In this document: in pieces, positions 1 to 52,415 of the stretch
Numbering within the stretch: the stretch's first letter is position 1
How the letters are laid out: each line of letters starts with the position of its first letter
Virus record (IMG/VR): IMGVR_UViG_3300018917_000004
Location: 1 to 52,415 of that record
Source of the DNA: a virus
Lineage: Duplodnaviria > Caudoviricetes
Strand: one strand, 5' to 3'
DNA length: 52,415 nucleotides
Notes under the pieces: model-generated
What the model saw: only the letters and a program-made list of their open reading frames with translations
Database searches by the model: none
What the model was told of the DNA's origin: nothing
Made by a program: the position numbers and the translations under genes

Positions 1-34
1 GTTAGCCGATAGCAACGCATCAGTTGAGATATCG
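1..34. repeat. 34-bp terminal direct repeat (circular overlap with 52335-52368)
   Basis: GTTAGCCGATAGCAACGCATCAGTTGAGATATCG is identical at both ends; joining them restores the helicase frame. Confidence 0.9.
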
Positions 35-1056
35 TTAGTCACGAAGAACATGGTGGTTGACGCTTTCACCTCTACTGCCGGTTGCCCTTTTTCCTCAACG
101 ACTAGTTTGTCATTACTAGCCAGTGTCAGAAAGCGCACCGCGTTACCACCTTTACTACCTCCCATAATGCTCTGAAGTGCCATCTTGTCCATATCAGACA
201 GGTATGACATATTACTCGACGCCACGGCCCCCCAACCAAACTTGGTGTTAAGGTCAGGGTTAATACTTCTCACCGCGTAGCCTAGCATTGACATCGCGTT
301 ATCTACCATGGCCAGTAAGAACGACTTACCGTTACGCCGGTCACCGAATAGCACAGCAAAATGTCGTGACTCAGGAGACCACCGGGGGCACTCGACGACA
401 CCACCCCATCTTGACGCCAACGCGGCCCTACCTAGCACCAGCATGAACGCTTCACGCTCAGCACTATCATGAAATGTGGGCAACAGGTCATCAACGGTGA
501 GCTTCCTAACGGCCTCAGGGAAAGTATGAGCCTCAGGTACAAAGCGATAATTACCGCTCTGCGATTTAACAGTAGTCTTGGTGTTATCTTCGATACCTGT
601 TGCCCTAGATAGCATGATGCTGCTAATGCGTGACTTACCGTTAGTCTTAGCCTCACCATTACTCAACTCGCCATACAGTGCGTATACTTTACTACAATAG
701 CTCTTGTTAGCTTTATTGGCTTGTAGTAAGGCCTCAGCGGCCTCTTGGCACTCAGTCATAAAGTACTTACCTGTAGGCGTCCCTGGGTCAATACGGCCCC
801 AATACCAGAACGTAGGGTCAAATTTCAACCCTAGTATATCTGGTTGCACCTTGTAGAACACTTCAAAGTTACCCCAAGCGCCACCGGGCCTTGGTACAAC
901 CTTATACTTCTGACCGCACGCCGCTATGAATATTTGGTCGAGTATGTCACTTTCAGACACCAATGTTAACATTGGCTCATCTTCGGTCAACTCATGCAAA
1001 TCAGGGGCCTCACGTTGCCCTCTATCATCAAATGCCTCTGTTTTATGACGGCCCAT
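1..1056 (-). CDS. SF3 (D5-like) DNA helicase, N-terminal part; continues across the circular junction into 52334..51462
   Basis: Not in the ORF track. Manual translation from ATG 1056 (MGRHKTEAF...) is open to base 1, with Walker A FGDRRNGKS and motif C FFVTND. An extended -10 TGcTATACT lies at ~1103-1111. Confidence 0.8.
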   Translation of the reverse strand, partial: MGRHKTEAFDDRGQREAPDLHELTEDEPMLTLVSESDILDQIFIAACGQKYKVVPRPGGAWGNFEVFYKVQPDILGLKFDPTFWYWGRIDPGTPTGKYFMTECQEAAEALLQANKANKSYCSKVYALYGELSNGEAKTNGKSRISSIMLSRATGIEDNTKTTVKSQSGNYRFVPEAHTFPEAVRKLTVDDLLPTFHDSAEREAFMLVLGRAALASRWGGVVECPRWSPESRHFAVLFGDRRNGKSFLLAMVDNAMSMLGYAVRSINPDLNTKFGWGAVASSNMSYLSDMDKMALQSIMGGSKGGNAVRFLTLASNDKLVVEEKGQPAVEVKASTTMFFVTNDISTDALLSAN

Positions 1057-1145
1057 AAGTTTCACCTTGAGCCTCTCGGCTCCTAATAGCTTTAGTTTCT
1101 CTAGTATAGCACAGTACGTCTCTGATGCATCCCACTCTCACCAAT

Positions 1146-1177
1146 TGTGACAGTTATAAAGTGTCACACTGTTTACA
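1146..1177. promoter_or_regulatory. Palindromic operator-like site TGTGMCA-GTTATWWAG-TGKCACA, copy 1 of 3, upstream of helicase
   Basis: Related copies at 37497-37528 and 51416-51447. Confidence 0.6.
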
Positions 1178-1184
1178 ACGTGGC

Positions 1185-1220
1185 AATAAATAACCCCTGT
1201 GACATTGTTATCACAAGGGT
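1185..1220 (-). terminator. Intrinsic terminator hairpin containing TGTTATCACA
   Basis: CCC...GGG stem with a U-tract on the minus strand; identical copy at 48315-48350. Confidence 0.65.
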
Positions 1221-1263
1221 ATAGGTAAACTTATGGTTAATTAGGTGAAATGCACCGAAGGTG

Positions 1264-2052
1264 CTAGTAGCCCATAAGCATATCGGCAGTAACGTTGATA
1301 TCGGGGGCATTGGCAGGCAGTACGGCTACCGAGACACCTTGCTTTTTATTCTTGCAAGTGTAGTGACCGAGGCACTTCAAATACATGCCGCTGAACTCTT
1401 CAGGCTCTAGGCCAAGGTCGCTAATAGCTTTGTTAGCTAGTACGTTACCGTGCCCTTTGACGACTAGGCATAACTTTTCATCACCCATGATGTCCTCAAT
1501 GAAAGCGCTAACAATCGGTAGTTTCTCATTGAGTGGCAGGTCAACTAGTTTAACCTTACCAAATGACATTTTGAAGTAATCGTGTAGTTCAGGAGACTTA
1601 GCTACCAACAGTTGATTTAATTTGCCGGTAGGGTCTCCTTTGTAATCTTTAAGCTTCACTGGTAGCGACACGGTATCGCCATACTGCTCACCGATATCCA
1701 AGGTGACTCGCTTGTCATTCATAACAAAGCGCATCTCTGAGGTAATATTGAGAATTGGTTGATGTTGTTTACCCCAGTTTACACAGGCTTCACCGGCGAA
1801 GTTACTGACATCAGGGCCATACGCTGTAAACTCAGTGACACCTTGGGCATTAGGCTTGAACGATAGGTCATAGGTGTAGCCTGTTTCGTTAAAGTTGATA
1901 CCCATGAGGTCAGCAGCGTTTACCAGCATTTCACGTAAGTCATCGGTAATCAGCGGTGATTCATTATCTAGCTTCAGGTTACGCTTTACTGTAACGGTAG
2001 CTGCCAGGGTAGCCAGTGAATCCTTAAGGCCCATTGTAACTAGTGAACGCAT
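1264..2052 (-). CDS. Hypothetical replication-module protein (possibly ssDNA-binding)
   Basis: 262-aa ORF between exonuclease and helicase with its own promoter; function inferred from position only. Confidence 0.45.
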   Translation of the reverse strand: MRSLVTMGLKDSLATLAATVTVKRNLKLDNESPLITDDLREMLVNAADLMGINFNETGYTYDLSFKPNAQGVTEFTAYGPDVSNFAGEACVNWGKQHQPILNITSEMRFVMNDKRVTLDIGEQYGDTVSLPVKLKDYKGDPTGKLNQLLVAKSPELHDYFKMSFGKVKLVDLPLNEKLPIVSAFIEDIMGDEKLCLVVKGHGNVLANKAISDLGLEPEEFSGMYLKCLGHYTCKNKKQGVSVAVLPANAPDINVTADMLMGY

Positions 2053-2150
2053 GTCTTTAATTTCCTTTGAATTAACTCGTGTAACTCTGTTCCTTTCACT
2101 TCTTTAATATAACACTGCTTGCACCCTGTTAACCACAATGTTACAAAACT

Positions 2151-3203
2151 TTACACAATGAATTCGTGGGCCTTGAATTCCTTAATGAACGGTAGCGCAC
2201 CAATTGACTTAAGGAAACTTTCAGCAGCACGGCCCTCAGGCAGCTCGATAACGCCTTTAGTACCTTGACAAATAGCGTCAAGTGTGCTAGTAACAGTGAC
2301 GTGATTGTCAGGATTGAACTCAGGGAAAGGTGTGTACAGGTCAATAACGCCTCTAATTAGCTCACCGCACCCTGCTGGTAATTTATCGCTAACGTCGCCA
2401 TACTTCACCTTATGTTCAAAAATAGCCCTGCCATCATCACAGGTATGACCTAAACGCCGGTGTGACCATTCTTGCACCGCTATTGTATTATCGCGTAACC
2501 GGGGCTTATAGCCAAACATGCAAAACCAAGCGCGTAAGTTATTATCAGTTAACCCTAGCCAATCGGTATCAGTCGTAACCATGAGTATTTGAGCCGGGTT
2601 ACCCATGCGCTCATTGGCACGCACTAAGGCCCCTGCGAGGTCGTCAGCTTCGTAGCCCGGTATATCAAGCGTTACTACATCAGTCGCTAGGTGCCCCGTA
2701 TAGTCCTTAATGATATTGAAATTATTAGTGGCATGACTACGACCTGCTTTATAATGTACGACCTTAGCCTTCCGGGCCCTCTTAGCACCTAGTTGACGAC
2801 AGCGGTCAATTTCAGCAGCGATGTCCTTACGTAACAGGTACTCATGACGCCAGTAGCCTAGCAGTTGCCCACTATGCTTTTCCCAACCTCCCTCAGGCTC
2901 TTGGTGCGTGTCAGGGTTAATAGGCCACAGTATCTTATGGTCACATAGCATTACTATGGTGGCATTGGTAGGCTTAATTACCCCTAACCAATCAAGGCTC
3001 ACTAGCCAATCCCAATTAACCTTGGTGAACTGTTTAATTAGTTGAATTTCATACTTACGGTAACCGGCGTCCAGATGGCCATTAGGAAACCTAGCGTCAA
3101 GAATAGACTGAATAGGACTGTTGGACAAGGCCTCTTCAATCATATGCATGGCAACACTTTTATCAATGGCCACCACAGTACGCTTATTCGGGTCAAAAGT
3201 CAT
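2151..3203 (-). CDS. 5'-3' exonuclease / flap endonuclease (PolI N-terminal, T5 FEN-like)
   Basis: Motifs YKAGR, PGYEADDLAG, VTTDTDWLGL, YGDVSDKLP. Confidence 0.85.
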   Translation of the reverse strand: MTFDPNKRTVVAIDKSVAMHMIEEALSNSPIQSILDARFPNGHLDAGYRKYEIQLIKQFTKVNWDWLVSLDWLGVIKPTNATIVMLCDHKILWPINPDTHQEPEGGWEKHSGQLLGYWRHEYLLRKDIAAEIDRCRQLGAKRARKAKVVHYKAGRSHATNNFNIIKDYTGHLATDVVTLDIPGYEADDLAGALVRANERMGNPAQILMVTTDTDWLGLTDNNLRAWFCMFGYKPRLRDNTIAVQEWSHRRLGHTCDDGRAIFEHKVKYGDVSDKLPAGCGELIRGVIDLYTPFPEFNPDNHVTVTSTLDAICQGTKGVIELPEGRAAESFLKSIGALPFIKEFKAHEFIV

Positions 3204-3331
3204 AACAGTTATCTCAATTACATCTATTCAATAGTATAGCACAATGCTTCGCATTACTGCCACTAATATAACCGATATGATATTGTGATAACAATGTAAA
3301 TTTAGGTAATTAGAGCCGTGAGGCTCACAAG

Positions 3332-3610
3332 CTACCTTATGATACGTTTGCCTGTCAGTTCTTCCCATGCGTCGCAGAAACCATAGTTAACCAGGTTGAT
3401 TAAAGGGTCAGTGCCGACCTCGGTTAGATAGGTGTCAGGTGAAGTGGTAAGCGATTTAATAGCTGACTCCATAGCCTCTAATGGCTCTAAGTGCTTTGGT
3501 GCGCCGTATTTCTTATAGAAGTCATAGGCGAGATAGAAACCGTCATTATAAGCGGCAGCTTCAATACTACCTTTTTTATCTAACAGTACTGCTTTATACT
3601 CTGAAGCCAT
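3332..3610 (-). CDS. Hypothetical protein
   Basis: 92-aa ORF with GGAG RBS. Confidence 0.65.
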   Translation of the reverse strand: MASEYKAVLLDKKGSIEAAAYNDGFYLAYDFYKKYGAPKHLEPLEAMESAIKSLTTSPDTYLTEVGTDPLINLVNYGFCDAWEELTGKRIIR

Positions 3611-3731
3611 GTGTACTCCGTACCCTTATGATTTAATGAATGTGACAATGTGATAACAAGTTAACTGAAGTTCATAGTGGCGCGATAGCGACACGTGCTA
3701 TAATATAGATAGTTAACCTTGAGGTAACTTT

Positions 3732-3935
3732 ATGCACTGGTATTTCCGGCCGTATCGTGGGAAAGAGTTAGACTATCACCACCTAGAGCAAATCATCTTT
3801 TCAGTGACCGTGGGCACCTTTGAACTCTACTTGACGCCGCGTTGTGTCGGTATAGAATGGGGGCCTATCGATTTTGACGATGATGACGAGGTGAACGATG
3901 TGTATGACTTCCCTGTGTGGACTGAGGATAGCTAG
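3732..3935 (+). CDS. Hypothetical protein
   Basis: 67 aa; TGcTATAAT at ~3696-3704, GAGG RBS, followed by a terminator. Confidence 0.65.
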   Translation: MHWYFRPYRGKELDYHHLEQIIFSVTVGTFELYLTPRCVGIEWGPIDFDDDDEVNDVYDFPVWTEDS

Positions 3936-3965
3936 CGCTATCGATAACCTAATTTAACCTAAAGC

Positions 3966-3999
3966 ACCCTGTGTCCTTGTGATAACAGGGTTATTTATT
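3966..3999 (+). terminator. Terminator hairpin containing TGTGATAACA
   Basis: ACCCTGT...ACAGGGT followed by TATTTATT; reverse complement of the 27483/39480/48114 hairpins. Confidence 0.65.
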
Positions 4000-4017
4000 G
4001 TAATGGTAAGCGCTAGC

Positions 4018-4662
4018 TTACCCTAGTGTACCCGTGCCGTCATATTTAAACACAGGCTCACCTAGGGTACTGTAACCCAGTAGGAAACCTTGATACACTA
4101 CTTTACCTGATACTACCGCCGCACTGTAATTCCTGATTGACCTCTGGGCCTCTAGCCACTTAGGGGAGAACCGGGCAACACTCAGAGGCACGCGGACGTA
4201 ATAGCGTAGCTTAGGTGTCCCAAATTTACCCGGTAGCGTAAAGGGTAACCTGAGGTCGGCATCTTGCCATAGTTGATATGGTATGGCCTGTATGTCTAAG
4301 ACGCGCCTAAGGGCCGCTAGGGTGCCTATGTGGTTGAATAGCCAGTAGGACGCCGCTATCATGCCCCGTTTAACATCAGGGTGCCACTGGGTATCCCAAT
4401 ACTCATCAGCTAACCCTACTAACCACGCTAGGAAATCTAGGCTACTATCGGCCGCAGTTTCAACTTGTAGTTCTTTGTAGTACTGTTGCAACAAGGTGCT
4501 AGTGGCGGTTAAGTTTTCATCAGCCCAAATGGTTAGCCAATCGGTAACCTCATTATTCTGATAGCCTTCCGCTGGTAACCGGGCATAAACAGGCCTACCA
4601 ATGGCCCATGCTTCCTTAGCCCCTGTTACCCCTTGGTCAATTAGCATAACCTTATTTACCAC
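4018..4662 (-). CDS. Baseplate wedge protein (P2 gpI-like)
   Basis: LDFLAWLVGL..WDTQW..KRGMI..IGTLAALRRVL pattern. Confidence 0.7.
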   Translation of the reverse strand: MVNKVMLIDQGVTGAKEAWAIGRPVYARLPAEGYQNNEVTDWLTIWADENLTATSTLLQQYYKELQVETAADSSLDFLAWLVGLADEYWDTQWHPDVKRGMIAASYWLFNHIGTLAALRRVLDIQAIPYQLWQDADLRLPFTLPGKFGTPKLRYYVRVPLSVARFSPKWLEAQRSIRNYSAAVVSGKVVYQGFLLGYSTLGEPVFKYDGTGTLG

Positions 4663-4752
4663 TTTGTTTACTATATAGCTATATAGTTAATAATTTGCCT
4701 TACGGTGCCTAAGAAAACTAAATGCACTTTAAGGTACACTCTGCTACCTTCG

Positions 4753-4845
4753 CACACACAGTGGTACCACTTTTTATGATTGAACTACAACCCGCACTGG
4801 CACTAGGTCTTACCGTTTACTACGTATGGTACCATATGGTACCAC
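4753..4845. repeat. GTGGTACCAC palindrome cluster A
   Basis: CACACACAGTGGTACCACTTTT shared with 19335-19356; tandem ATGGTACCA at 4826 and 4836. Confidence 0.75.
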
Positions 4846-4951
4846 GTATCAAAGTATACCCGGTATACGTAAGGGTAAATGAGGGCATTAAGAGACCGCG
4901 ATAACACCTGTACTACTTCATAACTATCAAGTAATATAAGGTATAAAAGTG

Positions 4952-4980
4952 AACCCCTGTATCATTGTGATAACAGGGGT
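4952..4980. terminator. Terminator-like hairpin containing TGTGATAACA
   Basis: ACCCCTGT...ACAGGGGT just downstream of the 16-aa ORF. Confidence 0.55.
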
Positions 4981-4996
4981 CATTGTGGGTTAGAGG

Positions 4997-5047
4997 TTAA
5001 TCACGGCCACTGCCGCGACTGTCGTCTTCAGGGTCAATGAATATCAT
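4997..5047 (-). CDS. 16-aa PatS/PatX-like peptide MIFIDPEDDSRGSGRD
   Basis: Manual translation, ATG 5047 to TAA 4997, ending RGSGR-D. Starts 11 nt after the upstream stop and is followed by a hairpin. Confidence 0.55.
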   Translation of the reverse strand: MIFIDPEDDSRGSGRD

Positions 5048-5058
5048 TGTGATAACAA

Positions 5059-5232
5059 CTAACTAAAGTGTGAATAGTACTTGACGTAACAACTGTCACA
5101 ATCACCGTTACCAGGGCAATCTAGACCTAAAGGGCAACTAGAACATACTAGCGTCCTGACAACACCCAACTGACTAACGGTACCCTTAGGGGCCGCGTGT
5201 CGTACTGTTTTCATTGAGGACTTGCGAGACAT
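5059..5232 (-). CDS. 57-aa Cys-rich small protein
   Basis: MSRKSSMKTVRHAAPKGTVSQLGVVRTLVCSSCPLGLDCPGNGDCDSCYVKYYSHFS; minus-strand TATAAT at ~5260-5265. Confidence 0.55.
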   Translation of the reverse strand: MSRKSSMKTVRHAAPKGTVSQLGVVRTLVCSSCPLGLDCPGNGDCDSCYVKYYSHFS

Positions 5233-5270
5233 AATAGTGACCTAAGAAACAATACTTTTATTATATACTA

Positions 5271-5293
5271 AAATACCCCGGTTTCCCAGGGTT
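5271..5293 (-). terminator. Intrinsic terminator
   Basis: Minus strand reads ACCCTGG-GAAA-CCGGGGT-ATTT. Confidence 0.6.
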
Positions 5294-5294
5294 C

Positions 5295-6240
5295 ATTAGG
5301 ATATTTAGTTCACTGCGAGGTTATTTGATGCCCTCTAGCCTTCCCTATTGCTTACTAGGCGTGTCAGTGACTCATCGTTGAGTCTAACAGAGACCGTTGG
5401 CTCATGATAGTCGAATATGGGTTCTCAGTTGCCCTACCTGCTCGGTTGTATAGTTTTCACTATTCGCTAGAAGTGGCGTTATTGACCTACGCTCACATTG
5501 AGCCGTTATTATTCACCCTAGCGCATCGTGGCTTTATGGGCCATTACTTCACCTTTTAGACCGTTAGTATCACCATCGCCCTACGTTGCACTACGGGCCT
5601 AAGTTCAAGATATTACTTCGAGTACTTAGAGCCGTTAGGCTCATTGGGGTCATAGCGTTGGCCGGTACTTCTTAAGAGCCGCGTGTTTCCTACGTTCTAT
5701 GATGCATCGCTGCATTGCACGGCTTGCCAAGGACATTTAAGTTATGCAAGTATTCTTATCTGGCATGGTAACCAAATATCAAACCGATTGCTACCAGTAC
5801 CTTAGAGGCCGTGACCACTCTGAGGTATTGATTGCTTCGGTGTGCCTTGTGCCCTTATTGGCATCAGTGCGACTGTTTCACTCTTGGGTAACTGTACTCA
5901 CTAAGGAGTCACGGTCACATGGTAGGTATAATTACTTACGAGTTAGTTAGGTCTCATCAGTGCGCCGGTTGGCTTACGTGTCAACACAACAGAGCCGGTT
6001 ATCACTGAATCTACTGAAAGCCTTAGGGTAATTAAGGCGGTTGGTGTTACTTCGTGTCTATAAGGGGTTATCGGTGAGCCTATTAGCGACCTATGCGAAC
6101 AGCTATCCTATCGTCAAAGCGTGGACTCTAGCAACTCGGTCAAGCTCGTGATGTTCCCTAGGCGACTCTAGGTAACGAGTGGTACTTGGTGCGACTGTGG
6201 CCTTCTGAGCTTCGAGTCTTGGTTAACCTTGTTTCCTCTC
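5295..6240 (+). ncRNA. Putative large structured RNA (~950 nt)
   Basis: No credible ORF; dense stems whose wobble pairs are G-U on the + strand. Strand assignment is tentative. Confidence 0.5.
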
Positions 6241-6248
6241 ATGTCACT

Positions 6249-6277
6249 AATATAACGCTATTCGCCCTAGTGTGCAA
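6249..6277 (-). promoter_or_regulatory. Sigma70-type promoter
   Basis: TTGCAC-17-TATATT pointing into the non-coding region. Confidence 0.65.
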
Positions 6278-6464
6278 CCTTTTAACCATCATTGTTAATT
6301 ATGTGTACGCAGGTTAGCTATAAAGCACTTTAATATAATTGTGATAACAAAGCTGCGCTTTAAGACCTAATTTAATTCATGTGATAATGTGATAACAAAA
6401 GTTAACTATATATAAATGAGGATAAAAGAGCCGTAAGGCTCATTGATAGAAACAGAGGTAAGCG

Positions 6465-7853
6465 ATGACCGTTATACAGTGCAAATTATATAGCAGTGGC
6501 AATGTGCCCTTAGTTGGCTATGTCGCCGTGACGCTTTCGGGCCGTGTGGTCAATACAGATACTAACAGCATCTTGGTGCCTCGTACCGATAAGTACCCCT
6601 TGGTAGCCGGTGCCGTCAATATCACCTTAGAGCCAACTGAAGATGACAGAACTACTTATAAATTCGAGATATACCATACGGAACAGGTGACCCCTGAGGC
6701 GACTGAGGACAACCCTACGCCATCGCCTATTACCGTTGAAAGCTTGGTTGACGCATTCTACGCAATGGTGCCTGATTACCTTACGCCTATCAAGTTAACT
6801 CAGCTAGCAAGGCAGACAGGTATCACTAGGGACTCAATGGATACTAGTTTAGTCACCGTGATTAAAAGGTTGATTGCTGACCCTGAGTTCTGGCAGGCCG
6901 CTAATACTAACCTGTTTCGCGTTAAAGGTGTGTATAATACAGCGTTCAGTTATATAAACGGGGACGTGGTTAACTTTGATGGCTCAGCGTGGATATGTGT
7001 GACACCTAACGCCATAACGGGCCAGAGTCCCCTACAATACCCAGGTGGTTGGCGGTTACTAGTAAGTAAAGGGGATACAGGGGCAGGGGTGACCGGCAAT
7101 ACAACTGCGTATGACAAGGATATTTGGGTAGATAATGTGGCACCGGGCCGCGTGGCCGTGAAGAATATTATTGAACAATTAGCCCGGAAGACTGACGTGG
7201 CACTGTTAGCCCCGATAGCCTCAGCTAACCTGGTGACGCCTAATCGCACAACTGACCCTTTGCTAACTGATAGGTCATCACAGATACCTACTACCAACTG
7301 GACACAAGCGCTGCTAGATGTCATGAGGAAGGCCTTGATACCAGTGGGGATGATAGGTGAATTCTTTAGTACAGCGGTGCCTACAGGATGGCTACAGTGT
7401 GATGGTAGGGTACTGGTTAGAGCAAGTTACCCGGCGCTATTCGCAGTACTCAGTACATCAGCTAATACTGGTGGCGAGTTAGCCACAGAGTTTAGGTTGC
7501 CTGATATGCGAGGTAGGGTATTGGTGGGCCTAGATGACATGACAACAGCACGAGGGGCCGCTAGTCGCATTGTACCGACTAATACCCTGGGGGCCTCTGG
7601 GGGCACACAGAAGCATCAATTAACTACCGCTGAGTTACCTAGCCACTCGCATAACCTATTCGGCTCAACTTACTATAACGGTGATTATTATGCCAGTGGC
7701 TCAGTGATAGCCGGTTACAACGCTAACAGAGGCCTTGTCAATAATAACCCTGGTGATACCTCAGCAGCTACAGTAACAACTGGTAGTAACACGGCTCATA
7801 ACATCATGCAACCATACATCAGTATTGTGTTTGCCATTTACACCGGTTTGTAA
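6465..7853 (+). CDS. Tail fibre protein with tail-collar domain
   Basis: Collar motif IPVGMIG..PTGWLQCDG..YPALFAVL..FRLPDMRGR, C-terminal AHNIMQPY, and a YxxGDVV..G..WIC module. Confidence 0.85.
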   Translation: MTVIQCKLYSSGNVPLVGYVAVTLSGRVVNTDTNSILVPRTDKYPLVAGAVNITLEPTEDDRTTYKFEIYHTEQVTPEATEDNPTPSPITVESLVDAFYAMVPDYLTPIKLTQLARQTGITRDSMDTSLVTVIKRLIADPEFWQAANTNLFRVKGVYNTAFSYINGDVVNFDGSAWICVTPNAITGQSPLQYPGGWRLLVSKGDTGAGVTGNTTAYDKDIWVDNVAPGRVAVKNIIEQLARKTDVALLAPIASANLVTPNRTTDPLLTDRSSQIPTTNWTQALLDVMRKALIPVGMIGEFFSTAVPTGWLQCDGRVLVRASYPALFAVLSTSANTGGELATEFRLPDMRGRVLVGLDDMTTARGAASRIVPTNTLGASGGTQKHQLTTAELPSHSHNLFGSTYYNGDYYASGSVIAGYNANRGLVNNNPGDTSAATVTTGSNTAHNIMQPYISIVFAIYTGL

Positions 7854-7917
7854 TTTGTTATCACATTATCACACGAGTTAACTAAGTATAAATAGTAGCA
7901 TTTAAGGATGAAATAGC

Positions 7918-9384
7918 GTGCCAGAGTATCCTAATATACCATTCAGCGACGGCCAGGAGTACACAGCAGAACTGGCTTACAAGGCCTTCTACTGCCCAGT
8001 GTTTGACGGTGCCACCAATTTATTAGGGCATCGTGAGGCAATTAGAGACGATGAGTTAAGCAATACGGGCATTAAGGCTGATGTTATCACATTGCGTGAT
8101 GGTTTCAAGTGTACTGCCGGTGCTGGCCTTGTAATCAACTATTCTTCTGGTATCATGAGAGATAGTAGTGATAATGTTATCACAAAGGCAGCGGGGCAAG
8201 TGTTAGCACCGGATAACGCTACATCTTACGTTTACATTGATGGCACTGATAACACAATTAAATGTAGTGTAACACGAAGTGTACTAAGGGCCACCTTAGC
8301 CAAAGTAGTGACGCTGGCAGGCAATATAACGTCAATAGCTGACCAGAGACACCCTGCCACGGTGAACGTTAGGCCACCAGCGTTTATCATTAAATCTTTC
8401 GGAGGTCAGAGTACAACAATTAAAATATGTACCCAAGGGGAGACACTGAAAGGCGTTATTGAATGTGGGTACTTTGAGATACCTGCGGGTGTAACGGTGA
8501 CTGTTGACCGTTTTGCCAAGGTGATATGCTCAGGGGCCGCGAATATATACGGTACAGCTAACGTCACACCACAGACACAAGGGCACCCTCGGACGAGCTT
8601 TGGTCTATTTACCTCAGGGGGATACTTAGGCTACCAACCGGGTGAGGGCCTGGGGAAGAACGGTGTACCTTATCACTACACTCAACAGCCCTATGGCTCA
8701 TCAGGCGGTATAGGGTACGTTAGTAATCGACCGGGTAACACGGTGACATCTTGGTGCTATCAGGAAACCGCAGGGCACGGCGGCGGCGCGTTTAGTATTG
8801 AAGCTGCCGGTGCCATCAGGATGTATGCCAGTGCGGTCATTACGGCTAAAGGTACCAACGGGGCTAAGGCAGGTAGTACTGATGCAGGCGTAACGCTACA
8901 ATGTATCGCTAGCGGTAGCGGTGGGGGCAGTGGAGGCCTAGTGTCATTCGTGTCGGCTACTAGTGTTGTTGTTGAAGTAGGGGCCACGGTGGACGTTAGA
9001 GGTGGCAATGGTGGTGATGGCTATATTCATACACCGGGGTACGGTGCGCCACTAGTAGCAGCACCGGGTACACCTGGGGGTGGTGGGTACTTTGTGACAA
9101 TAGCGCCAACCGTTAACACCACAGGCTTTACTTTTCTTAACGCTGGCGGCACTCATGGCCTCTGGGGCAGTCATTTAAATGGCGTGACCATAGTAAACTC
9201 AACTACCATTAGCTTCCTAGATACCACCTACGGCCTAGTGGGAGGCGGTTTAGGCGGTGCGTTTGGTGGTGCGGCGGGTGGCTTTAGTACCTATTTCAAC
9301 GGTACGCCACAGGTCGATTATGTAATTATGTTACCCGGTGGTGCCGGGGTGCATCATATTTCAAATAGCCTACCAACGGCTTAG
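7918..9384 (+). CDS. Glycine-rich tail fibre / receptor-binding protein
   Basis: Gly-rich repeats (GGGSGG, GGNGG); adjacent to the collar fibre. Confidence 0.7.
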   Translation: MPEYPNIPFSDGQEYTAELAYKAFYCPVFDGATNLLGHREAIRDDELSNTGIKADVITLRDGFKCTAGAGLVINYSSGIMRDSSDNVITKAAGQVLAPDNATSYVYIDGTDNTIKCSVTRSVLRATLAKVVTLAGNITSIADQRHPATVNVRPPAFIIKSFGGQSTTIKICTQGETLKGVIECGYFEIPAGVTVTVDRFAKVICSGAANIYGTANVTPQTQGHPRTSFGLFTSGGYLGYQPGEGLGKNGVPYHYTQQPYGSSGGIGYVSNRPGNTVTSWCYQETAGHGGGAFSIEAAGAIRMYASAVITAKGTNGAKAGSTDAGVTLQCIASGSGGGSGGLVSFVSATSVVVEVGATVDVRGGNGGDGYIHTPGYGAPLVAAPGTPGGGGYFVTIAPTVNTTGFTFLNAGGTHGLWGSHLNGVTIVNSTTISFLDTTYGLVGGGLGGAFGGAAGGFSTYFNGTPQVDYVIMLPGGAGVHHISNSLPTA

Positions 9385-9417
9385 TTATCACAGTTAACCT
9401 AATACTACATAAAGAAC

Positions 9418-9810
9418 ATGGCATACTACATTGGTCAACAAACTGGCGCAACATTACCCGATGGCTCTTGGGAGTTCACAGGCTACGATTTACTGTATAA
9501 AATAGGTACCCCTGAGTGCCCTTGGGATGATAAAGACCTAGTGCCCCGGTGGTTCACAGTGTTTGAGAGTGCCGCCGATGAACCGTTATCAGCGATGGCC
9601 TGGAATAAGACTCAGGGCCTATATGTCAAACCAATGAGCGAAAGAGGCTACACATTAACACAATGTCCCTTTTACCCTATGTTACTAAGTTACTTCAGTA
9701 ACCGTGACGCAGTATTGGGTGTAATGTTCAAAGCGTTAGTTGAGGCCGCTAGTATCTCACCTAGCCCCGAATTGTATAAGGAATTTGAGAGGGTACTAAG
9801 TCAACCGTGA
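9418..9810 (+). CDS. Hypothetical protein (possible fibre assembly protein)
   Basis: 130-aa ORF directly after the fibre genes. Confidence 0.55.
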   Translation: MAYYIGQQTGATLPDGSWEFTGYDLLYKIGTPECPWDDKDLVPRWFTVFESAADEPLSAMAWNKTQGLYVKPMSERGYTLTQCPFYPMLLSYFSNRDAVLGVMFKALVEAASISPSPELYKEFERVLSQP

Positions 9811-9861
9811 GCCTTACGGCTCTAATCGTCTTATGTTATTTGTTATCACAACACTACACCG

Positions 9862-10233
9862 ATGGATACTAATGAAACAAAGCCCGTAGGGCCTGAGGTA
9901 ACTAAAGTGACAACTGAGGTGCCTGTTAACTCACGTCATGACTTATATCACGAGGTCGCGACAGTGTTAAATAATGGGGCCTTCGCTGTTCTCGTGGCCT
10001 TCTGCGTTATCCTATGGGTAGCCAGGGGCTTTATTACCAAAGTGACAAATAGTCAAGCAGAGCTACTTGACACCCTACAGAAATCAGTGCGAAACAATAC
10101 GGCCGCGCTAGATAGTATGCAAAGAAATAACCAGCGAGTCGTTGACTTACTGGTCGAATTTAGGCATAGTGCCTATGTTACTAAGTTAATCGAAGAACTA
10201 AAGCGGCGAGTCGATGACCCTGATGAGCCTTGA
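9862..10233 (+). CDS. Single-TM coiled-coil protein (holin-like)
   Basis: TM segment GAFAVLVAFCVILWV followed by a heptad region. Confidence 0.55.
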   Translation: MDTNETKPVGPEVTKVTTEVPVNSRHDLYHEVATVLNNGAFAVLVAFCVILWVARGFITKVTNSQAELLDTLQKSVRNNTAALDSMQRNNQRVVDLLVEFRHSAYVTKLIEELKRRVDDPDEP

Positions 10234-10249
10234 GGCACTGCGTGCGCTA
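10234..10249. repeat. 16-bp repeat GGCACTGCGTGCGCTA (4 copies)
   Basis: Also at 10495-10510 (reverse), 21835-21850 and 39447-39462. Confidence 0.8.
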
Positions 10250-10315
10250 TATAACTCATGTAGTCTTGTGATAACAGAGTATACTAGGGATAACGTGCCG
10301 AAGGCACTAGGCTCA

Positions 10316-10741
10316 CTAGGGTCTCAAGGCCCATAAGGCTCTCATGCCACCTCGCAACAACTCGACTAACTCAGGTACTGTATAAGTGACGTAATTTACA
10401 CCATACCAGTATATAAACATTAGGTCATCTTGTAGCGTCGTAGTTTCCCCTATGTGCCACGGGCACGTTAGAAGGCTATAGTTCAATATGTCATTAGCGC
10501 ACGCAGTGCCAGGGGTGATAAGTGACCAAGCGGCCGCAATGAAGTCAGAGTACATGAGGGCAATAAGGGGCACGATGCAAGCTAGTATCTCTTGGCTATA
10601 TTGTGCCATTACGTCAAAGTAGTTACCTAAGGTGTGCCAAGTGGACTGGTAGCGCCGGTGAGCCTGGTTACTATTCAGGTTAACCAAGAGCTGATAGGTG
10701 TCATTGATAAGGCTTGTAGACAGTGTGGTGATAGCGTTCAT
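10316..10741 (-). CDS. Hypothetical protein
   Basis: 141-aa ORF in the early-type cluster. Confidence 0.65.
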   Translation of the reverse strand: MNAITTLSTSLINDTYQLLVNLNSNQAHRRYQSTWHTLGNYFDVMAQYSQEILACIVPLIALMYSDFIAAAWSLITPGTACANDILNYSLLTCPWHIGETTTLQDDLMFIYWYGVNYVTYTVPELVELLRGGMRALWALRP

Positions 10742-10813
10742 TTCAGTACCTTTGTGTGATAATGTGATAACAGTGTAATGAGGTATAGAAGGGGGCCGGG
10801 TGGCCCCTAGTTG

Positions 10814-11473
10814 TTATGTACGTGGCAAGGTACAAGCAGAGGTTACCATTTTAACCTCAGTACCGTCATAGGCGTTATGGTGTTCAGAATCGGTATAAGT
10901 AGCGTAGTAGAGGAAGTCGAGGCCATTAAGTAACCAATACTGTGAGTGCATTATGTTACCGAGTTCTGTAAAGTAACCTAGTGTCCCATCAGGAAAGGCG
11001 TGTACCGGGTAAAACTCATTCGCCTCTTGCACCGCTGTATCATTGTTATCACAAAAGTACTGAGGGTTAATAGAGCAGGCGGGGGCAATGTAGGTAACTG
11101 TAACTTGTGAGCGTTCCTGATGCCCTTGTGCTTCCTCTAGGGTACGGTAGTAAACATAACTTAGAACCGAGTCATCCCAAGAGCCAAAGTAGATTACTGA
11201 GTTATCAGGACAAACGTGTACAGGGTAGAACTGATTAGCCCCGTCTAAATCAGGGGTTACCGTGACATCACAAGCCTCTGTGATATAGGCATCATTAGCC
11301 GTAATAGACTCGATATCATAAGTGACCTCTTGGGTCATGCGTGCCGCTTCAGTCAGTACTTGCTCGATGTCAGCTTTGAGCCAATGCATTCTAGGTTGTC
11401 TTACGCGACCTTGGTCAACTAGGTTACTGTAATGAAAGTTAAACTCTGTAATCATTTGCGCTTTGGTAACCAT
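10814..11473 (-). CDS. Hypothetical protein with two YPV..YF..PAC domains
   Basis: Start moved to ATG 11473, downstream of the promoter at 11504-11532; internal duplication. Confidence 0.7.
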   Translation of the reverse strand: MVTKAQMITEFNFHYSNLVDQGRVRQPRMHWLKADIEQVLTEAARMTQEVTYDIESITANDAYITEACDVTVTPDLDGANQFYPVHVCPDNSVIYFGSWDDSVLSYVYYRTLEEAQGHQERSQVTVTYIAPACSINPQYFCDNNDTAVQEANEFYPVHAFPDGTLGYFTELGNIMHSQYWLLNGLDFLYYATYTDSEHHNAYDGTEVKMVTSACTLPRT

Positions 11474-11548
11474 CAGGTGAACCTCTTTCTCTCTTACTTC
11501 TATAAGATAACACTCTAGGGCCCTGATTACCACCTATTTACCATCAAT

Positions 11549-11568
11549 ATAACTGATGAGTTTACAGG
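11549..11568. promoter_or_regulatory. ATAACTGATGAGTTTACAG upstream box, 1 of 3
   Basis: Also at 13204-13222 and 22895-22914, each 39-40 nt upstream of a -10 box. Confidence 0.65.
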
Positions 11569-11604
11569 TCAATGATAAGCTAAATGATATAGGTATAAAT
11601 GATG

Positions 11605-11634
11605 AACCCTTGTGACATTGTTATCACAAGGGTT
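11605..11634. terminator. Hairpin containing TGTTATCACA
   Basis: Perfect stem AACCCTTGTGA...TCACAAGGGTT. Confidence 0.6.
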
Positions 11635-11660
11635 ATAAGGTGTAAGTTGTAGGTTATAGG

Positions 11661-11873
11661 TTATAGGTGGCAAGCAGGGAAAGAAGCGTTAGCCCTAAGG
11701 GTAAAAGGGCTAGCTTGGTATCGAGAAGCTTTGAAGGAACTAGGGCAATGAATGAGATTGTGTTGCCCTGATGGGTTAAGGCGGGTCTCTAGTGGTTGTA
11801 ATGAACCTACGGTGAAGTAGTACACCGTATCGCGCCAAATGTAAACAGGGTAATGAATGATTTTAGGTTTCAT
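11661..11873 (-). CDS. Small YPV..YF..PAC domain protein
   Basis: HYPVYIWRDTVYYF...FPACHL. Confidence 0.65.
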   Translation of the reverse strand: MKPKIIHYPVYIWRDTVYYFTVGSLQPLETRLNPSGQHNLIHCPSSFKASRYQASPFTLRANASFPACHL

Positions 11874-11894
11874 GTGACTTTGTGATAACAAAAG

Positions 11895-12122
11895 TTAGTT
11901 AAGGGCACAAGCGGGTAAAATGGCATGAGGCATAATAGCGCCGTGGTAGCCGAAATTATGTTCTAGAGCATCAGAGGCCTCTGAGTAATATAGAGGGTGT
12001 ACCAGGTGCCAAGTGGTGCTACGGGATGACTTAGAAAAGCCTAGTTTATCATGGAAGTAACAGACACCACCTAGATGACCGAATTGTACAGGATAATAAC
12101 GATAGTCAACTTTACGCTTCAT
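11895..12122 (-). CDS. Small YPV..YF..PAC domain protein
   Basis: YYPVQFG..VCYF...LPACAL; ATGA overlap with the upstream gene. Confidence 0.65.
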   Translation of the reverse strand: MKRKVDYRYYPVQFGHLGGVCYFHDKLGFSKSSRSTTWHLVHPLYYSEASDALEHNFGYHGAIMPHAILPACALN

Positions 12123-12424
12123 GTTACATCTGGCCCACAATGGCCCAATAGTTTCTTTTGGAGGTAATCGGTAAGCTCTAAGGTAGAGCGGTAGTCAGTA
12201 CGGGTAGCCAGTTTAGCTAGCAGGGCATCAATGAGATTATACTCTACGGTATATTGTGGTAGTCTCAGGGCTAACTGCCAGAACTTAGCGCGATGAAGGG
12301 CCCGAAAGGCCTCATCATGAAGCCCTAGTTTTTCAAGGTGAGCTGCGAGGTCAACATAGGTTTTATAGCGTTGTTGGCAGTTGACCTGATAGCGTCGCGA
12401 GGTCTCAATGGGCTGTAAAGTCAT
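12119..12424 (-). CDS. Hypothetical helical protein
   Basis: 101-aa ORF overlapping both neighbours in the operon. Confidence 0.6.
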   Translation of the reverse strand: MTLQPIETSRRYQVNCQQRYKTYVDLAAHLEKLGLHDEAFRALHRAKFWQLALRLPQYTVEYNLIDALLAKLATRTDYRSTLELTDYLQKKLLGHCGPDVT

Positions 12425-13124
12425 GGCTGTTATCCTGTTCTAAATGGCAAGATATGAGACAAGCAGGGTAAGCTATGTTAGCCGGTACTGTCCAAGGCCC
12501 CTGTGAGCGATAGTCGAGTGCTTGGTCACGAGTGAAACAATGCACTAAGTCGTAACTGAGCCTAGCAGCAGTACGTGACTCAATAGGTACATGAGAATAA
12601 CTGGTGAAATAGTAGACACTATCATCCATAGTGTACGCAGGTAGCCATGTGGTGTATTGCGGGTCAGGTAGTTGACAATGTGGTGGTAACGGTAGGCTAC
12701 AAGCTGGCGCTGCTGTCGTCGGTGTCAGGTAGGAGACCTCAGGGCCATAAAGTAGTTCAACGTGGTTATTGAGGCTCATAGCTTCATTGTAGGTACTAAA
12801 GTTCACGTAATCATTGTTATGAAAGTGTATCACAGGGTACCCATACTGATGAAAGTACATATGGTAACGCCTAGGATACCACTGGTCACAGTTGTCAAGA
12901 TACTCACGAGGGATATTATGAGGCTCATGGTTGTCTTGAATGATGTCTATGGCTAACCGGCACGCATCAATGATAAATGATTTAGTCCAATAGGCCTTAG
13001 GGGTATGAAGTGCAATAGGCCAATCAATATCCTGAAGTCTCGGTAAAAGCTGGTTACGATAGATATCACACAATTCTTTCTTAGTAAACTGAGTTAACAT
13101 AGCGTCGAGTGATTGTATTCTCAT
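12405..13124 (-). CDS. Hypothetical protein with two PAC-type domains
   Basis: Start moved to ATG 13124, downstream of the promoter at 13160-13188; AAPACSL and YPACLI repeats. Confidence 0.7.
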   Translation of the reverse strand: MRIQSLDAMLTQFTKKELCDIYRNQLLPRLQDIDWPIALHTPKAYWTKSFIIDACRLAIDIIQDNHEPHNIPREYLDNCDQWYPRRYHMYFHQYGYPVIHFHNNDYVNFSTYNEAMSLNNHVELLYGPEVSYLTPTTAAPACSLPLPPHCQLPDPQYTTWLPAYTMDDSVYYFTSYSHVPIESRTAARLSYDLVHCFTRDQALDYRSQGPWTVPANIAYPACLISCHLEQDNSHDFTAH

Positions 13125-13248
13125 GTGGCCCTCTTTAGCGTCTGTTTCCTTACTTCTTAAATATAGCACCTAGTTATCCCTGTGAACTAAATAAGAGTTT
13201 AAGATAACTAATGAGTTTACAGCTAACCAATAAGAACAGGTAATCACG

Positions 13249-13857
13249 ATGAAGTTAAGTAAATGGCGGCCAGCGTTTATAACATGGTTGGCGAAGTATG
13301 TCAAGATAGACAAGTGGTTACTAGATGCCCCTAGCGCTGAGGTAACCTGGGACACCTCGAAGCCCTGGCAGTTCTCAGGTAACACTGTAGGATACTTGCC
13401 GCCACTCAGAAGCGTCGATTATACAACGGTAGACCCTAAGACCATTAAGGGCCGCGGGATACAAGAGTTATTTGTGCTGGCTAGGTTTGACAGAAACTAT
13501 AAGTTTGACCAATTGCCAGTAGAGAAAATAGAGGGCCTACACTGTACCTTGTGCCTAGCAGCAACACTAGTATGGCAGTCGATATTACCTGATGAGCCAC
13601 GGGGGTTAACTGATGTAACGACGGCTGCAACAGAATACCCAGTTACCTTTAGGCCCGCTGGTGACCGTAATAGTGACTGGGTATGTGAGATACACTGGCA
13701 GTTCATTATCGAATGGCTAGCCGATGCGGAAGAGGGTCTTGTGACTCAACCGTTTGAAATAACGGCAGTAGGCGGCCGCGTGCTACGTAGTAAGCTATAT
13801 GACTTCCAGGATAACGTAGTTGACTTTACGGGCCTTTTTGCGCCTAGGGGTGAATAG
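13249..13857 (+). CDS. Probable tail terminator / neck protein
   Basis: 202 aa, upstream of the sheath on the same strand; call is positional. Confidence 0.45.
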   Translation: MKLSKWRPAFITWLAKYVKIDKWLLDAPSAEVTWDTSKPWQFSGNTVGYLPPLRSVDYTTVDPKTIKGRGIQELFVLARFDRNYKFDQLPVEKIEGLHCTLCLAATLVWQSILPDEPRGLTDVTTAATEYPVTFRPAGDRNSDWVCEIHWQFIIEWLADAEEGLVTQPFEITAVGGRVLRSKLYDFQDNVVDFTGLFAPRGE

Positions 13858-14233
13858 TGGTGACTAGCTCATACAGTCGCTCTAAGACATCAGCGGTATG
13901 GTGACCATCGTATCGAAAGTTATAAACTAACTCAGGGTAGAGACAGTTACCCCAGTAGGTCATATGGAGATGTTGTGAGATTTGACGGCCATCAGGGAAT
14001 TCAAGCACGACTAAGAACCAATCAGGGTCAATAGTGGCATTCTGGCTATCGCGGCGAGTTTTGATTACCCTGTAGCCTGACTGACCTTGTGATAACAAGT
14101 TACATAAGAGGATAAATTGAAGACTACGGAAGCTGTAAAGCTCATCAATAGTATGATAGGTATCGCCATCACCTGATACAGCGTAATGACACCGGGGGCA
14201 CTTGGTCATAATAGTTACCACGAGAATTAACAA
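13844..14233 (-). CDS. Phage protein with WDGH-like motif
   Basis: WFLVVLEFPDGRQISQHL...YDGHHTADVLERL; likely start is the ATG at ~14209; promoter at 14240-14268. Confidence 0.6.
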   Translation of the reverse strand: MLILVVTIMTKCPRCHYAVSGDGDTYHTIDELYSFRSLQFILLCNLLSQGQSGYRVIKTRRDSQNATIDPDWFLVVLEFPDGRQISQHLHMTYWGNCLYPELVYNFRYDGHHTADVLERLYELVTTIHP

Positions 14234-14239
14234 TATCTA

Positions 14240-14268
14240 AGTATAGCGTACTACGTACGTTAAGTCAA
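14240..14268 (-). promoter_or_regulatory. Sigma70-type promoter
   Basis: TTGACT-17-TATACT. Confidence 0.7.
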
Positions 14269-14304
14269 TTAGTTAAATGAGTAGAATGATAACCATTATT
14301 ACAA

Positions 14305-15855
14305 GTGGAGGCTCACGCAGTGACGGTTAACCCTTGGGGAATGTTTAGCGTACCGGGCACCTACGTTACCGAAGATACATATGGTAAGGTACCGGCGGCC
14401 CTAGCAGACCATAGTTTAATGTATATGCTGATGTTCAGCAATAAAGCCGGGGCCCCTGTGGATGAGTTAACCTTCATCAGTAGCCTAGCTGACTTCGATA
14501 ACACTTTCGGCCCTGGGTACTCGCGGCCCTCGGTACAACTATTCTTTGCACAGTTTCCTGAAAGTGGCTTTTATTGCGTCAATGTGCCGTCAAGGGCCTC
14601 TAGGTCAGTTAGTGTAACATTGGGTGCGGTAGGCTCAGTATACTCTTTAACAATTGATGGTTATGTAGTATCCTATACTTCAGTTGTAGGCGATACGGCC
14701 CCAATGGTGCTGAGTGCGCTAGCGGACAAAGTGAACAGCACGGCGACGCATTTAGCATCAATGGTCTCTGGTAATCTACGGTTAGTTGATAGTGATACCG
14801 TAGTATCAAGTAGCGGTAATGTGACACTAGGGGCAGTGGTGCCAGCGGCAACCTACCCTGTAGCACAAGATGTAGTAGATAGCGCTACAAAGGTATTGGT
14901 GAGCGATTTGAGACAAGGTTTCATCGTGGCACCTGAGTTCTACCTGGAAATTACCGATATGGCACAAAGGGCCCTGTTAGCTAATAGCCTAGATGCCTTG
15001 TGCGCTCGTGATGGTCATAAGTGGGTTAATGTGGTTGATTGTGGTGAAGAGGTGGCCACGGCGACAACAGGGGCAGGTGCGTTGAACCTAGCACTAAAAG
15101 AGCGTGCCATGTTACAGAGTCCGGCCGGTCACTCGTGGTACTTCTTTCCCCACTGGGTAAATGGGGATAACGTAAATGTACCTATGTCTACCAGTGTGGT
15201 GGCAGTAGCTATTAAACGGTATCGCGTGAACTTTGCTGACCCCCCGGCTGGTACTAGTTTCCCAGTGTACGGCGTGACCTCTCAGACATTTAGAGTACGT
15301 AACGAGCATCAGGGCATACTTAACCCCGTTGGTGTTAACTGTGGCCGTATTTTCGATGAGGCGACCATATCACCCCGGAAAGGCGCGTGTATATACGGTT
15401 GTCGCACATTGTCAACGAGTGGCTTTTGGAAGTTTGGCACGACACGAGTTATAGCTAACGTACTTGAGGGTACATTACGCTACGCTTTCGATACCTTTAT
15501 CTTTCAGAGTGTTGATGGGGAAGGTGAGGCCTTTAATCGAATCATGCAGACAGCAGTGAGTATTTGTGAGCGCATGAGGCTATCGAGAGCATTCTACGGT
15601 AAAACGCCGGATGAAGCGTACTTTGTAGTTTGTGATGAGCGCAATAACCCTCTAATCGACTTAGAGGCCGGCCGTGTCAATGTGGATGTCTACTTTAAAC
15701 CAGCGCCAATGCTTGAGATATTGATTATCAGAGTACACCGCACTTCACTTGACACTGTGATAACAGAGGCCTTTAGTCAAGCCAACAGTGGCACCAGTAC
15801 AGAAGGGAAGGCAGCAACGGCCCCTACTGAAGCGGCGTCCTCTAGTGGTAGCTAA
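14305..15855 (+). CDS. Tail sheath protein
   Basis: PGTYVTE, LNPVGVNC, IYGCRTLS, AYFVVCDERNNP, PAPMLE motifs. Confidence 0.9.
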   Translation: MEAHAVTVNPWGMFSVPGTYVTEDTYGKVPAALADHSLMYMLMFSNKAGAPVDELTFISSLADFDNTFGPGYSRPSVQLFFAQFPESGFYCVNVPSRASRSVSVTLGAVGSVYSLTIDGYVVSYTSVVGDTAPMVLSALADKVNSTATHLASMVSGNLRLVDSDTVVSSSGNVTLGAVVPAATYPVAQDVVDSATKVLVSDLRQGFIVAPEFYLEITDMAQRALLANSLDALCARDGHKWVNVVDCGEEVATATTGAGALNLALKERAMLQSPAGHSWYFFPHWVNGDNVNVPMSTSVVAVAIKRYRVNFADPPAGTSFPVYGVTSQTFRVRNEHQGILNPVGVNCGRIFDEATISPRKGACIYGCRTLSTSGFWKFGTTRVIANVLEGTLRYAFDTFIFQSVDGEGEAFNRIMQTAVSICERMRLSRAFYGKTPDEAYFVVCDERNNPLIDLEAGRVNVDVYFKPAPMLEILIIRVHRTSLDTVITEAFSQANSGTSTEGKAATAPTEAASSSGS

Positions 15856-15892
15856 TTAACTCAATTACTATATAACTATAAGGTGATACATT

Positions 15893-16342
15893 ATGGCAAG
15901 TGAACTTAAGCCACTCTCAGAAAAACAGTGGCTAGTGACGGTAGAAGGGGTAGAAGGTACGTGGCGCAAGGCTACGGCCCCCAAGGTGACAAGGGAGAAA
16001 ATTAGATACACTGACCCTACCTTAGGCCGCACGCGCAAGCATTTAGGCTTCGCTGAGAACGATGAGATTACGTTAACCAAGGATTACGACGCTGAGACCG
16101 ATGGCGCTACGGTAGATTGGATACTAAAGAAGCGCGTTGGTAAAGAAACGGTAACACCATTTACCATTACTTTCACCCCGGTATATGCTGACGTAGCCGG
16201 TTCCAAGTACGAAGGCAGTGCCTCCTATACGCTCACAGGGTGCCTGTTGTCCGATTGGCAACTTATGGGCCCTGATAGAGGTGGTAGCGGCCTTAGCACC
16301 TTGGAAATTGTTGTAACCTGGGATGATGTACAGAAGTCATAA
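15893..16342 (+). CDS. Tail tube protein
   Basis: 149 aa after the sheath; EITLTK and YTLTGC patterns. Confidence 0.8.
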   Translation: MASELKPLSEKQWLVTVEGVEGTWRKATAPKVTREKIRYTDPTLGRTRKHLGFAENDEITLTKDYDAETDGATVDWILKKRVGKETVTPFTITFTPVYADVAGSKYEGSASYTLTGCLLSDWQLMGPDRGGSGLSTLEIVVTWDDVQKS

Positions 16343-16384
16343 GTTACCGCCACTTAACTGACTGACCCTATATATCATTATGTG

Positions 16385-16560
16385 TTAAAGTACGTCACCG
16401 ATGGTAAATGATGAGCCTAACGGCTATAAATACCTGAAGGAAACTCAGGTAACTAACGCACGTAGTGCTAACAATAATTCTTTAAGGCCTTAGGGGGGCT
16501 ACCGAGTGCGACTGTGACCTAGTAGGTTTCGAGTCTTGGTTAACTGGGTACCCTTGAGGC
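16385..16560 (+). ncRNA. Structured intergenic RNA element (~180 nt)
   Basis: Consecutive hairpins; 39-nt element at 16506-16544 is shared with 6189-6227. Confidence 0.45.
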
Positions 16561-16605
16561 TTAACTATTTAAATATAGCACACAGTAAGCCCTGAGGGTA
16601 ACGTA

Positions 16606-16932
16606 ATGACCAGTAATAAGCAATACTTATTTAATGAAGCCGGTGATTTAGTGGTGCCTATGCTTTACACGTTAGGCTATGAGGCAGTGACGCTAAGGGA
16701 ACCTAAGGCGCGTGATATTAAAACGATGCGGCGTCATGCAATCGCGTATACAAAGCAGAATGCAGGGGCACCAATTGATGATATTACTACTTTGGAGATA
16801 GCGATAACCGTACTGTGTACTAGTCATGAGTTAACGGTAAAACAAATAGACGAGTGGGACGCAGAGGACATGATGGAGGTAGGCAGCGCCCTGAGTACCT
16901 TTCGTGTCTTTAAGAACTACATCAACGCATGA
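16606..16932 (+). CDS. Tail assembly chaperone
   Basis: VTLREPKARDI motif; lies between tube and tape measure. Confidence 0.75.
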   Translation: MTSNKQYLFNEAGDLVVPMLYTLGYEAVTLREPKARDIKTMRRHAIAYTKQNAGAPIDDITTLEIAITVLCTSHELTVKQIDEWDAEDMMEVGSALSTFRVFKNYINA

Positions 16933-17158
16933 TGACATAGTTTTCGTTGTACAAGGCCGTAGTTTTACCTTGTACCAACTGAAGCAATGTGTGATAGCAG
17001 CGTGCGGCGGTGTGCTGAATGGCTTCTATACTTCCTATGACGATATGGCGATATGGGAGGTCATAGAGGCAATTGAGGCCACCCAAGAGCTAAACAGTGA
17101 CTCTGATGTCTCGCAGGATGAAACAGGCGACTGGTTGGAATCGATGGCCTCAGATTAA
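16904..17158 (+). CDS. Chaperone C-terminal extension (probable frameshift product)
   Basis: Overlaps the chaperone in the +1 frame and has no good start codon. Confidence 0.5.
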   Translation: MSLRTTSTHDDIVFVVQGRSFTLYQLKQCVIAACGGVLNGFYTSYDDMAIWEVIEAIEATQELNSDSDVSQDETGDWLESMASD

Positions 17159-17180
17159 CCCTATGTAACAATGTGATAAC

Positions 17181-19124
17181 ATGAACCCCCGTATACAACT
17201 AGAGCTAACCGCTAGTGATAAGATGACCCCGGCCTTGATATTGGCACAAAGGGGCATAGACCAACTAGGCAACCGTGCGGCAGCATTAAACCAATATATG
17301 CAGCGGTTGAACCAAAGTACTTCAGGGTATCAGAGGGTAGTACAGGGGTTATCAGGGGCCGCTAATGGCGTTAGTCAGGCCCTAGGCGCAATGGTGCCAA
17401 ATACGGCGATAGCGGGGATGCTAGCGGCAGCAGGGGCAGCATATAAACTAGTAGGTGCATTGAATGAAGGTGGCCGCGTGCAAACTCAGTCACTAGCAAC
17501 AACGAGTGATATCGCAACTAACCTAGGGGTAGAATTTGGCATTGCTCGGAAAGAAGTCGAGCTAATGAACACTAAAATATCCCAGATGGCCGCGAGTCTA
17601 CCAGGTGAAACCAAACAATACAATGAGATGTTTGGGGCCATAGGAGGCTCATTAGCCAAAATGTACAAAGGGAATATAGCAGGGTTCCAAGAGGCCTCAC
17701 AGGATATCACAAAGCGTGCTGGTGTGTTGGCGTCAGTAAGGGGTATTGGAGGCGCTCAGGCCGGTAGTGTGATTGAAAGGTTGATTAGTGGCAACGGGGG
17801 CTTTGGTGAACTAGCGTTGAACGATGTCATCCAGAAGAACGCAATATTTAAACAAGCGTTAATAGATGGCATGAGGGCTATGGGTAAAGACCAGAAAGAC
17901 TGGCAAAACCTGAGTTCTGAGATGCGCCTAAGTATCGTAAGGAAGGCATTAAAGACCGCGACACCTGATAGCCTCATTGACCAATTTAATGGCACGTTTG
18001 AATCAGTTACCCAGGGCATTAAGTCGTACTGGTTTGACCTGCAAGGCGGTGTATTCGGTGTACTGAGGCAGGTAGAAGGCTCAAAGGGGTCACGGTCGGT
18101 ACTCGATGCGGTAGCGGGGGCACTAGAGCAAATGACGAGGGCCGGTAATGCCCTTATGAATCTAGGTAGTGCTAAGGGCCTAAACTTCGACCCAATGTTA
18201 GCGCTAATTACCTTCTTTGACTCAGTGACCCAGGTACTAAACGGTGTCGAGTACTTTATCCGAAGTGGCGGCAAGTTACCTAAATTCAACTTTGACTTTG
18301 ATATCACTAAATACCTAAAGAACTTAAGTAACATAGTACCCCAGTATTTAAACGATGCCATACACGCCATACAGAGTGCAACTAAGGGCACAGGTGTCTC
18401 TAACATACTAGGTGGCTTAAGTCAAGTAACTAATGGCCTAATGGGTATATTTAGCTCAGTGTTTGCCAAGGTAGATTGGTCGGCAGTGGGTGAAATAGTG
18501 GGACGCATAGCGACTCAGGCCTTAATAGGTGCTGGTAGGTATGTATTGACATTGAACTACGCCGGTATGCTAGGGGTCATATTTAACATATTGGTGGCCC
18601 TCGGTAAGCTAATAGGTGGCGCATTGCAAGGCGTGATACTAGCTGGTATTGATGCGGTAGTAGGTGGCCTTAAGGCGGCCCTAGGCTTTGCAGGTGCATT
18701 GTGGCAAGGTTTGGTCGATGGCGTAAAAAGCTTTATCGATAAGGTAACAAGTTGGTTAAGTAATATAGTACTAAATAACCCTGTGAGTCAAGGGGTGCAA
18801 GCGGTGTCAAGTTTCGTTGCTGACCCTATAGGCACTACGGGCAACTTTATAAAAGAAAAGATATTAGGGCAACCGGCCGCGCCAACGCCATCAGTGGGAG
18901 CAGGGGCAACAGCAGCACCGGGGCAACCGATAGCGCCAATGACACCGGGGGCACCAACGCCACTCAAGCCAGCTAACGTAAATAGTCGTAAAGTAGCATA
19001 CACTACGAATACTTATAGCCCTAGTATTAGTGTGGCCCAGAATGAATCATCAGGGTCATTAGTGGCCAGCTTAGGTTCAATACTTGAATCACAGTACAAT
19101 GAGTTCATAAGTGGTTTAGTGTAA
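17181..19124 (+). CDS. Tape measure protein
   Basis: 647 aa, Ala/Gly-rich and helical; canonical position; N-terminal IQLELTASDKMT. Confidence 0.8.
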   Translation: MNPRIQLELTASDKMTPALILAQRGIDQLGNRAAALNQYMQRLNQSTSGYQRVVQGLSGAANGVSQALGAMVPNTAIAGMLAAAGAAYKLVGALNEGGRVQTQSLATTSDIATNLGVEFGIARKEVELMNTKISQMAASLPGETKQYNEMFGAIGGSLAKMYKGNIAGFQEASQDITKRAGVLASVRGIGGAQAGSVIERLISGNGGFGELALNDVIQKNAIFKQALIDGMRAMGKDQKDWQNLSSEMRLSIVRKALKTATPDSLIDQFNGTFESVTQGIKSYWFDLQGGVFGVLRQVEGSKGSRSVLDAVAGALEQMTRAGNALMNLGSAKGLNFDPMLALITFFDSVTQVLNGVEYFIRSGGKLPKFNFDFDITKYLKNLSNIVPQYLNDAIHAIQSATKGTGVSNILGGLSQVTNGLMGIFSSVFAKVDWSAVGEIVGRIATQALIGAGRYVLTLNYAGMLGVIFNILVALGKLIGGALQGVILAGIDAVVGGLKAALGFAGALWQGLVDGVKSFIDKVTSWLSNIVLNNPVSQGVQAVSSFVADPIGTTGNFIKEKILGQPAAPTPSVGAGATAAPGQPIAPMTPGAPTPLKPANVNSRKVAYTTNTYSPSISVAQNESSGSLVASLGSILESQYNEFISGLV

Positions 19125-19213
19125 TGTGAGCCTAACGGCCCTAAGTCACTTGTTATAATTGTTATCACAACGTATACTTAGATAACTTAAGTAGCATAGG
19201 GCACGCGTCGCAG

Positions 19214-19437
19214 ACAGTGGTACCCGGATATAATTAGGGTAACGCATTGTTACTAAGTTACCTAAGTTAGAAGCGGTGGCAGTGGGTAGTTTCAGAAAGA
19301 AAATAGTACTTCAAGGTGTTAGCCATATTCCTCACACACACAGTGGTACCACTTTTCAAATGACCATTCATGCGCCCCAAAGCCCTTGGTGTATATGGTG
19401 GCGACTGAGGCCCCTATTTCAGATAGTGGTACCACTA
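19214..19437. repeat. GTGGTACCAC palindrome cluster B
   Basis: Copies at 19217, 19343 and 19426 in a convergent intergenic gap. Confidence 0.75.
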
Positions 19438-19496
19438 TGCTGCATAACGTGAAATGACGTACACTGTGTTGTTACGGTGATTCCCGGAACATAAGG

Positions 19497-20663
19497 CTAG
19501 TCAGGGTCATTTAGGAGTAATGGTGTAAAGGTGCTACTTACACCTCTTGGGTCAACTAGGGTAATTGAGAGTTCAATAAGGTTAGGTGAGGTGTACCGTT
19601 GAGGCATAGGGTAATTTACGGTATCGAGGTTCACAGTGACGTATTGAATACCAGTGATACCCGGCACGGCCCTAATGATATACTCAAGCTCCTTAATGCG
19701 AAGCGTGGCCCCCGTAGTGTAATTAGATGGCTTAAGGTAGGCCACAATGGTACTAAATACGTCATCAGATAATTCAGGTGAGATTTGGGAGGTCTCAAGG
19801 ACACAAGAGACACTAACGTCAATGAGTTCAACCGGCGAGACCCACAAGGCGCTACCAGTGAAAACCAGTGGCAATAGTTCAGCCCTAATGACACTACAGA
19901 CATCAGGGCTAGCAGGGTTACCGAGGGCATCAACGACAAATAGATGCACATGGCCTAATGAGCCGTCCTGTTTAGCTTGGTTCATCGTAGGGATAGCTAA
20001 GGCCTTACTACCGTACCCTAGGATATCTTGGGCCGCGCTTTCATAGTCGGCTAGGGTCACCAGGGTATCGCGTCGCCTAAGTGCCTCTTGGCCCCTACGC
20101 ACTGTTTCGAGCAGTGGCTCAATGTCAGTGCCGCCAGCGATGTCCTCAGTATTATATATCATACTGACGTAATTTAAGTTAGTACTAGTTTGCACGAGGC
20201 CGAGCTTGGGCACGTTGCCAATAACGCCAACCTTAGAGGCCTGTACAGCCACGGTACCCTCATAGGCCCTGGGTGGTATAACTAACTCCTGTGTGGTCAC
20301 AAAGTACACGTTATCACGAAAGGGTATCAAGTGGCCCGCAGGTAGAATAAAGTTATCCTGTAGTGCTTGTGATAACAGTACAGTTACTTTCCCTGAGGCC
20401 TTGGTGCCAAGTGACCGTTGTACCCCAAAGAGCCTAAGTAGCTCAATAGCTAATGCAGTAGGTAGTTTATTCAGGTACCAAAATAACTCAGCAATAGCGA
20501 ACACTTCACCCGTTAGCACCCCGTTAGCAACAGTGGCCTTCTTAAAATCACGTAACCTATTACCACTGGCGGCGATAGTGCGGTTAACGGCCTGCTCGAA
20601 CAACTCTTGGTCATTACGGGGGTCAAGTACTACCCTAGGTAAATTAGATATCTTATATTCCAT
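19497..20663 (-). CDS. Baseplate J-like protein
   Basis: LDPRN, GTKASGKV, GGTDIE, LVTLADYE, GHVHLFV. Confidence 0.88.
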   Translation of the reverse strand: MEYKISNLPRVVLDPRNDQELFEQAVNRTIAASGNRLRDFKKATVANGVLTGEVFAIAELFWYLNKLPTALAIELLRLFGVQRSLGTKASGKVTVLLSQALQDNFILPAGHLIPFRDNVYFVTTQELVIPPRAYEGTVAVQASKVGVIGNVPKLGLVQTSTNLNYVSMIYNTEDIAGGTDIEPLLETVRRGQEALRRRDTLVTLADYESAAQDILGYGSKALAIPTMNQAKQDGSLGHVHLFVVDALGNPASPDVCSVIRAELLPLVFTGSALWVSPVELIDVSVSCVLETSQISPELSDDVFSTIVAYLKPSNYTTGATLRIKELEYIIRAVPGITGIQYVTVNLDTVNYPMPQRYTSPNLIELSITLVDPRGVSSTFTPLLLNDPD

Positions 20664-20753
20664 GGTGGTATTGTGTACTGCGTACTGCCTAAATGTTTAA
20701 CTGTGTGATAATGTGATAACGTGATAACAAATGAAAACTAGGTGCAAGGTGCC

Positions 20754-21107
20754 CTAGGGCACAAATGATGTCTTAAAGGTGCGTGATGGCCCCCGGTTAA
20801 CCTGATAGTTTACTTGTACCATGAGGCTACCGTCGTCGATAAAGGCCCCTAGGATGTTGAAAGAGACACCAGGGTACTCAGCGATACCATATTCAATCGT
20901 CGCCCTGATAGCTGCCAGGATAGCAGGTATATCGGTGGTACTTTGGAAGACTAGACGGTCACGGCCTAGCCTAGGGTACCATACGCGCTCACCTTTGAGA
21001 CTGTGTAAAGTACTGAGTATAGCTTGTGACACTTTGGTCTCATAATCCTCCACTGTCACAAGGTCACCTGATGGCCCTATTTCTAAAGGGTACTTGAGTG
21101 TAGTCAT
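20754..21107 (-). CDS. Baseplate wedge gp25/gpW-like protein
   Basis: LKYPL...LKGERVWYPRLG motif. Confidence 0.8.
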   Translation of the reverse strand: MTTLKYPLEIGPSGDLVTVEDYETKVSQAILSTLHSLKGERVWYPRLGRDRLVFQSTTDIPAILAAIRATIEYGIAEYPGVSFNILGAFIDDGSLMVQVNYQVNRGPSRTFKTSFVP

Positions 21108-21132
21108 ATATCCTCATGGTATTGTGATAACA

Positions 21133-21831
21133 TTAGCGGCCGTCGGTAACTAAGTGGTCACCATCAGAGTCAACAGCGCCAATTACTGTAACTGGTATCT
21201 CATCAATGGTCACGTTGGTAGCTGTAAAGTTAACAGTGTCAGGTGTGACCTCGATACCGCCTACTTCGCTCAGGGTGCCATCGGGGTTAAGTTGCCCGAA
21301 TGTAATCTTGGGTGACGTGATATCAATATGGTCTTTATAAAACGTAATGGCTGACGTAAGGTAACCTACTTTAACATACTCTTCCTTAAAGCTAATCGAT
21401 GCGTCATTATACGTCAAAGTAACCTCAGGCTCCTCAAGGCCCTCACTGCCCACTGGTGCAATTAGGAAGCTAAAGGTACCCCACTCATACCGCCATACAT
21501 CCTTAGGGCCAGCAGGGTTAACTAAGTTCTGAGCAAAGCCTAGGTAGAACCCTACTTCATTTTGGTTAGCATCATTGAAGCCTACTAGCACGATATCGCC
21601 CGGTGACGGCATAGGTACGCTAAGGTGAAACCAGGGCATTATTCTAATTAGCCAATTCGACTTATTATGGCCCCCCTGATGCCCTAGGAAGACCTTAATG
21701 CGCCCTGTACCCTCAGGGTCGATATCAGGTGCCACGATACCCCACTTCAGACCTAGGGCCCTTCCTGCTAGCTCTTGGGCCACTTGTGCCGCCTTAAAGC
21801 CCTGATATATATGGTTGAATATTTCAGACAT
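21133..21831 (-). CDS. Baseplate spike (gpV/Vgr OB-fold)
   Basis: DPEGTGRIKV..SNWL..PSPGDIVLVGF; C-terminal GAVDSDGD. Confidence 0.82.
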   Translation of the reverse strand: MSEIFNHIYQGFKAAQVAQELAGRALGLKWGIVAPDIDPEGTGRIKVFLGHQGGHNKSNWLIRIMPWFHLSVPMPSPGDIVLVGFNDANQNEVGFYLGFAQNLVNPAGPKDVWRYEWGTFSFLIAPVGSEGLEEPEVTLTYNDASISFKEEYVKVGYLTSAITFYKDHIDITSPKITFGQLNPDGTLSEVGGIEVTPDTVNFTATNVTIDEIPVTVIGAVDSDGDHLVTDGR

Positions 21832-21876
21832 AGTGGCACTGCGTGCGCTAAACTACACTATGATACAGTAAACATT

Positions 21877-21910
21877 AAAATACCCCTGTGACATTGTTAT
21901 CACAAGGGTT
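21877..21910 (-). terminator. Terminator containing TGTTATCACA
   Basis: Same hairpin family as 1185-1220. Confidence 0.6.
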
Positions 21911-21944
21911 AATTAGTGGCTTATGGCGTAGCCAGTGGTAGTAA

Positions 21945-22148
21945 TTAAAACTCGTAGCCGTAGGTATTAGTTTCTGCTTGGTGGGACTCAGAGCGGCTAA
22001 GGAAGACGGTAGAAAAGAATGGGTTACAATTGAACTTGTACTCTCTAGAATGCTTCCATGCTGCTAGTATAATTTGATTGCCTAGGGGCCGCGTTTCACC
22101 TATTTTAACTTGGTACATTTCAGAATCCTGTGTAGTGTTGGTTGTCAT
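21945..22148 (-). CDS. Hypothetical protein
   Basis: 67-aa ORF. Confidence 0.55.
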   Translation of the reverse strand: MTTNTTQDSEMYQVKIGETRPLGNQIILAAWKHSREYKFNCNPFFSTVFLSRSESHQAETNTYGYEF

Positions 22149-22210
22149 AGATGCCCTAATGTACTTGTGATAACGAGGGTAGTAGGGGCCGTGATGGCCC
22201 CTGTGGTTAA

Positions 22211-22522
22211 TTAGATGGCCTGATGCAGTCTAGCGTAACACTGAAAGGGCCGTAGCACCCGGTTGAACACTTGGCCTATCGATACTTCCTCATGACCGTA
22301 GGTGATATGCAGGTCAATTGCGGCCTCTAGTTCCTGTCGTGCTTCATTGGTGACGCCTAGGTATACGTACTCAACACCGTTGAGCATTTCGACCAATACA
22401 GCGTTCAGAGTAACACCGGACAGTTCTAGGGTACCAAATTCAATTCGTGCAATCCAGGTTGAAGAAACGACGTGGCCAGAGGTGGCGGTGAATGCGTTGG
22501 TGTTGATGTTAGCTTGTGTCAT
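22211..22522 (-). CDS. KTSC-domain-like protein
   Basis: VSSTWIARIEF..VEMLNGVEYVYLGV..SIGQVFNRVLR; start at ATG 22522 with GAGG RBS. Confidence 0.6.
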   Translation of the reverse strand: MTQANINTNAFTATSGHVVSSTWIARIEFGTLELSGVTLNAVLVEMLNGVEYVYLGVTNEARQELEAAIDLHITYGHEEVSIGQVFNRVLRPFQCYARLHQAI

Positions 22523-22643
22523 TTTGGGCCTCTGTTTCCTTAACTTTCTTAAGTATACTCGATTCTGTCTTTGTTGTAAAGTGTGTGACACTTTATTTCT
22601 GGCACATACCGGGTGGCCCTTAGTTACCTCAGGCCTTTGTTAC

Positions 22644-22820
22644 CTACTCGTCTGAATCGTCGTAATCACGGTCAGACTGGGGGCCGCGTGTGCTATCGAG
22701 GTCGTTGTCAACATCGCCGCCACGACCGCCTTCATAAGCAAAGAAGGTACCCTCTTCATCACGAGCGTCGCGGTCTGCATTACCGGCCCCGTTACCATCG
22801 TCACTTCCTGAGTAAGTCAT
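22644..22820 (-). CDS. 58-aa very acidic early protein
   Basis: ATG 22820 follows the promoter TGGCAC-17-TATATT (22851-22879); Asp/Gly-rich. Confidence 0.65.
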   Translation of the reverse strand: MTYSGSDDGNGAGNADRDARDEEGTFFAYEGGRGGDVDNDLDSTRGPQSDRDYDDSDE

Positions 22821-23045
22821 GTGTGTAACCTCGTCTCTCTTTACTCTTCTAATATAACACCGTTTGCCCTGCTGTGCCATAATATTACATCAGCATAACT
22901 GATGAGTTTACAGGGCACTAATAAGAATAGTGGATACCAGGGGCACAGTGGTTAATGTTATAAACTATGCCTTGCAGGCCGCGTTAGTAAAGTACTATAC
23001 TAAATAGATATAACTTAATGCTACGTTATAGCGTACGCAGTACAC

Positions 23046-23540
23046 ATGAGCGTTAATAGGAGGTTACGTGTAGTTGATGCGATAGGGGCCGTGATGAGCC
23101 AGCAAGAGGCTATGGTTTTAGGTAAGACAAAGCTACACGGTAGCGTAGGGTACCCTGAGTTAAAAGTGAGTCAAGACCTGCTCGAACTGCTGATTACATT
23201 GAACCCTAAATTTAACCAGAATAATACGGTACGTGAGGCCGCGACGCCAGCAGGTAAAGCTGATATCCTAACGCCACACGAGGTAATCGAGGTTAAAAAG
23301 GGTAGCGATTATAAACACGCAGTAGGCCAGGTGTTATTCTATCACGCACATTTAAAACAGGTGTACCCTAAGGCACAGATGGCCGTTGCTTTGTATGATG
23401 TATCTATAAATAACCTTGGGGTAATCGTGACCGGCTTTCAATCGCTGAACATCAACCTATACATTCTATACGATAAAACATGGTACTACTTGCCACATAA
23501 GGTAAAACGTGTTACTAAACGTAAACCAGTCACACCATAA
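23046..23540 (+). CDS. PD-(D/E)XK-fold nuclease-like protein
   Basis: REAATPAGKADILT..VIEVK..KHAVGQVLFY. Confidence 0.7.
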   Translation: MSVNRRLRVVDAIGAVMSQQEAMVLGKTKLHGSVGYPELKVSQDLLELLITLNPKFNQNNTVREAATPAGKADILTPHEVIEVKKGSDYKHAVGQVLFYHAHLKQVYPKAQMAVALYDVSINNLGVIVTGFQSLNINLYILYDKTWYYLPHKVKRVTKRKPVTP

Positions 23541-23547
23541 CACCTTA

Positions 23548-23580
23548 ATAACCCCTGTGTCATTGTGATAACAGGGGTTA
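23548..23580. terminator. Bidirectional terminator-like hairpin containing TGTGATAACA
   Basis: TAACCCCTGT...ACAGGGGTTA between convergent genes. Confidence 0.6.
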
Positions 23581-23606
23581 CTTGTGGGACTATAGAGCCT
23601 AATGGC

Positions 23607-23852
23607 TCACTCGGCAGTTAGGGCGGCTACGGCCTGATTGAGACAATAGTGCCACTGTGACACATCAGCACCTGAAGCCTTTAGGGCCACAAAAGCGCCA
23701 TCGTATAAACCATACCACATCAGGTCGCACTGTTCAGAATATAGCGCCATACGTACACAGAGAGTCATTGTCTCTCTAGCATACAACTTAGGTAGCCGTA
23801 TCCCAGCGTTATAACCTGTGACATAGTTCACGTCAGAACGATTCGGTATCAT
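23607..23852 (-). CDS. Hypothetical protein
   Basis: 81-aa ORF. Confidence 0.6.
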   Translation of the reverse strand: MIPNRSDVNYVTGYNAGIRLPKLYARETMTLCVRMALYSEQCDLMWYGLYDGAFVALKASGADVSQWHYCLNQAVAALTAE

Positions 23853-23917
23853 ATGGAAAACCTGTGTTACATTACTTGAATTATAACACAGGTCGCATTA
23901 ACGTTTACGATTAGACC

Positions 23918-24217
23918 TTAATTACTACCGTAACGCCTAAAGTGATAACGATGAACCGCTGCGATATAATCAGGAAACGTGAGGAACTTAGGGATATCAC
24001 CAGCCGCAATTAGTACATCAAGGCAAGCCATATACTCACCATGAAACCTGTGATACTGAGAGCCTTGAGTTTCCTCAAAGGTATCTAGTGTCTCTGGGTC
24101 TCGTAGTAACTCACCGGCCATACTGCGATGACGTAATTTACATTGCTCTACCGGGGCCTTAAAATAACTCTCATAACCTATTTCATACCATTTTTCATCG
24201 GTAAGTTGGGAGGTCAT
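23918..24217 (-). CDS. Hypothetical protein
   Basis: 99-aa ORF. Confidence 0.6.
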   Translation of the reverse strand: MTSQLTDEKWYEIGYESYFKAPVEQCKLRHRSMAGELLRDPETLDTFEETQGSQYHRFHGEYMACLDVLIAAGDIPKFLTFPDYIAAVHRYHFRRYGSN

Positions 24218-24253
24218 AATTCAACTAAATTGAAACTATGACTTCATTATAGC

Positions 24254-24889
24254 TTAAATGGGTACTATGTTGCAATGGTCACTCGTGATTAACTCATACG
24301 CCACGCTTGTGTTTAGGTTCAATTTATCACCTGTATGTTGCTCGTACTTTTTAACGAGTGCGCCCCAACCCTTATCAGTCCACAGTGTCATTAATTCCCT
24401 GAAGCTTCTATCATCCTTATATCGAACGAAGTCTACTAGGCTATTTACTTTACCCTTGGTTTCTACGACCTTACGATTTAAAAAGCGTATGAAGGCTTCC
24501 TTCTGTGATTTGAGCGTCCTTGTCCATACGCTATCCTCAGGCACCCCATCAGAGCCAGGTTCAAAAGTGTACTCCACAACGTAGTATAATGTATTACGCT
24601 TTGACTTATATTCTTTAAGGGCCACGCCTTCATTGTCGCACAAATGGTACACGGTGCCACCGGGCATTCTGATAACCCTTGTACGCTTCAGTTTCATTTC
24701 ATCATAGCCATAGCCCTGATAAAATCGTTGTCCTTGAGTGTAACCAGGTGTGACCTCTGCCTCACTAGTTACGCCTTGGTCGGCCGCGTCTTCCCTGATG
24801 CGTTGCAGGATATAAGCATTTACACTCAGGCCGCGCTTGGCTGCTAATTTCTCTACTAAGTCCTTTTCAACCTCAGGGAATCTAATCAT
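24254..24889 (-). CDS. Protein with N-terminal Arc-like ribbon-helix-helix domain
   Basis: MIRFPEVEKDLVEKLAAKRGLSVNAYILQRIRE; AGGAG RBS. Confidence 0.65.
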   Translation of the reverse strand: MIRFPEVEKDLVEKLAAKRGLSVNAYILQRIREDAADQGVTSEAEVTPGYTQGQRFYQGYGYDEMKLKRTRVIRMPGGTVYHLCDNEGVALKEYKSKRNTLYYVVEYTFEPGSDGVPEDSVWTRTLKSQKEAFIRFLNRKVVETKGKVNSLVDFVRYKDDRSFRELMTLWTDKGWGALVKKYEQHTGDKLNLNTSVAYELITSDHCNIVPI

Positions 24890-25076
24890 TATCGTTACTC
24901 CTATTTGACTTACTTTTACAGTATAGCATAGCCTTGCCCCTTTCTCCCCCTATGATACCAATTTAATCATAACTCATTATGACGTACTTAGGTACCAAGG
25001 GGGGTGGGAGGAACCGGGGCCACCTGTTTACTTGATTTAGTTAGATACCTCTCAGTCTCACTAGTATCACAAAGTA

Positions 25077-25859
25077 ATGTATAATGACACAGTTTATAAT
25101 TCGTTGCCCGATGTAGAGCCAGGTCAAGCTACGGCCATTCTAGAGCGACTCGACGGCCTAGGTGCCTATACTTTCATCGTTAATCCTGAAGAGGAACAAT
25201 GGAACTACTCGGCTGAATATGCCAAGTTACCCGTGGCTAACACTGCTCAACCAATCGTTAAGTATAAATACTCAGATAGCACTTTGAGCCTACCTAAGGT
25301 TCACTTATGGGCCCCAGGTAACACCAAAGCACTAAAGGCCCTTGTAGATAACTTAGCTTCATTCACTCGCCCTATTGAACCGGGGGGCATACCACCGGCC
25401 CTTAAGTTTTCCTATGGCGAAGTAATTATTCCTAGGTGTTACCTTAAGTCATTTCAACTTACTAGTAAGATGAGGCTATCAGGGGCCTTGTGTATGGCTG
25501 ATGCGACCATGGAAATATTAATGGCCCCTGAGTTGCCAGCGGTTGAACTAGCGCCAAAAGAAGTCCCCACTACCCTTACAGAGCGTGAGTGCGCCGATGC
25601 TGCCGCTAAGGTTAAACAGGCCTTCACTCAAGACCCTAAGTTAGCCGCTAAGTTCAAAACTGACCCTAAGGTCGATGTATACACTGTTGCCCCCGATAAA
25701 ACCGTGTCAGCTACGGGCGCTGCCGGCCCTAAGGCACCAGGTGCCACTACAACGCCTAATAGGGTATTAGGTAAACTAGATGATATCCTAGGCCCTGCGA
25801 TGCCTGATAGCCAAAAAGATATCCCCAAAGCCACTAATGACCCTGGGGATATGATGTGA
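25077..25859 (+). CDS. Tail tube initiator / CIS tube-like baseplate protein
   Basis: FIVNPEE..YSAEY and PPALKFSYG..CYLKSF patterns. Confidence 0.65.
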   Translation: MYNDTVYNSLPDVEPGQATAILERLDGLGAYTFIVNPEEEQWNYSAEYAKLPVANTAQPIVKYKYSDSTLSLPKVHLWAPGNTKALKALVDNLASFTRPIEPGGIPPALKFSYGEVIIPRCYLKSFQLTSKMRLSGALCMADATMEILMAPELPAVELAPKEVPTTLTERECADAAAKVKQAFTQDPKLAAKFKTDPKVDVYTVAPDKTVSATGAAGPKAPGATTTPNRVLGKLDDILGPAMPDSQKDIPKATNDPGDMM

Positions 25860-25876
25860 TATTGTGATAACAAATG

Positions 25877-26071
25877 TTAGTAGCGGTAACAGGTACTAGA
25901 GGGCCAGTCATCATCCTCATGTTCTTCTGTGACTACTAAGCGGTTACCATACTGGTCATAGAAAACCTCGGTATCTCGCCACCTACCCCAGTGGCACTCA
26001 TCACCTTTTAACGCCCAAATGCTATCAGATTGACCTATACCTCGCTGTATCCCAGTTTTCTGTATTCTCAT
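25877..26071 (-). CDS. Hypothetical protein
   Basis: 64-aa ORF at the end of the head-tail operon. Confidence 0.5.
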   Translation of the reverse strand: MRIQKTGIQRGIGQSDSIWALKGDECHWGRWRDTEVFYDQYGNRLVVTEEHEDDDWPSSTCYRY

Positions 26072-26075
26072 TAGT

Positions 26076-26471
26076 TTACCTTTGTTGAATCATTCTCACA
26101 ATTGCCTCATAATGCGTTAGGGGCCGCTGGTCAAGCCATATAACTTCTGCTCGGTCACCTTGCCAACCTGACACCGTTAACACCGCGTTAACCAAACATA
26201 CCCCATATCTCACATGGTCTACATCATACCACCTTGGTATATCGTGAATCACCATGTCTTCCTCACGTACCTCGATAGACGTATCTTGGTACCTTTTAAC
26301 CGTCGTGGCCCCTGCCTGAATCACTTTAACCCTAATAGGCACCGTATAGTCACCGTCTAAGTCCCAGACTACATCAGTGACCTGAGGTACACCTAGGCGA
26401 CCTTCGAGACTAATTACCCCCTGGCGCACTCGTGATAACCTACCTACCGTACTGTTTTCTATGAATGACAT
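26076..26471 (-). CDS. Probable head closure / head-tail adaptor
   Basis: Size and position among neck genes. Confidence 0.5.
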   Translation of the reverse strand: MSFIENSTVGRLSRVRQGVISLEGRLGVPQVTDVVWDLDGDYTVPIRVKVIQAGATTVKRYQDTSIEVREEDMVIHDIPRWYDVDHVRYGVCLVNAVLTVSGWQGDRAEVIWLDQRPLTHYEAIVRMIQQR

Positions 26472-26491
26472 GTGATTTTGTTATAACAAGG

Positions 26492-26881
26492 TTAGTTAAA
26501 TGAACGTGAGTTATCGTAGCTAATCGGCTGGGCCTCAAGTACTCTCTTAGCTGCCAATGTTCCTATTTCTCTCATTAGTTGACTTTTGAAGTGATTTGTG
26601 ATACTTGGTAGGGCCTTTTCTAACATATGGCGACCAGCCATCCTCTTGGTACCTAGTTCAACATACTGGGCATAGGGCCGACTATTGCGCCACAATATAC
26701 CATTACCTGATACTCTAGCCTCCCATGCAGCACTGAGGGCCCCTGATTTAATAGGGGTAGTTGCTTTCAATAAGGTGACACCATATTTCCTAGTTGACTC
26801 TGCTGCCTTCCGTGCTGCCTTGTCAATATTACCTGGTTTCCATAGTGCCCCATAGTAGCTTAGTTTAGCGTTATATGCCAT
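26492..26881 (-). CDS. HK97 gp10-like tail completion protein
   Basis: TPIKSGALSAAW..NSRPYAQYVELGTKRM. Confidence 0.8.
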   Translation of the reverse strand: MAYNAKLSYYGALWKPGNIDKAARKAAESTRKYGVTLLKATTPIKSGALSAAWEARVSGNGILWRNSRPYAQYVELGTKRMAGRHMLEKALPSITNHFKSQLMREIGTLAAKRVLEAQPISYDNSRSFN

Positions 26882-26894
26882 AGTTTCCTTAGTG

Positions 26895-27293
26895 TCAATA
26901 GAGCGACTTTATTGAATATGGTGTTGACCGGGTATCGTATAGCCTACCTGTGAAAATATCGACCAGTAATGGTAACTGTGTGTATTGTGATAACAATGCC
27001 ACTGCTGAGCTACCGGCGGCCTTGAGTTGACCTATGTAGGCTGTATAGTCAATTTGCAAGTCGCCAACCTTCACGGCCATCGCGTCTGGCATAGCCTCAC
27101 TAATTAAACTCTTGTACCTTACGATATCTTGCATTACCCCGTGTATATATGGGAGATTACTAGGCGATAATAGTTTCTCTGGCAGGTCACTAGGGGTCAC
27201 CGGGTAACCTAATACTTGCCCAACTGACCACATTGACACTATACCATTTGTGGTAACAGTATACTTAAAGTCCTTAAATTCTTCAGGTTTCAT
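26895..27293 (-). CDS. Probable head-tail connector
   Basis: VKVGDLQIDY motif; downstream of the capsid gene. Confidence 0.5.
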   Translation of the reverse strand: MKPEEFKDFKYTVTTNGIVSMWSVGQVLGYPVTPSDLPEKLLSPSNLPYIHGVMQDIVRYKSLISEAMPDAMAVKVGDLQIDYTAYIGQLKAAGSSAVALLSQYTQLPLLVDIFTGRLYDTRSTPYSIKSLY

Positions 27294-27424
27294 TTTGACC
27301 TCTTGATTTGTACGATACTGTACAGTTTTAACTCGTCTTTACAACTGACATGTAGGTAACCGTTCTCATAGGCTATAAGGTAGTAATTGTTACCTAGTTT
27401 CTTTAGTACTACTGCTTCAATCAT
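27290..27424 (-). CDS. 44-aa hypothetical protein
   Basis: MIEAVVLKKLGNNYYL...; ATGA overlap with the next gene. Confidence 0.45.
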   Translation of the reverse strand: MIEAVVLKKLGNNYYLIAYENGYLHVSCKDELKLYSIVQIKRSK

Positions 27425-27482
27425 GGCACTTCGGCCCTCAGGTTATTTAATACCCTAAGTATAACATATATCATTATATAGT

Positions 27483-27517
27483 AATAAAATACCCTGTTAT
27501 CACAAGGACACAGGGTA
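27483..27517 (-). terminator. Terminator after capsid gene containing TGTTATCACA
   Basis: ACCCTGT..ACAGGGT with a minus-strand U-tract; near-identical to 48114-48149. Confidence 0.7.
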
Positions 27518-27562
27518 TATTAGGGGAGAGTAGGGTTTCTAGGCCCTAAATGTTAAGTTATG

Positions 27563-28615
27563 TTAAGCAGGGTCAGCCGGGGTCAATGAGATGTTCTTGA
27601 TGGCCGCAATAGAGCGTCGGTTACGCACTTGGAGCTGTGGTGACACTGCGTATAACTCGAAAGTACGAACAGTATTAGGCTCACTGTGGTACTCGACGAT
27701 GTGAATTGGTAGGCCGGTGGTGGTATTGATGACTTCATTGAGGCTAGCTGGCATACCTTCACGTTGACCGGCGAGAGCGAAAAACCACAGGGTCATATCA
27801 GTGAACTTTAAGAACCGTATCTGGCCGTCTGGCATATCTGGTTCTAAAATGATAGGCCGGTTACCATAGCGCGACTCACCTAGCCCTAGGTCAACTAGTT
27901 TCAATGGGCCGTCAGTGGTGTCTTGAGGCAACGAGGCGGCACCAGCTAGATTACGGAACAGCTTACGATACTTGTACTCCATCATGGGATGCATTTGCAC
28001 CATATCGTATGTGGCCTTCATCGTGCGCGTCTGGACATCAAATAAGTCCATCAGGTCACGCGAGAATGCTCTTTCTGTTCCTGACTTCGAGATAACTGGT
28101 TTCCACAGTGGCTCAACAGCAGGGTCAATACCAGCATAGGCCGCTGTGTCATCAGCGATAATATCGATACTGACTAACTCAGTGTTATCGGTGCGAACGT
28201 TGATATCTTTGTTCAAGTCACCCAAGATAACCTCAAGGCCATCACGGATATGCTCGGCAAATAAGTCCTTTAGGGGCCCTACACCTCTTGTGGCCGCTTG
28301 TGCCATCTTGACACGAGACACCTGGAATCTATGAGAGTATCGCTGGTCACCGAAGCTAAGATGGGCCGGTAGTGCCTTCGAGTTATCGTTGTTTGTGTTA
28401 GGTGTATAGATGTTCACCAGGGAACTGTTAGCCCCTGGGAACTTAACATCCCAATCAATGTTAGGGTCAGTACGGCTTTGCACTCGCCCTCTGGCTACCA
28501 AGTTACCGATAGTGACCGCGTTGGTGATAGTTAAGTCCGGTACGATAGCGTCAAATATTTTATTCAGTGCTGCTACCGGGGCAAGTGGGGGATTAGCGTA
28601 ATTAGGCGTCGCCAT
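27563..28615 (-). CDS. Major capsid protein
   Basis: 350 aa after the scaffold; YAGIDPA..WKP; C-terminal QLQVRNRRSIAAIKNI. Confidence 0.8.
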   Translation of the reverse strand: MATPNYANPPLAPVAALNKIFDAIVPDLTITNAVTIGNLVARGRVQSRTDPNIDWDVKFPGANSSLVNIYTPNTNNDNSKALPAHLSFGDQRYSHRFQVSRVKMAQAATRGVGPLKDLFAEHIRDGLEVILGDLNKDINVRTDNTELVSIDIIADDTAAYAGIDPAVEPLWKPVISKSGTERAFSRDLMDLFDVQTRTMKATYDMVQMHPMMEYKYRKLFRNLAGAASLPQDTTDGPLKLVDLGLGESRYGNRPIILEPDMPDGQIRFLKFTDMTLWFFALAGQREGMPASLNEVINTTTGLPIHIVEYHSEPNTVRTFELYAVSPQLQVRNRRSIAAIKNISLTPADPA

Positions 28616-28654
28616 TTGTTTCTATTTTCCTTTGTGATACTGTTATAACAAGCG

Positions 28655-29257
28655 TTACATTAAGAAGGCCGCTGCGACCTGAGAGTCAAGGTTACCATCA
28701 TCTACCTTGATATTGTTAGCTGAGCTACCCGTGCCTACATTAGCACCAGGGGCCGGTAGTAAGTGCTGACCAACAGGGCTATTAAAGAATTCAGTTACCA
28801 CTTGGCTGACTTCTTTACCGTTAACGATAAATTTACCACCGATTTCCTTAGCGCCGTTAACTTCACTCATTAGCACTTTTGCCACGAAGTCACGATACTT
28901 ACTATCAGGGCCCGCAGTGCCAATAGCGTCATTCAAAGTACGCTCTAGTTTCCCTAGGCGCTCGGTTTCAAATTTAGCCTGTTCAGCTTGTTCGCGCTTT
29001 GTTTTCTCTTCGGTCAATTGGGCCTCTAGTTGAGCCAGTCGTTGCTCTAGTGGTGATTGCTTGCCACCGTTACTAGCTGGTGCCTCAGGGGCCTTAGGTG
29101 CCAATTTGGTCTCTAGTTCTTGAAGGCTACCATCTACATGACCTTGTAGTGTCGTTAGCACACCTGAGATAGCGGGGGTCAACGCGGCCTCAACTGCCTC
29201 TGTTAACTTATCGGCCATTAAGCTCTCGAACAACGCTCTGATTTCTGCTTCTGTCAT
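28655..29257 (-). CDS. Capsid scaffolding protein
   Basis: Coiled-coil with GTGS tail, upstream of the capsid gene. Confidence 0.7.
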   Translation of the reverse strand: MTEAEIRALFESLMADKLTEAVEAALTPAISGVLTTLQGHVDGSLQELETKLAPKAPEAPASNGGKQSPLEQRLAQLEAQLTEEKTKREQAEQAKFETERLGKLERTLNDAIGTAGPDSKYRDFVAKVLMSEVNGAKEIGGKFIVNGKEVSQVVTEFFNSPVGQHLLPAPGANVGTGSSANNIKVDDGNLDSQVAAAFLM

Positions 29258-29293
29258 GACTAACTTGGTTCCTGTATGTTAATAAAGTGTAAA

Positions 29294-29572
29294 CTATTCT
29301 AACGTATTATACACTGATTCAGCGTAGTTGGTTAGTGCGTTCCGTGTGTTCTCTGGCATCCCGTCAGCTACCCAGAGGGTATAGGGCATATCGTCACCCT
29401 GAATTTCAATCATGAAGTACGGTGATGCACTAGGGTGCCCTCCTATCTCCATATCGTCCCATTCGATACTGATAACCTCAGCACCGATAAATGAGATGTT
29501 GGCATCTAGGTCTCTATCGTATGCACTATACAAACTATTATCTACGGGGGAATACGTTGCCATCAGGTTCAC
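29294..29572 (-). CDS. Small acidic protein, candidate immunity protein
   Basis: Directly downstream of the LHH nuclease gene; likely start is ATG 29563. Confidence 0.5.
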   Translation of the reverse strand: MNLMATYSPVDNSLYSAYDRDLDANISFIGAEVISIEWDDMEIGGHPSASPYFMIEIQGDDMPYTLWVADGMPENTRNALTNYAESVYNTLE

Positions 29573-29600
29573 CTTTCTCTCTGATATCTCTAATTATACA

Positions 29601-31163
29601 CTAACTTAACTGACTTGACACGGTTTTACTTTGTTTATCTTTCGCTACTTGCTGCCGCTGTGCTGCTTGTGCAAATTCGGTTTCTATTTCCTCAGGCTTC
29701 GCTAGACCCCTCTGTATACGTCGATTCAACTCACCTTGTAGTACATATACTTCACGGCGGCGATACTCAGCCCAAAAGCCATCCCTGATACCATTATGAT
29801 ACTCACGGCCCTCAGTTTCACCAAACTCACTACCTTTCAGTTTGCTCGGTATGCCAAAAGTACTCACTTTACCCGTGTCAGGATGAATGCCATCAGGGTG
29901 ATTAGCTACATACAACGGTTGTGATTTAATATTATGAGTGCCACCGGCTAGCACTACATACTCCCTTTGTCCCTTAGGCGCACAAGCTATCTCGTACCCT
30001 GATTGTATGTTGGGGTTTGGTCGTAACTGACCTCTCATGATTTCCTTAGCCTCATCGAGTGTCATTTTACCACTATCTACGTCACGCCTTATTTCATCAA
30101 AGGGCCTCGGTACCCACTGGTTTATATGATGCAGTTCCATGCCGCCATAGCCATCCTTAGCTAGCAACTTGGGGTCAACACGGCCCCCCATATTCACAAC
30201 GTCCCACCGTGGCGCTGGTACCGCTACCTTCTTAGTGTCCCATGCTTCAACATACTTCATATTGGTTGCTAAGTCGGATACGAGCTGCTTTGTTTCTAAC
30301 TCACGTAGCCTAGCGTTCATACTGGGCACACCTTTCACCGTTTCCCCTTCATAAACTAATACACGCTTTTGGCTATTTAGGTTAATCGATTGACCCTCGT
30401 GTATCACATTATACTCAAAGTTTCTATCTATGCGCTCTTTAAATCCCCCTCGGTAACCATCATGCACCGTGTCTCTCCATACCTTCACCTTACCACCTTC
30501 TATCTTTAGGTGATTAGGATTAACCGGGGCCCTCAGGTCAGCTCGGTCTGTTGCTGCATTCTTAGGCCCCTTACCTAATATTTGTTGCATTTGGGGCACT
30601 GTGAACCCCGTGAAAGGCATGGGTAACCCTTTCTCATGCAGTTTCAGCGCTCGTCTACAGGCCGCCTTAGTTTCCTTTGAGTCCTTAGCTGCCTTTATTT
30701 TCTCTTTAGTTATCTTAGGTAACGATTTACTGTAACTTTTAGTTAACTTGTCAACCTTCTCGGCCAATAGTTCCTCAGGGGTCTTGGTAGGCTTTTTAGC
30801 CTTAGCTTTTTTGGTACCTTTAGCTACGTTCGTATCCTTGCTGTCAACTGAGGCATCGACTGCTTTAGCCGTCACAGAAGCTTTACGTGCATTGAGTACC
30901 TTGGTTAGCCTAGCTCTCGTGGTATCATCTAGCTCGTCTAATATCTGCTTTCGGGCCCTTGATACCTCAATCGCGCTCTTGACTGACTTTACGGCCCCCT
31001 TAGCTAATTGGGAGTTTTGACGACTACTGTTACCCTTACCGGCCCTCTTAGCTTTAGTAGGCTTTTCTCGGTCAGCAGTTTCGATAAATTGACCCTTAGA
31101 GCCACGAGGGTGTAATGATGCTGAAAACTTCAACCTTCTACCACTTTTTGACTTAGGCATCAC
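29601..31163 (-). CDS. Head-module protein with HPRG..GQF N-terminal motif, Lys-rich linker and C-terminal LHH (HNH-type) nuclease
   Basis: MELHHINQ...GGTH..ANHP...IRDGFWAEYRR. Confidence 0.65.
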   Translation of the reverse strand: MMPKSKSGRRLKFSASLHPRGSKGQFIETADREKPTKAKRAGKGNSSRQNSQLAKGAVKSVKSAIEVSRARKQILDELDDTTRARLTKVLNARKASVTAKAVDASVDSKDTNVAKGTKKAKAKKPTKTPEELLAEKVDKLTKSYSKSLPKITKEKIKAAKDSKETKAACRRALKLHEKGLPMPFTGFTVPQMQQILGKGPKNAATDRADLRAPVNPNHLKIEGGKVKVWRDTVHDGYRGGFKERIDRNFEYNVIHEGQSINLNSQKRVLVYEGETVKGVPSMNARLRELETKQLVSDLATNMKYVEAWDTKKVAVPAPRWDVVNMGGRVDPKLLAKDGYGGMELHHINQWVPRPFDEIRRDVDSGKMTLDEAKEIMRGQLRPNPNIQSGYEIACAPKGQREYVVLAGGTHNIKSQPLYVANHPDGIHPDTGKVSTFGIPSKLKGSEFGETEGREYHNGIRDGFWAEYRRREVYVLQGELNRRIQRGLAKPEEIETEFAQAAQRQQVAKDKQSKTVSSQLS

Positions 31164-32790
31164 CTAGCACCTCATTTAACTCATCTTCCGTGAGACCAAA
31201 GGCCTCTGCTATTCTTGCTGGCATATCACTATCCTCAGGTTCCTCTGTTTCTTCTGTTTCTTCCGGGGCAAATAGGGCCTCTAACTCTTCATCAATGGCC
31301 TCTTGCAATTCAGCGCTAATGTGGCCTAACATCACACCGATTAACTTATTATACCATACTTTCATTGCGCTAGGTGGCAGCGGTACTACTAAGTCGCCTA
31401 GGCCTAACGTTTGAGTAATCATGGCCTCTAAGGACGATACATCAAACCTATCGAGACCGGTGGCCGTTGGTGGCTCAGTGCCCCTCAGGGTAGCCATCAT
31501 ATCTAAGAGCTGTTGTGATAACTTTTTCACACTGTAACCATGAGTCTTCATAGTGTTTTCTATGAGGTCTCTGTCTACTTTTTTCGACTCGCCGCTCTGT
31601 TCAACCGTGCCTTTATTCGGGCTACTGCTTGCAAACGATAGGCACGCTATGGCCCTGATTTGCTGTTCAATCTTGTCTAGCATGGCCTCCTGATTCGTTA
31701 TCGCGGCCCCGGTTGACTCGACGAATTCAAACTTCTGGCCTATGAGGACGTGTGCGTTATCAGTTTTCAAGTTGTCAGCACTAGGCTGTTCATAGCTAAC
31801 ACGGTAGTCATTGGCTGGCGGTGGTGGTGCCGGTGTAAATACTCGTTGCACAATACCACTCAGGGCCCCTGATTCTGTCCATGCCGACTCGATGATAAAG
31901 TGTTGCTTCTGTTTCAGTACAACGGCCTTACCTGTCCACATTTCTTTTTTGAGTATCAAGTGCGTCATCAGTGGCTTTTTATGCCCATGATAGAACGGCT
32001 GGCCTTTCATTGGTATCTTGAGGTCAGGGTAACCCAAACTGACCCACTCTAAACCATCAAACACCTCACTGATACAAGAGTAACTTGTTTGACCCATTAC
32101 TTCCTCTTGGTACGCTACCGTACCGAGTAGTACTGATGGGTATTGGTTCAACCGTACCTCAGCTTCATATACCACAGTAGCCTCAGGTTCCCATATGGTA
32201 TACCGGAGGTAATGGCGGCGGCCAGTTAACGCACTGCCCCTAGAAATAATCTGTCTCGCCTTATACCACTGGTACGGCTCATAGTCAATAATTAAATCAG
32301 GGGTATATGTGATAGCATAAGGGTCATTACCTAACGCTAGCTTCTCGGCTCTCGAACGAATCACGGCCCCTGTGTCAGGTAGGTCAACCGCTACAAATAC
32401 GCGACCGTAATGTAACAGGGTACTGAATACTTCACTCTGCCATAGTCTTTCTGAGGTGTCCTTGCCATCCCAATTAGCCCTTATGCGTTGCCAGAAATCC
32501 TCATCTGAATCGGTACCCTCTAACTCATACGGGGCATCCTGTAAGAACGTCGTGAAGTTCTTGATAGCCTCAGTCATCACCGGGGTAAACGATAGCTTCT
32601 CAAGACGCGCTAAGTATACATCGTTTTCCTCACCGGGCCGTTGTTTCAAATACTTCTGAGGGTACCTGAGTAGCGCCGGTGCGCCCTCTTCAAAGTCGGC
32701 TATCATATCCCAGATACCACTATAATACTTATAGTCTTCATGAAAACTATTAAGTTTAGTTATATCAATTCTATCGGGGTAATTGGTCAT
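31153..32790 (-). CDS. Portal protein
   Basis: YLKQRPGEENDVYLARL, QSGESKKVD; follows TerL. Confidence 0.85.
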   Translation of the reverse strand: MTNYPDRIDITKLNSFHEDYKYYSGIWDMIADFEEGAPALLRYPQKYLKQRPGEENDVYLARLEKLSFTPVMTEAIKNFTTFLQDAPYELEGTDSDEDFWQRIRANWDGKDTSERLWQSEVFSTLLHYGRVFVAVDLPDTGAVIRSRAEKLALGNDPYAITYTPDLIIDYEPYQWYKARQIISRGSALTGRRHYLRYTIWEPEATVVYEAEVRLNQYPSVLLGTVAYQEEVMGQTSYSCISEVFDGLEWVSLGYPDLKIPMKGQPFYHGHKKPLMTHLILKKEMWTGKAVVLKQKQHFIIESAWTESGALSGIVQRVFTPAPPPPANDYRVSYEQPSADNLKTDNAHVLIGQKFEFVESTGAAITNQEAMLDKIEQQIRAIACLSFASSSPNKGTVEQSGESKKVDRDLIENTMKTHGYSVKKLSQQLLDMMATLRGTEPPTATGLDRFDVSSLEAMITQTLGLGDLVVPLPPSAMKVWYNKLIGVMLGHISAELQEAIDEELEALFAPEETEETEEPEDSDMPARIAEAFGLTEDELNEVLGDA

Positions 32791-32792
32791 AA

Positions 32793-34154
32793 TTAGGCAT
32801 ACTCACTAAAGTAATTTTGAATGATGGGCATCAGGGCGTAACGTGTAGCGTCGATAATATGGTCATTTTGACCATCAGCAACATCTTCTGTTATTATACC
32901 ATCTTTATTCTTTTTCCTATGGTATGCAGCAAATAGCTGTACGGCTTCATCAGGCGTAACGTGCCACTGTGATAACTTACGGTTATAAGGTGATATCGCA
33001 TCTACCGCAGGGAATAATAGACGCTTTTGGTATATAAGGCTATGAACGTAATCTATACCGTCTTGTATCGCATTGTTACCACCTATCGCCCTCTTAAGCC
33101 CCGGTTGATTATGGTCGGCACCAAGGGCCCTAACTTCCAGTATTGACGCTGGTCTACTTGGGTCACAGAATGTATTGACAATATTGTACTTTTGTGCTAA
33201 GCGTACTATTTCCCTATGTAGCATTGGTGTCGTCACAGGGCTACCACCTTGACTTTCGAGACTAAAGTTACCTTGCCATCCTTCCAGGTATGACCACAGG
33301 CCACTAGGGTCACGATTCAACACGACTAACGCAGGGTTAACATCACCCCAGTCAATACCTAGTACATTTATACCATCCGGCATACCTGTTCGTGATAACA
33401 ATGTCACACGGTTATCCTCGTCTAACTCAGAGAATATTTTACCCTCGAAGTCTTCAAAGGAGGCCTCATATTCCTGCCTGAATAACCTGGGTGGCAGCGT
33501 GCGCCTTGCTTCCTCTAGTTCTTCCTCAAGGTTAGGTATCGTCACGTTGCTTGAGGTCGGCTTGTTCCAACTAGCATAAATTTGTGGGAATTGTTCAGCC
33601 CTAAGGTACATTTTATACAGGTGATTCAATTTACCCTTAGGGGTACCTGTGAAGATACCACGGCTACCAAGTGTATCGGCCATCGCCGGTCGGCATACGG
33701 TCGAAAATATGTCCGGTTTCCAATCTTGGTACTCGTCAGCCGCTAAGAACCATATTCTATTACCACGCATTCGGTCACCATTTTGGTCATTAGCACCCCT
33801 AATTACAATCGGTGGCTTACCGTCTCTCAGGTAGATAGTGTGGTCACTGTGGTTAATTTTGTAAGCGTACTTTGACAACGCTGTACCCTCGAACAACGCG
33901 GCCAGCGGTCGCCATAAGATACCCTTAGCTTGTTGCAGTGTAGGCAGGGCCCCTAAGACTACTTGGGGGCTTTGACGGTCAATAGTGCCAGGGAAGGACA
34001 GTGCGGCCCTTACAATTTCCCACTGTATCAACCGTGTCTTCCCAAAGCGCCTACCGTTCACCGTTGTCCTAAAGCGTGCCGGGTGCATGAATATTTCACG
34101 CTGAGCCTCATGTAAACTAATCGGTATCATTTTCTTTAGTGCCTCCAGTTTCAC
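32793..34154 (-). CDS. terL: Terminase large subunit
   Basis: Walker A GRRFGKT, Walker B LAADEY, GTPKG, FRQEYEASF, GIDWG, NDHIIDATRY. Confidence 0.95.
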   Translation of the reverse strand: MKLEALKKMIPISLHEAQREIFMHPARFRTTVNGRRFGKTRLIQWEIVRAALSFPGTIDRQSPQVVLGALPTLQQAKGILWRPLAALFEGTALSKYAYKINHSDHTIYLRDGKPPIVIRGANDQNGDRMRGNRIWFLAADEYQDWKPDIFSTVCRPAMADTLGSRGIFTGTPKGKLNHLYKMYLRAEQFPQIYASWNKPTSSNVTIPNLEEELEEARRTLPPRLFRQEYEASFEDFEGKIFSELDEDNRVTLLSRTGMPDGINVLGIDWGDVNPALVVLNRDPSGLWSYLEGWQGNFSLESQGGSPVTTPMLHREIVRLAQKYNIVNTFCDPSRPASILEVRALGADHNQPGLKRAIGGNNAIQDGIDYVHSLIYQKRLLFPAVDAISPYNRKLSQWHVTPDEAVQLFAAYHRKKNKDGIITEDVADGQNDHIIDATRYALMPIIQNYFSEYA

Positions 34155-34452
34155 CTTGTGGCCCTGTTATCACATGAAGCTCGAATTGATAATCACGGTC
34201 TTCCGGTGCGCCCTCTGACGCTATATCATACAGGTCTTTCACGATACCCCAGGTCACCCTAATGGCTTGTACGGCCGTTCGCATATCAATTTCAGTAACG
34301 ACCACTACGTCACCTTTGGCTGATGCTTTCTCCTGTTGGTACCCTTCTACACTTTTAGACCTGATTACCTCCAATTCAGCCAACAATTGCATAGGGTCAG
34401 CTTGGAATTCACCTATGCTCTTCAAGTATCGTTTCGCTTGCTCAGGTGTCAT
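34117..34452 (-). CDS. Probable terminase small subunit
   Basis: 111 aa overlapping the TerL start. Confidence 0.55.
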   Translation of the reverse strand: MTPEQAKRYLKSIGEFQADPMQLLAELEVIRSKSVEGYQQEKASAKGDVVVVTEIDMRTAVQAIRVTWGIVKDLYDIASEGAPEDRDYQFELHVITGPQGETGGTKENDTD

Positions 34453-34459
34453 AATGTTA

Positions 34460-34975
34460 TCACAGTGCTACAGGTGTACTCAGGGCCTTCTTTGCTGTCA
34501 TCAATACATCTAAGGTTACTTGTGTCGCAATACATTTATAGTATGCATCACAAAGCACCTTTGTTATCACACTTGATATAGTAAGGTAAATGTAGAATCT
34601 AGGTGGCACCATGACCTCTTCAGAGTCACACGTTGCCCCTATTACCTCCCATAACCTATTGTCGTTCACCGTTACCCACTTGGTACGTTCATTCAACACT
34701 TTGTTACTAAGGTATTTTGTCTCTTTAGTGCCCTCTTTCAGAATAGTGAGAGCATAGTTATAAGCGGCCTCAACACCCTGGTAGTCACTAATTATCGACC
34801 GGGCCAACGAGGTGACATTAGGGTCAGTGATGTGGTCACCATATTTATTACGTAACAACTGGGACATATAGACATGACTGACACCATACCGGCGTCCTAG
34901 TTTCCTCAACGATACATTCTGAAGTAGCAATGTCAGCGCTTCATCTAGGTCTACTTGGTCTCTCTTGTTAGTCAT
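34460..34975 (-). CDS. HTH DNA-binding protein
   Basis: SLRKLGRRYGVSHVYMSQLL helix-turn-helix. Confidence 0.6.
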   Translation of the reverse strand: MTNKRDQVDLDEALTLLLQNVSLRKLGRRYGVSHVYMSQLLRNKYGDHITDPNVTSLARSIISDYQGVEAAYNYALTILKEGTKETKYLSNKVLNERTKWVTVNDNRLWEVIGATCDSEEVMVPPRFYIYLTISSVITKVLCDAYYKCIATQVTLDVLMTAKKALSTPVAL

Positions 34976-35069
34976 AACTCAATTAATACCGTTTAGTTCT
35001 GTTAGGTAACAGTATAACACAAATAACCCCTAGTTGCCTAGGGGTCTCATGTGTGACTTTGTTATCACA

Positions 35070-35207
35070 TTAGTTTTGTTGGTTATCAGGGGCACCATCG
35101 CCCCCAGTATCCTCTACGGCACTTAGGTCAACTTCGACGTTACCGTCAGCATCAACGGTAATGAATTCATCATACTCCCCATCGGCCCTGGTTTCTTCGA
35201 CTGACAT
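35070..35207 (-). CDS. 45-aa acidic peptide
   Basis: MSVEETRADGEYDEFITVDADGNVEVDLSAVEDTGGDGAPDNQQN with GGAGG RBS; not in the ORF track. Confidence 0.5.
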   Translation of the reverse strand: MSVEETRADGEYDEFITVDADGNVEVDLSAVEDTGGDGAPDNQQN

Positions 35208-35358
35208 TGGCATCCTCCACACCGTACTTATAAGCCTGATGTTCACTGTTTGTTCTGAAGAAATGAAAGGGCCTCATAGGGTCAGTATTTAGCCCGAATG
35301 CATATGCTTTCCTCAGTCTACCTGTGTTAATCAAGCACCTAGGGTAGAATTGAGTCAC
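35170..35358 (-). CDS. Hypothetical protein
   Basis: 62-aa ORF overlapping the end of the ATPase gene. Confidence 0.45.
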   Translation of the reverse strand: MTQFYPRCLINTGRLRKAYAFGLNTDPMRPFHFFRTNSEHQAYKYGVEDANVSRRNQGRWGV

Positions 35359-36802
35359 TTGTCACCTCGATATCATTAGTCTCATTATAGCCTTCTGGTG
35401 CGTCGCCGGTCAACCTATCCTGGCCACCAATTAGCTTTATAGGGCCGTATTCATTCTCTACTTTGCGCCAGTGCTTCAAACCTACCTTAAACGCCTTATC
35501 GCCCTTACCTACACCCCAGGCCTCACGTATAATACGGCCCTTCGACCAACCAAGGTTAGCTTTCTCAACAGCCACCTTATATAACACTTGTGATAACATT
35601 ATATCTGATGTACTTGTTATCACAATTTCATTAGTGTCTACAGGTACCGTGAGGGTGTTGGTTACAGTTGGCGCTACCGGGGACACCGTTACCCACTGGT
35701 TAGGCTTAGGCAACTCAGCATAATATTTATCTACAATGCACTTATGCTCTTGTGATAACATGGTACTCAGTGTAGCCTGCCAATAGGCCCGGTGTGCGTC
35801 ATTGCTCAATAGGCCCATTATTTCAATAGCGCGTTCTTCAGCCCCTGTACCTACATAGATGTGACACAGTGACTGCCTAACAGCACCCTGGCCCTCAATA
35901 CCTAATGATTTAACGTCATTCTGCTGTACAATCAGAATCAGCCTAATGTTCACCTTTCGCGCTTCTCGCACTAGGTCTAGCCAGATGTCACGAAGGCCAG
36001 GGTAGTCGCTAAGTGAGTTGAATTCGTCACAGATAAAATTGATAGGCTCACCTGACACAAAGCGGCCGTCATCGCCTAATTTTAACCGGCGTTTCATTTC
36101 AAACCACAGGGCCCTGAATGCTTGACAAATCGTTGGCGATATGGTACCCTCTTCAATTTCAGACCACGTTACTATACCATCATGACCCTGTGGCACTGTT
36201 ATCACACGTAACATGTTATCCCACTGGTCTAACGGTGTCTTAACGTTGAATTGGTGCTTATTGAAGGCCGCGCCGTTACCTACGTTATTTTCGGCCCCTA
36301 TGATTCTCTTACAAGACGAGAACTCACCTACCTGCCAGTGCGGTATAGCGCCGTAGGTTGTACCTTTCAACAAGCCTGCCAAGTTCTCAGCTAGAGTACT
36401 CTTACCACCGCCGCTAGCGCCGATAATGAGACAATGAGGATACAGGTTAGGCTTAGTAACCAATTCTTGCCAATCGAATGTCTTAGGTACCTCAGGGGCC
36501 TCTAGCACAGGCCTGGTAGCCTCATAATATCTAGCGGTGCGGCTCATGTCACTCACATTTCTCAGGTCTCTAGAGGCCTCTAGTGACTCTCTGCCGTTCC
36601 TAGATGACACCATAGCCACTGTGCTTGTCATGGCCCCCGTTAGCAATAGCATCGTTTTACTGACACCGATTGTACACAGGGCACCATACAGCGACGCGGT
36701 GATACCCGTTACAGCCACTGTGTTAATAATAGCTGTACGCAGATAATGTGATTGAAGGAAGGCCGCTTCTGACCTAATGCTGCCGGGGTCATAATTCATC
36801 AC
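35339..36802 (-). CDS. Membrane-anchored FtsK/HerA-superfamily P-loop ATPase
   Basis: Two N-terminal TM segments, Walker A GASGGGKST, Walker B FICDEF, REARKVNIRLILIVQ, HTH-like C-terminus. Confidence 0.75.
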   Translation of the reverse strand: MMNYDPGSIRSEAAFLQSHYLRTAIINTVAVTGITASLYGALCTIGVSKTMLLLTGAMTSTVAMVSSRNGRESLEASRDLRNVSDMSRTARYYEATRPVLEAPEVPKTFDWQELVTKPNLYPHCLIIGASGGGKSTLAENLAGLLKGTTYGAIPHWQVGEFSSCKRIIGAENNVGNGAAFNKHQFNVKTPLDQWDNMLRVITVPQGHDGIVTWSEIEEGTISPTICQAFRALWFEMKRRLKLGDDGRFVSGEPINFICDEFNSLSDYPGLRDIWLDLVREARKVNIRLILIVQQNDVKSLGIEGQGAVRQSLCHIYVGTGAEERAIEIMGLLSNDAHRAYWQATLSTMLSQEHKCIVDKYYAELPKPNQWVTVSPVAPTVTNTLTVPVDTNEIVITSTSDIMLSQVLYKVAVEKANLGWSKGRIIREAWGVGKGDKAFKVGLKHWRKVENEYGPIKLIGGQDRLTGDAPEGYNETNDIEVTSDSILP

Positions 36803-37299
36803 TATTCTCCTATAGTTCCAACTGGTGTTACAATGTTATAACAAGACTCACCAGGGCCTATTTGACCCTGTTCACATCGGGCACTCGGTACGATACTAAC
36901 GCACCCTAGGCTAATACCTGCCATAATGCACACCAATCGCATCATGGCCATCGGTGCCAACTTAGCATTACTATAGGTAGTTATACCTAGTAGTAAAATG
37001 ATAGTACCTGAGGGTATGAGGAGTAACGGGAAGGTAGGAATACCTACTGTAATTAGGCCCCAAGTGGACACCCATAGCCCTAGGTTCCCGGCGGCCTCAA
37101 CTCTACTGTTAGGTAAAGAGAAGAACTTTGACCACTCATGAACCCAGCCGTCACTACTATCATTAGTGTTGCCTTGGATACTCAAGGGCGTCACTGTCTG
37201 TTGCCCTAGTATCCCCTGCCTCTCTATTGCTGCTATGTCTTTCTGAGGTTCCCTGTTGTCCATAACTCTCCATGATGGTACTTGTGATAACAATAGCAC
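36802..37299 (-). CDS. Multi-TM membrane protein
   Basis: Three hydrophobic segments; coupled to the ATPase; likely start ATG 37263. Confidence 0.6.
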   Translation of the reverse strand: MLLLSQVPSWRVMDNREPQKDIAAIERQGILGQQTVTPLSIQGNTNDSSDGWVHEWSKFFSLPNSRVEAAGNLGLWVSTWGLITVGIPTFPLLLIPSGTIILLLGITTYSNAKLAPMAMMRLVCIMAGISLGCVSIVPSARCEQGQIGPGESCYNIVTPVGTIGE

Positions 37300-37435
37300 T
37301 GCCTTGAACTACTAAGGCCGTTATAACAGCGATGTAGGTTAGTTTATCCTGATGGCACCTGGCAGCATTCTGAATTCTAGCAATACCGGGGCCCCACTGG
37401 TTACCTCCTATTCTACCTGATGTTTTAGGGGCCAT
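37163..37435 (-). CDS. Single-TM protein
   Basis: First ORF after the -10 box at ~37464; TM segment YIAVITALVV. Confidence 0.45.
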   Translation of the reverse strand: MAPKTSGRIGGNQWGPGIARIQNAARCHQDKLTYIAVITALVVQGSAIVITSTIMESYGQQGTSERHSSNREAGDTRATDSDALEYPRQH

Positions 37436-37496
37436 AAGTCATCCAACTGTTTACTATATCTCTAATATAGCACAATGCTTCGCATTACAACCGTAT

Positions 37497-37528
37497 TGTG
37501 CCAGTTATAAAGTGGCACACGGTTAACA
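37497..37528. promoter_or_regulatory. Palindromic operator-like site, copy 2 of 3
   Basis: TGTGCCA-GTTATAAAG-TGGCACA. Confidence 0.6.
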
Positions 37529-37551
37529 GCGATTAGTATCTGTGTGATATT

Positions 37552-38172
37552 GTGATAACAAGTAATATAAGGAGGCACGAAGTGCTTGACGGTAAAAAGG
37601 TAATTAGTTACATGAGGGCTAAGGGCTATGAAGTGCGTGCGGTTAACCTAGTAGGTATTGAGGGCATGAATGCTGATGGTAGCCTCAATAGTGACCAGTT
37701 AGACCTATGGAATGATGTTGTCTTGGTCATCAGGGACACTGGTGAGATATTGGTCTCAGCGGTAGCCACAACGGAACCAGGCCGCTATTACACTAAGAAC
37801 CGTATGAACCCACGAGGGGCCGCTAGGTTAGCCATAGGGCAACATAAGGATGCTTGGGCCTTCGGTTACCACAACTATGATAAGTCGCATCCTGCCTTAG
37901 TTCAAGTAGGGCCGGTTACTGTCCACCGTGACAATAATGCTGATGGTTTCCGTACTGCTGACGTTACCGACGTGGGCCTCTTCGGTGTCAATATACACGG
38001 TACTCTTGACAGGCATAGTGCCAACAGTGTAGGCCGTTGGTCTGCCGGTTGTGTTGTTAGCCGTGATTGGCCTAAGCACCTCACTATCCTAAAATTCATG
38101 CGTGACTCAGGACGGCCCCTGATTACCTTCACGCTACTCGACGGCACCGATTTCTATAAGTTAACTCGGTAA
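37552..38172 (+). CDS. Endolysin-like protein with L,D-peptidase-type His/Cys motif
   Basis: ATTEPG, GVNIHG..SVGRWSAGC. Confidence 0.65.
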   Translation: MITSNIRRHEVLDGKKVISYMRAKGYEVRAVNLVGIEGMNADGSLNSDQLDLWNDVVLVIRDTGEILVSAVATTEPGRYYTKNRMNPRGAARLAIGQHKDAWAFGYHNYDKSHPALVQVGPVTVHRDNNADGFRTADVTDVGLFGVNIHGTLDRHSANSVGRWSAGCVVSRDWPKHLTILKFMRDSGRPLITFTLLDGTDFYKLTR

Positions 38173-38178
38173 CACATT

Positions 38179-38355
38179 ATGACGTACTATTGCATACCGG
38201 AAGGCATCTTTGTCTTGACGGTCTTAAATGACCAAGGGCCTATCGATGAAGTTTATGCGACTGAGGATGAACTAGAGGCCCGTATTGACTCCCTTATGTA
38301 CACCGATACTCTCGTATGGCTCAACACTATGCCCGGTGGCCCTTATATGCTTTGA
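38179..38355 (+). CDS. 58-aa hypothetical protein
   Basis: MTYYCIPEGIFVL..., starting 6 nt after the lysin stop. Confidence 0.5.
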   Translation: MTYYCIPEGIFVLTVLNDQGPIDEVYATEDELEARIDSLMYTDTLVWLNTMPGGPYML

Positions 38356-38387
38356 TAGGTATTTATACTTACCGATAGCTCTAAAGG

Positions 38388-38499
38388 AAAAGTGGTACCA
38401 CAGGGGGTGTGAGGCAACCAGTAACACCTATAAGCCTTATGTGGTAAAGGTTTCAGCCAATTAACATAATGGTACCATTCGCACAGTGGTACCACTTTG
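38388..38499. repeat. GTGGTACCAC palindrome cluster C
   Basis: Copies at 38392, 38469 and 38486. Confidence 0.75.
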
Positions 38500-38564
38500 A
38501 ACCTAAGTTACATTGTGCTAAAATGACTCACCCTATGATAACTTGGTATAACCAAGATGACCCT

Positions 38565-38852
38565 ATGAATACTAGTGATAATGTTACAACAAGTACATCA
38601 CATGACCCTTCAGTAAACATTGAGAATATTGAGGGTAACTTGAACTCTAATGCGCCTAAAGCAACAGTGCCCCCAGTTACCTACGGGTATCTAGAGACAC
38701 TTAAGACAGCGTTGGTTGCTATTTCAATTATCGGCACAATTGGACTCGCTTGGAAATATGAGGCCGCGTTAACCCCGGCGTTAGTCGTGCTAGGTAGTGC
38801 GGTCGGCGGCTACTTTGGCGCTCAATCTCCTAATAACTCCAAGTCTACTTAG
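38565..38852 (+). CDS. Two-TM holin-like protein
   Basis: ALVAISIIGTIGLAW and ALVVLGSAVGGYFG; start codon uncertain. Confidence 0.6.
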   Translation: MNTSDNVTTSTSHDPSVNIENIEGNLNSNAPKATVPPVTYGYLETLKTALVAISIIGTIGLAWKYEAALTPALVVLGSAVGGYFGAQSPNNSKST

Positions 38853-38854
38853 GG

Positions 38855-39097
38855 CTAACTTTCGCCCTTGGTTATTCGTGGCTCTAAGAGAAACAGTAGG
38901 CGAGTATAGTGAGCTGTGAGGATACCTAATAACCTCTCGGTCTCCTTAGGCTTTTCGAGGTACACTGCGGCCAGAAACATATCAGCGGCCCTATCATCAT
39001 AACCATATACCTTAAGGAGTAGATAGGCAGTATGTAACTTGTGGCCACAGCGTATCTGTGATAACAATTCAGAAGCGTATTCAATAGGAGCTTTCAT
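38855..39097 (-). CDS. Hypothetical protein
   Basis: 80-aa ORF whose start overlaps the divergent ATG. Confidence 0.4.
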   Translation of the reverse strand: MKAPIEYASELLSQIRCGHKLHTAYLLLKVYGYDDRAADMFLAAVYLEKPKETERLLGILTAHYTRLLFLLEPRITKGES

Positions 39098-39446
39098 GTC
39101 AATTAATGTGTCCAGTTTACAAAAGTCGATATCAGGGGCAGCAGAGGATATAAGTGGTAATGTAAGTAACTTTCGAGAAATACTGAGTACATCGCCTCAA
39201 CTATCACCCTTCGAGTACCCCCCGGCCGTACAGAGTGGCATTGATGCCCTGGAAACCGTAGGGGTCACGCTGCCATCAGAGGATGAACTAGTAGCCATCG
39301 CTAACGACCAAATTAGCGCCGTATTTGACGAGTTAGCCCCTGAGCTAAACAGTGCCCTTGATGTCGTTGAGGATGCCTTAGGCTTCATCACTGGCGCTAG
39401 TGACGACGCGGCCACCATGCTGAATAAGATAACCTGGTTACTTTAA
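39096..39446 (+). CDS. Probable gpX/LysM-like baseplate protein
   Basis: AGGAG RBS; SISGAAEDISGNVSNFREILSTSPQLSPF resembles a LysM/tail X N-terminus. Confidence 0.45.
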   Translation: MSINVSSLQKSISGAAEDISGNVSNFREILSTSPQLSPFEYPPAVQSGIDALETVGVTLPSEDELVAIANDQISAVFDELAPELNSALDVVEDALGFITGASDDAATMLNKITWLL

Positions 39447-39479
39447 GGCACTGCGTGCGCTAAGTACACTATGAAAACT

Positions 39480-39510
39480 AAATACCCTGTTATCACAAGG
39501 ACACAGGGTG
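39480..39510. terminator. Terminator containing TGTTATCACA
   Basis: Same family as 27483-27517. Confidence 0.6.
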
Positions 39511-39561
39511 CTTAGTGTTATTTAGTTGTTAGTTAATTAAAGGCCGCTCACCTCCCTAGTG

Positions 39562-39708
39562 TTACTTAGTTTCCTTAGTGGGTTTTGGTTGGCCCTCAGG
39601 CACTACCGGGGTATTGGTTGGCTTTGAGATACGAACGTCCTCCTGTTGAATCTGGTCTAGCACGCTTTGTACTCGGTCAGCTTGTGAATCAGTGGCCACT
39701 ATTGTCAT
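39562..39708 (-). CDS. 48-aa hypothetical protein
   Basis: AAGGAG RBS; MTIVATDSQADRVQ... Confidence 0.55.
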   Translation of the reverse strand: MTIVATDSQADRVQSVLDQIQQEDVRISKPTNTPVVPEGQPKPTKETK

Positions 39709-39809
39709 TAGCTCCTTCTTGTTGACTAGGGTGTACAGGGTGACCTAATGGTCAACGGTAGTTATATTACTACCTGCTTTCTCATAATGTGACTTTGTTA
39801 TAACAGAGG

Positions 39810-40500
39810 CATTGTGAGCCTCAGGGCCCCAAGTTGACTTGCACAACCTCTAATTACTCCTTCTGGCATCTTGACTACAATGTAGGTTTATTAGCTGAAC
39901 TGAGTTCTTAGGAAACTATCGGGGCCGTGAGTGAGACCTTAGGGTACTAAATGGCTTAGTAGGCGCATAGAGTACCCTCGTATCTCTATAATGTTAACTA
40001 GCTTTCACCGCCTCTACTCGGTTAGTTCTAGTTGACATATGGTAACTTAATTACTTAGTAGCTTTGCTTGCCTCTGTGTATCTCAGGTGGTCTCTGTTTA
40101 TCATCAGCGGTAGAGGTTGACACCAATAACTCACTTTGACTTACTTTGACACTCGTTGACTCACTTGGCTATTTTAGCTTTCAGTTACGTTTGTTTGAAT
40201 CAGGTGAAATAAGGGAACCTGGCAACCCTAATATACTTATTAGGCTATATTAGACCCTTAGGCGTTTTGAGTAGCCGCCTTTCCTACCTAGTCCTTTAGG
40301 TGAACTAGAACCTTTATGACCCTAAGGTCAGTTGGTTTTGCCACGTCCCTTGATTCAAGTGGCACTTCCTAGTCTTAATGCTGGGTACCAGTTATCAGGT
40401 GTGGCGTGAGGTTTCCAGGGTTTCTACGGCTTCCACATTTTACTGCGGCTTCCAGACTATCTCGTTTAAACGGCGTCTGAGCTTTTCGCTTTCACCCTCT
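39810..40500 (+). ncRNA. Putative second large structured RNA (~700 nt)
   Basis: No ORF of 60 aa or more in any frame; many stems with + strand G-U pairs. Confidence 0.45.
40128..40167. repeat. Four degenerate 10-bp tandem repeats (GACTCACTTT-like)
   Basis: aactcacttt gacttacttt gacactcgtt gactcacttg. Confidence 0.65.
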
Positions 40501-40517
40501 CTGTCCCTCACTTCTCT

Positions 40518-40546
40518 AATATATCGCGCTTAGCCCTGAGTGTCAA
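40518..40546 (-). promoter_or_regulatory. Near-consensus sigma70 promoter
   Basis: TTGACA-17-TATATT pointing into the non-coding region. Confidence 0.8.
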
Positions 40547-40554
40547 CCATTTAA

Positions 40555-40785
40555 TCATCGAGTTTTATCTATGGTCACCTGTTCAGCCATAGACTTAGCA
40601 TCGAAACCAAAGCGCGCTAGAGCCTCACGCTTTAACAGACGCTTAATGTAAGCTCCGAGTTCATTACCGTCACTATCAGCAGCCAAAGCCCTGTATAACA
40701 TTAGCTCATTAGGTGTAAACAGCACCTCAACAACTTCCTTCTTAGCACGGTATTTCTGATTAGATTCAGGGTTAGCGCGTCCCAT
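40555..40785 (-). CDS. Small RHH-like DNA-binding protein
   Basis: ATG 40785 with AGGAG RBS; VEVLFTPNE..RALA..LGAYIKRLLKRE. Confidence 0.55.
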   Translation of the reverse strand: MGRANPESNQKYRAKKEVVEVLFTPNELMLYRALAADSDGNELGAYIKRLLKREALARFGFDAKSMAEQVTIDKTR

Positions 40786-40819
40786 GGTGTCTCCTAAGGG
40801 TGATAATGTGATAACAATG

Positions 40820-41659
40820 CTACTCGGTTTGACCTTTGGCAATGTATTGCTCTATTTCAGTATAGCACGCATCAATACAGCCAGGTTGTTCAGCGATATC
40901 GGCTACACATTGGTCAATAGCGTCCAAGTGGAAATTCATAGCAAAAATGGCTGATTTAGTGTAATCAGTGTCGTAACCATTTTTCACTTGTGACTTATAA
41001 ACGTCCTCTACTTCTGCCAGGGCCTCAGCATCTAACCGAGTCTTAACAATTTTATCAATGTGCCCGTATTCTGTACGGGTGAACGCGGACTGAAAGTGGT
41101 CATAACGGGCCTGATGGTACGGCAGCCGCTCATGGCCTCTATCGATTTTAGCTTGACGCTCGGCTATCTCTGCTTTCAGTCTGGCAATGTTGCTCAACTT
41201 AGGCTTAGGTGCATCAATCATATAGTAATTCTCAAGGGCCGCACGTCGCTTTGTTAAATTACAGAAGCGCTTACTAGTCTTCACAGTTTCCAAGAGTTCA
41301 TCGAAGTTCTTAGGTAGCGTCATTTCAAGCCAATCGGTGCCCTGCTTTGCCTGATAGCACTTGTATCCTACTTGCTCAATGTACTCAGGGTAGAAAAAGG
41401 TCAGGCCTTTACGTAACCGATTAACACAACGGATATAGAATTGACGCATTGAACCCCGGAATTGATAGAGTTCATAAATATCCTTACCTACCTTACGGGC
41501 CACGTCAGCAGCACAAACAATATTAGCCTCACGTACACGCCACTCTTTATTATAATTTGTAATAATCGTTGACCAGCGCCGGTCTTGTACGTCATCTGGG
41601 TACCAATTCGGGTTCCGAGTTTCCATGAGTTCTACCTTTACAATAACTTTATACCTCAT
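40820..41659 (-). CDS. Hypothetical protein with coiled-coil C-terminus
   Basis: 279-aa ORF. Confidence 0.7.
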   Translation of the reverse strand: MRYKVIVKVELMETRNPNWYPDDVQDRRWSTIITNYNKEWRVREANIVCAADVARKVGKDIYELYQFRGSMRQFYIRCVNRLRKGLTFFYPEYIEQVGYKCYQAKQGTDWLEMTLPKNFDELLETVKTSKRFCNLTKRRAALENYYMIDAPKPKLSNIARLKAEIAERQAKIDRGHERLPYHQARYDHFQSAFTRTEYGHIDKIVKTRLDAEALAEVEDVYKSQVKNGYDTDYTKSAIFAMNFHLDAIDQCVADIAEQPGCIDACYTEIEQYIAKGQTE

Positions 41660-41714
41660 GTTAACACAAATAACCCCCAGTTGCCTAGGGGTTACGAGTG
41701 AGTATTTGTACTTA

Positions 41715-41870
41715 TTAGCGTTGAACGAGTCGCATGGTGTTTCTAGAATTCCTGGTAGAACCTGAACAAATAGAGTTTACAAACTGACGCATGGTTAACT
41801 TATTGTAATCCTGAACACACATACCGCCTTTAGCTTCCTTAAAGTTACTCATTCTAGTATGTTGCTTCAT
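41715..41870 (-). CDS. 51-aa hypothetical protein
   Basis: ATG 41870 with AGGAG RBS. Confidence 0.5.
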   Translation of the reverse strand: MKQHTRMSNFKEAKGGMCVQDYNKLTMRQFVNSICSGSTRNSRNTMRLVQR

Positions 41871-41907
41871 GTTGTCTCCTGTGTGTGTGATAATGTGATA
41901 ACAAATG

Positions 41908-42144
41908 TTACAGAGGTGGTAAAGGGCCCTCAGGGTTACTGAGTCTATTGTCAATCAAGCTGTCAATATAACGCACCATAGCGTTAATGGTATCAATACG
42001 GGCCTCAAGGCGTCCCAAGTCTTCAAGGGTCATACATACAACGGTGGTACCGTCAGAAGTCGTGAAAGTCGTGTAATTGATAGGGCCATCATCGATATGA
42101 TTTTGTGCTTGTGCCGTTAGTTGCTCTGAGAGATTTGGTTCCAT
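41908..42144 (-). CDS. Hypothetical protein
   Basis: 78-aa ORF. Confidence 0.6.
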   Translation of the reverse strand: MEPNLSEQLTAQAQNHIDDGPINYTTFTTSDGTTVVCMTLEDLGRLEARIDTINAMVRYIDSLIDNRLSNPEGPLPPL

Positions 42145-42168
42145 GTGTGTAGTATTGTGATAACAAGG

Positions 42169-42354
42169 CTAATGGTAACTTAAGGGGTGATATTGGCGGT
42201 AGTGCCAACCGGGTAATTGAAGTATCTCGGTAACTCTGGTAGCTCTAGCCTCCCATGTGGTAAATGTTTCTAACTGGGCATTCTCAGGGGCCGCTAGTTC
42301 ATAAACGTACATTGAGAATTTATTCTGAGACATGAGTGTGAGCGTGTATTTCAA
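42169..42354 (-). CDS. Hypothetical protein
   Basis: Small ORF; likely start ATG 42333. Confidence 0.45.
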   Translation of the reverse strand: MKYTLTLMSQNKFSMYVYELAAPENAQLETFTTWEARATRVTEILQLPGWHYRQYHPLSYH

Positions 42355-42487
42355 GTACTCTCAAGCGTAACAAGATATCTTCTAAGACCGATTGAGGTAA
42401 ATAAACGCACCTGACGCCGTTAACCTCAAGATGGTCAGCTTGGAAAATAATCTCGTAAGGTATACCAGGGCGTTTAGGTGGCATCAT
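42320..42487 (-). CDS. 55-aa hypothetical protein
   Basis: MMPPKRPGIPYEIIF... fills the operon gap. Confidence 0.4.
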   Translation of the reverse strand: MMPPKRPGIPYEIIFQADHLEVNGVRCVYLPQSVLEDILLRLRVLEIHAHTHVSE

Positions 42488-42776
42488 TACCCCCTAGAAC
42501 TCTAAATGAATCCGAGGTGAAGCGTAGATTCCCTTGTCGCATCAGGTTCAATACTTGCACAGCACGACCGTTAAGGCCCATAGCGGCTTGTGAGTTACCG
42601 TAATGCGTAATCAAGTCAACAACGGTGTCTAGTCGCATAGCAAACACCTCAGGTCTATGGTTAACCAGTCGGGCGAGTGAGGGCGCATTAGGGTATACAC
42701 GCTGACTTAAAGTACGCACCGGGATATTTAGGAAGTTACTAACGGTCTTGAAGGAATGAGTAAACATAGGTGTCAT
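42474..42776 (-). CDS. Hypothetical protein
   Basis: 100 aa; promoter TTGACG-18-TACTAT at 42814-42843. Confidence 0.6.
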   Translation of the reverse strand: MTPMFTHSFKTVSNFLNIPVRTLSQRVYPNAPSLARLVNHRPEVFAMRLDTVVDLITHYGNSQAAMGLNGRAVQVLNLMRQGNLRFTSDSFRVLGGNDAT

Positions 42777-42861
42777 AGCGGTTATTACGGTCTCTTATGT
42801 GAACTGTATCTATATAGTAGCGCTATCGGCCCTGATGCGTCAATGTAATGTATGTTAAGTT

Positions 42862-45327
42862 TTGTTAAGCACTATGGCAACTGAAAAACCAACACCACCG
42901 GAGGCCCCTAAGGACGCCATTACTACAGTGACCTTAGAGGGCTTTGATGAGCAATGGTCTACAGGGCAACGATTGATTGATGTCTATGTAGTGCTAGGTA
43001 TGAACGATAAGGCCTCTAATTGCCAAGTGGTAATAGCTGACCCTGATTACGCTACGGCCGCTAAGTTAATCAATCATACCTTGACTTCCGGGGGCATACA
43101 GGCCCTTGAGGGTTCAAGTGTGCCTAACGGCACTTCACAGCCTAGTACACCTAGTGGGCCGAGCGCTAGCTCTGGGTTTAACTTAACGACCAATACCGCA
43201 CCGCCGCCTAAGGGTAATATGCAGCCCGGTTGGAATAGTGAGCAAGAGTTCATCGATGAAATGATAAGAAAAGCTCATGCATTTGGCTTAACCGATAAGG
43301 CCCAGTTAGCTTACATGTTGGCGACGTGTAAAATCGAAAACTCAATGGGTGCTGATTTGGTCGAGAATACAAACGGTGCGTACTTAGAGGGCCGTGCTGA
43401 CCTGGGGAACACTCAACCCGGCGATGGCTACAAGTATCGAGGTAGGGGCCTTGTACAGCTCACAGGGCGTGCTGTGTATCGTGATGTAGGCAGAGTTCTC
43501 AGTTTACCATTAGAGGCCACGCCGGACGTTGCAGCCTACCCTGATGTAGCGTTCTTGATTATGTTCACCCATGCCAAGCAGGGCCTACCAATTGCCAACA
43601 GGAAACCACTTAGCACATATTTAGACGAAAGTAAAGGTAAATTCGATTGGTTTAATGCGAGACGCACTATAAACGGCACGGCCAACGCTGCTAAAATAGG
43701 GGCCGATGCTGAGCAGTGGTACAAACGGATGCCTGAGTTGATAGCTAGGGCCATGGGTGGCGCACCGGCCGCAACTAAGGTACCACCGGCTACTAGTGCC
43801 GCTATAGCAGAAGGTGTCCCTGTTGGCTCTACGGTGCCGCCTGTGAAAGGTAGTAAGCTAATCGTGAAGCATCAGGAGTATGAGTATATATACTACCATC
43901 AGGGCACGACGATAAAAGATGATGGTAACTTGGTGCTAAAGGGAACAGGGGTGAGATATGAGCTATCACGGCGCAAGAGAAACAAGACAGAATCGTCGCT
44001 ATCACTGAAAGCGTTGGCGACTAAGGTTGCTACGGCCCACGGGTGCAAATTAGAGTGGCTAGCTGACTTTGATGTGCCCTATACCTTTCTAGACCAAACA
44101 GGAATCAGTGACTATGAGTTACTTAAGCGTGAGTGTGCTGCCGCTGGTCTCTTTATCACTGACAGTTCATCAAAGCCTCATGAGCGTCCACCGGCCTCTA
44201 GTCAGCCCTCATCGAAACCAAGCACCGGCGATATTGCTAGTTTAACAGGTGAACTCATAACGACTTCGAGTAATGCCGGGGCCACTGCGACTAACACAAT
44301 TGTAATAAAATCATTAAGAAATATTAAGGATACCGATTTAGTCATAGAGAAAGGTGTAAACCTGATTAGCTTCGAGATTAGCGATGAGCCACTAGATGGT
44401 AATAAGACCGTACCTGACGCTGGTTCATCACTGCAACAGAGTGAAGTTAAGACCCAAATAGACCCTATGGCCGCTAAGTTAGTACAGACTAAACCTGATG
44501 TTGATAAGGCGGCTGATAAGGCGACAACAGGGAACCAAGCTAAGACCACAACGGCCCAAGTGGCCCCTGGTGCTGAAATGATACAAAGCACGAACGCCGC
44601 TAGAACCAAGAGGGTAAAAGGGCTACCGAGTAAGTTCACTATTGTTACCACAAAGGAAGTGTTGGCACTAGAGCCACTTAGCGGTATCAGGACACGAGGG
44701 CTGCCGGGGGTATTGAGTAGAGTGTGGTTGCTCGATACAATCAAACATTACCTCATGGACGGTAAGACAGAGTTAGGCTGTTGTAGCCCTGTTGAAGTAC
44801 TTGATAACGCACCGCCGGCCGCAGTTACCCCCGGTACCACGACACCTACCGGGCCGCTACCACCGCCTGTTAGTGGCTTTGTAATGCCCCTAGGTGGCAT
44901 TTGTACCTCACCTTTCGGCCAGAGAAACGGTAGACTTCATGCAGGTTGGGACATACAAAGCCCTAAAGGGTACCAAACTAAAATACAAGGTGAAGCGGTG
45001 TGTGCCAGTGCCGCAGGTAAAGTCATATTCGCCGCTAATAATAATGATGGCTACGGGGCCCGTGTTGACATAGCGCACGATGGTGGTAAAGTAACTCGCT
45101 ATGCACACCTTTACAGCATAAGTGTGAAAGTAGGCGACATGGTGCAACAGTTACAGCCTATTGGTATTGAGGGCGGCAGTGGTAACAAAGGCCTAAAGAG
45201 TTACGCTGTACACTTACACTTCGAGATACGAGACGGGGCAGGCTTTGGCGGTAATGGCGTTCATGACCCTAAGAAATTCTTACCTTCTCTGAGTCGCGGT
45301 GCTACCGTTAAACTCGGTTCTAAATGA
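42862..45327 (+). CDS. Baseplate hub (gpD-like) fused to GH19 lysozyme and M23 peptidase
   Basis: [23 protein letters not shown] (GH19); [11 protein letters not shown] (hub); HAGWDI, TRYAHL, HLHFEIR (M23). Confidence 0.85.
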
Positions 45328-45354
45328 GCCTCACGGCTCTAATTACCTAGTGAC

Positions 45355-45388
45355 AATAAATAACCCTGTATCATTGTGATAACAGGGT
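45355..45388 (-). terminator. Terminator containing TGTGATAACA
   Basis: AATAAATAACCCTGT...ACAGGGT. Confidence 0.6.
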
Positions 45389-45440
45389 CATGATAGCCGT
45401 AAGGCTACAAGGGTATTAAGGGTTATAAGGCTACAAAGTG

Positions 45441-45929
45441 TTAACAGTCGTTACGCAACTCATAAAGAGCGCTAGAGACCTTATCGGCAAAAGTGCGAAA
45501 AGCGTCAACACGCTGGTTAACATTACTATAGTTCCTACTGGTCTGCTCTAGTTCAGCTTGTGTCTTCTCAAGTTGCTTCAGTGTATTACTAAATGCATCA
45601 CGAGTGGCCGCCAATTCCTCTCGGACATCATTGAGCATACGTACCGCATTACAATAACGGTCATTCATGTACTCTAAATCGTCGTTTAGCTTAGCTGTCA
45701 GCTCAATGAGTTCTTTAGAATCCTCCTGTGCGTTAAGTTTCTCTGATAGCCTCATAATCTCATCAGCGGCTTTGATAGCCTCAACGCGCCATTTAGCGGC
45801 CTCATTGCGAATAAGACGGCAGATGGTATCGTGTTCTTCCTTGGTCACATACTGACCCTTGGGGCAACCATTAACCGCAGGTACATAACTTACACCATTA
45901 ATTACTACGTTATCCATGATTAACCTCAT
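45441..45929 (-). CDS. Coiled-coil hypothetical protein
   Basis: Heptad-rich ORF. Confidence 0.65.
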   Translation of the reverse strand: MRLIMDNVVINGVSYVPAVNGCPKGQYVTKEEHDTICRLIRNEAAKWRVEAIKAADEIMRLSEKLNAQEDSKELIELTAKLNDDLEYMNDRYCNAVRMLNDVREELAATRDAFSNTLKQLEKTQAELEQTSRNYSNVNQRVDAFRTFADKVSSALYELRNDC

Positions 45930-46914
45930 TTAGGTAGTTGACAATTGAGTGACCTAATGCCTTAGCGAGATTCACAGGAACAGCGTTGCCAATTTGCTTA
46001 TACTGGCTACTGTCGCTACCAGTGAACACGTAATCATCAGGGAATGTTTGTATTCTAGCATATTCTCGAACACTTAGTGGCCTAGTTTCTAATGGGTGAC
46101 ACCGTTCCGTCTTCTTACCATAGGGGGATGTCAGTAACGTCAAGGAAGGCTTAAAGCGACTAAGGCGTCTTAGTATACCAGTTGACCCGGTGCCTGTTGC
46201 ATTCCATAAGGGGCCTAGGTATTGTTGCTGCGTCTCAGGGTCTAACGATGTCCAATGCTTACCCTCAGGTACTTGTGATAACAAATCAGCCTTGGTGTTA
46301 CTGTAAGTAAAGCCGGTTGACCAAGGTACATCCTGTAGGGCATAGTTCAATAAATGGCATACCGGGGCAGGCTTTGGCCACTGAAAGACAGCGTTATCGT
46401 GACAGGTGCCCATTATGAATAACCGTTTGCGTGATTGTGGCACCTCGTAGTCAACGGCGTTCAAGAGGCGATAATCGACCTGATAGCCTAATTGTCTAAA
46501 TGCGCTAACAATTGCCATCATTGTATTGCCACCATCTTGACTAAGTAGCCCTGGCACGTTCTCAGCTAGAAACAAGGCGGGCCGTGTCTCATCAATGCAC
46601 CTTAGCATCTCGAAGAATAATAGGCCCCTAGGGTCTCTCTCGCCGTTACGTTGACCAATTAAGCTAAACGGTTGGCACGGGAAACCGCCAGTTACCACAT
46701 GAGGCCTATAGCCTTTATAATCGACCTTGGTTACATCCTGTTGCCTTACACGCCATTCTGGTCTATTATGACGTAAAGTATTACAAGCGTCCTTATTGTT
46801 CTCTACTAGTAAGGCAGGATGAATACCGGCGGCCTCAAGACCTAAAGCGAGACCTCCGGCCCCTGCGAATAACTCAATGCTGCTGTAGTCTTGTGATAAC
46901 ATGATACTACTCAT
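45910..46914 (-). CDS. C5 DNA cytosine methyltransferase
   Basis: ELFAGAGG, GGFPCQ, AENV, QSRKR, QIGNAVP. The TERCHP..RPLSVREYARIQTF region resembles the GGNCC-type (Sau96I-like) family. Confidence 0.93.
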   Translation of the reverse strand: MSSIMLSQDYSSIELFAGAGGLALGLEAAGIHPALLVENNKDACNTLRHNRPEWRVRQQDVTKVDYKGYRPHVVTGGFPCQPFSLIGQRNGERDPRGLLFFEMLRCIDETRPALFLAENVPGLLSQDGGNTMMAIVSAFRQLGYQVDYRLLNAVDYEVPQSRKRLFIMGTCHDNAVFQWPKPAPVCHLLNYALQDVPWSTGFTYSNTKADLLSQVPEGKHWTSLDPETQQQYLGPLWNATGTGSTGILRRLSRFKPSLTLLTSPYGKKTERCHPLETRPLSVREYARIQTFPDDYVFTGSDSSQYKQIGNAVPVNLAKALGHSIVNYLNEVNHG

Positions 46915-47044
46915 TAATTAAGGTGTAACCGGGGCGGCCCATATACCAAAGTTTAGCTAGTTGCAATTGTTGGTTATCAGGGTAACAGCGGCTCTCGATT
47001 ACGCCACAGTGGTCAAGTGTCAAGCAATACGTTTTGGTTTTCAT
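46907..47044 (-). CDS. 45-aa hypothetical protein
   Basis: MKTKTYCLTLDHCG..., after the -10 box at ~47073 and overlapping the MTase start. Confidence 0.4.
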   Translation of the reverse strand: MKTKTYCLTLDHCGVIESRCYPDNQQLQLAKLWYMGRPGYTLINE

Positions 47045-47116
47045 TAGGACTAACCTGTATCTCTATACCTCTATAGTAGCAACCAATTAGCCCTCAGTGT
47101 TAACTGTTTACAAAAC

Positions 47117-47491
47117 TTAACCTAGGAAAGATACGAAAGAGTAAAGGCTCATGTCTTCACTATCGGCATCAGGTTGCCCCGGTTGCCCTATATACCACCA
47201 TGCCACGTATTCAATTATGTTCCCATCATTCCACACTTTAGCACTAAGGTTATTTAGGTCATGCATTAATTTAGAGTACATTGGCGACATATCAGAGATA
47301 CCTTTAACACAAAGTGCTTTAGAAGTCAAGTAAGTCGTATAGCGTTCTAGCTGGTCACTGTTATATCTAGTGACACCGGCGTGTAATAGTTGAATACCGC
47401 TAGCCTCAAGGGAATCTAAGTGCTTTACGAGGTGCCCTGGTATATCACAGTACTCACGTTTAAACAATCGGGAATAAGAGGTATCTTTCAT
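47117..47491 (-). CDS. Hypothetical protein
   Basis: 124 aa; ATGA overlap with the kinase. Confidence 0.6.
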   Translation of the reverse strand: MKDTSYSRLFKREYCDIPGHLVKHLDSLEASGIQLLHAGVTRYNSDQLERYTTYLTSKALCVKGISDMSPMYSKLMHDLNNLSAKVWNDGNIIEYVAWWYIGQPGQPDADSEDMSLYSFVSFLG

Positions 47492-48057
47492 TGCATTAGG
47501 CCTGCTGTGATTAGTTGGTTGGCGATAGTGGTGAGTAGGCCGCCATAGGTGCCATAGTTCATTATGATGCCATGATGGGCCGCAACTCGACTCAATGTTT
47601 TAATGTTAACCCCTAGGTATTTATCGGTTTCTAGTGCTGTCGCAATGCTACGTTGCACCTGGAAGAGATATAAGGCCTCAGTGGTAGCTAGGCTCTTAAG
47701 GTATTCTGCCTCCACAGGGTTCCTCATGTCAGTAAATACCGGCACTTGCCCCCGTTCTAAATATGAAGCCACTTGTCGCTTAGTGTAGTGTAGGCCTAAC
47801 CTGGGATGTAACTGTGGCATTACTTCAAACCCTTTAACCATTAGGTCTAGCGGTGATACACCGAGGTCATCAATAACCGTAGTACGCCACTCTCGGTCTT
47901 CCAGTTGCTCTAATGTTACACCAAGGTATTGTGATAACATCAGTTTAAATGGTTCAACGAATTTAACATTGACTAAGGCATGTGATAACAAATCACGCAT
48001 TAGGCGAAACGTTGTGTCCTTACCGGCCCCCGATAACCCTGCTAGCACGATGAGCAT
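47488..48057 (-). CDS. Deoxynucleoside monophosphate kinase
   Basis: GLSGAGKDT, KFVEPFK, VFTDMRNPVE. Confidence 0.8.
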   Translation of the reverse strand: MLIVLAGLSGAGKDTTFRLMRDLLSHALVNVKFVEPFKLMLSQYLGVTLEQLEDREWRTTVIDDLGVSPLDLMVKGFEVMPQLHPRLGLHYTKRQVASYLERGQVPVFTDMRNPVEAEYLKSLATTEALYLFQVQRSIATALETDKYLGVNIKTLSRVAAHHGIIMNYGTYGGLLTTIANQLITAGLMQ

Positions 48058-48113
48058 AAATTAACCTCTCGGTTGAAACTATGTCCTCATTATAGCACAA
48101 TGTACCTTTAGAT

Positions 48114-48149
48114 AATAAAATACCCTGTTATCACAAGGACACAGGGTAT
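48114..48149 (-). terminator. Terminator containing TGTTATCACA
   Basis: Near-identical to 27483-27517. Confidence 0.6.
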
Positions 48150-48314
48150 ATCAGGTTAATGATGAGAACTTATCAATCCGGGCGTCCTTTAGTTTGTTCC
48201 GTATTATTCCGGTGAGAACCGGAAAAGTCCACACCTTCTACCATGTAGCGTTTTAGAGCCTCAGGATGTAAGTGGTACTAACCGTACCTTGGTTATACGG
48301 TTAACCGTCATGCC

Positions 48315-48350
48315 AATAAATAACCCCTGTGACATTGTTATCACAAGGGT
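48315..48350 (-). terminator. Terminator containing TGTTATCACA
   Basis: Identical to 1185-1220. Confidence 0.65.
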
Positions 48351-48376
48351 AATAAGGTAACCAAGGGTTGAAAGTT

Positions 48377-48613
48377 TTACCTGAACATACTGTCAAGCAC
48401 AACGCTAACTAGTTTTAAACCGAGGAGAATTAAAGGTAACAGACTCAACCAGAGTACTAGGTTCAAGAAGGCTGCCGGTATCAGCATGACTAGCCAGGTC
48501 AGAACGGTGGCCACAATGGGCATAAAGCCTAAGGTGAGCCAGAACAACATAACACTGCCGCTAAACATCTGGTAACATAATGCAGCCAATATCGCCCAAG
48601 TGATTAAATGCAT
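48377..48613 (-). CDS. Small very hydrophobic membrane protein
   Basis: 78 aa, almost entirely hydrophobic. Confidence 0.55.
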   Translation of the reverse strand: MHLITWAILAALCYQMFSGSVMLFWLTLGFMPIVATVLTWLVMLIPAAFLNLVLWLSLLPLILLGLKLVSVVLDSMFR

Positions 48614-48676
48614 ATCGTTGAACCTTTTACGTTATATTGACCATTATAGGGCCTAAGGCGGCCCTATGTCCACTAT

Positions 48677-51346
48677 TTAAACTGTGACTTCACCGGATTC
48701 TATCGCGGCCATGAGGTCAGTTGCTGTTATCACAATGCCCTCTGGTAGACCCTGTGGGAACTCAGGGCACTGGCAGAATGGCTTGCCATCGTCTGACTTA
48801 GCAGTTTTCGAGAGGTGTTGGGTAACATCGATTTCCTCAAACCACGCTTTACTACTCGGTATTAAATCAAGGTTTAAGCGGTCAATGAAGGCGCAAGTGG
48901 TCATGACGTGCGCTAGGTTCAATGCATACGCCGCTTGCAATACATGCTCCTTATTGACAACAGCACGTATCTCGTCATGAATGGTGAGCATCAGGCGGCC
49001 ATCAATACCATAGTACTTAAAGAAGTATGAGGTTAATACTACCAAGATGTCACGCCAGTCAGCACCAGAGGCCTGAACTATCCTGTTAACCATCGTGGTC
49101 TTAAAGTTTCTACCGACATCTTCAAGGGCCTTGGTTACCTTGCAGCGTAACACGGGTGTAGGTTGACCTGATTCCTTCGTTATCTTCTCGATAGCTGTGA
49201 ACGCTTCGGAAGCTAGGCCCCCCGTGAAGCCCCCACGGCCATCCTGTTTGCCTACAAAGTTATCAGTGAACTTAATGGCCATCTCATTACAGTACTCTTC
49301 AGACCACGTGGGCATAACTTTCATTAGGTACTCACGGCACCCTTTAACCCTCTGCCCATAAAGACCACCATAAACCTCAGGCTTCACGTCACTACGCTTC
49401 ATACCTTGCTTAGCGGCCATGATTGAATGAACGTCGGTCTTAGTGCTACTGGTGCCACACATGACCGATACTGACAACGGTGAGGCACCTATGAATGGCA
49501 GTGTCTGTCGGTAGTCGAGTTTCACTTGGTCAGCAAGCCATGCGGCCACCGTTAACTCTTGTGAGCTAATGTCACCACCGATTATCACATAACCCTCAGG
49601 GGCCTCGACTAACGTTTTAACACCTGTACCCCATCGTTTAGCCTTAGGGTTAGGCATAACCTGACTGAAGTTATCGGCACAGCGGCCCGTGATGGTACCT
49701 GTAACCGTAATTTGGAACAGGGTGACCGGGTAGCCCTCAGGACACTCGACGTGAAGCGCTTTCACACGTTTCCTAATTGATGTCCAGTTAACTAACGAGT
49801 TCATTGCTTTAATCGCTGTCTTCAGGTCACCCGGTGCGCTCAACATACCCTCTTCCACAGGTACACTAAAGCCCTTGATAAACAACTGTGTGACTCGCTG
49901 GCCCCGGTCTTCAGGGTGCGGTAGTGCCTCACGTTGCCCTTGGTCATCTAAGGTATAATAGCCTAACTCATCACACCACAGCACCGCACGGTCACGCCAT
50001 GTTACATTAAGTAGTAGCGGTGTAACACGAGTGGCCATATGGTACGGTTTAGCACGGTGGTTCCTATACCACACAGGTTGGCCCTTGGTCTTACCAGTTA
50101 GCGCCGGTGTCCAGTCGAGCTGTGCTAATTGCGGTGATTCTCGTGCCAGTAGTTCACACCAACCTTTCACGATAGCCTCAACATTACCCTTATTCAACTG
50201 CTTACCAAACTGACTCAAATAATCTTGAAATGACTCGTTATACATTACGTACACTTCATGCACCCTATTGTCAACAACGGCATCTAGTTGCTCACGTATA
50301 GCTTGAGTGGCTGTCTCAACGTCACGGTAATAACTAGGGTAACGAGTGGTAGAAAGTGGGCACCAATAGGAACCCATGAGAAGCTGTGCGGTCTGTGTGG
50401 TCGGTGAGGGCCGGTGTATCTTATTCTCCTCATACACCTTCTGAAACACTTGGTATGTCGCTATGACATCTTTGTAGCAATACTGAAGCACGCTGCTGAA
50501 TTCTTGACGACAATAATCATAGCCGTACTTTATTAACTCATCACGTACCCCTTTGTCAAGCTTTTGGTCGAAGTAGAATGAGTAGATAGCGTCAAGGCCG
50601 TTGGTAGCAGTTTCATCAGACCACATCGGTGCGAAGGGGTCACTTTCAGACATCTTGAATACTATACGTTGCTGGTTACCCATGCCGCGTACTGGTATCC
50701 ACATTGCCATAGTGTCAGCAAAATAGTTACCTGATGGCGTCCTAAGGTACTCAGGGGCCAGAAACTGCCTATCGTAAGGTACGTTATGCCCTACTACAAC
50801 ACAGTTACGACCAAATGGCACCGTGCTAACTAGGTTATCTGGGTTCCACTGCCACACATAGATATCAGTCGCCGTAATGCCCACACAGCACACCGGGAAC
50901 CATTGTGAACTATCGCCGTCCTCCCAGGGCACTAGTCGTTCAATAGGTATATTTACTGTCTCGAAGTCTAATGTGATAACAATGCCATCAGGGGGTTGTG
51001 GTATTGACTGCCACTTTCCAGGTACATTAGCCGACCTCTGAAACCAACCGGGTCGGGCCGGTGGTAACGTGAAGCCACAAGGTAAATAATCACCGCTAGC
51101 GTACTCATTCAACCGAGAAATAAGGGGGGCCCCCAGGTCGGCTGTTGCCTTCCTAATGACCTCTTTATACGTACCGAGTTCTGGCACCGGCAAGTTAACG
51201 GTAGTACTGTTATCAATCGAGGCCTCTAGACCAAAGGGCCTTAGTTTATCCTGTTGCAACTTACGCTCATAGGGGTGAACGTCACGCGGTAGGCGTCCTA
51301 TTAGCTGCAAGTGTAGCTTGTTGCTTAACTTGTTTATGCTGACCAT
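48677..51346 (-). CDS. Family A DNA polymerase, mitochondrial Pol-gamma-like, with 3'-5' exonuclease
   Basis: Exonuclease LDFET, VGHNVPYDR, FADTMAM, YCYKDV; polymerase GTITGR, GGDISSQEL, RSDVKPEVYGGLYG, VNRIVQASGAD, TIHDEIR. Confidence 0.92.
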   Translation of the reverse strand: MVSINKLSNKLHLQLIGRLPRDVHPYERKLQQDKLRPFGLEASIDNSTTVNLPVPELGTYKEVIRKATADLGAPLISRLNEYASGDYLPCGFTLPPARPGWFQRSANVPGKWQSIPQPPDGIVITLDFETVNIPIERLVPWEDGDSSQWFPVCCVGITATDIYVWQWNPDNLVSTVPFGRNCVVVGHNVPYDRQFLAPEYLRTPSGNYFADTMAMWIPVRGMGNQQRIVFKMSESDPFAPMWSDETATNGLDAIYSFYFDQKLDKGVRDELIKYGYDYCRQEFSSVLQYCYKDVIATYQVFQKVYEENKIHRPSPTTQTAQLLMGSYWCPLSTTRYPSYYRDVETATQAIREQLDAVVDNRVHEVYVMYNESFQDYLSQFGKQLNKGNVEAIVKGWCELLARESPQLAQLDWTPALTGKTKGQPVWYRNHRAKPYHMATRVTPLLLNVTWRDRAVLWCDELGYYTLDDQGQREALPHPEDRGQRVTQLFIKGFSVPVEEGMLSAPGDLKTAIKAMNSLVNWTSIRKRVKALHVECPEGYPVTLFQITVTGTITGRCADNFSQVMPNPKAKRWGTGVKTLVEAPEGYVIIGGDISSQELTVAAWLADQVKLDYRQTLPFIGASPLSVSVMCGTSSTKTDVHSIMAAKQGMKRSDVKPEVYGGLYGQRVKGCREYLMKVMPTWSEEYCNEMAIKFTDNFVGKQDGRGGFTGGLASEAFTAIEKITKESGQPTPVLRCKVTKALEDVGRNFKTTMVNRIVQASGADWRDILVVLTSYFFKYYGIDGRLMLTIHDEIRAVVNKEHVLQAAYALNLAHVMTTCAFIDRLNLDLIPSSKAWFEEIDVTQHLSKTAKSDDGKPFCQCPEFPQGLPEGIVITATDLMAAIESGEVTV

Positions 51347-51415
51347 AATGTTTTATTGGCCTTCCTTTGTTACCTTTCAATACTAGCACCCTAGGCGGCA
51401 AGTGTAGCCCCGGTA

Positions 51416-51447
51416 TGTGACAGTTATTTAGTGGCACACTGTTAACA
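51416..51447. promoter_or_regulatory. Palindromic operator-like site, copy 3 of 3, upstream of the polymerase and nested in a GTAGCCCCGGT/ACCGGGGCTAC hairpin
   Basis: TGTGACA-GTTATTTAG-TGGCACACTGTTAACA. Confidence 0.6.
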
Positions 51448-51461
51448 CCGGGGCTACTTGA

Positions 51462-52368
51462 TTAGAACTGAGGGCTATAGGACTCAGTTAGGGCTGAGCT
51501 AAGGTCACCGGGCCGGTTAGAGGCATTGCTGATAATGAAGGTAATGATTGAATCAAGGGCCGGTGGGAGACCCTCAGGGTACAATGATTCAATCTGGGGT
51601 GCATAGCGGTTAACCATGTACTCTAGTTTCATGAGTTCTTCATTATAGGCCCCTGAGTAGTGTGAGGGTGCCTTAGGGTATTGCCAATGTCGATTGGTGG
51701 TTAAAGTGCCTACCAGTTTTTCAAATTTATTCACCAGTGGGCTAGTGTTATCCATTTTGCACTTTTTGAATGTTTCAATGAATGACTCACGTAGTCTGTG
51801 GTCAACACCTTCTATCGCTGTAATCTTGAGGCCCGGTATGCTCTCTAGTTCCCGGCAGAAATGGGAGGCGACTGCATTACCTAGTATATGCCACGTCCAC
51901 GGTGTCTTTCGGGCTACGTTCATATACTCTTGTCTTACTTTACCTTCCTTAGGTGCCTTACACGCTATAGCGGCTGCTAGGGCCCTCATAGAGACCTCTG
52001 CTAGCTCACGAGGGTATGCAATATCACTTGGTTGATACAAACGGCCCTTGATATCATCCATGACATTATGGTACTTGTTATCACGTCGGTTATAATCATA
52101 ATAGCCGTCATCGTCAGACCAAGTGAACCCTGATACCTCTAAGTATCTGTCAACGGCCATACGTATCAACCAACACGTCAACAGGTGATATTGTTCATCA
52201 AAGTGGATGTCTTCTAGAACGTTTTCCCACATGGTTTTCAGGTTAGCGTTAGAGACATCAGGTAAGTTATACTGCTCTGAGATTTCCTCTTTACTCTTGG
52301 TACGCAGGAAGCACGCACGGTCACGCATACCCTGGTTAGCCGATAGCAACGCATCAGTTGAGATATCG
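51462..52368 (-). CDS. SF3 helicase C-terminal part (continuation of 1..1056; ~642 aa in total)
   Basis: In frame through the 34-bp overlap: ...FFVTNDISTDALLSANQGMRDRACFL (Arg finger). The ORF-track N-terminus MVRRKHARSRIPWLA comes from the fold-back. Confidence 0.8.
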
Positions 52369-52415
52369 GCTAACCAGGGTATGCGTGACCGTGCGTGCTT
52401 CCTGCGTACCAAGAG
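52294..52415. other. 52-bp perfect inverted repeat at contig end (fold-back artefact)
   Basis: 52364-52415 is the exact reverse complement of 52294-52345. Confidence 0.8.

What the first reader, a model, noticed from the sequence alone, without database searches (positions are those of the whole stretch)
1206..50981. About 50 copies of the 10-mer TGTGATAACA across the genome, including coding sequence
Seen: ~52 exact copies by eye (~32 forward, ~20 reverse), against a chance expectation well below 1, plus palindromic variants TGTTATAACA. Many sit at gene junctions. Many others are inside CDSs, where they impose LLSQ/MLSQ/VIT peptides on unrelated proteins (baseplate J, MTase, kinase, ATPase, polymerase), which points to DNA-level selection. 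Intergenic copies often carry a second TGTGA-like unit exactly 8 bp away (e.g. TGTGATAA-TGTGATAA-CGTGATAACA at ~20704). Established analogies: mycobacteriophage stoperators, RHH-protein arrays (omega binds WATCACW, which this motif contains), and 8-bp TraB/FtsK recognition repeats. Inference: a genome-wide protein-binding or self-marking system. Candidate readers are the RHH-like proteins (24254-24889; 40555-40785, which has a double motif just upstream), the HTH protein 34460-34975, and the ATPase C-terminus.
Basis: partly seen in the sequence, partly recalled or inferred. Interest (0 to 1): 0.85.

Follow-up and report, generated by a model that had tools for sequence, protein, structure and literature searches.

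The report
Genome-wide exact DNA word in cyanophage
A 52-kb phage of cyanobacteria carries one exact 10-letter DNA word about once per kilobase; selection on the DNA itself keeps it there, and a very distant relative shares it while cyanobacterial genomes do not, so an unidentified protein probably reads and marks the phage DNA.

Summary
TGTGATAACA occurs 52 times (32 +, 20 -) against 0.15 expected. ORFs hold 25 copies against 1.8 after synonymous-codon shuffling.

The window is a complete 52,415-bp myovirus-like virus record. A distant relative, G001 (46 kb; 28 of 75 ORFs shared at 20-44% aa identity), holds the same word 42 times, plus 22 TGTTATAACA. A close relative of G001 keeps 6 of 7 sites at 76% nt identity.

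None of 401 + 251 sampled cyanobacterial genomes is enriched.

A Floridaenema-borne relative of the window has its own word, CTAGTTAAC: 30 sites in 72 kb, some in promoter spacers.

Both phages contain no GATC at all. This explains why the symmetric form TGTGATCACA is never seen.

Best reading (confidence 0.4): a genome-wide array of dsDNA sites for an unidentified, probably dimeric, phage regulator that works like stoperators. Main rival: a DUS/Chi-like self-mark.

They are absent from G001, without homologues in the database searched, or do not covary with the word.

The parts
1206..1215 (-). word copy in terminator hairpin type T1 (word in stem), downstream of gene 1264-2052
3284..3293 (+). 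word copy, intergenic, 80 nt upstream of gene 2151-3203(-)
3649..3658 (+). word copy with 8-bp upstream unit, divergent junction
3978..3987 (+). word copy in terminator hairpin type T2, convergent junction
4966..4975 (+). word copy in terminator hairpin type T3
5048..5057 (+). word copy, intergenic, next to a stop codon
6340..6349 (+). word copy, intergenic, upstream of tail-fibre gene 6465-7853
6388..6397 (+). tandem 8-bp double (TGTGATAA + word), 67 nt upstream of 6465
7856..7865 (-). tandem 8-bp double between the two fibre genes; G001 has a copy at the same junction
8082..8091 (-). word copy inside ORF 7918-9384
8175..8184 (-). word copy inside ORF 7918-9384
9841..9850 (-). word copy 11 nt before start of 9862-10233
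10267..10276 (+). word copy at convergent junction
10763..10772 (+). tandem 8-bp double 21 nt before start of 10316-10741(-)
11044..11053 (-). word copy inside ORF 10814-11533
11619..11628 (-). word copy in terminator hairpin T1
11881..11890 (+). word copy 7 nt before probable start (11873) of 11661-11873(-)
14088..14097 (+). word copy inside ORF 13844-14233
15756..15765 (+). word copy inside tail-sheath gene
17172..17181 (+). word copy abutting the ATG of the 647-aa ORF 17181-19124, which I take to be the tape-measure gene from its size and position (no family hit); G001 has TGTTATAACA abutting the ATG of the homologous gene
19160..19169 (-). word copy 35 nt after the stop of ORF 17181-19124 (probable tape-measure gene)
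20368..20377 (+). word copy inside baseplate-J-like gene
20704..20729 (+). triple tandem array at 8-bp register (last unit CGTGATAACA), upstream of 19497-20663(-)
21123..21132 (+). word copy filling the 25-nt spacer between two baseplate genes
21895..21904 (-). word copy in terminator hairpin T1
23564..23573 (+). word copy in terminator hairpin T3, convergent junction
25863..25872 (+). tandem 8-bp double filling a 17-nt convergent junction
26479..26488 (.). palindromic variant TGTTATAACA
26986..26995 (+). word copy inside ORF 26895-27293
27495..27504 (-). word copy in terminator hairpin T2, 58 nt after the probable major-capsid gene; G001 has a copy 6 nt after its homologue
28641..28650 (.). 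palindromic variant TGTTATAACA
34165..34174 (-). word copy 10 nt before the TerL start; G001 has a copy about 37 nt before its TerL start
34455..34464 (-). word copy holding the TGA stop of 34460-34975, 2 nt before the next start
34562..34571 (-). word copy inside the HTH-protein gene
35060..35069 (-). word copy, intergenic, 84 nt upstream of 34460-34975
35589..35598 (+). word copy inside ATPase ORF 35339-36802
35615..35624 (-). word copy inside ATPase ORF, inverted to 35589
35751..35760 (+). word copy inside ATPase ORF
36197..36206 (-). word copy inside ATPase ORF
36834..36843 (.). palindromic variant TGTTATAACA
37283..37292 (+). word copy 19 nt before probable start 37263
37551..37560 (+). 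tandem 8-bp double about 30 nt before the endolysin-like gene
39057..39066 (+). word copy 29 nt before probable start 39096
39488..39497 (-). word copy in hairpin T2 at the edge of a 931-nt non-coding stretch
39796..39805 (.). palindromic variant TGTTATAACA
40807..40816 (+). word copy (upstream unit GGTGATAA) 21 nt before start of RHH-like ORF 40555-40785
41894..41903 (+). tandem 8-bp double 23 nt before probable start 41870
42156..42165 (+). word copy 11 nt before start of 41908-42144(-)
45375..45384 (+). word copy in terminator hairpin T3, convergent junction
46274..46283 (+). word copy inside C5-methyltransferase gene
46892..46901 (+). word copy adjoining a possible ATG start of the methyltransferase: the codon at 46902-46900(-) shares its TG with the word
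47930..47939 (+). word copy inside dNMP-kinase gene
47981..47990 (+). word copy inside dNMP-kinase gene
48126..48135 (-). word copy in terminator hairpin T2
48336..48345 (-). word copy in terminator hairpin T1
48725..48734 (-). word copy inside DNA-polymerase gene
50972..50981 (+). word copy inside DNA-polymerase gene

Best explanation
(T)TGTGATAACA is a recognition site on double-stranded DNA for one sequence-specific DNA-binding protein. I think the protein is phage-encoded, small and dimeric. Selection keeps its sites at about one per kilobase over the whole phage genome.

Inferred: the protein's ideal site is the palindrome TGTGA|TCACA. That form contains GATC, which these phages exclude completely, so one half-site is kept as TGTTA. 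This gives TGTGATAACA, or less often TGTTATAACA.

Inferred mechanism: bound protein blocks or punctuates transcription wherever it sits, in the way repressor-bound stoperators block elongation in Cluster A mycobacteriophages. At 8-bp-register tandem arrays next to some starts it would bind cooperatively.

Shown: the DNA-level selection, the strand symmetry, the conservation, the absence from the sampled hosts and the placement at gene boundaries.

Inferred: binding, the identity of the protein and the effect on transcription.
For: 1. Exact and strand-symmetric. There are 52 exact copies against 18 one-mismatch variants in all. The only recurrent variant, TGTTATAACA, is its own reverse complement; TGTGATCACA occurs 0 times.

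2. GATC is absent. Count 0 in the window (shuffle mean 111.5) and 0 in G001 (composition expectation 180). This accounts for the missing symmetric form.

3. The enrichment survives synonymous-codon shuffling in both phages: 25 vs 1.8 and 31 vs 2.6.

4. The same word occurs 42 times in G001, whose shared proteins are only 20-44% identical.

5. The word is not enriched in hosts: at most 17 copies per genome in 401 genomes, and at most 10 copies of the 11-mer in 251.

6. Placement in the window:
- 33 of 52 copies are intergenic.
- 13 copies lie within 30 nt of a start codon.
- 8 copies lie at stop codons.
- 11 copies sit in hairpins that fold like intrinsic terminators (z -1.65 to -5.57).
- 6 of 8 convergent junctions carry a copy, against 2 of 8 divergent ones.

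7. Four junction positions are shared with G001: the start of the probable tape-measure gene, the junction between the two fibre genes, just after the capsid gene, and just before TerL.

8. 8-bp register: TGTGA-N3-TGTGA occurs 9 times and TGTGA-N8-TAACA 12 times in the window; G001 has 5 each of TGTGA-N8-TAACA and TGTGA-N3-TGTTA, but only 1 TGTGA-N3-TGTGA. [quoted passage not shown]

9. A closer relative of the window lies in a Floridaenema contig (34 window ORFs hit). It has its own word, CTAGTTAAC: 30 sites in 72 kb, 24 of them outside ORFs. 22 of the 41 genome copies of ACTAGTTAAC lie in that 71 kb. At least two copies sit between -35-like and -10-like hexamers, by my reading.

10. TTGTGATCACAA occurs as local pairs (2-4 copies) in at least 120 unrelated IMG/VR contigs. 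The unbroken palindrome is therefore used as a local operator-like site elsewhere.
Against: - No reader is identified. Blastp and tblastn find no small DNA-binding protein shared by the window and G001. Pfam finds no shared HTH or RHH family.
- G001's copies are 57% deep intragenic, close to the 72% of the genome that is deep intragenic. That looks more like a density-selected word than like operators.
- None of the intragenic copies sits at a homologous codon in the two phages, apart from the one before TerL.
- No integrase or repressor family is among the 25 of 28 Pfam families listed for the window, so a lysogenic setting is not shown.
- The window is closer to the Floridaenema phage than to G001, yet shares its word with G001. 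Vertical inheritance of a phage-encoded reader does not predict this.
- No binding, transcript or protein data exist.
Confidence: 0.4

Rival explanations
1. Self-mark for a core DNA machine. The word is read by a conserved part of the replication, packaging or DNA-protection machinery: primase-helicase, terminase, or a factor that shields DNA from nucleases. It serves to tell phage DNA from host DNA. It is kept by selection, or by a transmission drive, for density rather than for position, as uptake sequences and Chi are in bacteria.
For: - A 10-11-bp exact word carries about 20 bits, enough to be rare in a 2-8 Mb host. Hosts hold 0-17 copies against about 1 per kb in the phage.
- One-mismatch variants are scarce.
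- Spacing is Poisson-like.
- G001 has 57% of its copies deep inside genes.
- Positions turn over between the window and G001 while density is kept.
- The DNA-handling proteins detectably shared by the window, G001 and the Floridaenema phage are DNA polymerase, primase-helicase, FEN exonuclease, dNMP kinase, TerL and the HTH protein beside it.
- Uptake sequences show the same pattern: 47-70% in coding DNA that makes up 84-89% of the genome, with intergenic copies as hairpin-forming inverted repeats (PMC2346458, passages).
Against: - No orientation pattern suggests a replication or translocation polarity.
- The HTH protein's helix does not covary with the word.
- In the window two thirds of the copies are at gene boundaries. 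In the Floridaenema phage 24 of 30 sites are outside ORFs, some in promoter spacers. Both look regulatory.
- No known phage machine uses such a word, to my knowledge (recalled, not searched).
Confidence: 0.28
2. Host factor site. The word recruits or titrates a host DNA-binding protein that the hosts of the window and of G001 share. The Floridaenema phage's word would serve its own host's factor.
For: - The window and G001 share the word without a shared regulator, and against the protein phylogeny.
- Both show the same complete avoidance of GATC and GGWCC, which hints at similar hosts.
- TGTGATCACA occurs at 0-11 sites per genome in 41 cyanobacterial genomes, often above the reversed-word control.
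Against: - Counts of the word itself in the 401 host genomes are broadly similar to those of the reversed control.
- The eight copies in Floridaenema aerugineum lie in unrelated contexts.
- GGWCC avoidance is common to most relatives, so it does not single out one host.
- The host is unknown.
Confidence: 0.15
3. Promoter or promoter element for host RNA polymerase, possibly phage-modified.
For: - The word begins with the same TGTG as the eight GTGCTATA-N-T extended -10-like sites.
- Two tandem doubles lie 3 nt upstream of GTTAACTA..TATAAAT.
Against: - Those two doubles have opposite orientations at the same distance.
- 23 copies point away from local transcription and 19 with it.
- Distances to start codons range from overlap to 84 nt.
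- -10-like hexamers show no fixed spacing on the word's own strand.
Confidence: 0.05
4. RNA-level signal (processing site, translational operator or terminator element), or a passive product of a small mobile hairpin element.
For: - 11 copies are in hairpins of three near-identical types.
- 13 copies lie in leaders.
- In G001 a copy follows a tRNA gene by 2 nt.
Against: - The allowed forms are exactly reverse complements of each other. An RNA reader accepting both strands' versions should also accept TGTTATAACA as readily, yet the window has 4 of these against 52.
- The word sits in the stem in T1 hairpins and partly in the loop in T2/T3.
- 41 of 52 copies have no hairpin, and their flanks differ.
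- Rfam finds nothing.
Confidence: 0.05

Closest known systems
Stoperators of Cluster A mycobacteriophages (L5, Bxb1)
   Same: Tens of copies of one short site are spread over a roughly 50-kb phage genome. Most are not in promoters, some lie within genes, and the site differs between related phages. In that system the repressor bound to them blocks elongation (PMC6550527, passages read; PMC9283540, start of abstract in listing).
   Different: Stoperators are 13 bp, 20-30 per genome, asymmetric, oriented with transcription and read by a known immunity repressor. Here the word is 10-11 bp, 52 copies, in either orientation (19 same, 23 anti) and a third to a half deep inside genes. It is identical in phages with about 30% protein identity, and no repressor is known. 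Supplementary figures of that paper on orientation were not seen.
DNA uptake sequences (USS/DUS) of Pasteurellaceae and Neisseria
   Same: An exact 9-12-mer at roughly one per kb, on both strands. It is under-represented but frequent in coding DNA, and intergenic copies form hairpins as inverted repeats, which are debated as terminators (PMC2346458, passages). The same pattern is seen.
   Different: Uptake sequences belong to cellular genomes and serve DNA uptake in competence. Here the word is in a virus, is not enriched in the sampled host genomes, and no uptake step is involved.
RHH operator arrays: MetJ met-boxes and omega (ParB of pSM19035) heptads
   Same: [quoted passage not shown] The window has pseudo-palindromic units at an 8-bp register. 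The reverse complement of the word contains TATCACA, which fits the omega heptad WATCACW. Omega dimers bind direct or inverted neighbouring repeats (PMC9499535).
   Different: Omega sites are 7-10 contiguous 7-bp heptads at a few promoters. Here arrays have at most three units at 8 bp and most copies stand alone across the genome. No RHH family passes a Pfam cut-off.
HIP1, the highly iterated palindrome of cyanobacteria (name and sequence GCGATCGC recalled)
   Same: A short exact word at roughly 0.3-1 per kb, in coding and non-coding DNA. Relatives of this phage carry it.
   Different: HIP1 is a host-wide word that their phages share. The window and G001 have none, because it contains GATC. 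Their own word is not host-wide.

Membership tests
Stoperator system (Cluster A mycobacteriophages) | 20-30 repressor sites distributed through the phage genome, most not in promoters | tested here: met
   52 copies spread over the genome with Poisson-like spacing. The feature is as stated in PMC6550527.
Stoperator system (Cluster A mycobacteriophages) | [quoted passage not shown] | tested here: not met
   19 same, 23 anti, 7 at convergent and 3 at divergent junctions.
Stoperator system (Cluster A mycobacteriophages) | Cognate immunity repressor encoded by the phage and binding the sites | tested here: inconclusive
   No repressor-like Pfam family in the window or G001. Binding is not testable with these tools.
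Stoperator system (Cluster A mycobacteriophages) | Site sequence differs between related phages together with the repressor | tested here: inconclusive
The word differs between the window/G001 (TGTGATAACA) and the Floridaenema phage (CTAGTTAAC).
Omega/ParB(pSM19035) parS | Heptad WATCACW | tested here: met
   The reverse complement TGTTATCACA contains TATCACA. Heptad as given in PMC9499535.
Omega/ParB(pSM19035) parS | 7-10 contiguous 7-bp repeats at a few promoters | tested here: not met
   At most three units, at an 8-bp period. 45 of 52 copies have no adjacent unit.
MetJ-type RHH operator | Tandem palindromic boxes at 8-bp spacing | tested here: met
   TGTGA-N3-TGTGA occurs 9 times and TGTGA-N8-TAACA 12 times in the window; no other spacing from 1 to 14 gives more than 2 for these two patterns. 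This holds for a minority of copies only.
MetJ-type RHH operator | An RHH protein as reader | tested here: inconclusive
   24254-24889 gives NikA-like E 0.003 and Arc E 0.01, both below cut-off. It has no homologue in G001 or among the 1.84 billion representatives searched. G001 ORF 1650-2432 looks RHH-like by eye, but its model is unusable (pLDDT 38).
DNA uptake sequences | Hundreds to thousands of copies in the genome of a competent bacterium | tested here: not met
   This is a virus record. The sampled cyanobacterial genomes hold 0-17 copies.
Chi-like recombination hotspot | Over-representation in the host chromosome | tested here: not met
   No enrichment over the reversed control in 401 and 251 genomes. 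The host itself is unknown.
KOPS/SRS/TraB-type translocase guide | Strong orientation skew along the replicon, and a cognate FtsK-like ATPase | tested here: not met
   Orientations alternate in short runs. ORF 35339-36802 has only sub-threshold P-loop/TraG hits and is not found in G001.
Sigma-70-type promoter | Fixed orientation and distance to transcription and translation starts | tested here: not met

The most novel reading that the evidence does not exclude
Some cyanophage lineages carry a private genomic word, in dialects: TGTGATAACA in the window and G001, CTAGTTAAC in the Floridaenema phage. The word would be a viral counterpart of uptake sequences or Chi. It would mark phage DNA at about 1-kb intervals for a conserved phage machine, or shield it from a host nuclease. 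It would be maintained by density selection for so long that the proteins have diverged to about 30% identity. Its visible asymmetry would be a scar of total GATC avoidance under host restriction.
Probability: 0.25. Interest if true: 0.85.

Novelty: new variant of a known kind. Interest (0 to 1): 0.7.

Why it matters
Genome-wide site arrays in phages are well documented mainly for the stoperators of one mycobacteriophage cluster. Here a denser, orientation-free, exact word appears in uncultured phages of filamentous cyanobacteria (a biocrust source is listed).

Three features stand out:
- The word has persisted across very deep divergence.
- A different dialect appears in a related Floridaenema element.
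- Its shape is explicable by restriction avoidance.

If it is a self-mark, it would be a new way for viruses to tell their own DNA from the host's.

The word is also a practical signature for finding relatives and for host-independent binning of these phages.

Tried and rejected
- Megablast of 20 kb against INPHARED phages: no match.
- TerL as a single query in viral contigs: nothing.
- The 18-bp double word in viral contigs: 4 chance hits at 0.1-0.2 copies per kb.
- Pair scans for the word. In viral contigs: 27 stretches; apart from G001 itself they hold 2-7 copies confined to one small region, tandem arrays in the one resolved. Only L120 and L144, close relatives of G001, showed dispersed copies; the six other loci inspected were unrelated tandem arrays.
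- Exact-string literature search: 898 papers hold one of the strings. The 20 listed were primers or unrelated. A keyword search on cyanophage motifs gave nothing relevant among the 15 listed. I therefore found no description of this word in those searches only.
- Small clusters of the 11-mer in two host genomes are ordinary HIP1-bearing host DNA with no phage-protein hits.
- tRNA and Rfam scans of the window: none.
- Position of -10-like hexamers relative to the word: no fixed spacing on the word's own strand. On the opposite strand there is a local excess just downstream of the word (9 against about 1.9 expected in one 10-nt bin).
- Other TerL relatives (L013-L021, L023, L037) show HIP1 but no private word in the 6-21 kb held for each.
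- ORF 1264-2052, which lies between the primase and the exonuclease genes in the window, G001 and the Floridaenema phage: no homologue by word search and no usable Atlas hit.
- Atlas hits of 34460-34975 to HTH_23, HTH_7 and Sigma70_r4 clusters score 0.82-0.86, which is lead level only.
- Single-sequence fold of G001 ORF 1650-2432: pLDDT 38, not used.
- Sequencing runs: no RNA holder listed and contigs only, so neither expression nor read ends could be examined.

Full report
**What the window is.** The window is a whole IMG/VR virus record of 52,415 bp, rated 100% complete. It encodes a tail sheath, a baseplate J-like protein, portal, large terminase, family-A DNA polymerase, a D5/P4-type primase-helicase, a FEN-type exonuclease, a dNMP kinase and a C5 cytosine methyltransferase. 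The primase-helicase ORF runs off both ends of the record. The large terminase has named relatives only in filamentous cyanobacteria: Floridaenema, Trichormus, Nostoc and Leptolyngbyaceae. Public runs that hold the sequence are labelled biocrust metagenome.

**The observation.**
- TGTGATAACA occurs 52 times, 32 on + and 20 on -, against 0.15 in shuffles.
- The core widens to a T before it: TTGTGATAACA occurs 35 times.
- One-mismatch variants total only 18. The single recurrent one is the palindrome TGTTATAACA, with 4 copies. TGTGATCACA is never seen.
- Inside longest-start ORFs there are 25 copies. 300 synonymous-codon shuffles give a mean of 1.8 and a maximum of 5. The enrichment therefore does not come from codon usage or protein sequence.
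- After refining seven start codons by eye and dropping one doubtful ORF, 33 copies are intergenic and 19 coding. Non-coding DNA is about 13% of the genome.

**Anatomy in the window.**
- Eleven copies lie in three near-identical hairpin types, followed in the T1 and T2 types by T-rich tails. They fold with z-scores of -1.65 to -5.57. In T1 the word is in the stem; in T2 and T3 it lies partly in the loop. Ten of the eleven point the same way as the gene they follow (and my reading).
- Seven copies have a TGTGATA(A/T)-like unit directly upstream, at an 8-bp register. One triple array stands at 20704-20729.
- Thirteen copies lie 0-30 nt before a start codon and eight lie at a stop. In one case the TGA inside the word is the stop codon itself.
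- Six of 8 convergent junctions, 2 of 8 divergent junctions and 17 of 41 tandem junctions hold a copy.
- Orientation relative to transcription is balanced: 19 same, 23 anti.
- Spacing along the genome does not differ from random placement.

**Relatives.**
- A terminase-profile search of IMG/VR gave 20 loci. Only one, L022, carries the word. Its record, G001 (46,452 bp, complete), has 42 exact copies plus 22 TGTTATAACA and no TGTGATCACA.
- G001 shares 28 of the window's 75 ORFs at 20-44% identity; TerL is 34% identical. It encodes NblA, which marks it as a cyanophage.
- In G001 31 copies lie in ORFs, against 2.6 after synonymous shuffling. 57% are deep inside genes, against 72% of the genome.
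- Two metagenome fragments, L120 and L144, are close relatives of G001 (80-94% aa identity in most shared genes). At 76% nt identity, 6 of 7 G001 sites are kept in L120.
- Between the window and G001 no intragenic copy is at a homologous codon, except one just upstream of TerL.
- Four gene-boundary positions are shared: the start of the probable tape-measure gene, the junction between the two fibre genes, just after the capsid gene, and just before TerL.

**Not a host repeat.**
- In 401 genomes sampled across the Cyanobacteriota the word occurs 0-17 times per genome, broadly like the reversed control.
- In 251 genomes of the order of Floridaenema the 11-mer occurs at most 10 times per genome.
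- These are samples and the true host is unknown, so the statement is limited to the genomes searched.

**A second dialect.**
- A 126-kb contig of a Floridaenema aerugineum assembly holds a full relative of the window. 34 window ORFs hit it, with TerL 50% and polymerase 44% identical. It is closer to the window than G001 is.
- It has none of the window's word. It has 30 distinct CTAGTTAAC sites in 72 kb, 24 of them outside ORFs, with more one-mismatch variants than the window's word has.
- 22 of the 41 copies of ACTAGTTAAC in that 8-Mb genome lie in these 71 kb. In F. fluviatile 17 of 37 lie in the matching region.
- By my reading, at least two copies lie between -35-like and -10-like hexamers and one lies in a hairpin loop.
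- The two words share G-N-TAAC.
- Other terminase relatives, for which only 6-21 kb is held, show the host-type HIP1 word and no private word.

**Why the word looks asymmetric.** The window and G001 contain no GATC at all. The shuffle mean for the window is 111.5 and the composition expectation for G001 is 180. Neither contains any GGWCC. The symmetric 10-mer built from two TGTGA half-sites contains GATC, so it is excluded. The two forms that do occur are that palindrome with one or both central positions changed in the one way that is seen. The G-type half is preferred: 52 to 4 in the window and 42 to 22 in G001. This is what would be expected if TGTGA|TCACA were the best site of a symmetric dimer. 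In support, TTGTGATCACAA occurs as local pairs of 2-4 copies in at least 120 unrelated IMG/VR contigs. The same GATC avoidance explains why these two cyanophages have no HIP1.

**Who reads it.**
- 24254-24889 has weak, sub-threshold Arc and NikA-like hits. It has no homologue in G001 or among 1.84 billion representatives.
- 40555-40785 has no family hit and no G001 homologue.
- The ATPase 35339-36802 is present in the Floridaenema phage but not found in G001.
- The HTH protein 34460-34975 is conserved in all three phages beside the terminase genes. Its putative recognition helix is more alike between the window and the Floridaenema phage than between the two phages that share the word.
- G001 ORF 1650-2432 has an RHH-like N-terminus by eye, a tandem double upstream and two copies inside. 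Its model was unusable.

**Reading.** The data show a double-stranded, strand-symmetric, strongly selected, phage-private word.
- I favour a stoperator-like array for a small dimeric regulator (confidence 0.4). The reasons are the boundary placement in the window, the promoter-spacer sites and mostly intergenic placement in the Floridaenema relative, the 8-bp cooperative register, and the conserved boundary positions.
- The near-uniform spread in G001, the positional turnover and the lack of a shared regulator keep a DUS/Chi-like self-mark for a core machine as a strong rival (0.28).
- A host factor comes next (0.15).
- Promoter and RNA-level readings are poorly supported.

The comparison with stoperators rests on passages of PMC6550527. 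The comparison with uptake sequences rests on passages of PMC2346458. The comparisons with omega and MetJ rest on passages of PMC9499535 and PMC3413123. I found no description of this word, but only in the searches.

Noticed in passing
whole window; G001 (L033-L035): Complete avoidance of GATC: 0 in the window, where the shuffle mean is 111.5, and 0 in G001. Complete avoidance of GGWCC too: 0 against about 80 expected. GGWCC is also absent from most terminase relatives. This points to strong restriction pressure. The AvaII-type assignment of GGWCC is recalled, not tested.
   Followed up: partly
window 45910-46914 and whole window: GGCC occurs 392 times in the window (151 expected), much of it in GC-rich hairpins such as GGCCCCT/AGGGGCC. 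The window encodes a C5 cytosine methyltransferase (PF00145, E 4.8e-78). G001 lacks that gene and is depleted in GGCC (30 against 138 expected). A GGCC-specific self-protecting methylase is a plausible reading, not tested.
   Followed up: partly
window 1146-1168, 37497-37519, 51416-51438: Three copies of a 23-bp palindromic element, TGTG-N-CA-N9-TG-N-CACA. Two flank the primase-helicase gene and one lies in the divergent region before the endolysin-like gene. It looks like a separate dimer operator.
   Followed up: no
window 1103-1112, 3233-3242, 3695-3704, 13160-13169, 16572-16581, 37464-37473, 40859-40868, 48089-48098: Eight GTGCTATA-N-T sites, extended -10-like. Several are well placed upstream of replication-module genes. 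They are candidate host-type (early?) promoters.
   Followed up: no
window 5233-6464 and 39447-40377: Two long stretches (about 1.2 kb, holding only two short doubtful ORFs, and 0.93 kb with none) without convincing ORFs, tRNA or Rfam hits in an otherwise compact genome.
   Followed up: no
window 1-1065 and 51462-52415: One primase-helicase ORF (355 + 317 codons, in frame) runs across the ends of the record, so the record is a circular permutation cut inside a gene.
   Followed up: partly
loci L194-L313 (IMG/VR): At least 120 contigs, many about 55 kb with 40-45% G+C, carry 2-4 local copies of TTGTGATCACAA spaced about 30-33 or 40-44 bp apart. Apart from weak methyltransferase hits in 6 loci, their proteins are unrelated to the window's. 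This is probably the operator pair of another phage group.
   Followed up: partly
G002:C235:51.7-122.6 kb (L190-L193) and G004:C66: Floridaenema assemblies hold a roughly 71-kb relative of the window inside long contigs. HIP1 is present through all 80 kb fetched (2-6 per 10 kb). The element has its own word, CTAGTTAAC(TAG). Whether it is an integrated prophage was not checked at the borders.
   Followed up: partly
G001 (L033-L035): G001 encodes NblA (E 8e-9) and a PAPS-reductase/PP-loop protein (E 4e-13). It has a tRNA-Ile(TAT) followed 2 nt later by a word copy.
   Followed up: no
window 24254-24889: A 211-aa ORF with an Arc/NikA-like N-terminus has no homologue among 1.84 billion representative proteins.
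   Followed up: yes

Follow-up and report, generated by a model that had tools for sequence, protein, structure and literature searches.

Does a 16-codon reading frame that spells RGSGR, the motif of the PatS-type peptides that act on HetR, provide a phage with a mimic of a cyanobacterial developmental signal, or is it an incidental reading of a structured RNA segment? The question arises from the minus strand of the window, by which we mean the whole stretch of 52,415 bp that was analyzed. Read directly from 5047 to 4997, this strand specifies MIFIDPEDDSRGSGRD*, that is, 16 codons and a stop. The codons are ATG (5047-5045) and then ATA TTC ATT GAC CCT GAA GAC GAC, followed by AGT CGC GGC AGT GGC CGT GAT and the stop TAA (4999-4997). 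A six-frame scan identified this frame as the sole occurrence of RG[ST]GR in all 52,415 bases. RGSGR sits one residue before the C-terminal end of the 16-aa product, and the trailing residue is Asp. The elements of the locus, all of which lie on the minus strand, are as follows.

5275-5292, minus strand: terminator-like stem-loop with a 7-bp stem, a GAAA loop, and a T-rich tail (scan and sequence); it closes the ORF-less stretch upstream, just before TATAAT
5260-5265, minus strand: TATAAT, a -10-like hexamer, read directly, 27 nt upstream of the 57-aa ORF
5059-5232, minus strand: 57-codon, Cys-rich orphan ORF ending in TAG, of doubtful coding status (ORF list, homology searches, and codon score)
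5042-5056, minus strand: copy of the repeated 15-mer GTTATCACAATGATA, positions 10 to 12 of which are the peptide ATG (repeat scan)
4997-5047, minus strand: the 16-codon frame plus stop (direct reading and six-frame scan)
5021-5059, minus strand: predicted stem-loop 1, which holds the motif copy and pairs the AUG (CAAUGA with UCAUUG; RNA fold)
4999-5020, minus strand: predicted stem-loop 2, with a 9-bp stem, a 4-nt loop, and -13.4 kcal/mol, which is exactly codons S-R-G-S-G-R-D plus the first base of the stop (RNA fold)
4952-4981, minus strand: stem-loop 3, terminator-like and followed by TTCACTTTTAT (RNA fold), its apical part being the second exact copy of the 15-mer (4960-4974)
4018-4662, minus strand: the next downstream gene, coding for a P2 gpI-like baseplate protein (PF09684; E value, 4e-11)

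The small unit that these elements form sits between two divergent tail-gene blocks. The preliminary description had reported a short minus-strand ORF of PatS-like length with a near-terminal RGSGR, together with a TATAAT, a 57-aa ORF, an 11-nt gap, and a hairpin downstream, and the sequence confirms each of them (TATAAT at 5265-5260, ORF at 5232-5059, gap at 5058-5048, and stem-loop at 4981-4952). No -35 partner of the hexamer was detected, as a promoter scan gave no full two-hexamer promoter there. The stem-loop at 4981-4952 (-17 kcal/mol; z, -4.07; T-rich tail) combines a G+C-rich stem-loop, a T-run, and a position at the end of a unit, as in intrinsic terminators. It was omitted by our simple terminator scan because its bulged stem falls outside the pattern of that scan. 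Run contigs are identical to the window in the locus of the 16-codon frame. No variants were found in the runs that hold this DNA, all of which belong to one study; run X2 has no coverage over 4913-5114. No RNA run is listed among those holding the DNA of the window.

The window corresponds to the whole record, one linear contig with a CheckV completeness of 100; the genome, complete at 52.4 kb and myovirus-like, comes from a biocrust metagenome. Its DNA is present in three runs only, all from one biocrust-metagenome study, and one of these runs may be its source. Pfam searches identified a P2 gpI-like baseplate protein, a tail-collar/Gp10_C fiber, a T4-type large terminase, an M23 peptidase protein, a 5'-3' exonuclease, a family A polymerase with a mitochondrial-type exonuclease domain, and a C5 cytosine methylase. 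Relatives of the polymerase were detected in 13 of 50,697 phage records, eleven of them cyanophages, at about 25% identity. The large terminase (TerL) and the portal protein are 39% and 30% identical, respectively, to those of Leptolyngbya phage Lbo402-yong5 (Lbo402). The next matches of these two proteins are in Microcystis phage Mic1 and in the Anabaena, Nostoc, and Dolichospermum phages A-1(L), N1, YongM, Elbi, and Dfl-JY23. By our count, about 14 ORFs of the window match Lbo402 by tblastn, including those for sheath, tape measure, baseplate wedge, capsid, portal, and terminase.

The avoidance of restriction sites is an independent pointer to the host. The window contains no GATC (120 expected), TTCGAA (6.0 expected), or TGCGCA (4.8 expected), and it is equally devoid of CYCGRG (26.6 expected) and GGWCC (35.7 expected), the AvaI and AvaII sites. 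ACCGGT occurs twice versus 28 times expected. Phages A-1(L), N1, and Lbo402 likewise have no CYCGRG, GGWCC, or TTCGAA, and Lbo402 has no GATC either (261 expected). Helper plasmids for conjugation into cyanobacteria carry the AvaI, AvaII, and AvaIII methylases, according to excerpts of PMC8067306. On the basis of gene relatives and shared site avoidance, the host is likely a cyanobacterium and probably a filamentous one, in keeping with the earlier assignment of this DNA to a cyanophage. Since nearly every filamentous cyanobacterium, whether or not it forms heterocysts, carries hetR and patX (excerpts of PMC11298460 and PMC12756182), the host, if filamentous, probably has HetR. Within the phage genome itself, no Peptidase_S48/HetR match was found. 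No spacer-like match emerged when 50 kb of the window was compared by megablast with 72,556 plasmids. The C5 cytosine DNA methyltransferase (45910-46914, minus strand; PF00145; E value, 5e-78) has its closest plasmid and phage relatives in taxonomically scattered sources, which gives no clue to the host. HIP1 sites (GCGATCGC) number 39 to 42 in A-1(L) and N1, and none is present in the window or in Lbo402. No tRNAs were found in the window.

How often a frame of this kind would arise by chance was estimated from 3,000 order-1 Markov genomes with the same composition as the window. RG[ST]GR in any form occurred 0.289 times per Markov genome, which agrees with the roughly 0.2 to 0.3 per 52 kb in six frames given in the preliminary description. 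The frequency fell to 0.023 per genome when the motif had to lie within an ATG frame of no more than 25 aa and to 0.0053 when it also had to lie within two residues of the stop. The full PatS-like layout is therefore rarer than chance for a single genome, with criteria that were set post hoc and a scan that spans very many windows. Comparator loci totaling 556 kb contained two RG[ST]GR and no PatS-like frame. Lbo402 has a single RGSGR, intergenic at 29545 on the plus strand; its frame runs 29 codons from stop to stop, contains no Met, and has the motif at mid-frame, and it illustrates the chance background.

Codon usage also favors a gene. The 16-codon frame scored 0.604 per codon, above all 142 spurious ATG frames of 12 to 22 codons and above 96.6% of the 16-codon windows taken from real genes; five acidic codons, all outside the motif, account for this high score. 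The absence of a Shine-Dalgarno sequence was rejected as an argument against translation: it is uninformative, because a core Shine-Dalgarno sequence precedes only 13 of the 43 long ORFs of the window.

Both the layout and the coding-like codon score speak against an incidental frame and for a HetR mimic. On that reading, the frame would be translated from a read-through transcript starting at the TATAAT or by reinitiation 11 nt past the 57-codon ORF. Peptidases would then trim the product to xRGSGR, which would bind the HetR hood domain and free HetR from DNA, as the PatS, PatX, and HetN peptides do, thereby blocking heterocysts or other HetR-controlled development in infected and neighboring cells. 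The probable cyanobacterial host, in which hetR is plausible, and the uniqueness of a near-terminal RGSGR in the genome are consistent with this, and we nevertheless regard it as unlikely for the reasons given below.

An acidic run precedes RGSGR in PatS (CDERGSGR), and the acidic run of the phage frame recalls it, which again argues against an incidental origin. The N-terminal half of PatS appears to differ from that of the frame. PatS of Anabaena/Nostoc sp. PCC 7120 has a 17-aa precursor compared with the 16 aa encoded here, both with an exact RGSGR near the C terminus and acidic residues before it (size and motif role, with the active forms PatS5, PatS6, and PatS8, are taken from excerpts of PMC12756182 and PMC4133259). 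With its 16 codons, the frame also falls within the 13 to 17 aa of a short product with its own start codon, yet its ATG belongs to a repeated 15-mer. In PatS, RGSGR forms the last five residues, whereas the frame has an extra C-terminal Asp, and the residue before the motif is Ser in the frame and Glu in PatS. The exchange appears acceptable, because HetR contacts the residue before RGSGR through its main chain only (excerpts of PMC4649674). The trailing Asp, in contrast, would probably need to be removed for HetR binding, since in the solved complex the C-terminal carboxyl group of PatS6 is near Arg223 of HetR, whose charge complements it (excerpts of PMC4649674). Trimming on both sides does occur in nature, as HetN carries the motif internally (excerpts of PMC7761841). 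PatS is encoded in a hetR-bearing cyanobacterium and expressed from a DIF1-type or HetR-dependent promoter, whereas the frame is phage encoded and has neither: the phage genome contains no DIF1 motif TCCGGA and no HetR-site-like palindrome (GAGGGG..CCCCTC), both of which count against a HetR mimic.

PatX resembles the frame in having RG[ST]GR at or near the C terminus of a small product and in being present in nonheterocystous filamentous hosts like those likely for this phage. According to excerpts of PMC12756182, PatX begins with a Sec signal sequence and is exported, and PatP cleaves it to HRGTGR. The 16-aa product (MIFIDPEDD...) has no room for a signal peptide. PatX co-occurs with hetR and often adjoins it, unlike the frame, whose genome lacks a HetR match. 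A looser parallel is arbitrium: AimP of Bacillus phages is a phage precursor that is processed to a hexapeptide acting on a transcription regulator. AimP acts on a phage receptor to decide lysogeny, whereas the reading considered here would be mimicry of a host developmental signal; the likeness lies in a phage peptide directed at a transcription regulator, with no sequence relation. In a literature search on RGSGR in cyanophages, we found no report of a phage-encoded RGSGR peptide.

The start codon of the frame is not a free-standing one but part of a genome-wide repeat. The 8-mer GTTATCAC is present 64 times in the window (24 copies on the plus strand and 40 on the minus strand), compared with roughly 1.6 copies expected of a random 8-mer by our own arithmetic. 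The 15-mer around it was found 38 times when up to three mismatches were allowed, versus 1.87 expected, and three times exactly, at 5042-5056, at 4960-4974 (82 nt downstream), and at 45369-45383. An ATG occupies the equivalent position in five copies of the 8-mer. The other four open frames of 11, 12, 25, and 50 codons; the 11- and 12-codon frames fall within terminator-like stems, and the 50-codon frame runs antisense to the polymerase gene. An ATG supplied by such a repeat argues for an incidental frame.

The placement of the word is uneven: 38 of the 64 copies fall in the 26% of the genome that long ORFs leave uncovered, and the remaining 26 are within such ORFs, where 13 of the 16 sense copies share one frame. 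Two forms can be distinguished. The open form, TTGTTATCACAWTRTCACA, precedes co-oriented gene starts, and 13 of the 25 open-type intergenic copies lie 1 to 50 nt upstream of a co-oriented ORF start. The other form lies inside terminator-like stems after genes, where two of the three exact 15-mer copies (4960-4974 and 45369-45383) make up the apical parts of the stems. Copies are found, for example, at 6382-6396 (minus), 7857-7871 (plus), 10757-10771 (minus), 40801-40815 (minus), and 41888-41902 (minus). The motif-bearing stem recurs after other genes, e.g., after 45441-45929 and after gpI. By our reading of the folds, a short G+C stem directly 5' of the motif-bearing terminator stem accompanies 4 of the 11 hairpin-type copies (3972, 4960, 23558, and 45369), and this recurrence likewise favors an incidental frame. 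The stems resemble intrinsic (Rho-independent) terminators and the tandem 3' stem-loops of phage units, with the same G+C-rich stems and T-rich tails at unit ends. Unlike ordinary intrinsic terminators, they carry a phage-specific 8-mer that is also found before and inside genes. Taken as a whole, GTTATCAC probably acts as a signal at the DNA level, such as a promoter or operator, that is specific to this phage.

Such a role opens another reading, in which the motif copy at 5056-5042 would be a promoter or operator and, with the terminator at 4981-4952, would define a separate small RNA of about 90 nt, made up of stem-loop 2 and the terminator stem and functional as RNA. The frequent position of open-type copies shortly before co-oriented ORFs would fit a transcription or translation-start signal, and the segment is strongly structured. 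We nonetheless consider a separate small RNA improbable. The copy at 5056-5042 is of the ATGATA variant seen in terminator stems, whereas the copies before genes have ATATCA or TTATCA; many copies of the word lie inside long ORFs; and no Rfam family matched the segment, neither at the gathering cutoff nor at E values of up to 1.

Related cyanophages each have a heavily repeated word of their own. Counted on both strands, GTCCACTT occurs 42 times in Lbo402-yong5, TGACTCCG(GGG) 92 times in A-1(L), and TGATTCCG(GGG) 93 times in N1. A second overrepresented 8-mer of the window, CAGGGGCC, has 23 copies, often as TCAGGGGCC (e.g., 22185-22203), which we placed mostly inside ORFs, on both strands, on the ORF map. 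A further word, around CGCAGTRC (in GCGCACGCAGTGCC and GCGTACGCAGTACAC), is located just upstream of several start codons, for instance those of 19497-20663 (minus), 21133-21831 (minus), and 23046-23540 (plus), and near some terminator stems.

The predicted structure of the segment was evaluated next to its coding content. Positions 5075-4935 (141 nt) fold into three stems at -41.6 kcal/mol, compared with an average of -25.0 kcal/mol for shuffled sequences (z, -4.49), and none of 200 shuffles was as stable. The codons for SRGSGRD fold at -13.4 kcal/mol, whereas 5,000 synonymous recodings weighted by the codon usage of the phage averaged -3.9 kcal/mol and only 0.9% of them were as stable; for the whole 141 nt, 2.2% of 1,500 recodings reached the stability of the real sequence. 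The nucleotide sequence thus looks chosen for pairing, a property that the peptide by itself would not demand. Stem 2 as an automatic result of encoding RGSGR was rejected on the same numbers. Both the fold of the region and the rank of the SRGSGRD hairpin within the top 1% of recodings, as far as predicted folds go, favor an incidental frame over a HetR mimic, and so does the pairing of the AUG within stem-loop 1.

The converse explanation, that the hairpin accounts for RGSGR, was also rejected. RG[ST]GR was encoded by only about 2 in 10,000 random G+C-rich hairpins, a rate scarcely above that of random G+C-rich 22-mers; therefore, a coincidence is still needed, and this weighs against an incidental frame. 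Membership of hairpin 2 in a repeated hairpin family was unsupported, as only 10 of 13 bases match the hairpin at 22187 and CAGGGGCC lies mostly in ORFs, not in stems.

Translation of the frame by coupling would depend on the 57-aa ORF upstream. Among 5.8 billion proteins, this ORF had no relative but itself. A phmmer search against 1.84 billion representatives gave only four further matches; every matched protein is much longer than the ORF product, three of them matched it in several stretches, and we read these matches as compositional. The best score in the ESM Atlas was 0.79, below the useful range. At 0.013 per codon, the codon score of the ORF (mean for real genes, 0.29; mean for spurious ORFs, -0.026) fell below every one of the 356 length-matched real-gene windows and within the spread of spurious ORFs. 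The 57-aa ORF thus looks noncoding by these measures, and its coding status is doubtful, which also favors an incidental frame. Fusion of the 16-aa frame to this ORF by frameshifting would have to do without a slippery site and pass a stop in between. The "clean operon context" claimed in the preliminary description stands insofar as a promoter-like hexamer, an ORF, a gap, and a hairpin are present. It is weakened by the orphan nature of the ORF, by an ATG that lies in a repeated 15-mer, and by RGSGR codons that form a hairpin. The promoter-ORF-terminator look of a phage accessory insert, for its part, remains a point against an incidental frame.

The same elements bear on translation of the frame for a purpose to which RGSGR and HetR would be irrelevant, as another micropeptide or as a short coupled frame that would influence how the upstream message terminates or how stable it is. 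A stop codon followed by an 11-nt gap suits reinitiation, the codon score is coding-like, and a ribosome could open the stems in an attenuator-like arrangement. However, there is no target to regulate within 290 nt downstream of the frame, the terminator comes at once, and the upstream ORF is itself doubtful. We consider a translated frame of this kind very unlikely.

Relatives of the locus were sought at the DNA and protein levels. Positions 4000-6500 had no DNA match among the 50,697 phage records, and tblastn of the 21-codon stop-to-stop frame against phages gave no match at E values of up to 10. Viral contigs scanned with gpI, TerL, the tail fiber, and a three-sequence gpI alignment contained no syntenic relative; 32 tail-fiber loci in them match the collar domain only. 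Five loci in genome contigs and three in metagenome contigs gave matches of 21 to 31 residues in unrelated organisms, which we judged spurious. Two gpI relatives with 59 to 65% identity are located on contigs of 1.5 to 1.8 kb and align only from residue 29 and residue 82 of gpI; both were probably truncated where the contig ends. Lbo402, the closest relative, has no equivalent cassette: its gpI is followed directly by the tail-fiber gene. Because the two genes adjoin there, the 1.8-kb stretch 4663-6464 is peculiar to the phage described here. Lbo402 also has no PatS-like frame, its sole RGSGR being the mid-frame one without Met. In A-1(L) and N1, which are phages of Nostoc PCC 7120, the model organism for heterocyst formation, RG[ST]GR was found in no frame, so an RGSGR mimic is not a general trait of such phages. 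The lack of an equivalent in Lbo402 and of the motif in the two Nostoc phages favors an incidental frame and counts against a HetR mimic.

Considering these lines of evidence together, we give a slightly better than even chance to the 16-codon frame being an incidental reading frame across a noncoding, structured 3' RNA segment. The segment at 5059-4952 (minus) would close a small phage-specific transcription unit between the two tail-gene blocks. Stem 1 would bear the GTTATCAC copy that supplies the ATG, stem 2 would be a G+C-rich 9-bp stem that happens to read S-RGSGR-D, and stem 3 would be an intrinsic-terminator-like stem with another copy of the word. The repeats and the predicted folds with their statistics are direct observations; the stems would serve to terminate transcription, to affect RNA stability, or to bind proteins, and the frame would remain untranslated. 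Rough ratios, judged and not computed, entered this weighing. The layout was taken as about two hundred to one for a gene under the per-genome null and the codon score as about five to one for it. The hairpin was taken as about one to six, and the embedded, paired start as about one to two and a half, against it. The prior for any given cyanophage carrying a HetR mimic is, in our judgment, low.

At its fullest, the mimic idea would make this a lytic cyanophage of a filamentous, hetR-bearing biocrust host with a PatS-like micropeptide. In its trimmed form, xRGSGR, this peptide would inactivate HetR, the master developmental regulator of the host, not only in the infected cells but also, through diffusion, in adjacent ones, and the filament would thereby stay vegetative and susceptible. 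Such a scenario is a doubtful one. If true, it would be the first case of a virus that mimics a bacterial morphogen, and it would show that a pattern-forming (Turing-type) signal of bacteria can be hijacked by a virus. A further benefit would be a natural tool to probe the role of HetR in nonheterocystous filamentous cyanobacteria, which is called a mystery in excerpts of PMC11298460. The peptide idea is important if true and deserves a bench test; it is not a claim. As things are, the case warns that short frames crossing regulatory hairpins can come to spell a motif of five residues. The surroundings, namely, the genome-wide 8-mer, the total loss of GATC and of the AvaI and AvaII sites, and a 1-kb ORF-less stretch, may merit more attention than the peptide.

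This stretch, which makes up most of 4663-6464, covers about 1.07 kb at 5270-6335 (minus) without any ORF in an otherwise dense genome. Each of the six frames contains all three stop codons, and none stays open for more than 69 codons. Its minus strand is A-rich (31.5% A), the z score of its fold is only -1.18, and it has no Rfam match. It is preceded by two open-type copies of GTTATCAC (6396-6334) and followed by the terminator-like stem at 5292-5275. Two adjacent GTA-N8-TAC palindromes of the NtcA type are located upstream of gpI at 4829-4859, one of them within GGTACCATATGGTACC, a perfect palindrome of 16 nt. The whole genome has 49 GTA-N8-TAC sites where 27 are expected, and 0 of 100 shuffles had as many.

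What the first reader, a model, noticed from the sequence alone, without database searches (positions are those of the whole stretch)
5295..6240. About 950-nt ORF-free, densely base-paired region: candidate large phage ncRNA
Seen: near-continuous stems, e.g. CAGTACCTTAGAG/CTCTGAGGTATTG (~5795-5830), GTAGGTA/TACTTAC, GACTGT/ACGGTC, GCCGGTT/AGCCGGT, TCATAG/CTATGA. Nearly all non-Watson-Crick pairs I spotted are G-U on the + strand, so + is probably the folded strand. Yet a minus-strand promoter (6249-6277) and terminator (5271-5293) bracket the region exactly, which suggests a full-length antisense transcript. GTGCGACTGT recurs at 5867 and 6189. Established: large phage-associated RNAs such as GOLLD and ROOL fall in this size range. 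I do not recognise this one.
Basis: partly seen in the sequence, partly recalled or inferred. Interest (0 to 1): 0.78.

Follow-up and report, generated by a model that had tools for sequence, protein, structure and literature searches.

The report
Gene-free transcribed spacer in a cyanophage
A 1.2-kb stretch of a soil-crust phage genome really has no genes and looks like a unit copied into untranslated RNA from the bottom strand, but it folds no better than scrambled sequence, so it is probably not a large ornate RNA.

Summary
The window is a complete 52,415-bp virus record, cyanophage-like, with no close relative I could fetch. The gap 5233-6464 is truly non-coding. All three stop codons occur in all six frames. 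Coding potential is below the 5th percentile of genes in every window. Six of six read-through frames hit nothing in Pfam, PHROGs or 50,697 phage records.

The claim of dense base-pairing fails. The MFE has as many pairs and G-U pairs as shuffles. Full-length z is -1.8 to -3.0 on + and -0.75 to -0.95 on -, inside the range of coding controls (+1.9 to -2.5). Only the 13-bp hairpin at 5795-5830 stands out, weakly (p about 0.035). Rfam gives nothing.

The minus-strand bracket holds up better. The promoter 6249-6277 belongs to a seven-member promoter family; four members drive minus-strand genes. The region holds four minus-oriented hairpin terminators. A second ORF-free unit (39447-40554) has the same promoter and terminator layout, and a short third one lies at 16.5 kb.

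Best reading (0.45): a 0.6-0.97-kb, A-rich, untranslated minus-strand RNA of unknown role. Rivals: DNA-level control or origin region, plus-strand structured RNA, gene relic. No expression or conservation data could be obtained.

The parts
5233..6464 (.). ORF-free gap r1, between the small - ORF 5059-5232 and the + tail-fibre gene 6465-7853
   Evidence: stops in all six frames; coding score of all 22 windows is below the 5th percentile of genes; no protein similarity in 6 of 6 frames.
6249..6277 (-). Sigma-70-type promoter TTGCAC (6277-6272), 17-nt spacer, TATATT (6254-6249); predicted start about 6242-6244
   Evidence: 9 of 12 consensus positions. Sequence read.
6236..6292 (-). Conserved promoter block, one of seven paralogous copies in the genome
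   Evidence: BLAST to 40507-40559: 80% over 54 nt, E=3e-5. nhmmer profile E=4e-12. Alignments.
6189..6227 (-). Module A, the 5' part of the predicted RNA (from about +15); paralogue at 16506-16544
   Evidence: 85% over 39 nt, E=2.4e-6. Duplex prediction.
6428..6441 (-). GAGCC-UUAC-GGCUC hairpin followed by UUUUAU: a minus-strand terminator just upstream of the promoter
5629..5642 (-). GAGCC-UAAC-GGCUC hairpin of the phage's gene-end type in minus orientation; possible partial terminator giving an RNA of about 0.6 kb
   Evidence: Its 57-nt surroundings match reverse-complemented 16411-16468 at 78%. The terminator scan did not call it because it lacks a U run.
5390..5403 (-). Variant hairpin GAGCC-AAC-GGUCUC in minus orientation
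   Evidence: one substitution from the pattern.
5275..5292 (-). Terminator ACCCUGG-GAAA-CCGGGGU followed by AUUUUAGUAU; predicted 3' end of the full-length RNA of about 0.97 kb
   Evidence: 7 pairs, 5 of them G-C.
5795..5830 (+). 13-bp hairpin with a 10-nt loop and two G-U pairs on +; the only locally exceptional fold
   Evidence: 3.5% of 200 shuffles reach 13 bp. (window z -4.3 on +, -2.0 on -).
39447..40554 (-). r2, a second ORF-free unit with the same layout. Promoter TTGACA-17-TATATT at 40546-40518; terminator hairpin 39500-39485 followed by UAUUUAGUUU
   Evidence: (11 of 12 consensus positions).
16400..16616 (-). r3, a short third unit between the tail tube and chaperone genes: promoter block 16559-16616, module A copy 16506-16544, hairpins at 16413-16452
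   Evidence: E=1.9e-8; 167 nt, z=-2.48. The consensus scan calls neither a promoter nor a terminator here.

Best explanation
r1 is a stand-alone, non-coding transcription unit on the minus strand. Host sigma-70 RNA polymerase starts at about 6242-6244 from TTGCAC-17-TATATT. It runs leftward through a short conserved 5' module (6227-6189). It then passes two GAGCC hairpins of the phage's gene-end type (5642-5629 and 5403-5390). It stops at the GAAA-loop hairpin with U tract at 5292-5275. The product would be an A-rich RNA of 0.6-0.97 kb with no translatable ORF and no more secondary structure than chance. It belongs with two other ORF-less units that carry the same promoter: r2 (about 1.0 kb) and r3 (about 0.15 kb).

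Shown by computation: absence of coding capacity, the promoter family, the terminator hairpins, and the strand composition. Inferred: that the RNA is made at all, and what it does.

My committed guess for function has low confidence, about 0.15-0.2 of the total. The 5' module acts by base-pairing. Together with the r3 antisense RNA it would pair with the + strand leader between the tail tube and chaperone/tape-measure genes (16506-16544). The long body would serve as a transcribed insulator between the leftward replication genes and the rightward tail-fibre genes.
For: (1) Non-coding. There is also no Shine-Dalgarno-preceded ORF of 12 codons or more on the - strand.

(2) The promoter is one of a family. 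r1, r2 and r3 blocks score E=4e-12, 1e-13 and 2e-8 with their own profile. Four further matches (E 5.7e-4 to 0.039) are all on the - strand, at the 5' ends of - strand ORFs 10814-11533, 22644-22880, 12405-13169 and 1264-2052. In three of these the block is followed about 40 nt later by GAGG and an in-frame ATG. This block therefore behaves as a working promoter elsewhere in the genome.

(3) GAGCC-N4-GGCTC hairpins: 13 matches with at most one substitution. At least five lie within 20 nt of the stop codon of a gene on the strand where they read TGAGCC (9809, 19128 and 45326 on +; 3313 and 23595 on -). The three copies in r1 all read in that orientation on the - strand. The scan flags the - strand hairpins at 6441-6428 and 5292-5275 as terminators.

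(4) r2 repeats the architecture with an 11-of-12 consensus promoter and a - strand terminator, but has no other sequence similarity to r1.

(5) Strand composition. AT skew of the - strand is +0.19 in r1 and +0.24 in r2. Gene sense strands average +0.06, with a maximum of +0.23 among 25 genes.

(6) The best trans partner of the first 69 nt of the predicted RNA is the + strand at 16481-16560: -74.4 kcal/mol, against a background of -26.4 +/- 6.5 and a next best of -54.5.
Against: No expression data exist. No homologue of the region could be fetched, so there is no test of conservation or covariation. The r1 promoter matches only 9 of 12 consensus positions. Promoter-like sites in 4600-6800 are not enriched (6 found, 4.5 +/- 2.1 in shuffles). 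The hairpins at 5642-5629 and 5403-5390 lack U tracts and were not called as terminators. r3 has no scan-called promoter or terminator. The strongest local fold, 5795-5830, is better on the + strand, and + has the lower full-length z. The trans pairing follows automatically from paralogy and is not independent evidence. The promoter-plus-leader copies could be duplication relics without function.
Confidence: 0.45

Rival explanations
1. The DNA, not an RNA product, is what matters. r1 would be the control or origin region at the point where leftward (replication) and rightward (tail) transcription diverge. The minus-strand promoter would serve to activate or prime replication, or simply be one of many promoters.
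For: The global minimum of cumulative GC skew lies at 5594, inside r1. Genes diverge here. The primase, exonuclease and DNA polymerase A genes lie 2-9 kb to the left across the record's ends. AT-rich stretches carrying the over-represented TGTGATAA(CA) motif flank the core at 6330-6400. Transcription-primed origins in T4 and T7 are recalled from memory, not from any call.
Against: The r1 core is not AT-rich (GC 0.45-0.49). It has no iterons, tandem repeats or internal repeats. GC skew also tracks gene orientation across this genome, so the minimum may only mark the switch in transcription direction. This reading does not explain four minus-oriented terminator hairpins, or the same layout in r2.
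Confidence: 0.22
2. One reading: a large, highly structured RNA on the + strand, in the manner of GOLLD or ROOL.
For: Tool z-score of -3.04 on + against -0.95 on -, with 0 of 20 shuffles as stable. The 13-bp hairpin and its neighbours give window z of -2.8 and -4.3 on +.
Against: My 30 shuffles gave z=-1.78. Coding controls reach -2.5. Pair and G-U counts equal those of shuffles. Rfam gave 0 of 4227 families at gathering score and only four sub-threshold hits at E 1.1-7.5. No convincing + strand promoter lies to the left, only two 9-of-12 matches. There are no tRNA genes. The + strand is T-rich, the opposite of the gene sense strands in this phage.
Confidence: 0.1
3. Relic of one to three dead minus-strand genes. 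The promoter, leader and gene-end hairpins survive while the reading frames have decayed. Alternatively, it is a spacer seeded by duplicated promoter and terminator cassettes, with no present function.
For: The r1 and r3 leaders align with the leader, Shine-Dalgarno site and first codons of gene 22644-22880. They read AAG where that gene has its ATG. Hairpins that elsewhere abut stop codons sit about 600 and 850 nt downstream of the promoter.
Against: No residual coding signal: the best-of-six-frames score averages -0.149 against +0.217 for genes, and 22 of 22 windows fall below the genes' 5th percentile. There are 0 Pfam or PHROG families and 0 tblastn hits in 6 of 6 frames. Punctuation that is intact beside fully erased frames argues for selection on the punctuation. 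TGAGCC hairpins also occur away from ORF ends, at 16413 and 39816.
Confidence: 0.13

Closest known systems
[quoted passage not shown] 2020, PMC7567579; I read passages only)
   Same: A space of about 1 kb without ORFs in a lytic phage, giving or predicted to give an RNA of about 0.8-1 kb. No tRNA genes nearby. Function unknown.
   Different: The ICP1 RNA is shown by RNA-seq and is the most abundant phage transcript. Here nothing is known about expression. I did not compare the sequences.
GOLLD and ROOL large ornate RNAs (Rfam families; described in passages of PMC7567579 and PMC9241854; PMC12286853 seen only as a search listing and abstract start)
   Same: Size range and phage association.
   Different: No covariance-model match. 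No neighbouring tRNA genes. No excess of predicted structure.
Small phage antisense and regulatory RNAs such as lambda OOP, P22 sar and P1 c4 (recalled from memory; no call)
   Same: Host-polymerase promoter, intrinsic terminator, untranslated product, proposed action by base-pairing on phage mRNAs. r3 fits this kind best.
   Different: Those RNAs are about 70-80 nt and overlap their targets in cis. r1 is 0.6-1 kb and overlaps no gene.
Transcription-activated or R-loop phage replication origins such as T7 primary origin and T4 oriF/oriG (recalled from memory; no call)
   Same: A promoter firing into non-coding DNA close to the replication genes. The skew minimum lies here.
   Different: No AT-rich unwinding element or iterons in the r1 core. 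A battery of terminators follows the promoter.

Membership tests
GOLLD / ROOL / other Rfam large RNAs (OLE, HEARO, raiA, group I/II introns, ribozymes) | Match to the family covariance model at or above the gathering score | tested here: not met
   0 matches over the whole window at gathering score. At E<=10 over 5000-6600 there were only four hits of 16-22 bits, against cut-offs of 39-73 bits, all to unrelated small-RNA families.
GOLLD / ROOL | Frequent location beside tRNA genes in phage or prophage DNA (as stated in the PMC7567579 passage) | tested here: not met
   ARAGORN finds 0 tRNA or tmRNA genes in the 52,415-bp genome.
Structured non-coding RNA (generic) | Folding energy clearly below dinucleotide shuffles and below the genomic background | tested here: not met
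   The + strand z of -1.8 to -3.0 lies inside the range of coding controls (+1.9 to -2.5). Pair counts equal those of shuffles.
Structured non-coding RNA (generic) | Covarying base pairs across homologues | not testable with these tools
   No homologous DNA was found. The two-sequence comparison of r1 and r3 gives one compensatory pair on each strand, which is uninformative.
Independent non-coding transcription unit (phage lncRNA/sRNA gene) | Promoter and intrinsic terminator on one strand, with no ORF between them | tested here: met
   Promoter. Terminators. No ORF.
Independent non-coding transcription unit (phage lncRNA/sRNA gene) | A transcript is detected | not testable with these tools
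   Only three DNA runs of one study hold the sequence.
Replication origin | Iterons or initiator boxes beside an AT-rich unwinding element | tested here: not met
   The r1 core has no repeats and its GC is 0.45-0.49. The skew minimum at 5594 is the only supporting feature.
Pseudogene / decayed gene | Residual codon bias, or protein similarity when read through the stops | tested here: not met
   (22 of 22 windows below the genes' 5th percentile). (0 families in 6 of 6 frames). (no tblastn match in 6 of 6 frames).
Diversity-generating retroelement template / CRISPR array / ToxI-like repeat RNA | A repeat shared with the tail-fibre gene, or tandem repeats | tested here: not met
   r1 against the whole genome gives only short promoter, terminator and motif matches. 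There are no tandem repeats in r1.

The most novel reading that the evidence does not exclude
r1, r2 and r3 form an undescribed set of promoter-sharing, untranslated phage RNAs: two of about 1 kb and one of about 0.15 kb. They would be made early by host polymerase and would control late tail-gene expression in trans and in cis through the shared 5' module. The long, A-rich, poorly structured bodies would have a function of their own, for example as a decoy or sponge for a host RNA-binding factor or defence system, or as an R-loop primer.
Probability: 0.15. Interest if true: 0.6.

Novelty: new member of a known kind. Interest (0 to 1): 0.35.

Why it matters
ORF-less spaces of about 1 kb that give abundant RNAs of unknown function have been seen in a few well-studied phages: ICP1 (PMC7567579 passages) and phage K (PMC9241854 passages). 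Here an uncultured soil-crust cyanophage carries two such spaces, each with a clear promoter/terminator bracket, plus a short paralogue. If they are transcribed they would give a compact system for asking what long untranslated phage RNAs do. The check also has practical value. It shows that visible stems and G-U asymmetry in a T-rich kilobase are fully explained by composition, so similar first-stage calls should be discounted unless z-scores beat controls from the same genome.

Tried and rejected
**Known RNA families and recoding**
- Rfam scans gave nothing.
- There are no tRNA or tmRNA genes.
- Alternative genetic codes are rejected: all three stops occur in all six frames.

**Homologous DNA**
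- blastn of r1 and r2 against 50,697 phage records gave no match.
- Relatives were sought through flanking or conserved proteins. The tail fibre gave 32 IMG/VR loci, but only for the C-terminal collar domain at 30-42% identity, so they were useless for the spacer.
- The gpI-like protein, TerL, P0002 and P0003 gave none in viral contigs. The exonuclease gave none in metagenome contigs.
- DNA patterns taken from module A, the motif hairpin and the 13-bp hairpin gave 0 hits in viral contigs, metagenome contigs and genome contigs.
- The search for homologous proteins found two relatives of the tail-fibre N-terminus in Logan assemblies only: 57% identity on an 11.8-kb contig and 38% on a 50.2-kb contig.

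**Sequencing runs**
- Three DNA runs of one biocrust study were listed; no RNA holder was listed.
- Laying their contigs showed identical sequence across r1, with no variants to use. One of these runs may be the source of the record.

**Other checks**
I repeated it with stops read as X; all results were negative.
- A small-peptide reading of the 5' module (24- and 23-codon ORFs in r1 and r2) is rejected, because r3 has no start codon in that frame (my reading).
- The excess of stop trinucleotides on the - strand (84 against 59.2 +/- 4.6) is not special. Ordinary intergenic regions show it too (213 against 183 +/- 8).
- The nearest sequenced phage, Leptolyngbya phage Lbo402-yong5 (TerL 39% identity), has no gap of this size in its annotation.
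- Paper searches for cyanophage non-coding regions found nothing specific (listings only). Supplementary files were not consulted.

Full report
**What the window is.** The window is a whole virus record of 52,415 bp, rated 100% complete. Its terminase is most like those of phages of filamentous cyanobacteria: Leptolyngbya phage Lbo402-yong5 at 39%, and Microcystis, Anabaena and Nostoc phages at 31-34%. It encodes a myovirus-type tail: sheath, tube, baseplate J, a gpI-like protein and a collar-domain fibre. It also encodes a DNA polymerase A, primase and exonuclease module. The sequence is held only by three DNA runs of one biocrust study, one of which may be the source of the record. Those runs are identical over the region.

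**The observation.** The gap 5233-6464 lies between a doubtful 57-codon - strand ORF (5059-5232, coding score -0.118) and the + strand tail-fibre gene 6465-7853.
- It holds only five + strand ORFs of 36-68 aa and no - strand ORF of 30 aa or more.
- All three stop codons occur in all six frames.
- A codon-usage score trained on 26 long genes puts every one of 22 windows below the 5th percentile of real genes. The best-of-six-frames mean is -0.149, against +0.217 for genes.
- Read through with X at stops, 6 of 6 frames match no PHROG or Pfam family at E<=0.1. They also match nothing in 50,697 phage records by tblastn at E<=1e-3.

The region is therefore non-coding and is not a detectable pseudogene.

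**The stems.**
- The MFE of the + strand has 304 pairs, 46 of them G-U. Shuffles have 302 pairs and 48.7 G-U.
- The - strand has 278 pairs with 22 G-U, against 276 and 23.5 in shuffles.
- The + strand is T-rich (31% T, 21% A), and this alone produces the G-U asymmetry.
- Full-length z-scores are -3.04 on + and -0.95 on - (20 shuffles each). On 5275-6243 they are -1.78 and -0.75 (30 shuffles).
- Six coding segments of equal length give z from +1.88 to -2.50.
- In 150-nt windows r1 is not significantly below the rest of the genome: p=0.09 on + and 0.46 on - (290 of 697 windows sampled).
- Only 5701-5925 stands out on +. Its 13-bp hairpin at 5795-5830 is matched in 3.5% of shuffles, and hairpins as long occur inside coding genes.
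- Rfam gives no match, and the genome has no tRNA genes.

**What the surroundings add.** The crude gene map revealed a second ORF-free stretch, r2 (39447-40554).
- r1 and r2 share only a block of about 50 nt at their right ends: 80% identity, E about 1e-5.
- On the - strand this block reads as a sigma-70 promoter. In r2 it is TTGACA-17-TATATT, 11 of 12 consensus positions. In r1 it is TTGCAC-17-TATATT.
- A third copy lies at 16559-16616, in the 263-nt gap between the tail tube and chaperone genes.
- A profile of the three finds four more copies. All are on the - strand, at the 5' ends of - strand ORFs.
- In three of those, the block is followed about 40 nt later by GAGG and an in-frame ATG.

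The block is thus a recurrent, apparently working promoter. Four copies drive genes and three (r1, r2, r3) are followed by no ORF.

**Terminators.** GAGCC-N4-GGCTC hairpins are this phage's usual gene-end signal. At least five of 13 matches abut the stop codon of a gene on the strand where they read TGAGCC. r1 holds three of them, all in minus orientation (6441-6428, 5642-5629, 5403-5390). It also holds the GAAA-loop terminator at 5292-5275. r2 ends in a - strand hairpin followed by a U tract at 39500-39485.

**Strand composition.** The - strands of r1 and r2 are A-rich, with AT skew +0.19 and +0.24. This matches, and somewhat exceeds, the sense strands of the phage's genes (mean +0.06). No Shine-Dalgarno-preceded ORF of 12 codons or more exists on the - strand of r1.

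**Best explanation.** These features fit a - strand, untranslated transcription unit. It would give an RNA of about 0.97 kb (6243 to 5275), with possible shorter forms ending near 5625 and 5386. The RNA has no notable secondary structure.

Its first 40-55 nt (module A, 6227-6189) are 85% identical to the start of the r3 unit. As a result, its best predicted partner elsewhere in the genome is the + strand leader at 16481-16560, at -74 kcal/mol against a background of -26 +/- 6.5.

From this I infer, with low confidence, an antisense-type action on late tail-gene mRNA. The long body would act as a transcribed insulator at the boundary between the leftward replication genes and the rightward tail-fibre genes. 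None of this is shown. There are no RNA data, and no homologue could be retrieved for a conservation test.

**Rivals.**
- *DNA-level control or origin region.* The cumulative GC-skew minimum is at 5594 and the replication genes are near. However, the core is not AT-rich and has no iterons, and skew follows gene orientation in this genome.
It is weakened by all the folding controls above.
- *Relic of dead genes.* The r1 and r3 leaders align with the leader and first codons of gene 22644-22880 but lack its ATG. However, there is no residual coding signal, and the punctuation is intact.

**Comparison with known systems.** The closest described case is the ORF-less space of about 1 kb in phage ICP1, which yields an RNA of about 800 nt of unknown function (PMC7567579, passages read). 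Phage K lncRNAs are similar (PMC9241854, passages read). r1 is not a member of GOLLD, ROOL or any other Rfam family. I file it as a possible new member of the loosely defined kind 'phage long non-coding transcripts from ORF-less spaces'. It is unproven.

**Verdict.** The ORF-free region and the minus-strand bracket are real, and they recur in a second and a third locus. The 'densely base-paired large ncRNA' reading is not supported. Interest is moderate to low (0.35) until expression or conservation is shown. The two contigs encoding P0002 and P0003 are the quickest route to a decisive test.

Noticed in passing
window 39447-40554: Second ORF-free stretch of about 1.1 kb (r2). It has an 11-of-12 consensus minus-strand promoter at 40546-40518 and a minus-strand terminator at 39500-39485. 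It is T-rich on + like r1. Full-length fold z is about -2.9 on both strands.
   Followed up: partly
window 16343-16605: A 263-nt gap between the tail tube and tail chaperone genes. It holds a third copy of the minus-strand promoter block and of module A: a candidate antisense sRNA of about 0.15 kb. A 167-nt piece folds at z=-2.48, with 1 of 200 shuffles as stable.
   Followed up: partly
whole window, e.g. 4966-4975, 6340-6349, 6388-6397: The decamer TGTGATAACA, or its complement, occurs 74 times with at most one mismatch, against 4.6 +/- 2.2 expected. Copies lie in intergenic and coding DNA. It is often doubled (TGTGATAATGTGATAACA) or sits inside CCCC...GGGG palindromic hairpins at gene boundaries. 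It may be a binding site for an unknown regulator. From memory it resembles Fur-box or CRP-type half-sites; I did not test this.
   Followed up: partly
window 9809-9822, 19128-19141, 45326-45339, 3313-3326, 23595-23608: GAGCC-N4-GGCTC hairpins sit at or within 20 nt of stop codons, and in some the TGA stop is part of the element. Within about 20-30 nt they are followed by the TGTTATCACA motif. This looks like a stereotyped gene-end cassette.
   Followed up: partly
window 40129-40166: Four TTGAC(A/T) repeats with a period of about 10 bp (TRF period 10, 3.8 copies), followed by a T-rich stretch, inside r2. This is iteron-like and is a candidate replication origin or protein-binding array.
   Followed up: no
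window 39562-39708 (-): A 48-codon ORF near the 3' end of the predicted r2 transcript. It lies in the only part of r2 with a positive coding score (0.11-0.16), so it may be a real small gene.
   Followed up: no
window 1-1065 and 51462-52415 (-): The primase-like ORF runs off both ends of the record. The genome is therefore circularly permuted or circular in the assembly, and the replication module is contiguous across the ends.
   Followed up: no
window 4651-5100: The stretch left of r1 has the strongest local folds of the neighbourhood on the minus strand (150-nt window z down to -5.3). These are due to motif-bearing palindromic hairpins. The ORFs called there (4722-4904 on +, 5059-5232 on -) have poor coding scores, so the non-coding zone may extend from 4663 to 6464.
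   Followed up: partly
proteins P0002 and P0003: The only relatives of the tail-fibre N-terminal part, at 57% and 38% identity, are in Logan assemblies, on contigs of 11.8 kb and 50.2 kb. These are probably related phages that could serve as comparators.
   Followed up: partly
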